A DNA stretch of 64,000 bases from Malacoraja senta (GCA_038087875.1 CM075987.1:23686001-23750000), one strand, 5' to 3'. Positions 1 to 64,000 are shown, numbered from the stretch's first letter. The notes: a model not told the origin generated them from the sequence alone. Program-made: numbers and translations.

Positions 1-1414
1 TTCTAAAACTCATCTGGGCAGAAACAGACTGGTTTCAATCTGCAACTCGTTTACGCTCTTATTGGTAAATATATCATCGTGTATCATTTATTTTAAAAAA
101 AAGAAGCTATGTTCACTCTGCTCACCGCTCTCAAAATTGACGCCCTCTCTTAACTGCTTGATTAATCTGGCACAACTCCACGATGTTTATCTAAAAAGTT
201 CAAGAAACGAGCTTAGTTTTTTTAAATCACGAAGACAGATTGTAAGAACAGGTCCTTCAATCGCTCTACAGTTTGTATGCATCTTTCTTGTCAAAGTAGT
301 AAAGCAGCACATATTTATTTCAAGCCTTTTTAGAGTTGGTTGGTTGCTTGAGCAGATTCACGTTAACTTTGCAACTTGCTTGTCTGTGTGATCATTGAAT
401 ACAAGTAGAGATTGCAGTCACTGTGGAGAGGGTGGTTCCTGGTTTCCAATAATTTATCTATGGCAACACCTTTAATTCACATCGGATGCAGTCCTGATGC
501 TGTGTCTAATCGGAAAAACTCAATATACAAACAAACTGTTGTCAACTCAAGCGGGAGATGCAAACTATATTCATTACACAGGTCTGTTTTATGCCTCCCC
601 TAACCCCAGACCTAAAAAGGGATCATAAAACAGTAGAGGCCCTTATGCCTACAATGCCTGGGCCAAACATAATGTCAAGAACTCTCAACCTGCGCTTGAT
701 CCATATCGCTCCATTCCCTGCATATCCATGTGCCCATCCAAAAGCCTTTAAATATCACTATCCTATTTTACTCCACAACTATCCCTGACAGAACATTCCA
801 GGCACCCATCACTCTACAATAAAAAACGTTTGCCTTGCGCATCTCCTTTAAACGTCGCCCCTTTTTATTACTTCAGAACTGGATAAGCCATTGATCCTTT
901 GATGCGGGTATCAGGTTATTATGGGGAGAAGGCAGGAAAATGGGGTTAGGAGGGAGATAGATCAACCATGATTGAATGGCGGCGTAGACTTGATGGGCCG
1001 AATGGCCTAATTCTACTACTATCACTTATGACCTTATGATCCTGTTCTCCCAGTTAACCTTGGTTCACCTGTCGCACAATCTATGCTCCCCCCCCCCCCC
1101 CCCCCCCCGATCATTTTCATTGATATCCAAAAAATGTCCATTCGGCTCAATGTTGAAATATTCAACAATTTATTTTGGAAAAGGTGAAAAATGTTGCACT
1201 TTTCCACTCTTATCTGTTGAAAAAAATGCTCCCTGATACCAGCTCAAAATAGCATGCTATAATCATAAATAGGAGTTATTAGAAAACTCTGAGGCAGGCA
1301 GCATCTGCGACAGGGAGAAACAGAAATAATATTTCAGGTTAAAGACCCTCTTCAGCAGCGAGTTGTAATTATAAGATTGTGTGTCCACCAGATAGTTTTC
1401 TCCCTCTATCATTG

Positions 1415-1813
1415 AGATTGAGGGGGGATTCTTATAGAAACTTACAAGATTCTTAAGGGGTTGGACAGGCTAGATGCAGGAAGATTGTTCCCGATGTTGG
1501 GGAAGTCCAGAACAAAGGGGTTCACAGTTTAAGGATAAGGGGGAAGTCTTTTAGGACCGAGATGAGAAAATCATTTTTCACACAGAGAATGGTGAATCTG
1601 TGGAATTCTCTGCCACAGAAGGTAGTTGAGGCCAGTTCATTGGCTATATTTAAGAGGGAGTTAGATGTGGCCCTTGTGGCTAAAGGGATCAGGGGGTATG
1701 GAGAGAAGGCAGGTACAGGATACTGAGTTGGATGATCAGCCATGATCATATTGAATGGCGGTGCAAGCTCGAAGGGCCGAATGGCCTACTCCTGCACCTA
1801 TTTTCTATGTTTC
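1415..1813 (+). mobile_element. CR1 LINE 3' fragment (young subfamily)
   Basis: Nearly identical to 24776-25095; ends with the typical ggccgaatggcctactcctgcacctattttctatgtt tail. Confidence 0.9.
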
Positions 1814-4142
1814 TCTCATCAGCACTTTAAAAAATAGTTATGTTGTTTTGTAAAAAAATTTTTGAAACATTGTTTAAGTCAAAAAAGCTTGAGCAGTATA
1901 TTTTAACTACCTACATCTAATCATTTAGTTAATGAGCAGAAGATGTGTTGTTCTGTTCTGCTTTATGGAGCAAAGCAGAAACAGGGAGCTGTGGGGACTT
2001 GTCTTGCATCCCAAGAGTACCGTTACTGACACCTTGCTTACTGACTTAGTTTGAAGGTTTGCAATGAATAAATCAGAACTCTGATGTGTTCATGTGAAAC
2101 ATGAGTTTTAAAAGCTATTGTTTGTGGGATCACATTCTAAGATTCCGAGTTCAATGGAACTCAGATAATTTGGCATCGTTTAACCTGGAATGTGAGCCGG
2201 GGGTCTAGTGTTTGCCAGCAAGGTGTGTGGCCAAAGCCAGAGGCCGGACGGTGGGTCGTGTGTTGGACCCTGGAACACAAGGGGTCAGGAAATGTGGATA
2301 CCCTTATGGGTATCAGGGTCTGCATTGCTTCTATATATTTATTGTGTCCTTTAATCTCACCAGGTTTGCAAAACAATTATTATATCATGTGCAGGAAGGA
2401 ACTGCAGATGCTGGTTTAAACTGAAGATAGGCACAAAAAGCTGGAGTAACTGAGCGGGACTGGCAGCATCTCTGGAGAAAAGGGAATGGGTGACGATTCG
2501 GGTCGAGATTATAATCATTGTGTAACATGTAAGCGAAGAGAAATCAAGCTCGGTTTTGGGTGTTAGACACTAAAAGCTGGAGTAACTCAGCGGGTCAGAC
2601 AGCATCTCTGGAGGGGATCAACGTGAGAAGTTGCAGAACTCGTCGGAGAGAGGAGAACTTCTTCAAAGTTGGCATACCTTGAGGAGATTTAGCAGTGGAG
2701 CAGACAGAATGTGTGGTAAGGAACTGCAGATGCAGGTTTAACCGAGATGCTATCTGACCCACTGTGTCACTCCAGCTTTTTTGTGTCTGTTTTGGTGTTA
2801 ATAGGAATAATGTACACTCGCCTGGAACATCTGCCAGTCTGGCATTAGCAGTCCCAAGGGTGCCGAATTATCAGCGTTTCACTGTGGTTTGGTTTGAGGT
2901 TTGGTTGGGATTTTAGAGAAGCCTACAGATTATTTGTTGTTTTTTTGATAAGATATCACAGAGGAATTTGGTTTGTCTGATGTTTTGTGGTTACTTGAGT
3001 GTGTGTGTATGCTGTATGTGGTGAGAGTGTGTGTGTGTGTGTGAGAGAGAGTGAGTGTGTGTTTGTGTTGTGTTTGCAGAGTCATGGGTAGCTTTATTGG
3101 GGTTTTGCATTAGTTTGGAGTTTGGTAATGAACAGGTTGCATCGTTTTTGGGTATTTGATTCTGGTGGCATTGTGGCCAACATGGAGCTTCAAATAGTTG
3201 TAATGAATTTTGTGGGGTATTGGATGGGTGGTGCTGTATTTGCTGGCTGGGTTGCGGTTGTTTCTCAGGTGTTTGGTTTGTGGATATTTGAGTTATCGGG
3301 GTATTTCTGGGGGTATTTGCGGTGTGGCAGGGGATTGAGGGTTATTTGACGTGTGGATAGTTCTGACACTGCTTTTAGAGTCATAGAGTGATACAGCGTG
3401 AAACAGGCCCTTCGGCCCAACTTGCCCTCACGGCCAACATGTCCCAGCTACACTGGTCCCACCTGCCCGCGTTTGGTCCATATCCCTCCAAACCGGTCCT
3501 ATCCATGTACCTGTCTAAACTGTTCCTGAAACGTTCGGACAGTCCCAGCCTCAACTACCTCCTCTGGCAACCTGTTCCACACACACACACACACACCACC
3601 CTTTGTGTGAAACTTTTGGAGCATTTTAAATGATATGATGAAAGTCATCAGTGATGAACGACTTGCATTGTTACATGACTTAAGATAATCTTTTCATGGT
3701 AATTCATAAGATCATTATTTTCTGGTTTTTGATAGTACTACCTTCAGACTAAAGTTAGCATTGTGATGTTATCGTATCATGTATGGTCGTAGAGCACTGC
3801 GACATGCCCTTCGGCCCAATTTCATGCAAGCAAGATGCCACATCTAAGCCTGACTATAGGTACAGGAGTAGACCCTTCGGCCCTTCGAGCCAGCACCGCC
3901 ATTCAATGTGATCATGGCTGATCATCCACAATCAGTACCCAGTTCCTGCCTTCTCCCCATATCCCCTGACTCCGCTATCTTCAAGAGCCCTATCTAGCTC
4001 TCTCTTGAAAGTATCCAGAGAATCGGCCTCCACCGCAGTTCTGTTAGCCCTTGCTGTCTCCTCCCCTTCCCAGCTCCGCCCTCAGCCATTGGGCTCCTCC
4101 TTTTTCCTTTCTTCTCCCCGCCCCCTCCCACCCCCCATCAGT

Positions 4143-4170
4143 CTGAAGAAGGGTTTCGGCCCGAAACGTT
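4143..4170 (+). ncRNA. Minimal hammerhead ribozyme core (Penelope-associated)
   Basis: CUGAAGA-A-GGGU(UUCG)GCCC-GAAA-C-GUU. Confidence 0.7.
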
Positions 4171-5104
4171 GCCTATTTCCTTCGCTCCATAGATGCTGCT
4201 GCACCCGCTGAGTTTCTACAGCATTTTTTGTGTACCTGGGATTTTCCAGCATCTGCGGTTCCTTCTTAAAAACTCTGAGGCAGAGAATTGTGTTTGGCCC
4301 AGCTCCCTTTAGCCCCTTCCTATCCATGTACATATCCAAATATATTTCAAATGCTGTTGCAATACATGTCTCAACTACTTTCTCTGGCAGCTTGTTCCAT
4401 ATACCTACCACCCTCTGATTGAAAAAGTTGTCCCCTCGTGTTCCTATTAAATCTCTCCCCTCTCACCTTAAACCTATGTCCCCTGGTACTTGATTTCCCC
4501 TCCCTGGGTAAAAGATTCAGTGCATTCACCTTATCTATTCCACATGGTGTAGACGTCAATGGCTTTTTCTTTGTTGGATAACAGCTTTAGTTTATGCTCT
4601 GTGAATGGTTTCAGTTCTCATATTTCCTAATAGCCCTGTTGCTTTGTCATGTGCATTGAATGCCTTTGTGAGATCAACAACAAGCCTGTAAAATACTCTG
4701 AAGTTCCGGATATCATGAAATGCATGACCAACATCATTTATCTTTGATGCCTCTCTGACTGACACAATAACCTGGATTATTTTGGTACTTAGATAACGTA
4801 CAATCTGATGGTAAAAATCCAGTATTTATTCTGAAGAAGGTTTTCGGCCCAAAACGTTGCCTGTTTCCTTTGCTCCATAGATGCTGCCTCACCCGCTGAG
4901 ATTCTCAGCATTTTTGTCTACATTCATTTCTAGATTTTGTTTTCAATGTGTCCACCTTTCAGCAGGGAGCTACTTACGGTGCCCTCCATAATGTTTGGGG
5001 ACAAAGACCCATCATTTATTATTTGCCTCTGTACTCCACAATTTGAGATTTGTAATAGAAAACATCACATGAGGTTAAAGTGCACATTGTCAGATTTTAT
5101 CTAA

Positions 5105-5593
5105 AAGGCCTGTCTCACGGGTATGCGGTTACTGGCGGTGAAGCAGGAAGTCGGGACCGCTCGTGGACCGCCAGAGACCGCGCATGGCCCGCGGGGTCGG
5201 TCCCACGCACACCGCATGGTGCTCACAAAAAGTCGACAACGTTAAAAAATGTTGTCCTACCGCACAGCCGCCGCCAGTGCGGCACGAGCAGCGCCGCGAG
5301 CTGCACGAGCAGCGCCACAGCGCCGCGAGCCGAATTGACGTCATCGCTTAGCGCATTGCGTTGCGCGATGACGTCTTCACCCGACGCCGCGTGACATCCA
5401 TTCCAGTCGGCCCGTGGGACAGGCCGTGCGGTGACCACCCGGCATACGTGCGGCAACAGCTTCCGGTAAGGTTAAACTTACCACATGCTCGTGGGACATA
5501 TCCGCGCGGCGCTCCCGCAGTAGCCGCGCGGTCCCCGCTTCCGCGGACGCCGCGCTTCACCACCAGTAACTGCCTGCCGGTGGGACAGGGCCG
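5105..5593. mobile_element. PIF/Harbinger-like MITE (GC-rich) in the Tc1 left TIR
   Basis: Ends AAGGCCTGTCTCAC and GTGGGACAGGGCCG, flanked by TAA on both sides. Confidence 0.7.
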
Positions 5594-5705
5594 TAAGGGT
5601 ATTTCTATACATTACAGCAGAAATCACAGCAGTGTTTATACATAGTCCCCCCATTTCAAGGCACAATAATGTTTGGGACACAGCAATGTCATGTAAATGA
5701 AAGTA

Positions 5706-6737
5706 GTATTTTGTTGCATATCATTTGCATGCAATGACTGCTTGAAGTCTGTAATTCATGGACATCACCAGTTGCTGGGTGTCTTCTCTGGTGATGCTAT
5801 GCCAGGCCTGTATTGCAGCCATCTTTAGCTTATGCTTGTTTAGGGGGCTAGCCCTCTTCAGTTTTCTCTTCAGCATATAAAAGGCATGCTCATTTGGGTT
5901 CAGATCAGGTGATTGACTCGGCCACTCAAGAATTTACCATTTTTAAGCTTTGAAAAACTCCTTTGTTGCTTTAGCAGTATGTTTGGGATCATTGTCTTGC
6001 TGTAGAATTAACCGCCAGCCAATGAGTTTTGAGGCATTTGTTTGAACTTGAGCAGATAGGATGTGTCTATACATTTCAGAATTCAATATGCTACTACCAT
6101 CAGCAGTTGTATCATCAATGAAGATAAGTGAGCCAGTTCCTTCAGCAGCCATACTTGCCCAGGACATAACACCCCCATCACCGTGTTTCACAGATGAGGT
6201 GGTATGCTTTGGATCTTGGGCAGTTCCTTCTCTCCTCCATACTTTGCTCTTGCCATCACTGTGATATAAGTTAATCTTCGTCTCATCTGTCCACAAGACT
6301 TTTTCCAGAACTGTAGTTGCTCTTTTAAGTACCTCTTGGCAAACTAACCCGGCCATCCTATTTTTGCAGCAAACCAGTGGTTTGCATCTTGCAATGTAGC
6401 CTCTGTATTTCTGTTCATGAAGTCTTCTGCGGACAGTGGTCATTGACAAATCCACACCTGACTCCTAAAGGGTGTTTCTGATCTGTCGGACAGGTGTTTG
6501 GGGATTTTTCTTTATTGCAGTGAGAATTCTTTTGTCATCAGCTGTGGAGGTCTTCCTTGGCCAGCCAGTCCCTTTGCGATTAGTAAGCTCACCAGTGATC
6601 TCTTTCTTCTTACTGATGTTCCAAACAGTTGATTTTGGTAAGCCGCAGGTTTGGCTGATGTCTCGAACAGTTTTATTCTTGTTTCTCAGTCTCATAATGG
6701 CTTCTTTGACTTTCATTGGCTCAACTTTGGTCCTCAT
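5706..6737 (-). pseudogene. Tc1 transposase pseudogene
   Basis: HTH region (MRTKVEPMKVKEAI...GLPKSTVWNI), VLWTDETK, QQDNDPKH, and after in-frame stops WPSQSPDLNPNE. There are 34 positions between the second D and E. Several stops and frameshifts. Confidence 0.92.
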
Positions 6738-7052
6738 GTTGATAAACAGCAATAAAAATTTCCAAAGGTGATGGAAAGACTGGAGGAAAGACTCGGTGCT
6801 GAGAGCTCTCTTATACCTGCATTAAGGAGGTATTTAAACACACCTGAGCAATTACAAACACCTGTGAAGCCCAAACATTATGGTGCCCTAAAATGGGGGG
6901 GGGGGGGGGGGGGGGGAGACAGACAATGTATAAACACAGCTGTAATTTCTACATGGTGAAACCAAAATGTATAAAAATGGCCTTTAATAAAATCTGACCA
7001 TGTGCACTTTAACCGCGTGTGGTTGCAAATCTAACCACGTGATTGCAAATCT

Positions 7053-7768
7053 TTTTTATTTTTATTTTATTAGAAGTAAGTACAATTGTATACAATCATA
7101 TTTTCATAATACATTTTATGTACAGCTTCTTATTTTTAAATTTTTTATAATAAAGAAGAAAAAGAAAAATAAGTTAGATAATGAAAAATAGAAAAATGTG
7201 AGATATATAGTGTGTGGAAAAGAAAAATAGAGAGTGAAAGAAGAAAGTTAAAGAGTAGAAAATAGGAAAAAGAGAATAAAAGAAGTAAGGAGATCTTATT
7301 TATAATCTTGACCATCCCTCGCCCAGTCACGGATTAGCTTTTACAATTGTGTTGCACCATATGTTTCCAAACAGACGACAAATGGAGACCAACTCGTTGT
7401 GAATTGGTCAAATTTATCTATTAGGAGGAATCGCATTTCCTCAAGATGTGCGGTATCCAACATACTTGCAATCCACATTTTGAGCGTTGTTATTGGTGTA
7501 TTTTTCCAAAATTTCAATATTAATTTTTTTGCTATTATTAAACCATAATTAAAAAAGAATTTTTGAGATGGATTCAATTTATTCCCATCTTCCATTACCC
7601 CAAATATAATCAATTCATTATTAGGTTCCATTTTTATCTTAATTAATTTTGTGAATATTTCGAAAATATCACTCCAAAATCTATAAAGTTTTATACAGGA
7701 AACAAAAGAGTGTGCTATAGTTGCATCTTGGGTTAAACATTTATCGCAAGTGGGGGATATATTTGGGT
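7053..7768 (-). mobile_element. L1-type LINE 3' fragment (ORF2 C-terminal Cys/His region, 3' UTR, A-rich tail) inserted in the Tc1 right TIR
   Basis: ORF 7341-7787 reads YPNISPTCDKC...TIAHSFVSC...FW. A-rich tail at about 7052-7072. TSD ATTGCAAATCT at 7042-7052 and 7769-7779. Confidence 0.85.
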
Positions 7769-10700
7769 ATTGCAAATCTAACCGCAAATCTCAAATTGTG
7801 GAGTCCAGAGGCAAATAAATAAATGACGGGTCTTTGTCCCAAACATTATGGAGGGCATTGTTTTCCCAGGATTCTAATTGGGGTTTTTGGTCAAAGTTTT
7901 GAATACATCATGTAATGTTCAAAATGCTAAACGAATGTTCAACTCACAGCTAACCAAAACAAAGAATTTCGTAGTACCTAGGTACATATGACAATAAAGT
8001 ATAATTGAATATGATGCATAAAAATGTCTGGTGTGAATCGGAAATACATATAATGGAACAGGCAGAGAGAAATTAATGACTGGCTTATCTTATTTTATCT
8101 TTGAGGTCCACCTAGAAATTAATTGAAAATGGCTACTCTACCACAGGTAGTTGAGTTTAGTTTATTGTCACATGTGGCGGTGCTGGCTCAAAGGGCCGAA
8201 TGGCCTACTCCACCTATTGTCTACAGTACAGTTAGACATATCTTCAGTGTTTGTACATGCTCCGGTTTTCCTTCATTGAAAACATTCTGCCTTTTTCTTC
8301 TTTTAAGATGGTCACTAGATACCACTTGAACCAAACTATCTCAATAGACCTTCCTTAGCTCAGCGTCTAATGTCTATTGCTTAGGAAGGAACTGCAGATT
8401 CGGGTTTAAACTGTAGATAGACACAAAAAGCTGGAGTAACTCAGCGGGCCAGACAGCATCTCTGTAGAAAAGGAATAGGTGACGTTTTGGGAAGAGGGAC
8501 TCGACCCAAAATGTCACCCTATTCCTTTTCTCCAGAGATATTGTCTGACCCGCTGAGTTACTCCAGCATTTTATATCCAATATCTATTCTCTTAACTGAA
8601 ATGTCTTGAAGTGTTTTACCGTATTAATGGTGTGATGTAAATTCAAGATGTTGCATTGGAATGTTGTGATAAACAGTTTGCCTAATAGCTACCTCTCGAT
8701 ACCATCCACACTCTTGGGGGAATGATTATGTTTAAAAGGGAAGCATATTGGTCAACTGATACAGAAATTCTGTCTGTGTCTGTTACAGAAGATATTAAAG
8801 TGGTCTTTCGACAGGGCGGTTATAACTTTAAAAAAAGTTTGATAGGGTCTTGGATGCCTAACTTCACAAGGAATCCAGGATCATAGGGAGGGAGTAGAGA
8901 GGATTCAGTAAGGTGTTCCTAAAGGTGAAGGATTTTGTGAGGGAAGAAAATAGTGCGTTTCTCATTCGAATTAACAGTATTTTACTTGGGGAAATTTGGG
9001 GAGTACTATTTCTAGTCATTAATTTCTGAGTAACCAGAGGGCGGTGCATTAAAACAAGGAAGGAGAATTCTAAAGAACTTTTTGCAGGCTAAGAATAACT
9101 TTAAGTAGATATAAATACAAAAATGACCAACATTTAACATGTTCTGTGGAATGGGCAAAATATGAGTCTTTCACAGAAAGAGTGTATGTGTGATGGATTG
9201 AATAACCTGCTGCAAAGCAATGATGGTGCTTTTATACTTCACTATGGTTTATGGGATGTTTTTAGGTTAGGAACTATCTCCAACAGCCCCACACGGGATG
9301 GTGAGTGATAGAAGCAGGATCATGACAACTGCTGACGCTGGTTCGCACTGATGATCAACACAAAATGCTGGAGTAACTCAGTGGGACGGGCAGCATCAAT
9401 GGAGAGAAGGAATGGGTGAAGTTTCGGGTCGAAACCCTTCTTCAGTCAACCCGAAACGTCACACATTCCTTCTCTCCAGAGATGCTGCCTGTCAATAGAC
9501 AATAGGTGCAGGAGTAGGCCATTCGGCCCTTCGAGCCAGCACCCCCATTCAATGTGATCATGGCTGATCATCCCCAATCAGTACCCCGTTCCTGCCTTCT
9601 CCCCATATCCCCTGACTCCGCTATTTTTAAGAGCCCTATCTAGCTCTCTCTTGAAAGCATCCAGTGAACATGCCTCCACCGCTCTCTGAAGCAGAGAACT
9701 CCGCAAACTCACCACTCTCTGTGAGAAAAAGTGTTTCCTCGTCTCCATTCTAACTGTCCTACTGAGTTACTCCAGCACTTTGTGTCTATCTTCATGAGAG
9801 GTTGGATATCAAAGTGAAAGGTTGAGTTCCTCAAGGGTAATGGCATGAGGGACTGAATGGGCTTTATTTACCGCGCTACATGTTCTTTTACCCATTGAAA
9901 TGCTGAGTATTTGTTCTGTATACTCAGCCGCATACACATTGAGTGCAGATGGATGCAATCCCAAGTACTAGCTGCAATAAAAAATTGAGCCTCCGTGCTC
10001 CGCAGTTCAAAACTGTGAACTTTTATTGCTCATCCTTCTTTTGCCCACGAGCAGCCTTTTTGAACTGTGCCAAATTATTCTGGGTTAGATCATAAGACAT
10101 TGGAGCAGAATTAGTCCATTCAACCCATCGAGTCTGCTCTGCCATTCGATCATGGCTGAACTATTTTTCCCTCTCAACCCCATTCTCCTGTCTTCCCCCC
10201 CCTCCACAACCTTTGACACCTTTACTAATCAAGAACCGATCAATCTCCATTTAAAAAATACCTACCACCTCCTGTGGAAATGAATTGCACAGATCTGTCA
10301 CCCTCGGGCCAAAGAAATTCCTCCTTGTCTCCATTCTAAGACGTACAACACAGATTCTTAGGCGGATTGCATCTTCTCTTCCGTGTTTTTCCAATCCTTT
10401 TTCTCTTTAGACATTTTTTGTCTTTTGCCCTCTCTTCCATAACCTCTATCCTGTATTTCACACCCCTGATGCCTGTGCCACCTCAGATTAATGAACATCA
10501 GAGACGAGAATCTGGGGCTGAGATGCACCTTGTTGGATAGGGTGCTCTAATTCATTGAAGACCTTTGAACAATTTTACTCGGACATTATCTTGTACTCTA
10601 TGATATACCCTGTATCTGTACACTGTAGACGGCTTGATTGTAATCATGTATTGTCTTTTTGTTAACTGGAGAGCACGCAACAAAAAAGATTTTCACTGTA

Positions 10701-11330
10701 CCTCGGTGACAACAATAACTTAAACTAATTCCAGATTAATCTGTGTGTCTTCTTTTCCTGTCCTGCAACAGACTTTGGCTATTTTTAGTCACTTGGTATT
10801 TCATAATCTTTTGAAAACATGACACAATCAAACAATTAGCATAAATTGGGCATGTGAGGTAACCTACTGACAAATTTCGTCACGCAACCTGCCCGGTTTC
10901 CCTGTCAGTTCTTGTTGATAGCTGTGTGTTGCTGGCTGGGTGATTTTACAACATCGTATGGTGTATGATGTAAAAGACATGTGAGGATGGTCTCATCAAC
11001 TTCCATCTCTGGTTCAAGTTTGTAAAGTAAACAGAGGCTCTAATTGCAAGCACCTGATGCCAGCACAGACTAACCTTGCACTCAACTAGTGGGCCTGGGA
11101 TTTGCACGTCTTTGGAGTTTACTGAGAATCGTGATAGTCACCAGAGTCGGTCACTCGCTACTGTCTGGCTCCAAGCGTGCTGCAAGCAAAATAATTTATT
11201 GGATTGCAAAGTGATTATTAATACCGTACCTTGGACAAAACCTCTTCCCACCATCTTCCTTGCAGCAGATTAACTTTCAATGTCATGCTCAGTGCAAGCT
11301 GTTAGCACAAAATTACTGGTTCAATCCAGT

Positions 11331-11638
11331 GGCAGCATGGTGGCGCAGCGGTAGAGTTGTTGCATTACAGCGCCAGAGACTCGGGTTCGACCTGACTACT
11401 GGTGCTGTTTGTGTGGAGTTTGTACGTTCTCCCTGTGACTGCGCAGGTTTTCTCCGGGTACTCAGGTTTCCTCTCAAACTCCAAAGACGTACAGGTTTGT
11501 AGGTTAATTGGCTTGGTATAATTGTAAACTGTCCCTATTGTGTGTTGGATAACGTTAATGTGTGGGGATCGCTGGTTGGAGCAGACTCGGTGGGCCCAAG
11601 GGCCTGATTCCATGCTGTATGTCGAAACTAAACTGAAC
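11331..11638 (+). mobile_element. tRNA-derived V-SINE (HE1-like)
   Basis: A box TGGCGCAGCGG, B box GGTTCGACC, V-domain-like tgtggagtttgtacgttctccc...ggtttcctc, CR1-like tail, (aaact)n end. Confidence 0.85.
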
Positions 11639-11774
11639 AATCTCCAAAAGAACAACGTCTCATGTTGATCTTTGGTGTGATGCAGCCTGTTTCACGTCAC
11701 TTGACCTCTTGTCATCTCATTCTAACGTGACTTTTTTTATTTTTACAGGTTGCACCGTGGGCGAGAGGTTGGAG

Positions 11775-11837
11775 ATGGGATTTGAATCGGCTCTGGGGGC
11801 CGTTGAGCAAGAAAGAGAGTCGAGAGGTTGCCATTGA
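11775..11837 (+). promoter_or_regulatory. Upstream ORF (20 codons, [20 protein letters not shown]) in the putative BRD3 5' UTR
   Basis: gagATGg (strong Kozak context) at 11775 reads to TGA at 11835-11837. Depends on 11749 being the true exon start. Confidence 0.55.
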
Positions 11838-11863
11838 TGTGTAACGTGTCGTGGTGCCTACAG

Positions 11864-32277
<20,414 letters not shown>

Positions 32278-32875
32278 GTAAGTGAGAAGATTTGTGGAAC
32301 CGCAGTGGATTTTGTGTTATGTGAACTGTAATGAGTCGTAAGTGTATGAATTACATGATTGCATTTCTCATTCATTCTCCTTGCTCCCCAATCCTGTTAA
32401 AGTGTTCCTTTTCCATGCAGCTCTGCTACCTTGCCCAGTCACCATTTTCCACGTGTCACCTCTCAGCGAGTGCGACGCATGCTGCATTAATGGCCATCCT
32501 GTCCTCATTCCACCATTTTACATACAATGGAGTCATTGCAAAGTGATCAGGTCAGAGGACCGTACACATCCTCCGTCCCCGAGCTCACCGGGAACAGATA
32601 TCTCCCTGCCTTGGCTTACAGGGAACAGACTGCTCACTTCCTTGGCATCTCCCATCCTGTGTGATATGCTGACGCTGTCCGATGGTCCACCAGCAAACAC
32701 AGTGACAGCAAAGAGTAGGCCCAGTAGAGCCTTGGATTAACCTGGGGCAAAGGGTTAACAAACCTGCTCCGACGTTTGCACATGTTGTTTCTGTCTCAGT
32801 AAATATGCAAGTTGAATGCTGGAGCTGAATCCTGGTGATCATTGTACAAACGCATGGTTTTGCCAGCATAGTGCA

Positions 32876-32928
32876 AATGGTCCAGATATTTTAAATGGTC
32901 CAGATATTTTAAATAGTCCAGATATTTT
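32876..32928. repeat. Tandem repeat, 18 bp x 3
   Basis: aaatggtccagatatttt repeated. Confidence 0.9.
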
Positions 32929-35900
32929 CTGTATCTGTGGAGCGCAGTTCATTTGATGAGCAGGTGGTGAAGGGCAGCTGGCCTGACAGGTGATACACTG
33001 TTGGATTGGTGTTGTGTGGCCTTGGGCAGCCATTGCTCTATGTCGAGGCAGTAGAGATGGGGTGTTACAGGGTGTGTGGTGAGTGTCGTAGACCATCATT
33101 GTATAGAGCTGTTGAATGGTAGCGAAGGCAGGGCGGGCTGATCTGGCGCTTAAAGGCTTGTCGATGCTTTGCATCCAGTTTTGAGAAATGTGGAGGCTCT
33201 AGATTGCTACCCTGGGAATTTATCGAGGACCAAATGCACCCTCACACTCTTCTTGCAAGCTTCCCATACATTACCGATGCGCAGGAATGGATCATCACTC
33301 ATGACCAGCTTGCCTCGTAACAATGCAAGTTCTATGGACTATTTCTCTCGTGTCCTGACCCCAGGATGAGGAAGGGAGCACTTTGGACTTAAAAGTGTTC
33401 TTGCTCACAGTCCTGTGGCCCTCCTCTGAAACCATGGTGATTCTATCTGACACCAGTAAATGGACATCATTCTAGAGTCAGTTGAATGAAGGAGCTCCAC
33501 AGGTTGCAGCATTGATGTCCTAGTTCTAATCGCAACTAAATAATGTGAGTTTTAAAACCCCACTGCGGCAATTTAAATTCAGTCAGAACGAAGAAATAAA
33601 AAGGTTGGTCTTGGTAAAGTGCGACTGTAGATGATCTAAAAATTAAAGTGGGTTCTTTATTACTCGTTAAGTTGAGAAGTTCGAGGAACAGAATTAGGCC
33701 ATTTGGTCCATCAAGTCTCCCTTAACCCCTGACACCCTTGCTAATCAAGAAGAAATTAAGGGCATTAATTTAGGAGAAGAATCTGTAACCCCGTGCCTAC
33801 TCCTGGTCTGTGTGTGACTCCAGAACTTGCACATAAATGCTTCAATCGTAACTGCTGTCAGAAGTCCCCTAGCAGAATGCACAGTAGTCTCAAACTGCAA
33901 GAATGCCACCGCACCTGTCAGCTCGATTTCCAGGGCAACAGGAAGACCAGGCGTTAAGTGCCAGCCTTGCCACCCCAGTTCCCACAACTCGAGGGTGATG
34001 GTAGAACAAACGATATATTTGTCTGATGTTGGAAAAATCTTGGGAAATTTCATTTGTTGCTGTCCGTCTGGTGGCTGCCGGAGACCATGTACTGTGATAC
34101 CGGGTCCTTACTCTTTGCCGCAGCCTTCAGCGTATTCACAGCTGTGCAACGTTACAGCGATAGCCTGTGTATCGTACACATGTCATTTTACAATGGTGCA
34201 GGATGGAAGTGCAGATGCTGGGTTTACACCGGAGATAGACACAAAATGCTGGAGTAAGTCTGTAACAGCGGTCTGAAGTAGGGTCTCGACCCGAAACGTC
34301 ACCCATGCCTTCTCTCAGAGATGCTGCCTATTTACTCCACCAATACTGGAGTTACTCCAGTATTTTGTGTCAATCTAATTTACAATGGCCTGTGCATTTG
34401 TAGCAGGCGTGCAGTGTTACACTGGCTTGCACGTTTAGGTCCACATGTGTAACGTTACATAGCTTTGTGTTAGCTCGTGGGTGTAAGATATCAGCCCAAG
34501 TGCCTTTGCATCTGGATCTGCTTATAATCTGTTTTTGTTTTCTCACCTAAAGATCCTTTATCTTTGTTTCAACCACAAATTTGCAGACAATTCCCCCGAA
34601 ACGTTCATTGGTAGAGATGGTGAGGAACAGCAACACCGATCCCTGTGGGACTCCACTAGTAGCCGGCCCCCATTCCAGGTATACACCGTCAACCGGGTTA
34701 ACTACCTCCATCAAACTAGTCAATTCCTCCATGAGAAATTTAGTCCGTTTGCTAAGATTTAACCTTTTCTCCTCCAGATATCATTTTGGGAGCTCAACTT
34801 GACCTTGAGTAACTTCTTATCAGTTCATGTTCAGATGGGAAGTCGAGAATCATTCCCTTTTAGTTGGTTTCCCAGTTCTGATTTCTCCTTGGTCTGAATA
34901 TTGGGTTTTTAGCTTCAGGGAGACAGCACGGGAGAATGCCCTACAGCCCACCGAGTCTTGCTGAGCATCGATCCACCCGTTCACACTAGTTCTATGCTAT
35001 CCCACTTTCTCATCCACTCTCTGCACGCTTGGGGCAATTTGACAGAGGCCCAATTAAACAACAAAACCCCACAGTTTTGGCACGTGGGAGGAAACCAGAA
35101 CACCCGGAGGGAAGCCCACGCGGACACATGGAGAACGTACAAATTCCACACAGTGGTCAGGATGGAACCCGGTTCTCTGACTCTGTGAGGCAGCAACTCC
35201 AGCAACTGTGCCACTGTGCCGCCATTATCAATCTGTCTCGACAGTAGTCTCAGCCGCCTGCTCGACTTTCTCTCATTCAGGGAACAATCCCGCAAACACA
35301 TGAAACTGCTTAAGTGCCCGATTCTTTAAATGGTCTCAGAGAAATGACACTTGTAATCCAGACTGTACTCCTTATTAAGCACTACAGGAGTTACCAACCA
35401 TGGGAGGTGTCATGGTCGAGGCATTAAACTGAAGCCCTCTGCCAACAAAGTTGGGTGTAAAAGGTTCCATTCAACTATTCTGAGGAAATAGAAAACATTG
35501 AGTGCCTGTCAACCTCCTAGCCAATAATCATCTCTCTGATAACACTGAACATTAAAATTCAGCTTGTATCACATTGTGGTCCGTAGGATTTTACTGTCTT
35601 CAAATTAGCGACTTTATTTCTTACGTGTACGATAAACAGTGGGCGTAAAGGACTTGGGGGCATCCTGTGGCCATGAGAGAGGTTGTGCATATAATACTCT
35701 CTGTCTTTGTCAATTATTCTACTGGGTACCCAATGCGGTTTGTTAAAATAAATGGAAGGAAGAAATGCAATTCACGGTGGCTTCATTGGATCTGGAGCCG
35801 GAAATTTGCTCTAGTTGCCATTGCTGCTGAACCTGAGAGTTTGAAGCATGAGCAGGTCCATGGTTTAGTTCCGCCAATATCTTCCAGCCCTGGGCTAGAA

Positions 35901-36069
35901 TGGCCTTAACAGATCAGAACAGGGGGTAGCACCCAAGTACGTTACTGGTGAGAAACACCATCAGAGGTTTGTTCAAGAACTATTCATCTTCGAAGTTACG
36001 CATCCTCTGTCATGGTTTACATTCCTGTCGGTGTCCGTCTGATTTCCATAAAAGTGTAGCTTTTAATCC

Positions 36070-36269
36070 NNNNNNNNNNNNNNNNNNNNNNNNNNNNNNN
36101 NNNNNNNNNNNNNNNNNNNNNNNNNNNNNNNNNNNNNNNNNNNNNNNNNNNNNNNNNNNNNNNNNNNNNNNNNNNNNNNNNNNNNNNNNNNNNNNNNNNN
36201 NNNNNNNNNNNNNNNNNNNNNNNNNNNNNNNNNNNNNNNNNNNNNNNNNNNNNNNNNNNNNNNNNNNNN
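36070..36269. other. Assembly gap (200 N)
   Basis: Run of N; the round length suggests a placeholder of unknown true size. Confidence 0.98.
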
Positions 36270-37121
36270 TCCTGCTTTTACATTTCGTCTGAAGCCAAGT
36301 TAATTTATGAAGAATGATGAGTGACTTTTGCATAATTTATAAAAGAGACCAGGATGGAAAGAAAAATATATATCACCTGGTTCTTCACTCGGGTAACAAC
36401 CAAAGGCGCAGACGGAATGTGTATGAAGGAACTGCAGATGCTGGTTTGCACCGAAGATAGATGCAAAATGCTGGAGTAACTCAGGCGGGACAGGCAGCAT
36501 CTGTGTACAGAAGGAATGGGTGACGTTTTGGGTGGAGACCCTTCTTCACACTGGCACAGTTTGCTTTGTAATGATGTTGGGCAGTTTATATCTCCGATTC
36601 AGGGACAGTTTCTTCCCAGCTGTTATCCAGCAACTGAACCATCCTATCACCAACTAGAGAGCAGTCCTGAGCTACTATCTACAGCATTGGAGACCCTCAG
36701 ACTATCTGTAATCGGACATTACTGGACTTTATCTTGCATTAAACATTATTCATGTTATTCCCCTTATGTATCCGTACACTGTGGACGGCTTAATTGTAAT
36801 TATGTACAGTCTCTCTGCTGACTGGTTAGCACACAACAAAAACTTCACACTATCTCGGTACACGTGACAATAAACCGAGGTACAGTGAAAAGCCTTTTGT
36901 TGCGTGCTAACCAGTCAGCGGAAAGACAATACATGATTACAATCGATCATTTACAGTGTATAGATACATGATAAGGGAATAACGTTTAGTGCGAGGTAAA
37001 GCCAGCAAGGTCCGATCAAGGATATTGTGTTTAAGAAGGAACTGCAGATGCTGGAAAATTGAAGGTAGACAAAAATGCTGGAGAAACTCAGCGGGTGAGG
37101 CAGCATCTATGGAGCGAAGGA

Positions 37122-37484
37122 AATAATAATAATACTAATAATGGATGGGATTTATATAGCGCCTTTCTAATACTCAAGGCGCTTTACATCGCATTATTCA
37201 TTCACTCCTCAGTCACACTCGATGGTGGTGAGCTACTTCTGTAGCCACAGCTGCCCTGGGCAGACTGACGGAAGCGTGGCTGCTAATCTGCGCCTACGGC
37301 CCCTCCGACCACCACCAATCACTCACACACATTCACACACATTCACACGCATTCACACGCAGGCAAAGGTGGGTGAAGTGTCTTGCCCGAGGACACAACG
37401 ACAGTATGCACTCCAAGCGGGATTCGAACCGGCTACCTTCTGGTTGCCAGCCGAACACTTAGCCCATTGCGCCATCTGTCGTCC
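37122..37484 (-). mobile_element. tRNA-derived CORE-type SINE with L2-like tail (copy 1)
   Basis: The - strand has a head TGGCGCAATGG...GGTTCGAATCC, CORE-like GTGTCCTCGGGCAAGACACTT, and tail GTAAAGCGCCTTGAG..AGGCGCTATATAAAT..(TTA)n. Confidence 0.82.
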
Positions 37485-39422
37485 CAGATGGTTTTAGATG
37501 GTGCTAGAGATAGTGGCGCGGTGCTCGTCTGTGGGGTCATAGACCAAGGATAAGTAGGAGGAGGTGTCTGAGAGTTGGCGCGTGGCCTCAGCCTTGTAGA
37601 GATCAGCGCGCCAGACTACCACGGCACCTCCCTTGTCCTTCGCTCCGTGGATCCGATCAAGGATAGTCTGAGGGTCACCATGGAGGTAGATAGTAGTTCA
37701 GCACTGCTCTCTGGTTGTGGAAGGATGATTCAGTTGCCTCAAATTTAACCCCTTATTCTGGCACCTTGATGCTGACTCTAGATAGTGAAACTAGGGGGGA
37801 AGACCAACAGCTCATTTGTGACGAGTGACAACTCAGTGACAAGCTCATGTAGTGTGTCTCAGATTCAGGGACAGTTTCTTCCCAGCTGTTATCAGGCAAC
37901 TGAACCATCTTATCACCAATTAAGGAGCAGTCCTGAACTACCATCTACAACGTTGGAGACCGCCGGGCTCTCTTTAATCGGAATGTGTAGAAAGGAACTG
38001 CAGATGCCGGTTTAAACCGAAGATACACACAAAATGCTGGAGTAACTCAGCGGGTCAGGCAGCATCTCTGGAGAAAAAGAATGGCCAATGTTTTGGGTCG
38101 AGACTCGTCTTCAGACTGAGAGTCAGACAGAGAGGGAGATGGGAGATACTGACGGCATATAGAACAAATGAATGAAAGGTATTCAAAACGATGGTCACGG
38201 GAAGGTGGAACCCACAAAGGTCCATTGTTGGTTGTGGGGTAGGTGATAATGAGTTATGCAGCAGGACGACAGTGAAACTAGTACGAAGCTAGGGTGGCGG
38301 AGGGATGGAGAGAGAGCGGATTCAAGGGTTACTTGAAGTTAGAGAAATCAATATTCATACTGCAGGGTCATAAGCTGCACGCCAGCATTTTGTGTTGATC
38401 TTTAATTGGACACAACTGGATTTTATCTTGCACTAAATGTTTTTCACATTATTCCCTTTATTGTGTATCTGTACGCTGTGGATAATGTGGATTGTAATCA
38501 TGTATTGCCTTTCCGCTGACTGGTTAGCACATAACAAAAGCTTTTCGCTGTACCTCAACACACGTGACAATAAACTGAACCAAACAAAACTAGTTTCACT
38601 AGTCTGCTGGGCACCTAGTTACACATAATAGTGTCTGGTGACTGTGTACTGGGAGAGACCACATTCATCCCTGTGCCAGTCACAAAGGAATTGCTTGACC
38701 TCTTGCCCTGCGCAATATGCAATGACCTTTGCTGTAAAATGGTGTGACCAGATTGTTAAAACAAAAAGGTCACTATCTCCACTGCTTTGAATAGATACCA
38801 GTCGGTAGACTGCATGTCAGTTCAGTCAGTTTAGTTTATTGCCCACGAGTACCGAGGTACAGTGAAAAGCTTTTGTTGCGTGCTAACCAGTCAGCGGAAA
38901 GACAATACATGATTACAATCGAGCCATTTACAGTGTGTAGATACATGATGAGGGAATAACGTTTAGTGCAAGGTAAAGTCCGATCAAGGATAGTCCGAGA
39001 GTCACCAAAGAGGTAGATAGTAATTGAGCACTGCTCTCTGGATAGAAACATAGAAGATAGTTGCGGGAGGAGGCCATTTGGCCCTTCGAACCAGCACTGC
39101 CATTCAATATGATCATGGCTGATCATCCTAAATCAGTGCCTTGTTCCTGCTTTCTCCCCATATCACTTAATTCATTATTCCTAAGAGCTATATCTAACTT
39201 TCTCTTGAAAACATCCGGCGAATTGGCCTCCACTTCTTCCGTGGTAGAGAATCCCACTGTAGTAGGATGTGGTAGGGTGATTCCGTTGCCTGATGTGTGA
39301 ACCGTTTGGTTAACCATTTTAACCATTTGGTTGAAAGTGGGTAATCTGAAAAAGGAAGGTAGACAAACATGCTGGAGAAACTCAGCGGGTGAGGCAGCAT
39401 CTATGGAGCGAAGGAAATAGGC

Positions 39423-39451
39423 AACGTTTCGGGGTCGAAACCCTTCTTCAG
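39423..39451 (-). ncRNA. Minimal hammerhead ribozyme core, antisense copy
   Basis: Reverse complement reads CUGAAGA-A-GGGU(UUCG)ACCCC-GAAA-C-GUU, with one extra C. Confidence 0.6.
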
Positions 39452-40240
39452 ATCTGAAAAGGGAAGTTGGAACGCCACTGGTCGAGCAAATTGGCCCGTG
39501 ATCCTCTGCCGTCACCAGATTTGGCCTTCAGTAACCACAGCCATCTTCCTTAATGTTGGCTGTGTTCCAACTCATCGACAGTGGGTCCCGGCACCATCAC
39601 TTTTATTGAGACGGCTGGATGTTCATGAATTCTTCTGTAGACTTTAGAGATACAGCGCGGAAACAGTGCCCTTCGGCCCAACGAGTCCGCGCCGACCAGC
39701 GATCGCTGTCCTACACACTAGGGGACAATTTCCAATTTTACCGAAGCAAATTGACCTACAAACCTGCACATCTTTGGAGTGTGGGAGGAAACTGGAGCAC
39801 CCGGACTGAACCTACACATTCACAGGGATAACGTGCAAACTCCATAGGGACAGCACCCGTAGTCAGGATCGAACCCAGGTCTCCGGCGCTGTAAGCAGCA
39901 ACTCTACCACTGCGCCACCGTGCCCGCCCCACTCTTCCTATAACTTGCTTAATCATCCATTGCTATTCATGATTTAAAATGTGCAGAGTTTTGATCAGAT
40001 CCATTGGTGGTGAAATGACTAGCCATTATGTATAGCACAGCATAAATGGTGTATGTTTGCTGTTGACATACATGTGTGAGCGTGTACACACACTTATGGA
40101 TGTATACACATCCATGTCTTGGAGGTAGACGCAAAATGCCGGAGTAACTCAGCGGGGCAGGCTGCATCTCTGGAGAGAAGGAATGGGTGACGTTTCGGGT
40201 CGAGACCCTTTCTTCAGACTGACCTGAAACGGCCCAGTCT

Positions 40241-40547
40241 CGTTGAAGCTCCAAGGCATGGAGTGTAGGAAAGAACTGCAGATGCTAGCTTCAATCAAAG
40301 GTAGACACAAAACGCTGGAGTAACTCAGTGGGACAGGCAGCATCTCTGGAGAGAAGGAATGGCCTGTTTCAATGCTGCATCGCAAAAACTAGATGCCCCT
40401 GTTCGGCATCTAGCATTGAAACAGGCCATTCCTTCTCTCCAGAGATGCTGCCTGTCCCACTGAGTTACTCCAGCGTTTTGTGTCTACCTTTGATTGAAGC
40501 CAGCATCTGCAGTTCTTTCCTACACTCCATGCCTTGGAGCTTCAACG
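40241..40547. repeat. Near-perfect inverted repeat (136-bp arms)
   Basis: 40241-40376 is the reverse complement of 40412-40547, with one mismatch seen. Confidence 0.93.
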
Positions 40548-40909
40548 GGTTGCTGCCTCCTTATTAGATAGGTCCAATGTTGCTCCTGGCCTGTTCTTCT
40601 CCTCGTGGAGCTGGGGTTGTTCCCAGGCTTGATGCGAGATGGGACTTGATGAGCCATGAGATTACAACACAATTCTGTTATGGATGGCCCCAGAGCAACT
40701 TGGTTTTCTAGTTTGCAGCTGCCGTCTATGTTAATGAAATTTGACCCATCATGCATGTCCCGCTGCAGTTATATAAGACGTCAGTGAGGTTGCGTTTAGA
40801 AGATTGCTCTTTCTAAATTGCAGTATCTCGAAGTTAAACTATGACCACAATCAAATGACTAATCACCTTTTAACTAGTTCCTGGTGACAGTTGTTGAAGG
40901 AAGTCCACC

Positions 40910-41225
40910 AGGGTGGCGCAGAGGTGGAGCAGCTACCTCACAGAGCCACGTCCCCGGGTTCGATCCTGACCACGGCTGTTTGTCTGTACGGAGTTTGTAC
41001 CTTCTCCTCGTGACCTGCGTGGGGTTTTCTTCGGGTGCTCGGGTTTCCTTCCACACCCCAAAGACGTGCAGGTTTGTAGCCTAATTAGCTTGGCACAATT
41101 GTAAACTGTCCTAGTGTGCGTAGGTTAGCGTTAGCTTGTGGGGATCGCTGGTCAGCGCGGACTCTGTGGGCCGAAGATGTCTGTTTCCGCACTGTGTCTC
41201 TAGACTAAACTAAAGTATACTAAAG
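40910..41225 (+). mobile_element. V-SINE (HE1-like)
   Basis: A and B boxes, V domain and tail. Confidence 0.82.
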
Positions 41226-41644
41226 TCACATACCAACATTCAATCCCAGAGCCACTGAACATGGATTAGTGTTGTGCCGGAATTGTATGTCTGAGGTGAG
41301 TGTCTGTGGATATTGGTCACCTATCTAATGGCCACAATTCCTCACAGTATGTCTAATTGGACTCCTCCGTATCTAACGTGCATCCTAAATGTAACCTGGA
41401 AAGGCCGTTCGGGGGCATCTAGTTTTTGTGATGCAGCATTGAAACAGGCCATTCGGCCCACCGAGTCCATGCTGACCACCGATCATTCGTTCACACTGGT
41501 TCTATGTTGCCTTGCTTTCTCATCCACTTCCCACACATATTAGTGACAACTTTACAAAAGGCCAACTAACCTGCAAACCCTCACGTCTTTTGGGATGTGA
41601 TGGGAAACCAGAGCACCCAGAGGAAACCCACGCAGTCAATAGAC

Positions 41645-42006
41645 AATAATAATAATAATAATAATGGATGGGATTTATATAGCGCCTTTCTAATACTCAA
41701 GGCGCTTTACATCGCATTATTCATTCACTCCTCAGTCACACTCGGTGGTGGTGAGCTACTTCTGTAGCCACAGCTGCCCTGGGGCAGACTGACGGAAGCG
41801 TGGCTGCTAATCTGCGCCTACGGCCCCTCCGACCACCACCAATCACTCACACACATACACACATTCACACACATTCACACGCAGGCAAAGGTGGGTGAAG
41901 TGTCTTGCCCAAGGACACAACGACAGTATGCACTCCAAGCGGGATTCGAACCGGCTGCCTTCCGGTTGCCAGCCGAACACTTAGCCCATTGCGCCATCTG
42001 TCGTCC
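41645..42006 (-). mobile_element. tRNA-derived CORE-type SINE with L2-like tail (copy 2)
   Basis: Near-identical to 37122-37484; inserted in a CR1 (caataga)n tail. Confidence 0.82.
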
Positions 42007-43301
42007 TAAACGATCCTAACAATAGACAATAGGTGCAGGAGTAGGCCATTTGGCCCTTCGAGCCAGCACCGCCATTCAATGTGATCATGGCTGATCATCC
42101 CCAATCAGTACCCCGTTCCAGCCTTCTCCCCATATCCCCTGACTCCGCTATCTTTATGAGCCCTATCTAGTTCTCTCTTGAAAGCATCCAGAGAACCTGC
42201 CTCCACCGCCCTCTGAGGCAGAGAATTCCACAGTCACAGGGAGAGTGTGCAACCTGACCCAGACAGTACCCCAGGTTAGGATCGAACTTGGGTCTCGGGC
42301 ACTGTGAGGCAGTAGCTCGACCACTGAGTGCTGCAATGGAGGAGCAGATTTTATTTTTCTCTTTTATCCAATTTCCTGGGTAATTGGGAAGATGAATGTA
42401 TGTGTTTGAATTTCCATGTCAGGATTCTGCACCTTTCCACAATCTACCCTCAAATCTCTTGGGTCAAAGCTTGCTCAGTGACCTGATTTCACATCCCCTT
42501 TCAAGGAGATGCCAGTTCTCACAGGAGGACTAGTTCCCTATTATCATTGAATGGCGATAAGTCATTGACCAGAAACAGTAACACTTTCTCGCCCCACGGA
42601 AGCTGCTTGACCTGCTGAGTGTTTTATCTGCACGCCCAAGTGAGACTGTTTCTAATAGTTAAGGATGTAAAACCAGTTGCCATAGAAATAAGATGACATG
42701 TTTAGTTTAGTGAAACAGCGCAGAAACAGGCCCTTCTGCCCACCGAGTCCGTGCCGACCAGCGATTCCACTAACACTATCCTACACACACAAGGGACAAT
42801 TTACCATATTTTTTATACCAAGTCAATTAACCTACGAAACTGTACGTCTTTGAAGAGTGGGACTAAACCAGAGTTCCTGGAGAAAACCCACGCAGGTCCC
42901 AGGGAGAGGGTACAGACTATGTGTTGGGAGATAGAACTGAAGGCAGTAGGAAGTTCTTCACAAGAGGTTGTGAAGTGATGGGATTCACTGGTGCTGGAGG
43001 CAGAAACACTGTCTGAGATGAGACTGGCTTGAGGTGAGGTGGATGAATGAGAAAGGGAGAGGCCATGGGATGGTCTGGTGATTTGGACCATTTGCTCATT
43101 AAGAGGACGTATCTTCAGAAAGCAGAGGAGGAGGAATTTCTTTAGCCAGATGGGTGGTGAATCTGTGGAATTCATCGGCACAGACAGCTGTGGAGATCAG
43201 CAGAACGGGGTTGAAAGGGAAAAATAGATCAGCCGCGATTGAGGGGGCAGAGTAGACTTGATGGGCCAAATGGCCAAATTCTGCTTCTATGGCACGCCTT
43301 A

Positions 43302-43659
43302 AGGGCCTGTCCCACTGTACGAGGTAATTCAAGAGTTCTCCCGAGTCTTCCCCTGATTCCAACTCGGAGAATGTCCGTAGCGGGTCCGTAGGAGTTCGTG
43401 GATGTCTCGTAGCGGCTCGTACGAGTAACGGTAGGTACTCGGGAAATCCGGTAAACTCGTGACGTTTTTTTCAACACTGCAAAAAATGTCCACGAGTAAA
43501 AAAATACTCGTGATGAAAAAAATGGTTACTTTTTACTCGTACGAGCCGCTACGAGACATCCACAAACTCCTTCGGACCCGCTACGGACATTCTCCGAGTT
43601 CGAATCAGGTGAAAACTCGGGAGAACTCTTGAATTACCTCGTACAGTGGGACAGGCCCT
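43302..43659. mobile_element. PIF/Harbinger-like MITE with ~125-bp TIRs
   Basis: AGGGCCTGTCCCACTGTACGAGGTAATTCAAGAG ... CTCTTGAATTACCTCGTACAGTGGGACAGGCCCT; flanks TTA/GTA. Confidence 0.8.
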
Positions 43660-46600
43660 GTATGACCCTATTTGAATCTGGGCGAAATGGACTGAATGGC
43701 CTGTTTCTAAACTGTAACCTGCAACAGTCTGCCCAAGTTCCCTGCTCTCTGTCCCCCTCTCATTTGAGTCTCGTTTTATAATCCCCTGTAGGGATTAGAG
43801 AAAGGACGTAAGGACGTAAATTGGTTTTAATAGCGGAGCAGAAGGCTGATTAACTTCTGACCTTCAACTCCGTTACTGAGAGAATATCGGCCCATATGTC
43901 TGCTTTATCTTTAAGCTTTAAAGCTGATTTTCTGGGAGTTTTACAGCGTTCAAGTTAAGAGATCTCAATCACCAAGTCTACAGTCGGCGCTGGTACATAG
44001 TTATATGTATATAATATATTTAAGAGAGACCTGTAGATGCTGGAAAAATCGAAGGAGGACAAAAATGCTGGAGAAACTCAGCAGGTGAGGCAGCATCTAT
44101 GGAGAGAAGGAATAAGTGGCTTTTCGGGTCGAGACCTCTCCTCTGGTCCCCGCAATCACGTACAGAACGAAGCAACAAGCCAATTGCAGGGTTGGGTGGT
44201 CAACGGTAGCGTTGCTGCCTTACAGCACTTTCAGCGCCGGAGACCCGGGTTCGATCCCGACTACGGGTGCTGTCCGTACGGAGTTTGTACGTTCTCCCCG
44301 TGACCGGCGTGGGTTTTCTCCGAGATCTTCAGTTTCCTCCCACACTCCAAATACGTACAGGTTTGTAGGTTAATTGGCTTGGTGAACATTTAAATTGTCC
44401 CCAGTGTGTGTAGGATAGTGTTAATGTGCGGGATCGCTGGTCGGCCTGGACTCTGGGGACAAGTTACAATTTTGACCGAAGCCAATTAACCTACAAACCT
44501 GCACGTCATTGGAGTGTGGGAGGAAACTGGAGCGCCCAGAGAAACTCCACGTGGTAGTGGGAGAACGTACAAACTCCGTACAGACGGCACCCTTAGTCAG
44601 GATCGAACACGGGTCTCTGGCGCTATAAGGAAGCAACTCAACCACTGCGCCACCATGACGGCCAACCCTACAATTGGCTTGTTGATGAATGACTACTATA
44701 TTTTGCTGGTTACTGTTTGTAAGCCTCGTTGTCACCTTCCCCTCAGCCAACAGTGAACCATTCTACATGTCCTTGATCATCGTCTGCTTTGATCTGTCGT
44801 TTTCACACCTTGCCCTTCCAGATCTCTGGTCTCCTTATCCCCTGACTCTCAGTCTCTAGAAGGTTTGACCCGAAACTTCACCCTTTCCTTCTCTCCAGAG
44901 ATGCTGCCTGTCCCGCTGAGTTACTCCAGCATTTTGCGTCTGCCTTCGTCATATTTCTGGTGGGGTTAGACTTTGAGTGGGAGGATCATGCGGGGCGAGT
45001 CTGTCCCCATTTTACCCGGGGTTCGAACTTTGTTTCACAAAATCAGTAAGCGCGTTAAAAGTATCAGTGGAAAAAGAGGAACGGAAGTTCCTGGGATATG
45101 TGGTCATAGGCTTGAGAGTGGGATGGTGGCTGCTTGTAATGAGAGGATCTTGTCGTGCTTGGATCACATGCTTGCTTGCCGCAGTGGCTCTGTCACTCCT
45201 CCTGGGCTGTGAATGGCCTTTTTGTCTCGGGTCGGGCAGCTGTGGGAGTTTGTTGACATTGCCGCCTGCAGTTAGATTAGCAGTGAAAGAACAGTCGCGC
45301 ACACAGAGGGTCGAAGACCGGTTCCAACTCGCGTTGATTTGGTATAGGGCTTGAGATTGTGGGAATGATTGAAAAGCTGGTGATGTTTCCGCTCTGTGGA
45401 AATCCAACTCCTCCAGTCTGCCTTAAACCCCCCCCCCCCCCCCCCCCCCCCAAACCCCTGTACTCAGAGCAACATCTGATTAAGGGTTTGGTGAACCGGA
45501 ACAGGACAATGTGTGTAGTTTAGTTTAGAGATACAGCGCAGAAACACGCCCTCTGGCGCACCGAGTCCGCGCCGGCCACCGAGCCCCGTACACCGGCACT
45601 GTGCTACATTCACACACACTCGGGATCATTTTACAATTTCTACCAAGCCAATTAGCCTACAAACCTGTACGTCTTTGGAGTGTGGGAGGAAACCGAAGAT
45701 CTCGGAGAAAACCCACGCGGTCACGGGGAGAAGGTACAAACTCCCCATAGCCAGCACCCGCAGTCGGGACGAAACCAGGGTTCCTGGCACTGCAAGCGCT
45801 GTAAGGCAACAATGCTACCACTGTGCCGGTGTGCCACCCAAGTGTGTAGGGTTGCTGGTTGGCATGGACCCGGTGGGCCGATGGGCCTGTTTCTGCATTG
45901 TATCTCTAAAGCAAAGTAAAGACTCCCATCCACAACATTTATCACCAAGAATTCTTTCCCTGCCTCCTCGTTGAGCTCTATTCTGGACCTGAGGCCTTAA
46001 ATCAATGAAGGATTTTCTAGATTTATGATCACTTGTTGAGATTTTATATCTTCACTCCTGGAATCTGCTGGTGTTTTGCTGATGACATTGCAGGCTTAGC
46101 TACACATCACAGGTGCTGGTTTACACTGAAGATAGATAGACACGTCACGCTGCAAGTACCTCAGCGGGACAGGCAGCATTTCTGGAGGAGAGGAATAGCT
46201 GACGTTTCGGTTCGAGACCCTCCTTCAGAACGTCACCAATTCCTTTTCCTCAGAGATGGCGTGTGAGGCAGGGACACGTTGGCCGGTGTGGGTGCAGGTT
46301 GGGCATGTTCCCACGCTCTGTCGCTCTGTGGCCGATTCGGGAAGCCCAAGCCGCTGGGAACGTTCTCCCGTTCCGACGTCGGAGTTCCATCATCCGGCGA
46401 GCGGGCCTGAACATCGGGCCGTTCGTAGCGGCGACAGGGAGGGGTTCGGGAGCCCCCCGACCACGGGTGAACAACAGCGGACAACAGAGGAGGATGACTG
46501 AACTTTGGTGCCTTCCCTCACAGTGGGAAACTTTGATACCGCTGTGCGGGGATGTCTGTGTTAAAGACTATTGTGTTCTGTGTTCATTTTTATTCGTATG

Positions 46601-48407
46601 GCTGTATGGTGACCCCAAATTTCACTGTACCAATTGGTACATGTGACAATAAATGTCTCTTGTCTTGTCTTACGAATATGACTCTATGCTGCCTGACCCA
46701 CCGAGTTTCTCCAGCATTATGCGTCTATCTCCTCAGTCTATCTGCTGGCTTGCAATAGAGGTTAGACACAAAATGCTGGAGTAACTCAGCGGGGCAGGCA
46801 CATCTCAGACCCTGAGGTGTGTGGACGCACCGACTGTGAACTGTGCCTCCAGAAGAAGTTGAAATCGTGAGTGTAAAATGTCCACAGAACCACATCCTGC
46901 ACCTGACCGAGGTCTGTGGGTGCGTAGGGAGGAACTGCAGACGCTGGTTTAAACCGAAGATAGTCACAAAAAGCTGGAGTAACTCAGCGGGACAGGCAGC
47001 ATCTCTGGAGAGAAGGAATGGGTGACGCCTCGGGTCGAGACCCTTCATTCTGTGGCTGGTGACGGCACAGACTCCATTCATGACCACCTACTAATTACCA
47101 CCCTTCAATTTCTACAGAACAGTTCCTTATTTTAATATAACCAGCAGCTTTCTTCTGCGATACAATCTCAGCGGCCGCCGTTTGCCCTGTTCTGTGTCAA
47201 TGGCATGATTGTGCTAATTAAGATGGAGGAGATAAAAAGCCCTTTGTCAGGGTTTGCATTGCCTTTATTCCTGTTAATCTGTGTTATATTACGAGCAATT
47301 TTAATAATTGATCAGATGAACTTTGAAAGCATTTTGTCCCGCATATCTGAAATATTACTCTTTTAGTCTTGCTAGTACATGTTGATGTAAAATACATCAA
47401 AGGTTAATCTATCAAAATGGGTTACGTGAGGGGAAAATAGACACAAAATGCAGGAGTAACTCAGCGGGCCAAGCCCGAAACGTCACCCATTCCTTCTCTC
47501 CAGAGATGCTGCCTGTCCCACTGAGTTACTCCAGCATTTTGTGTCTATCTTCGGTTATGGTCAGGTCGGGGAGAGTCCCCCCACCACGGGTACCGTGTAA
47601 TCTCGTGCTACCTGCTCCATGGTCGGATAGTTGCCGACTAAACCGTCTCCCCCACCTGGTTTGCCAGGTGAGGAGAGGGGCTGTGGACCCCCAGCAGGAC
47701 CAAAAACAAGACCTGTCAAAGGGCGGATGAGCTTCTGCCGAGCCGACGGCCATCCACACTTCAGTAGAAGTTGCGATCACTGTCGTACACAGCATTGTAA
47801 GGAGTGAAAAAAAACCCCATGAAATGTAATTCTTCCCTCTCCTTGCTTCTCAAAAGAGAAGTTGAGAATTAATTTGGTTTAAACTAGCATCGCAGTTCCT
47901 CCCTACACAATACGTGAGGGGAAAATATACAGTTGAAACAAAGATAGTACAGATACTGGTTATTACACAAATGAATGAATGAATAAGTTTATTGGCGAAG
48001 TATTCACATACAAGGAATTTGCCTTGGTGCTCCGCCCGCAAGTGGCAACATGACATACAGTGACGGTTAGGAATAACACATAAAACATTAAACATTAATA
48101 ATAAAACATTATCGATTAAACATGTGAATTAAATAAAGACATCTTTGTAGGGTTTTCACAGACGACGACAAACGAACAAATACAAAACAGCAAGGAGCAG
48201 TACAGCGTGGCGGCCATCGTTGGCGCCAGCAGCAGGGAGAGACACAGAGTGTCTGGAGTAGTTCAGTAGGTCAGGCAACATCTCTGGAAAACATGAATAA
48301 GCGATGTCAGACCTCTGAAGAAGGGTCACGATCCAAAACACCTATTCATGTTCTCCAGAGATGCTGCCTGACCTGCTGAGTTACTTCAGCACTTCGTGTG
48401 TCTGTTG

Positions 48408-48658
48408 GTTTAGTTTAGTTTAGAGATCCAGCACGGAAACAGGCCCTTCGGCCCACCGAGTCCGCACCGACCAGCGATCCCCGCACATTAACGCTATCCT
48501 ACACACACCAGGGACAATTTACACACATACACCAAGCCAATTAACCTACATACCTGTACGTCTTTGGAGTGTGGGAGGAAACCGAAGATCTCGGCGAAAA
48601 CCCACGCAGGTCACGGGGAGAACGTACAAACTCCGTACAGACAGCACCCGTAGCCGGG
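48408..48658 (-). mobile_element. V-SINE (HE1-like), 5'-truncated
   Basis: Reverse complement of the V domain and tail. Confidence 0.82.
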
Positions 48659-48730
48659 GTGTCAGTGAGATTATACATCTGTATTGGTGCATCTATATCC
48701 TGCTGTTACCAGGCAACTGAGTCATCCTAA

Positions 48731-48958
48731 AGGGCCTGTCCCACTTTCACCACCTAATTCACGACCTCTGCCGAGTTTGCCCTTAACTCATACTCGCAGC
48801 ATGGTCATCATGAGGTCACAGGTAGATCGTAGGAGGCCGTGATGCTAGTCGTAGGTACTCGTGGCATCAAGTAGGTCGGGGCGTTTTTTCAAGCTTGATG
48901 AAAAATGTCCACGAGTAAAAAAGGTCATGAATTAGGTCGTGAAAGTGGGACAGGGCCT
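48731..48958. mobile_element. PIF/Harbinger-like MITE
   Basis: TAA|AGGGCCTGTCCCACTTTCAC ... GTGAAAGTGGGACAGGGCCT|TAA; same family as 57800-58037. Confidence 0.82.
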
Positions 48959-49421
48959 TAAGTACATGGTGGTTCAGCACTGCTCACTGGTTTTGGTAGG
49001 ATGACAAACCAGAGAGCAAGTGCTGAACGACTACCTACCTCGTTGATGACTTTGCTGGCTTTACCTTGCACTGAATGTTATTCCCTTATTATGTATCTAT
49101 ACACTGCAAATGGCTCGATTGTAATCGTGTGTTGTCTTTCTGCTGACTGGTTAGCACGCAACAAAAGCTTTTCACTGTACCTCGGTGCACGTGACAATGA
49201 ACAAAACTGAACTGATGAACTAAACGTGTGCTATGGTGGATGAATGAACATCTGGTACTCCCCCATGCCTCATTCACACTTCAGCCTCAGCACCTCACTC
49301 CCGGCACCCAAATCCCTGCTATCGCATCAGGTTCTCGCCTTCGTGAACTCCGTCCACAGGTAGTTAGTTAGTTAGTTAGTTAGTTTAGTTTGTTGTCAGG
49401 GTGTGTAGGAAGGAACTGCAG

Positions 49422-49640
49422 ATGCTGGTTTACACCGAAGATAGACACAAATTGCTGGAGGAACTCAGCGGGACAGGCAGCGTCTCTGGAGAGAAGGAAT
49501 GGGTGACCTTTCAGGTCGAGACCCTTCTTCAGACCTTCTCAAGGAAAGTCTCGACCCCGAAACGTCACCCATTCCGTCTCTCCGGAGATGCTGCCTGTCC
49601 CGCCGAGTTACTCCAGCATTTTGTGTCCATCTTCGTCTAT
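49422..49640. mobile_element. Penelope-derived inverted-repeat element (example; similar ones near 8395-8580, 9330-9790, 20340-20530, 27815-28170, 34200-34375, 59281-59570)
   Basis: gtaggaaggaactgcagatgctgg...gggtgacctttcaggtcgagaccc is followed by its reverse complement ...cccgaaacgtcacccattcc...cagcattttgtgtc. Confidence 0.7.
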
Positions 49641-49874
49641 TGTCACCTGTACTGAGGTACAGTGAGAAACGTTTGCAGTGTGCTAGCCAGTCAGTGGAAA
49701 GACCCTACATGATTACAATCGAGCCACCACATCTAGATACACGATGAAGGGAATCACGTGAATGACATTCGGTACACTTTGCAGTGGCTGGTGTTATGTG
49801 GCATTTTTGTCGTTGCAGGAACGGTCTCAACAATCAGTGCCTTCTGAACATTGTGTGTTTGTTTTTGATTGCAG

Positions 49875-49991
49875 TTTTTGTGCCTGAAGAACATCCGAAC
49901 ATTCCTGAAAATTTGTCACGACAAGATCGGACTGAGGAACAGCGAGCTCTTCGACCCGTTTGACCTGTTCGACGTGAGGGACTTTGGGAAG
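49875..49991 (+). CDS. VAV2: VAV2 guanine nucleotide exchange factor, second coding exon (calponin-homology domain)
   Basis: tgtttttgattgc[44 protein letters not shown] (117 nt, phase 0/0); donor GTACGC. Differs at 2 of 39 positions from human VAV2 as recalled ([39 protein letters not shown]). Confidence 0.93.
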
Positions 49992-50729
49992 GTACGCAAC
50001 AGTACTAACATTCTGGTCTGATGCTCAACAGACCCATGGGAAATATAGAGAGATTAACCTGAAGGTTTGCCTGCCTGTTGCCACACTCAGAGAGGTACAT
50101 GGATAGGACAAGTTTGGAGGTATATGGACCAAGCGCAGGTGGGTGGGACTAGTGTAGCTGGGACATGTTGGCCGGTGTGGGCAAGTTGGGCCGAAGGGCC
50201 TGTTTCCACACTGTATCACTCTATGACTCTAGGTAAACTCATGTGAAGCCTCAGATAGGTCAGATAGGAATCAATACCACACCCTCTGGGACCAAAATCA
50301 CCTCAGGGTATGTTTCTTGAAGACCCCAAGGTGACTTTCTGTGTGAGAAACATCCACCTTGCCCTGAGGTAATGTGTTGAGGGAAAGCTCTAGCTCGAAC
50401 TCTTTCCCAATGCTGTGGAATGGCACCCCTGGTTGAATTCTCTGTCATAGAGTCTTACAGTGTGGAAACAGGTCCTTCGGCCCAACTTGCCCACGCCAGC
50501 CAACATGTCCCAGCTACACTAGTCCCACCTGCCATCATTTGGACCATATCCCTCCAAACCTGTCCTATCCATGTGCCTGTCTAACTGCTTCTTAAACGTT
50601 GGGATTGTCCCTGCCTCAATTATCTCCTCTGGCAGCTTGTTCCATACACCCACCACCCTTTGTGTGAAAAGGTTTCGTCTCAGATTCCTATTAAATCTCT
50701 GTAACTGGAACACTATAACACTATAAACG

Positions 50730-51295
50730 TGGGGAGGTCACGTTGCAGTTATATAAGACGTTGGTGAGGCCACATTTAGAGTATTGTGTTCAGTTCTGGG
50801 CACCATGTTACAGGAAAGATGTTGTCAATGGATACAAAGGATTCATGAGGATGTTGCCAGGACTCGAGGGTCTGAGCTATAGGGAGAGGTTAAGCAGGTT
50901 GAGACTCTATTCCTTGGAGCACAGGAGAATGAGTGGTGATCTTAAAGAGGTGTATAATATCATGAGAGGAATAGTCTCTTGCCCAGAGTAGAGGAATCAA
51001 GAACCAGAGGACAAAGGTTTAAAGTGAAGGGGGAAAGGTTTAATAGGAATCTGAGGGATAACGTTTTCACACAAAGGGTGGTGGGTGTATGGAACCTGCT
51101 GCCAGAGGAGGTAGTTGAGGCAGGTAGTATTGCAACGTTTAACAAACAATTTGACAGGTGCATGGATAGGACAGGCCTTTGAGGGATCATATGGGCCAAA
51201 CGTAGGCAGTGGGACTGGAGTACTGTCGATGGGATATGTTCGTCGGTGTGGGTAAGTTGGGCCGAAGGGCCTGTTTCCATGCTGTGAGTGTCTAT
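50730..51295 (+). mobile_element. CR1 LINE 3' fragment
   Basis: [19 protein letters not shown]...RTRGQRFK...; an inverted CR1 tail lies at about 50445-50700. Confidence 0.88.
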
Positions 51296-53457
51296 GATGC
51301 TGTCTGATGCTGCCTGTCTGATGCTGCCTGTCCAATGCTGCCTGACCGCCTGAATTCCTCCTGCCACTTTGCTCTTTGCTCAGGATTCCAGCATGTGCGG
51401 CCTCTGGTCTCCCCGCAAACACAATCGAGTTGGAATCCTCCGCAGCCTCTCTCTCAGAGCATTGTGACTTTTAAGTCAGACATGCTAAACAAGCAGAACA
51501 TTCTCTACAGATTGAGCTGGCGTTTAGGGAGTGTGAATATCTCTGAGTCTCTAATGGGACTGGACATGTCCATGCAATGTTTTATTCAGTTCGCTTGCTG
51601 GAGCTAAGTATTGGGAACTACAAAATGTGGTGCGATGTGCTGTCAGGGTAATTGCTGTGCGGTTGAACAGATACTGACCTGTTTCAAGCTCATAGCGTTT
51701 CGCAGGTAGCAACTGCTAAAAGCCACCTAGTTACAGTATATCTACAGCCAGAAATGATGTACGGTTTGCACTCCTGAGGCAAGTTGTGGGGGAATAGAGG
51801 TGGCCATAGTTTAGATTAGTTTAGTTTGTAGATACAGCGCGGAAACAGGCCCTTCAACCCACCGAGTCCGCACATTAACACTATCCTACACTAGGGACAA
51901 TTTTTACTTTGATACCAAGCCAATAAACCTACAAATCTGGGCGTCTTTGGAGTGTGGGAGGAAACCGAAGATCTCGGAGAGAATCCACGCGGTCACGGGG
52001 AGAACGTACAAACTGCGTACAGACAAGCACCCGTAGTCAGGATCGAACTCGGGTCTCTGGCGCTGTAAGCACGGTGAGGCAGCAACTCTACCGCTGCACG
52101 CCCGTGCTGAGTGATGGGTGGTGGTTTCTGTTGGGATACTGAAGGACACATAGCGGGCAAAAGGGGTGGGGTCATTGGGGGCTCGACATAATGGTATGGC
52201 AGAGGGAATCGAGAACCAGAGGGCACAGTGGGCGGCACGGTGGCACAGCGGTAGAGTCGTTGCCTCCCATCGCCAGAGACCCAGGTTCGATCCTGACTAC
52301 GGGTGCTATCTGTACGAAGTTTATACATTCACGCTGTGATTGCGTGCGTTTTCTCCGGGTACTCCGGTTTCCTCCCACACTCCAAAGACGTACAGGTTTG
52401 TAGGTAATTGGCTTTGGGAAAATTGTAAATTGTCCCTAGTGTGTGTAGGATAGTGCTTGTGTATGGGGTGATCACTGGTCGGTGAGGACTCAGTGGGACT
52501 GAAGGGTCAGTTTGCGTGTTGTATCTCTAAAGTCTCCAAAGTCTAAAAGACATAGGCTTAAGGTGAGGGGTAAAAGAAAGGAACCTGAGGGGTAACATTT
52601 TTACACAAAGGGTGGTGGGTGTTTGGAACGAGCTGCCTGAGGAGGTAGTTGAGGCTGGGACTATCGCAACGTTTAAAGAACATTTGGACAAGTACATGGA
52701 TAGGAAAGGTTTCGAGGGACACTGGCCAAAATCTGGCAGGTGGGACTAGAGTAGATGTTGGTGGGACTAGAGTAGGGCATGTTGATCGGTGTGTGCAAGT
52801 TGGGCCGAAGGGCCTGTTTCCAACGCTGTATGAATCCATGACTATCTCCATGACTCTTTGAGGGAGTGATTGGATTGAGTGTGAACGTCCCGTGAGTGCG
52901 ACAACAGATGGAGGAAGATTAAAAAGTTGAAAGGGGATTTCAACTAGTAATCGTGCAGGAAGGTTTGATGAAACACTGCTGTATCCTGCCGGCTCCCTGC
53001 GGTTGGAGCAGGTTTTGGCTGTAAATGCTGAGTAGGAAATGTAAATAGTCTCCAATCAAGGCAATAAGGAACTTGGAAGAAACCTCCATTATTCAATCGA
53101 TATCTGGAACGTGGAACTTTGTACTGCAGTGATATGTTAATGGGGAATCGAGATAAGCATACGACGGGGAAAAGAATAGAAGGATATGCTGCCAAGATAA
53201 TATTAGGGAGATTTGAGTAAAGTACAGGCACAGATAGAACAATTGTGTTGACTGGCCTCTTTCTGTCCTGTAACGTCTGCGTGACTGTATGTTGGTAAAA
53301 TCCAGGGCCTTGTGTTGTAAACGTTAGAGAAAATGAGTGCAACCTGATTCCCTGCACTCCCACTACCCCGTACAACATGGCGGCACGGTGGAGCAGCGGT
53401 GGAGTTGCTGCCTTACAGCGCTCACAGAGCCAGAGACCCGGGTTCGATCCTGACAAT

Positions 53458-54126
53458 TTTTTTATTAATTTAAAAAAAAAAATTATACAAATACTTTTAT
53501 TCAGAAAACAAATACCAACATACAAAAGGAACTGCCTTTGTGGCAGTTTACAAAACAGCAGTCGTCAATTTAAAAATAACGTCATCTTCATCAGTTATAC
53601 ACTCGGCCTCCCGCGGCGATCAGCGTTCAAGGAAGGCCTCCAGAGTCCCCCGTGGACACCGTGTGTGTTCCCTCTCCGGGGACACGCGGGCACGGACGTG
53701 GGCCCGGAAAAGGGGCAGGCAGTCGACCCCCGGTGCGGCCATCGACTGCCCGCTGCCTGGATCCGCGAATGGCCATCTTGGCCGGGCCCAGGAGCAGACC
53801 GACAGGGAGATCCCCCCCCCCTCCCTCCCGATCCGACCCCCTCTGTACCGGGCGCCCAAATATCAGGAGCGTGGGGCTAAAATGTAGCCAAAACCTGAGG
53901 AGCAGCCCCTTCAGATACTCGAACAGGGGCTGCAACCTTTCACACTGCATGTAGACATGGAACACGGTCTCCTCGCCGCAGAAGTGACAGGCGGCGGACG
54001 AGTCCGTGAACCGGCTCAAGTACCTGTTACAGGCCACGCGTTTGTGCAACACTCTCCACCCCAGGTCCCCGATGTAAAAGGGGTGGACTCCCTTATAGAG
54101 AGATTTCCACTGGGGGCCGCTCCCGA
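53458..54126 (-). mobile_element. Tx1-clade LINE 3' fragment inserted in a V-SINE
   Basis: PQWKSLYKG...GDLGWRVLH...CHFCGEETVFHVYMQCERLQPLF is a Tx1-like ORF2 C-terminal zinc region. A-rich tail; TSD CTGACAAT at 53450-53457 and 54127-54134. Confidence 0.85.
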
Positions 54127-54680
54127 CTGACAATGGGAGCGATCTGTACGGAGTTTGTACGTTCTCCTAGTGACCGCGTGGGTTTTCTCCGGGTGCTCCG
54201 GTTTACTCCCACACGCCAAAGACGTACAAGTTTGTAGACTAATTGGCCTGGTAAAATTGTAAATTGTCCCCCCGCGTGTGTAGGTGTGTGTGTTAGTGTG
54301 CGGGGATCGCTGGTTGGAGCGAACTCATTGGGCCGAAGGGCCTGTTTCCGCGCAGTATCGTAAAAGATCTAAACTAAACTGGTATTGGGGAGAGAGCTTC
54401 ATAGTTCAGTTGTAATAGTGCGTGTAAGATGAATGTGTATGTTTGTACTGTGGTCATGTATAATTTAACGGTGTAATTACATACTAGGTTTTTTGTCGAT
54501 TGGTCGTGCGAGCCCAATGAATGTGCTTGGTGAGTGTTGAACTTGGTGCTGTCAAACCTGTGCGTCAGTGTTTAATTGGTATATGCATCAGGGCTGGAGC
54601 AACAAAATCCTTATTTGCTGCCGTTTTTTCAGGCACAAAGCGACGCAACAAATTAAGAATGACACACTAATTATCAGTTA

Positions 54681-55024
54681 TGGGCCTGTCCCACTTGCGC
54701 GACTTTTTCGGCGACTGCCAGCACCCGTCATAGGTTGTCGCAGGTCGGCGAAAATTTTCAACATGTTTGAAAATTCAGCGGCGACCAGAGAGACGCTGCG
54801 ACTCTTTGGGCGACTGAGGAGACGACTCACGACCATACAGGCGACACCCTGGCGGCATGTCACGGGGTGAAGCCTGTATGGTCGTGAGTAGTCGCCCAAA
54901 GAGTCGTACCTTGTTCTGGTCGCCGCTGGATTTTCAGCATGTTGAAAATTTTCGGCGACCTGTAACAACCTATGACGGGTGCTGGCAGTCGTCGACAAAG
55001 TCGCGTAAAAGTGGGACTGGCCCT
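54681..55024. mobile_element. PIF/Harbinger-like MITE with a palindromic interior
   Basis: TTA|TGGGCCTGTCCCACTT ... AAGTGGGACTGGCCCT|TAA; long imperfect inverted arms. Confidence 0.78.
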
Positions 55025-55124
55025 TAAGACGAGGTTACCAGACCATGATAGTGCAAGCCAAAGTGTGTTGTGCAATCTTATACGATGTCCATAGCAGTTC
55101 TGGGTGTCCTGGGTGGGCTTGGTC

Positions 55125-55850
55125 CGAGACCTGGGGGTCATTGTACAAAAGTCACTGAAAGTAAGCATGCAGGTACAGCAGGCAGTGAAGAAAGCTAATG
55201 GCATGTTGGCCTTCATCGCGAGAGGGATTTGAGTATAGGAGCAAGGAGGTCCTACTGCAGTTGTACAGGGCCCTAGTGAGACCACACCTGGAGTATTGTG
55301 TGCAGTTTTGGTCTCCTAATTTGAGGAAGGACATTCTTGCTATTGAGAGAGTGCAGCATAGGTTCACCAGGTTAATTCCCGGGATGGCGGGACTGACATA
55401 TGATGAAAGAATGGATCAACTAGGCTTGTATTAACTGGAATTTATGAGAGGGGATCCTATGGAAACAATTAAAATTCTTAAGGGATTGGACAGGCTAGAT
55501 GCAGAAGAAATGTTCCCGATGTTGGGGGAGTCCAGAACCAGGGGTCACAGTTTTGGAATAAAGGGTAGGCCATTTAGGACTGAGCTGAGGGAAACCTTTT
55601 TCACTTAGAGAGTTGAGAATCTGTGGAATTCTTTGCTACAGAAGGCAGTGGAGGCCAATTCACTGGATGTTTTCAAGAGAGAGTTAGATATAGCTCTTTG
55701 GGCTAAGGAAATCAAGGGATATGGGAAGAAAGCAGGAACGGGGTACTGATTCTGGATGATCAGCCATTATCATATTGAATGGCGGTGCTGGCTTGGAGGG
55801 CTAAACGGCCTACTCCTGCACCTATTTTCTATCTTTCTATGTTTCTATGT
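55125..55850 (+). mobile_element. CR1 LINE 3' fragment
   Basis: [31 protein letters not shown]; ends in (tttctatg)n. Confidence 0.9.
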
Positions 55851-56384
55851 CCATAGTAGTTCAGTGGTGAGATGGGGTTGTGGTTAGGGTTGTGCAGTTT
55901 GGTTCAAGAGCCATGTGATTGATGGGACAAAGCTGTCTTTGTTCTCTCATGCTGCTCCTGAACCTCCAGTATTTGGCAACTTGCTGCACCATCTCCACTT
56001 CTTAGGAAGTAGAGGCATGGCGCGGCACAGTGGTGCAACGGTAGACTTGCTGCCTCACAGCGCCAGGTTCGATCCTGACCTCTGGGTGCCGTCTGTACGG
56101 AGTTTGCACGTTCTCCCCGTGACCTGCGTGGGTTTTCTCCGGGATCTCCGGTTTCCTCCCACACTCCAAAGACGTGCAGGTTTGTAGGTTAATTGGCTTG
56201 GCGTAAACGTAAATTGTCCCCAGTGAGTGTAGGATGGAGTCAGTGTGCGGAGGGTGTGGCGGGCCGGAGGGCGGGAAGTGTAGCGAGTGTGGTAAATATT
56301 TAGTGGTGAAGAGCTTCCACCACCTGCATGGCTTGGTAGTGCATGTTTGTTGGTGTGTTCATGTTTCATCCCAGTGAGTGTGTG

Positions 56385-56850
56385 GCAGGGGGGCTCGGAG
56401 GGGCGGAGACGGAGGGGAGGGTGCATAGTGCGGGGAGGGGCGAGGAGGGGTGTGTAGGGCGTGGAGGGGCATGTAGGGCCAGAGGGGAGGGACAGAGGGC
56501 GTGTGGACGGGCGGGGAGGACGGGGAAGGTGCATAGGGCGTGGAGGGACAGAGGGCGTGTGGAGGGGCGGGGAGGGTGCGTAGGGCGTGGAGGGGCATGT
56601 CGGGCCAGAGGGGAGGGACAGAGGGCGTGTGGAGGGGCAGGGAGGGTGCCTAGGGAATGGAGGGGCATGTCGGGCCAGAGGGCGTGCGGAGGGGCGGGGA
56701 GGGTGCGTAGGGCGTGGAGGGGCATGTCGGGCCAGAGGGGAGGGACAGGGGGCGGGGAGGGTGCCTAGGGAATGGAGGGGCATGGAGTGGCATGGAGGGG
56801 TGTGGGAGAGCCGGAGGGGGGTGGGAGAGAGGGGAGGGGAGGGACGTGGG
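56385..56850 (+). repeat. G-rich minisatellite
   Basis: Recurrent units such as ggagggtgcgtagggcgtggaggggcatgtcgggccagaggggagggacagagggcgtgt; flanked by the direct repeat tttcatcccagtgagtgtgtg. Confidence 0.9.
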
Positions 56851-57799
56851 GTGTGGAGTCTGGAGAATATGGAGCCTGGTTAAGGGAGTGGTGATGAGAA
56901 AGGCTTGGTGGTGAATGTGTGTTGGTGTGTGCAAGTTTCATCCCAGTGAGTGTGTGTTCGATTGTCCAGTGCAAGTTGGGGCTGGGTTGTAACCATTGTG
57001 TGTGCGCTCTGCACTGTATTCCCCCACTGGGCTGCTGTGAAGAGCATGATTGCTGTTGCATCTTACATCTCTGTGTGCAGGGATCAGCAGGGGGCTACTC
57101 GCTCGTAGTTTGTGAGTGTACTGCTCTGTATATTTCCCCCCCTTTTCTCTCCCTCTCAGGCAATGAATGGTCAGCCCAATCCATTAACGGCCCCTCCCCA
57201 GAGTCACCTCCTGTGCTTCCACGTCTCCTGCTGATGGGAGGAGCAGCAAGTCTCTGGTTCTCCCAGCCCCGACCAGCTGTTGTACAGGGCTGGCGAAGGG
57301 TGTTTCCTTTCAGAGGGAGCCTGAGAGAGGCCACACTAGTGTGCGTGGAGCGATCGTAGCTGGCAAGAGATCGAGAGCTCTCGGCTCTCCGAGCCTCATG
57401 CAGTAATCTGACTGCAGCGGGTTTAATTGAAAACATTTTCTGTCCTTTGAGAAACAATGAGGTTGAGCTGAGCACAGGATGTGGAGCCCCTGATGGTGAC
57501 TGAATCTCTCTGGGCTTTCCTCCAAATCTTCACTCACAAGCCTGATCCCAGGCACTGATGGGGAGCTGACTTTGCTGGTTGACATTCCAATGGTGTAAAG
57601 CACTTCTCCATTGCAATGCTGACCATGTAGCGACTGGCTGGCACAAGTGGCTAAGGATGTTATTGTGGCACGGTGGCGCAGCGGTCGAGCTGCTGCCTCA
57701 CAGCGCCAGAGACCCGGGTTTGATCCTGACTGCGGGTGCTGTCTGCATGGAGTTTGCACGTTCACCCTGATTCTAGAGAGAGAATTCAAAAGAGAGTTA

Positions 57800-58037
57800 A
57801 GGGCCCGTCCCACTTTCACCACCTAATTCACGACCTCTGCCGAGTTTGCCCTTGACTCGTACTCGCAGCATGGCCGTCACGAGGTCGTAGGAGGTGGTAG
57901 GTAGGCCGTAGCAGGTTGTGATGCGAGTCGTAGGTACTCGAGGCAACAAGTAGGTCGGGGCGTTTTTTCTAGCATGATGAAAAATGTCCACGAGTAAAAA
58001 AGGTCGTGAATTAGATCATGAAAGTGGGACAGACCCT
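57800..58037. mobile_element. PIF/Harbinger-like MITE inserted in a CR1 3' fragment
   Basis: TTA|AGGGCCCGTCCCAC ... GTGGGACAGACCCT|TTA. Removing it restores the CR1 motif agagagTTAgatagagctc. Confidence 0.85.
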
Positions 58038-59476
58038 TTAGATAGAGCTCTTTCAAGAGAGAGTAAGATAGTGCTCTATCAAGGGATACGGGGAGAAGGC
58101 AGGAACGGGGTGCTGATTGTGGATGATCAGCCATGATCCCAGTGAATGGCAGTGCTGGCTCGAAGGGCCGAATGGCCAGCTCCTGCACCTATTGTCCATT
58201 GTGACCGTGTGGGTTTTCTCCGGGTGCTCCAGTTTCCTTCCACACTCCTAAGACGTGTGGGTTTGTTGGCTTCTGTAAATTGTAAATTGTCCCTGGTGGG
58301 TGTCGGATAGTGTTGGTGTGTGGAGTCATCACTGTCGGCCCGGACTCGGAGGACTGAAGGCCCTGTTTCTGCGCTGTATCTCTAAAGTATCTAAGCTAAA
58401 GTAACTAAATGACTCTGTGACCTCTGGTCTGCAATCCCCTCTGGTGTCTGCTGTTGTCTCCATTATAGATCTTTTTTCCCAGCTGAGCAGGAGTGCAGAA
58501 AGTCAAGGCTAGCATTTCTGTAACATCTTTCAAGATCTAAATGCTCCAAAGTAATCCACAGAAAACTGTGTGCCTACTTTGAACTGTAGTCACTCCAACT
58601 AGGTAGGGATTTTAGTTTAGTTTTGAGATACAGAGCGGACGGAAACAGGTCAACCGGCCCAACGAGTCCGTGCCGACCAGCGATCCCCAAACACTAACAC
58701 GATCCTTCACACTAGGGACAGGCAGGCCTTGATTCTGAACAAGGCCAGGATGGAGTGGATGTTGAGAGGATGCTTCCACTAGTGGGAGAGTCTAGGAAAA
58801 GAGGGCACAGCCTCAGAATAAAAGGACAAACCTTTAGAAAGGAGGTGAGGAGGATTTTTTTCAGTCAGAGGGTGGCGAGTCTGTGGAATCCATTGCCACA
58901 GGTGGCTGTGGAGGCCAAGTCAATGGATATTTTTAAGGCAGAGATTATCAGGTTCTCGATTAGTACGTAATGAGGAGAAGGCAGGAGAATGGGGTTGAGA
59001 GGGAAAGATAGATCAGTCATGATTGAATGGTGGAGTAGACTTAATGGGCCAAATGGCGTAATTCTGCTCCCAGTCCCAGTGCAGGCTGGGGTGAGGCACG
59101 GCTGTGTCATCCAACCTTACAACCTCTCTTGCTGCAATGTCGCACTTCTCCAAGAGGCTCCGAGCGGAATGGAGCTAATCTATAGGATGAATGACAAACT
59201 GCGCAACCCCCAGTGCAGAACTAAGGGTGTTGCACGACAGGCATCAAGCTGCAGAACACACATGATATTTGCAGAGTAGTTGTGTAGGAAGGAACTGCAC
59301 ATGTTGGTTTATACCAAGGATAGAAAGATGGAGTAACTCAGCGGGTCAGGCAGCATCTCTGGAATGGCCTGTTTCCTTTATCATCGTTAATTTTTTGCAT
59401 ATCTTTCATTCATTTGTTCTCTATCTCTCCACATCACCGTCTATATCTCTCGTTTCCCTTTCCCCTGACTCTCAGT

Positions 59477-59504
59477 CTGAAGAAGGGTCTCGACCCGAAA
59501 CGTC
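59477..59504 (+). ncRNA. Minimal hammerhead ribozyme core (Penelope-associated)
   Basis: CUGAAGA-A-GGGU(CUCG)ACCC-GAAA-C-GUC. Confidence 0.72.
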
Positions 59505-59734
59505 ACCTATTCTGTATCTCCAGAGATGCTGTCTGGCCCGCTGAGTTACTCCAGCATTTTGTGTCTGTCTTTGATATTTGCAGAGGTTGAGCTCCCTCTG
59601 TCTCCCCCTTGATGCAAACAAGATAATGGACTAAACATGAACAGAGTCAAATTCCTCCACTATCCCGCTTCTGCTGCTCCGCTTTGATGAGAAGACACGG
59701 GGAAGATGGACATTGATACAGAAAGAACAGCTTT

Positions 59735-60175
59735 ACCACCCAAGCCCGCAAGAAATTGCAGAGTCGTGGATGCAGCCCAGTTGATCACGCAGACCAGACT
59801 TCCCACCATTGACTCCATCTGCGCCACATACATAAGCCTCAAAAAAGCAGACACCATAATCAAAGACTTGTCCCGCCCCGGTCATTCCTCCTCCTCCCTG
59901 CTCCCATCTGGCAGAAGGTTCGTAAGTTCGAAAGCTTGCATCACCAGTCTCGGAAACAGTTTCTTCCACTCTGTTATCAAGCTTCTGAATGGTCCTTCCA
60001 TTAGCTAAAGGACTGTCTGTTATCTCTACCCCATATTGGACATTGATGTGCTACAATACTGAGAACTATATTCTGCACTCTGTATTCTCCCTCTTTGCTC
60101 TATCTATTATACTTGGGTTTGACGATTGTGTTCATCTATGATATATCTGATCCGTTTGGATAGCATGCAAAATAA
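59735..60175 (+). mobile_element. Rex1/Babar-type LINE 3' fragment
   Basis: RVVDAAQLIT...LPTIDSI...IIKD..RPGH...LLPSGRRF...LGNSFF.SVIKLLN. Confidence 0.78.
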
Positions 60176-60649
60176 TCAGGGGTCAGGGGTTATGGGGAGA
60201 AGGCAGGGGAATGGGGTTAAGAGGGAAAGATCGATCACCCATGGTTGAATGTCGGAGTAGACTTGATGGGCCGAATGGCCAAATTCTGCTCCTATAACTT
60301 ATGAACATGAATCAGTGCCAACTGGAATGAATTCCTGGGCAGGCCCCTCTTTGGTAAATTGCAGTGTTTGTAATAATTTATCCTTCATCTCGCTGTCAGA
60401 ATTATGTTGTGACAGGAGTGCAACAGCTGTTGAATTTTGGAATTAGCCCAGATTCCCTCGTTTTACTGACCTAACCCCCTCTCCCCTTCCCCCCTCCCCC
60501 TCCCCAATCACGTAGTGACAAGCGATCTAAATCATAGATCCACCCACCCCTACTGCCTCTGTTGGGATTAGCTGGGGATCACACCAGGTTCAAGAATAGC
60601 TTCATCTCACGACACCACACGAACCTCAACTATGAAACATCATGAAACT

Positions 60650-61033
60650 GATTGAAACATACAAGATTGTTAAGGGTTTGGACACGCTGGAGGCAGGAAA
60701 CATGTTCCCGATGTTGGGAGAGTCCAGAACCAGGGGCCACACAGTTTAAGAATAAGGAGTAAGCCATTTAGAACGGAGATGAGGAAACACTTTTTCTCGC
60801 AGAGAGTGGTGAGTCGGTGGAATTCTCTGCCTCAGAGGGCGGTGGAGGCAGGTTCTCTGGATGCTTTCAAGAGAGAGCTGGATAGGGCTCTTAAAAATAG
60901 CGGAGTCAGGGGATATGGGGAGAAGGCAGGAACGGGGTACTGATTGGGGATGATCAGCCATGATCACATTGAATGGCGGTGCTGGCTCGAAGGGCCGAAT
61001 GGCCTACTCCTGCACCTATTGTCTATTGTCTAT
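60650..61033 (+). mobile_element. CR1 LINE 3' fragment
   Basis: Same sequence family as 21428-21808. Confidence 0.9.
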
Positions 61034-61311
61034 GAACTTCTATGAACTGTCTGTGCTTGCACTGGCTATCGGATTTTGTTTTTGCACGAGTATTGCGGTT
61101 AATAACATTGCTATTTTTTGGTTTAGTATATATTGCAGGTGTTTATTGCGTTTACAGGCCTGTTGAGATGTTACTATTCCATTGTCGATCTATATGACAG
61201 TTAAATGCTCTTGACCTTCCTGCATTGGTAATGACATTGAATTGCAGCCTGACCCGCTGGGTTACTCCACCATTTTATGTCTCCAGCAATTGCAGTTCCT
61301 TGCTTTAACGG

Positions 61312-61612
61312 GGCAGCATAGTGGCACAGTGGTAGAGTTGCTGCCTTACAGCGCCAGAGGCCCAGGTCGATCCTAACTACGGGTGCGATCTGTACGGAGT
61401 TTGTACGCTCTCCCTGCGTGGGTTTTCTCCGGGATCTCCGGTTTCTTCCCACACTCCAAAGACGTACAGGTTTGTAGGTTAATTGGCTTGGTATAATTAT
61501 AAATTGTCCCTAGTATGTGGATAATAGTGTTAGTGTGCAGGGATCGCTGGTCGGCGTGGACTCAGTGGGCCGAAGGGCCTGTTTCCGCGCTGTTTCACTA
61601 AACTAAACTTAA
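61312..61612 (+). mobile_element. V-SINE (HE1-like); further copies near 15290, 18960, 25485, 31262, 39643, 44190, 45517, 51810, 52230, 53378, 56017, 57665
   Basis: Full-length head, V domain and tail. Confidence 0.85.
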
Positions 61613-62217
61613 ACCAAAAGGGAAGTGAAACTGAATTTCCAACTGTAGACGAAGGAGGGTCAACTCACAGAGGTACAAAAAAACCCAACTGAACATGGCA
61701 GAACTCAGCAGGTAAGTCAGCATCTGTGGAGACAAAAGCGAGAAGGGTCAAGATCCTACATCAGGATTTATGCAGGGTCTTGACCCGACTTGCACCTTCT
61801 GCCTTCACAGATGCTATTTGACCTGTTGTATTCTTCCAAAGTTCTGTTCTGTCATTTTAGATTCCAGCATCTGCAGTCTCTGTTGCCTTCAAACTGATGG
61901 AGGTGATGGGTGAAGTAGACACTGCAGTTAGTTGCCAAGGAACGATTGAGGATCTTTGTGGAAGCAGCAATGGCAGAGCTTTGTATTTTAAATTTAAATT
62001 AATGTCTATAATTGATATGAGCAGAATTAGGCCACTCGACCCCTCAAGCCCACGCCGCCATTCAATCATGGCGGATCTATCTTTCCCTCTCAACCCCATT
62101 CTCCTGCCTTCTCAGATTTAAAATACCCAATGACTTGGCCTCCGCAGCCATCTGTGGCAATGAATTCCACAGATTCGCCACAACTCTGGCTAAAGAAATT
62201 CCTAAAGAAAATCCAGT

Positions 62218-62245
62218 CTGAAGAAGGGTCTCGACCCGAAACGTC
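62218..62245 (+). ncRNA. Minimal hammerhead ribozyme core (Penelope-associated)
   Basis: Core identical to 59477-59504. Confidence 0.72.
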
Positions 62246-64000
62246 ACCCATCCCTTTTCACCAGAGATACCGCCTGTCCCGCTGAGTTACTCCAGCTTTT
62301 TGTGTCTTATCTCGAGAAATTCCTCCTCGTCTCCTTTCTAAAGAAATGTCCCGTGTGGGTGAAAGGCCCGGAAGGTGTGGAGCTCGGAGTGAGTGCTGGT
62401 CCCTGTACAGAGATCTTGATGGGATTCGCGTGAGAACCTCATCACTTGCTCGCGGTCTGACTCATCAGTGAAACGCCAAACAACCGTCTCCAGGTGAAGT
62501 CTCCAGGGGATCTCGACTACTCGCTGAGATCAGCTTCCCCGCAGCTAATCTTAACAGAACTGGAACGGAAATTGTACAAGGCCTTTACTGTAATAAGTAT
62601 TTTCGGGCCCTGTTGTCTCTGGGGAGAGGAACTGTCGTTTGCTGCTGTTGTTGTGAGGAAGGGGCTGGGGGAAGATGCGAGTTTCAGAATCACTTGCCAT
62701 CTGGCGCACATTGAGTAGAAAATAATTAAGAATGATTTAACTCAGCCAATTGCGAAAATGATCCCAGGAATGATTGGATTAACCTATGATGAGCATTTGA
62801 CGCCACTGGGCCTCCACTTGCTGGAGTTTTAAAGGATGAGGGGGCACCTCATTGAAACGTACCGAATAGTGAAAGGCCTGGATAGAGCCTGGATAGGCCT
62901 GGATGCGGAGGATGCTTCCACTAGTGGGAGAGTGTAGAATCAGAGACTATAGCCTTAGAATAAAAGGGCATACCTTTATAAAGTAGATGAGGAGGAATTT
63001 CTTTAGTCAGCGGGTGGTGAATCTGTAGAATGCACTGCCCCTGACAGCTGTGGAAGCCAAGCCAATGGATATTTTTAAGACTGAGATTGATAGATTATTG
63101 ATTAGTACAGGTGTCAGGGGTTGTGGGGAGAAGGCAGGAGAATGGGGTTGAGAGGGAAAGATAGGTCAGCCATGAATGAATGGTGGAGTAGACTTGATGG
63201 GCCGAATGGCCTAATTCGGCTCCTAGAACCTACGAGTCATGTTGCATCGCTGGAGAAAATGGATAGGTGGTTGCCTATCAATTATCTCTAGAGATGCTGC
63301 CTGGCCCGCTAAGTTACTTCTGCATTTTGTGTCGATCCTCAGTATAAAGCAGCATCTGCAGCTCATTTTTATTACATTAAGAGTGATTTAACTTCTTCAA
63401 ACTAAATGGATCAATGTACACCTGGTTCCCCTCAGATTGCGATGCTGTGTGGAGTGACCAATGTTGACTGGTTCGTGTTCACTCATGCAGCTTGCAGCTT
63501 CACATGCGAGGGTGCATTTACCATCCACCCTGGTTGCTCTGAGGAAATGTAATTTGCCTTTGAAATAAGTTTTGGGTTTGCTGTGTGACTTCATAGAGTG
63601 ATACAGCGTGGAACCAGGCCCTTCGGCCTAACTTGTCCTCACCGGCCAACATGTCCCAGCTACACATGTCCCACCTGCCTGTGTTTGGCCCATATCCCTT
63701 CAAACCTGTCCTGTCCATGTACCTGTCTAACTGTTTCTTAAACCTTTGGATATTCCCAGCCTCAATTATCTCCTCTGGCAGCTTGTTCCATACACCCACC
63801 ACCCTTTGTGTGAAAAAGTTCGTAATGGTACCATTTGGCGTCGCCGTTTCGCCGCCTCCGTTTTGAAGGCGCCGAACTTTTGCTAATTCATCTAATTCAT
63901 CTTGGAAAGCTGTTATATACTTATCACCTAGTTCTTCTTAATTCGTTGTTTAGACAACAGTATTCAGTTAATTTATCTTAATAATGGCTGAAAATATTGC

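Follow-up and report, generated by a model that had tools for sequence, protein, structure and literature searches.

Dispersed hammerhead motifs in a Malacoraja senta genomic window very probably belong to the 3′ module of an abundant Penelope-like element

A repeat scattered through a 64,000 nt stretch of Malacoraja senta DNA (the window) is very probably the non-coding module at the 3′ end of a highly abundant Penelope-like element (PLE), and its first 28 nt form a minimal type-I hammerhead. The link to a PLE open reading frame (ORF), the hallmarks of insertion and the match to published motif features are matters of observation. The linker motif of the encoded protein suggests that the element is of Neptune type. 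Nearly all copies in the window are dead fragments, and the motif is of the kind already known from metazoan PLEs; this is therefore an ordinary case and not a new route by which host messages are cut.

The motif, CTGAAGA-A-GGGT(C/T)TCG(A/G)CCC-GAAA-CGT(C/T), is intact at three sites in the window, all on the + strand (Table 1). The descriptor CTGANGA-N13-GAAAC matched four times in 64 kb, where 0.09 matches are expected, and at least four were obtained in none of 100 shuffles; the 28-mer at up to three mismatches matched nine times against an expectation of 0.00. These searches recovered the three intact cores listed in the first-pass annotation. Its near-intact cores on the − strand (near 9418, 39423 and 40189) are correctly placed, each with one defect, and all six of its decayed cores (near 4831, 15378, 27868, 28100, 34273 and 48314) are present. 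A search with a repeat profile built from nine copies found 53 copies in the window, 28 on the + and 25 on the − strand, which occupy 5,181 nt (8.1%). The core is at least partly kept in 35 of these and missing from 18, and only three of the 35 are intact. Copies that had escaped notice include those at 36522, 38088, 44118, 46201, 47024 and 49505 (−) and at 44854 and 49538 (+). Head-to-head inverted pairs, which take in about one-third of the window copies, had also been overlooked.

Table 1. Repeat copies and host exons in the window (positions counted from its first nucleotide).
Position	Strand	Feature	Core and remarks
2384-2615	−	Two same-strand fragments	2384-2508, partial core; 2558-2615, without core
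4138-4289	+	Subtype B copy, 36-nt optional tail	Intact, 4143-4170; helix II U-G; triplet GUU
4830-4924	+	Decayed subtype B core	4831-4858; G10.3>U, G12>A
8378-8580		Head-to-head pair	Both cores partial; junction within helix II
9300-9493		Head-to-head pair, 9300-9449 (−), 9446-9493 (+)	9418-9445 (−), near-intact; G16.2>U breaks ACGU palindrome
12260-12344	−	5′-truncated copy	Break inside core; helix II onward left
14920-15141	+	ORF with exon (context)	Bromodomain match, 61.9 bits; sets host gene strand
15373-15525	+	Decayed core	15378-15405; G12>A by CpG decay; directly 3′ of bromodomain exon
20323-20533		Head-to-head pair, foldback	Partial cores; source of weak MIR839 match
25996-26149		Inverted tail-only arms	Without core
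27816-28004		Head-to-head pair, 27816-27868 (−), 27862-28004 (+)	Both decayed; + arm C3>U, A-U replacing G10.1-C11.1
28095-28194	+	Decayed core	28102-28126
31012-31158		Head-to-head pair	+ arm core 31073-31089 cut by deletion; duplicate fragment 31673-31724 (+)
31956-32282	+	ORF with exon (context)	BET extra-terminal domain match, 100.4 bits
34193-34426		Head-to-head pair, 34193-34262 (−, without core), 34268-34426 (+)	34273-34300; A9>U
36407-36555	−	Decayed core	36522-36549; C3>G, G12>A
37972-38119	−	Decayed core	38088-38114
39355-39453	−	Copy, near-intact core	39423-39451; 1-nt insertion, helix II 3′ strand
40109-40223	−	Copy, near-intact core	40189-40217; extra A inserted after A9, before helix II
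40261-40527		Inverted tail-only arms	Profile positions 38-140 both sides; 61 nt apart; without core
44009-44143	−	Decayed core	44118-44145
44851-44953	+	Decayed core	44854-44879
46076-46258		Head-to-head pair, 46076-46234 (−), 46229-46258 (+)	46201-46228; A9>G, C11.3>A
46686-46806		Tail-to-tail pair, the window's only one	Without core
46912-47047	−	Decayed core	47024-47052
47433-47567		Head-to-head pair	+ arm: core's 3′ half only
48236-48403		Head-to-head pair, 48236-48307 (−), 48314-48403 (+)	48315-48339, decayed
49386-49636		Head-to-head pair, long foldback, 49386-49538 (−), 49536-49636 (+)	49505-49532; C11.1>U, C15.2>G
59281-59363	−	Inverted fragment, tail only	109 nt upstream of intact 59477 copy
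59472-59624	+	Subtype A copy	Intact, 59477-59504; triplet GUC
61701-61882		Head-to-head pair	Both decayed
62213-62366	+	Subtype A copy	Intact, 62218-62245

The motif has the layout of a hammerhead core (CUGAAGA ... GAAA ... GUH) with a 4-bp helix II, a tetraloop and a bulged A ahead of helix II, and it retains every invariant hammerhead nucleotide. It lacks a helix III of its own, which the palindromic ACGU could form, as a 4-bp intermolecular helix, only with a second copy. All 41 aligned rows have A as the bulged nucleotide, and 97.5% of helix II cells are paired; among the 40 distinct rows, G10.1-C11.1 is G-C in 34 and G-U in five, and C15.2-G16.2 is retained in 30. For helix I, two of the 2–3 bp proposed in the first-pass annotation are borne out (pairs form in 33 and 37 of 40 rows), but a third forms in only six. 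The same annotation had recognized the features of a minimal, dimer-type PLE hammerhead, and the motif indeed matches those published (PMC4209133). Its U-A/U-G swap (helix II) and CUCG/UUCG loop alternation are likewise real and mark two subtypes, A (CTCG loop, A, GTC) and B (TTCG loop, G, GTT). Their three differences within the 28-nt core all fall at permissive sites (a change of one loop base, the U-A/U-G swap, and C or U at H17) and spare the 11 invariant core positions.

That the repeat derives from a Penelope element, as had been suspected, is supported by its position. In 29 of 30 genomic loci retrieved with the element's protein, it begins 115–185 nt past an RT/GIY-YIG protein match on the same strand. 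In five of five long copies, a stop-to-stop ORF of 1159–1237 aa ends exactly 115 nt before the repeat, and the motif stands 67 nt before the short 3′ end. The ORF encodes RVT_1 and then GIY-YIG, with a C-X4-C-X2-C linker visible in translation; Pfam scores for the long ORF are under the curated cut-offs (RVT_1 26.4, GIY-YIG 19.2), and GIY-YIG in other copies scores above its cut-off. A pyrimidine-rich stretch upstream of the 4138-4289 copy matches the 3′UTR of the young PLE. Across the 1.94-Gb assembly we counted 18,728 exact copies of the 28-mer and 44,606 descriptor-intact motifs, and reversed control patterns gave no matches.

The mode of insertion is also that of a PLE. The repeat exists in forms of about 100 nt and about 140–155 nt, and its 3′ ends are bimodal; five of ten subtype B copies end at the short end, and the other five extend 36–38 nt further into an optional tail. 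Pairs among 126 matches are oriented head-to-head in 22 cases and tail-to-tail in three (binomial p = 1.6e-4). Two long copies (L050 and L053) are abutted by inverted truncated copies, and a third (L051) is flanked by a 12-nt direct repeat, a target duplication of the kind that is a PLE hallmark. In the window, CTAAAGAAA is present immediately upstream and immediately downstream of the 62213-62366 copy and may likewise be a target duplication. Listed hallmarks of PLEs include the optional tail and adjacent inverted 5′-truncated copies (PMC8557442, PMC11167929). No second hammerhead-bearing repeat was found upstream in the five long copies of this family, and hence the classic arrangement of two hammerheads per transcript is not seen for them.

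In transcripts of source elements, the motif would cleave after GUC or GUU as a dimer and would aid PLE RNA processing. We judge the chances of this to be close to even, if anything slightly lower, and expect no more than weak activity. Lunse, Weinberg and Breaker (RNA Biol) are said to have described dimer cleavage by minimal PLE hammerheads. The window copies would be passive insertion products, comprising 5′-truncated tails and foldbacks from adjacent inverted copies, and they probably exert no designed effect on host genes.

Several computational results bear on activity. The dimer hammerhead fold, with helices II and III, is predicted at −12.7 to −13.3 kcal/mol, versus −23.7 to −28.8 kcal/mol for the predicted dimer minimum, which places the active fold about 11–15.5 kcal/mol above it. 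In the monomer, the lowest predicted fold joins AGAAGGGU to the post-cleavage ACCUAUUCU, which competes with helices I and II. Reads of RNA from two related species covered the module at a depth of 2,000–5,600 but showed no pile-up of molecule starts or ends at the cleavage site after GUC/GUU. Covariation is weak: four cells changed on both sides, the observed score was reached in 5 of 500 shuffles, and variation in helix II is of wobble type only. Dispersed copies decay neutrally, with the core changing as fast as the flanks; in flank-anchored subtype A copies, private substitutions affect 32 of 411 catalytic and 164 of 2657 flank cells (p = 0.23). Shared variants are rarer in the core (4 of 411 invariant-core cells versus 195 of 2657 flank cells in 42 such copies), but cells are not independent, and by position the difference (1 of 10 versus 25 of 65) is not significant (p = 0.15).

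We regard as a tentative but serious alternative that many subtype A copies, instead of arising by random truncation of the long PLE, represent a distinct short element, non-autonomous and about 105 or 145 nt long, which starts at the hammerhead. It would be copied by the PLE machinery, like a SINE or a monomeric retrozyme, and would be compatible with a PLE origin of the module. Of 49 distinct core-bearing copies, 19 have at most 2 nt in common with other copies upstream of C3 and a further 11 only 4–8 nt, and several such stretches look like unique flank. The sample is small, however, rarer 3′UTR variants would resemble unique flank, and about eight of the sharp boundaries mark the meeting point with an inverted arm. 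Contigs of the source species and RNA reads show a class of loose ends that starts 2 nt before C3 (L051 position 6917), with an agreement of only 0.32–0.33, but no promoter or defined RNA-level 5′ end was found. The possible CTAAAGAAA duplication bounds the 62213 copy a few nucleotides upstream of its core, and retrozymes are reported to be non-autonomous PLE derivatives with monomeric copies (preprint 10.64898/2026.07.22.740005). Against this, the window holds no tandem hammerhead-bearing arrays, which define retrozymes, and the first 100 genomic positions listed for the exact 28-mer include only two close same-strand pairs.

We give modest weight to the reading that the motif is not a working ribozyme, its 28 nt being kept for recognition by the PLE reverse transcriptase or endonuclease or for a competing hairpin, with the hammerhead likeness a relic or passenger. 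The entire 100-nt tail is conserved about as well as the core, and the predicted minimum pairs the core with a downstream CCUAUUCC stretch. Rfam hammerhead models gave no match in the window at gathering score or E <= 10, nor in a 121-nt stretch around 59477 at E <= 10. Hammerhead mutants of an Anolis PLE inserted unaffected in vitro, and no RNA-seq ends were reported at its cleavage site (PMC11167929); Naiad PLEs flourish although they have no hammerheads, and the suggestion is made there that hammerheads do no more than parasitize PLEs (PMC8557442). All the invariant nucleotides are retained, however, and beyond these the motif has three features for which simple pairing has no need, namely a bulged A, the G10.1-C11.1 pair and palindromic positions 15.2-16.2; nor is the descriptor expected by chance. 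A hammerhead is also favoured by the sparing of the 11 invariant positions by subtype differences and by the presence, in this genome, of another PLE family, unrelated to the first, whose hammerhead-like core is different, having a real helix III and a helix II of other sequence.

Cutting of host pre-mRNA is unsupported. The first-pass annotation had proposed that many sense copies within BRD3 and VAV2 introns could pair, in cis or in trans, and cut the pre-mRNA. That intact sense copies in host introns do so as double hammerheads, with an effect on expression, we consider very improbable. BET-family exons are confirmed, but a VAV2-type domain was found neither in 426 window ORFs of at least 60 aa nor in 112 + ORFs from 50 kb on (77 of 35–59 aa and 35 of at least 60 aa, the latter rescanned at a looser threshold), and ORF domain scans confirmed no gene around 59–62 kb. 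None of the three intact cores lies between the confirmed BET exons, where the + cores (15378, 27869, 28102, 31073 and 31679) are all dead. The intact same-strand copies at 59477 and 62218 are 2.7 kb apart, the palindrome permits pairing between molecules, dimeric PLE hammerheads show some cleavage in vitro (PMC4209133), and Xenopus introns are reported to be depleted of retrozymes (preprint 10.64898/2026.07.22.740005). Weighing against cutting are the scarcity of intact cores, the equal private substitution, the RNA reads, the 2-bp helix I and the unfavourable active fold. Strands are also balanced in the genome (22,497 versus 22,109; assembly strand, not gene strand) as in the window, and in the foldbacks the antisense arm would pair with the motif.

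To read the inverted pairs as microRNA precursors or as DNA transposons of foldback or MITE type, with an incidental hammerhead likeness, is scarcely credible: some form long near-perfect hairpins (49386-49636, 20323-20533) with weak microRNA-model matches (MIR839, 47.6 bits, E = 2.4e-6), but every such match is far under its gathering score (200 for MIR839), the junction varies by pair from profile position 3 to 73, arm lengths are unequal, single arms outnumber pairs, the arms consist of tail sequence from an RT/GIY-YIG element, and adjacent inverted 5′-truncated copies are already described for PLEs (PMC8557442).

Among known systems, animal non-LTR retrozymes resemble the PLE module described here in being short non-coding units with a type-I hammerhead, kin to PLE terminal regions and dispersed as monomeric copies (PMC7229834; preprint 10.64898/2026.07.22.740005); they are defined by head-to-tail tandem arrays yielding circular RNAs, whereas the window has no tandem pair with a core in both units. 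The Poseidon element PAc of Anolis carolinensis likewise has an optional tail, explained by two internal reverse-transcription start sites, and a hammerhead without RNA-seq ends at the cleavage site, but that hammerhead overlaps the ORF start (PMC11167929), whereas ours lies 3′ of the ORF. Endonuclease-bearing (EN+) Neptune-type PLEs (Arkhipova, 2006, summarized in PMC8557442) share the single ORF with RT followed by GIY-YIG at its C terminus, the Cys-rich C-X4-C-X2-C linker ahead of the endonuclease, heavy 5′ truncation with adjacent inverted copies, an optional 30–40 bp tail and a hammerhead near the 3′ end. Unlike them, the present element has a long stop-to-stop ORF (about 1224 aa), and its five long young copies are not in partial tandem and have no upstream hammerhead-bearing pseudo-LTR.

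There is a close likeness to the minimal hammerheads of metazoan PLEs (Cervera and De la Pena, 2014; PMC4209133). Here, a tetraloop closes a helix II of 4 bp, versus 7–8 bp in Schistosoma families, and helix I is 2 bp, as for Drosophila virilis, versus 4–5 bp in Schistosoma families and in the published metazoan consensus. The 44,606 descriptor-intact motifs outnumber the approximately 4,000 quoted for coelacanth and 9,000 for Xenopus, although those counts were obtained with different descriptors. Both share the type-I layout with its CUGANGA / GAAA / UH core, the unpaired nucleotide between A9 and G10.1, the G10.1-C11.1 pair, the absence of an own helix III with a palindromic 15.2-16.2 (ACGU) that requires a dimer, the location in a non-coding terminal region of a PLE, and the thousands of scattered single copies with opposite-strand pairs 100–700 bp apart.

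The pattern CTGANGA-N13-GAAAC matches the window four times, against 0.09 expected (four or more were reached in 0 of 100 shuffles), and the 28-mer at 59477-59504 has nine matches with up to three mismatches, against 0 expected. The hammerhead motif and the intact, near-intact and decayed cores reported in the first-pass annotation are present as described, and the motif is well above chance; the decayed cores listed there are all real, and about a dozen more were overlooked, as was the head-to-head arrangement of many copies. A profile of the repeat, built from nine copies, gives 53 hits in the window (5,181 nt; 28 on the + strand and 25 on the - strand), 35 of which retain part of the core, whereas 18 represent the downstream part alone. 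In the 1.94-Gb assembly the exact 28-mer occurs 18,728 times and CTGANGANGGGTYTCGRCCCGAAACGTH, a descriptor fixing all catalytic positions, matches 44,606 places; reversed control patterns gave 0 matches across the same assembly.

Positions of hammerhead cores and of other features in the window
Feature	Position	Strand	Remark
Intact core	4143-4170	+	exact hammerhead core
Intact core	59477-59504	+	exact hammerhead core
Intact core	62218-62245	+	exact hammerhead core
Near-intact core	9418-9445	-	G16.2>U
Near-intact core	39423-39451	-	helix II with 1-nt insertion
Near-intact core	40189-40217	-	additional A ahead of helix II
Decayed cores	near 4831, 15378, 27868, 28100, 34273, 48314		
Tail hairpin	59526-59557		AUGCUG ... 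CAGCAU, loop about 20 nt
Foldbacks	20397-20510, 26050-26111, 40347-40439, 46184-46251		weak matches to microRNA-precursor and other hairpin models
Upstream repeat family	about 3912-4100	+	
Upstream repeat family	9450-9640	-	
Upstream repeat family	62020-62150	+	
ORFs	5946-6464, 6468-6821	-	Tc1/mariner-type HTH matches: HTH_Tnp_Tc3_2 27.4 bits, HTH_24 24.9 bits
RVT_1 fragment	23662-24180	+	88.5 bits
zf-RVT fragment	53630-54166	-	26.4 bits
Run of 200 N	36070-36269		assembly gap or withheld sequence; 138 nt upstream of repeat copy 36407-36555
Bromodomain-match ORF	14920-15141	+	domain match
BET-match ORF	31956-32282	+	domain match

The repeat is a module of a Penelope-like element (PLE); the window copies arose by insertion of this element and are decaying neutrally. 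A GIY-YIG domain scan of the genome gave 14,024 first-look candidates, and in two of seven stretches taken around such candidates the repeat lies directly downstream of the match. When a 401-aa frame from one of these stretches served as protein query, 86,717 first-look candidates were obtained, and in 29 of the 30 loci examined the repeat starts 115-185 nt past the protein match and shares its strand. Five longer stretches contain stop-to-stop frames of 1159-1237 aa, each followed by the repeat after exactly 115 nt (5 of 5). A frame of 1224 aa carries RVT_1 at residues 708-877 and then GIY-YIG at 1128-1161, neither of which reaches its curated cut-off. Elsewhere GIY-YIG does exceed it, at 27.9 bits in another stretch (L019), and the scan of the genome gave 29.9-32.3 bits for this domain. 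The translation of L019 reads C-X4-C-X2-C immediately before the GIY-YIG motif, between the RT and EN domains, and sections of PMC8557442 describe a Cys-rich CX2-5CxxC linker at this place as a mark of Neptune- and Nematis-type PLEs. The element is probably an EN+ PLE of the Neptune type. Since long copies are 98.4-99.9% identical across 1.0-2.9 kb, the family is young. The long copy in the stretch L051 is surrounded by a 12-nt direct repeat (3179-3190 and 7014-7025). Its frame includes, at 4076-4303, 78-nt tandem units whose number varies among otherwise 99% identical elements.

Hallmarks of PLE insertion, as treated in parts of PMC8557442 and PMC11167929, are heavy 5′ truncation, an inverted 5′-truncated copy adjoining the 5′ end, partial tandems and an optional tail of 30-40 bp. 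Three of these four (truncation, tail and inverted copies) are clearly present for the repeat, and they join the RT/GIY-YIG frame in bearing out the Penelope derivation proposed in the first-pass annotation. Profile coverage declines steadily toward the 5′ side. Repeat 3′ ends, taken as profile ends, are bimodal in both subtypes of the motif, A and B, and of ten subtype B copies that were aligned, five finish at the short site and the other five extend 36-38 nt. Neighbouring pairs among 126 hits are head-to-head in 22 cases versus tail-to-tail in three (binomial p = 1.6e-4), with seven on the same strand, four of which belong to one minisatellite; the long copies in the stretches L050 and L053 each have an inverted truncated copy directly next to them. 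Partial tandems (pseudo-LTRs) were absent from the five long copies, and one occurs in the stretch L055. As the literature on the family would have it, reverse transcription may begin at one or the other of two internal positions close to the 3′ end, giving short and tailed forms, may often stop early, leaving truncated tails, and may often be accompanied by an adjacent inverted copy, producing foldbacks. A MITE or foldback transposon as the source of the inverted pairs is rejected on account of their varying junctions and unequal arms.

Several foldbacks in the window resemble hairpin models weakly, the best match being MIR839 (47.6 bits, where the gathering score is 200), and the weak microRNA and lncRNA matches to Rfam in the window are foldbacks or chance. 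Automatic annotation could mistake such PLE-tail foldbacks for microRNA genes; PLE tails and foldbacks account for about 8% of the window and for many microRNA-like hairpins. A minisatellite in another stretch (L033 380-790; period about 100 nt, about 4.5 units) is made of sequence from the tail's post-cleavage part, without the hammerhead core.

The 5′ half of the motif reads C3-U4-G5-A6-A7-G8-A9, followed by one unpaired A and by helix II, GGGU/ACCC (or GCCC), with a CUCG or UUCG loop; the 3′ half comprises G12-A13-A14-A15.1, C15.2-G16.2, U16.1 and position 17, which is C or U. Three window copies match the invariant core exactly (C3 U4 G5 A6 N7 G8 A9 ... G12 A13 A14 ... A15.1-U16.1, H17). 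Among 41 aligned copies, 40 of them distinct, the four loop-closed pairs of helix II are formed in 97.5% of cells. The 10.1-11.1 pair is G-C in 34 and G-U in five of the 40 distinct rows, and column 14, the unpaired position that separates A9 from G10.1, holds A in all 41. The palindromic ACGU, a reduced helix III, retains its A-U pair in 39 of 40 rows and its C-G pair in 30, and an intermolecular 4-bp helix III between two copies can be written and evaluated. Helix I consists of two pairs only, U2.1-A/G1.1 (33 of 40) and G2.2-C1.2 (37 of 40), short of the 4-6 bp expected of a minimal PLE hammerhead; the stem I of 2-3 bp described earlier comes down to 2 bp, as a third pair forms in just six of 40 distinct rows. 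Beyond the search descriptor, passages of PMC4209133 point to four features: consensus families with compensatory changes, an unpaired nucleotide between A9 and G10.1, a G10.1-C11.1 pair and a palindromic 15.2-16.2 pair. The motif has the last three, and compensatory changes are not clearly present.

Subtype A combines CUCG, U-A and GUC, and subtype B, to which the young long PLE copies belong, combines UUCG, U-G and GUU. These three differences within 28 nt all fall at sites that hammerheads tolerate, and divergence between the subtypes is not significantly lower in the core than in the stretch after it (3 of 28 positions versus about 11 of the next 67, p = 0.75). All copies share a conserved tail hairpin whose subtype differences are confined to the loop, and which may be an element recognised for reverse transcription.

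The neutral decay of the dispersed copies is apparent from their substitutions. The sample, small and non-random, combined the window with bystander copies in loci holding the PLE protein, and yielded 131 unique hits, 42 of them flank-anchored copies of subtype A. In these 42, private substitutions affect 32 of 411 cells (7.8%) at ten non-CpG invariant core positions and 164 of 2657 (6.2%) in the flank (p = 0.23); CpG sites decay fastest everywhere in the copies. Because private substitutions are equally frequent in core and flank, the dispersed copies are not under selection, a result that says nothing on source elements. The core of the dispersed copies is no more conserved than its surroundings, an outcome that the first-pass annotation had named as counting against its reading. 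An initial count from local alignments had suggested a more conserved core; it was set aside, decayed cores having been trimmed at the profile edge, and the flank-anchored recount replaces it. Variants common to at least four copies probably arose in source lineages. They occupy 4 of 411 cells at invariant positions and 195 of 2657 in the flank, cells that are not independent, and by position they are found at 1 of 10 invariant sites versus 25 of 65 in the flank (p = 0.15). Their scarcity at invariant core positions is a hint rather than proof.

Other analyses bear on ribozyme function more directly. Rfam returned no hammerhead family at gathering score, nor at E <= 10 on the window or on 59440-59560. 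For covariation, 40 of the 41 rows were chosen as core matches within four mismatches and the 41st, the intact copy at 4143, was added by hand; in these recent paralogues the signal is weak: four cells are changed on both sides, the covariation score is equalled by 5 of 500 shuffles, and helix II varies by wobble alone. The dimer with helices II and III scores -12.7 to -13.3 kcal/mol, whereas the minimum predicted for the dimer lies at -23.7 to -28.8 kcal/mol. In the predicted minimum of the monomer, AGAAGGGU of the core pairs with the post-cleavage ACCUAUUCU(U) (59477-59516 and its equivalents in other copies) in an 8-bp helix that replaces helices I and II. Both strands of this helix are identical in subtypes A and B, and in these folding models the competing helix might represent a switch or chance.

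Raw RNA reads of two related species were compared with L051:6500-7100 at 85% likeness, from poly(A) or oligo-dT libraries in which decayed copies are dominant. The part containing hammerhead and tail reached depths of 2,050-5,625 in two bulk libraries, with about equal orientations, and the PLE ORF part reached 46-670, a coverage that fits passenger transcription of dispersed copies. Among these mostly decayed copies, no position was listed as one where many molecules start or stop, the predicted cleavage site (L051 6946/6947) included, which argues weakly against cleavage. That two motifs in source transcripts would pair through ACGU and cleave after GUC or GUU is in our judgement uncertain, with chances somewhat below even.

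A second reading concerns the 5′ boundary. Many subtype A copies (62213, 36555, 15373, 4830) have just 0-8 nt, (AT)CAGT, in common upstream of C3, so that what they share begins practically at the ribozyme motif. Both the source-species contigs and the RNA reads of relatives show an accumulation of loose ends 2 nt ahead of C3 (L051 6917), with near-random sequence upstream. The TCAGTCT at this boundary also fits YYANWYY, the initiator-element pattern. Such 'hammerhead-first' units, about 105 or 145 nt long, might form a separate short element, independently transcribed or processed and mobilised by the PLE, which would be a monomeric cousin of retrozymes. Were this so, the genome's at least 44,606 descriptor-intact cores would supply enough same-strand pairs within transcription units for occasional dimer cleavage of pre-mRNAs. 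The head-to-tail arrays of core-bearing units that characterise retrozymes were not found: neither of the window's two same-strand pairs has two cores, and two close same-strand pairs occur among the first 100 exact 28-mer places listed from the genome. Back-joints indicative of circular RNA had zero reads in every joint row listed, in poly(A)-type libraries of related species. We consider this reading as a whole, occasional pre-mRNA cleavage included, unlikely. Pairs of perfect cores on the same strand lie in the stretches L056 (100-177, -) and L055 (170-385, -). The upstream unit ends 4 nt past the cleavage site in one pair and 7 nt past it in the other, and the following unit begins anew 6 nt ahead of the core in one case and within the ORF end in the other. 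An origin of the boundary or the tandem junctions at the cleavage site is rejected on account of these stops and of the position of the boundary upstream of the core.

The first-pass annotation had also placed sense copies in introns of BRD3 and VAV2, where they could pair and cut the host pre-mRNA. Domain matches show a BET-family gene on the + strand of the window. VAV2-type domains (CH, RhoGEF, PH, C1, SH2, SH3) were found neither in 426 ORFs of at least 60 aa, a search that short exons could escape, nor in 112 + strand ORFs from 50 kb on (77 of 35-59 aa, and 35 of at least 60 aa at a looser threshold). Between the Bromodomain and BET exons all + strand cores are dead; of the three intact ones, one lies 10.8 kb upstream of the former exon and two lie 27-30 kb downstream of the latter. 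We hold cutting of the host pre-mRNA by intronic copies to be very improbable.

The repeat has several neighbours of other kinds. Directly upstream of three hammerhead copies lies another repeat family, containing ...CCATTCAAT..ATCATGGC.GATC... and ...GGCCTCC.C.GC.... The two ORFs with HTH matches probably represent a decayed DNA transposon, judging from their domains, and the RVT_1 and zf-RVT fragments are from other retroelements, probably LINEs, that have no relation to the PLE tail. Tandem arrays with a period of about 5.3-7.5 kb are formed by a second PLE family, whose frame is 759 aa long (ORFs at 38-2317 and 5376-7655 of the stretch L013). About 310 nt upstream of its ORF (L013 5020-5070; G000:C5485) is a different hammerhead-like core, CTGACGA-A-GCTA...TAGC-GAAA, followed by a 5-bp helix III (CTGG...CCAG) and GTC. 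As written, this core could reach its fold as a monomer, and a search of Rfam gave no matching model.

Portions of PMC4209133 and of a review already describe hammerheads of the minimal, dimer type from the terminal regions of PLEs and their spread on a massive scale through genomes of fish, coelacanth, amphibians and reptiles, and short hammerhead repeats derived from PLEs appear in part of a preprint (10.64898/2026.07.22.740005). Our literature searches on Penelope-like hammerheads, sharks included, turned up no account of this family; the supplementary vertebrate alignments of PMC4209133 could show a closer match. The skate is another genome with tens of thousands of minimal hammerhead motifs spread by a PLE, and there is little new in kind. 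The young and huge family, with its 2-bp helix I, lends itself as a natural system to testing if motifs this small can cleave in the first place, and to asking what determines the abrupt 5′ boundary shortly before the motif. It differs from non-LTR retrozymes, whose core-bearing units form head-to-tail arrays that the window copies lack, and from the tandemly arrayed second PLE family, its own five long copies being free of partial tandems. It resembles the Anolis element, for which sections of PMC11167929 likewise report no RNA ends at the cleavage site, as in the reads of the two related species. The PLE hammerhead of Drosophila virilis, as portrayed in passages of PMC4209133, also has a 2-bp helix I like that of the motif described here, and motifs of this kind are reported there to show low activity in vitro even as dimers.
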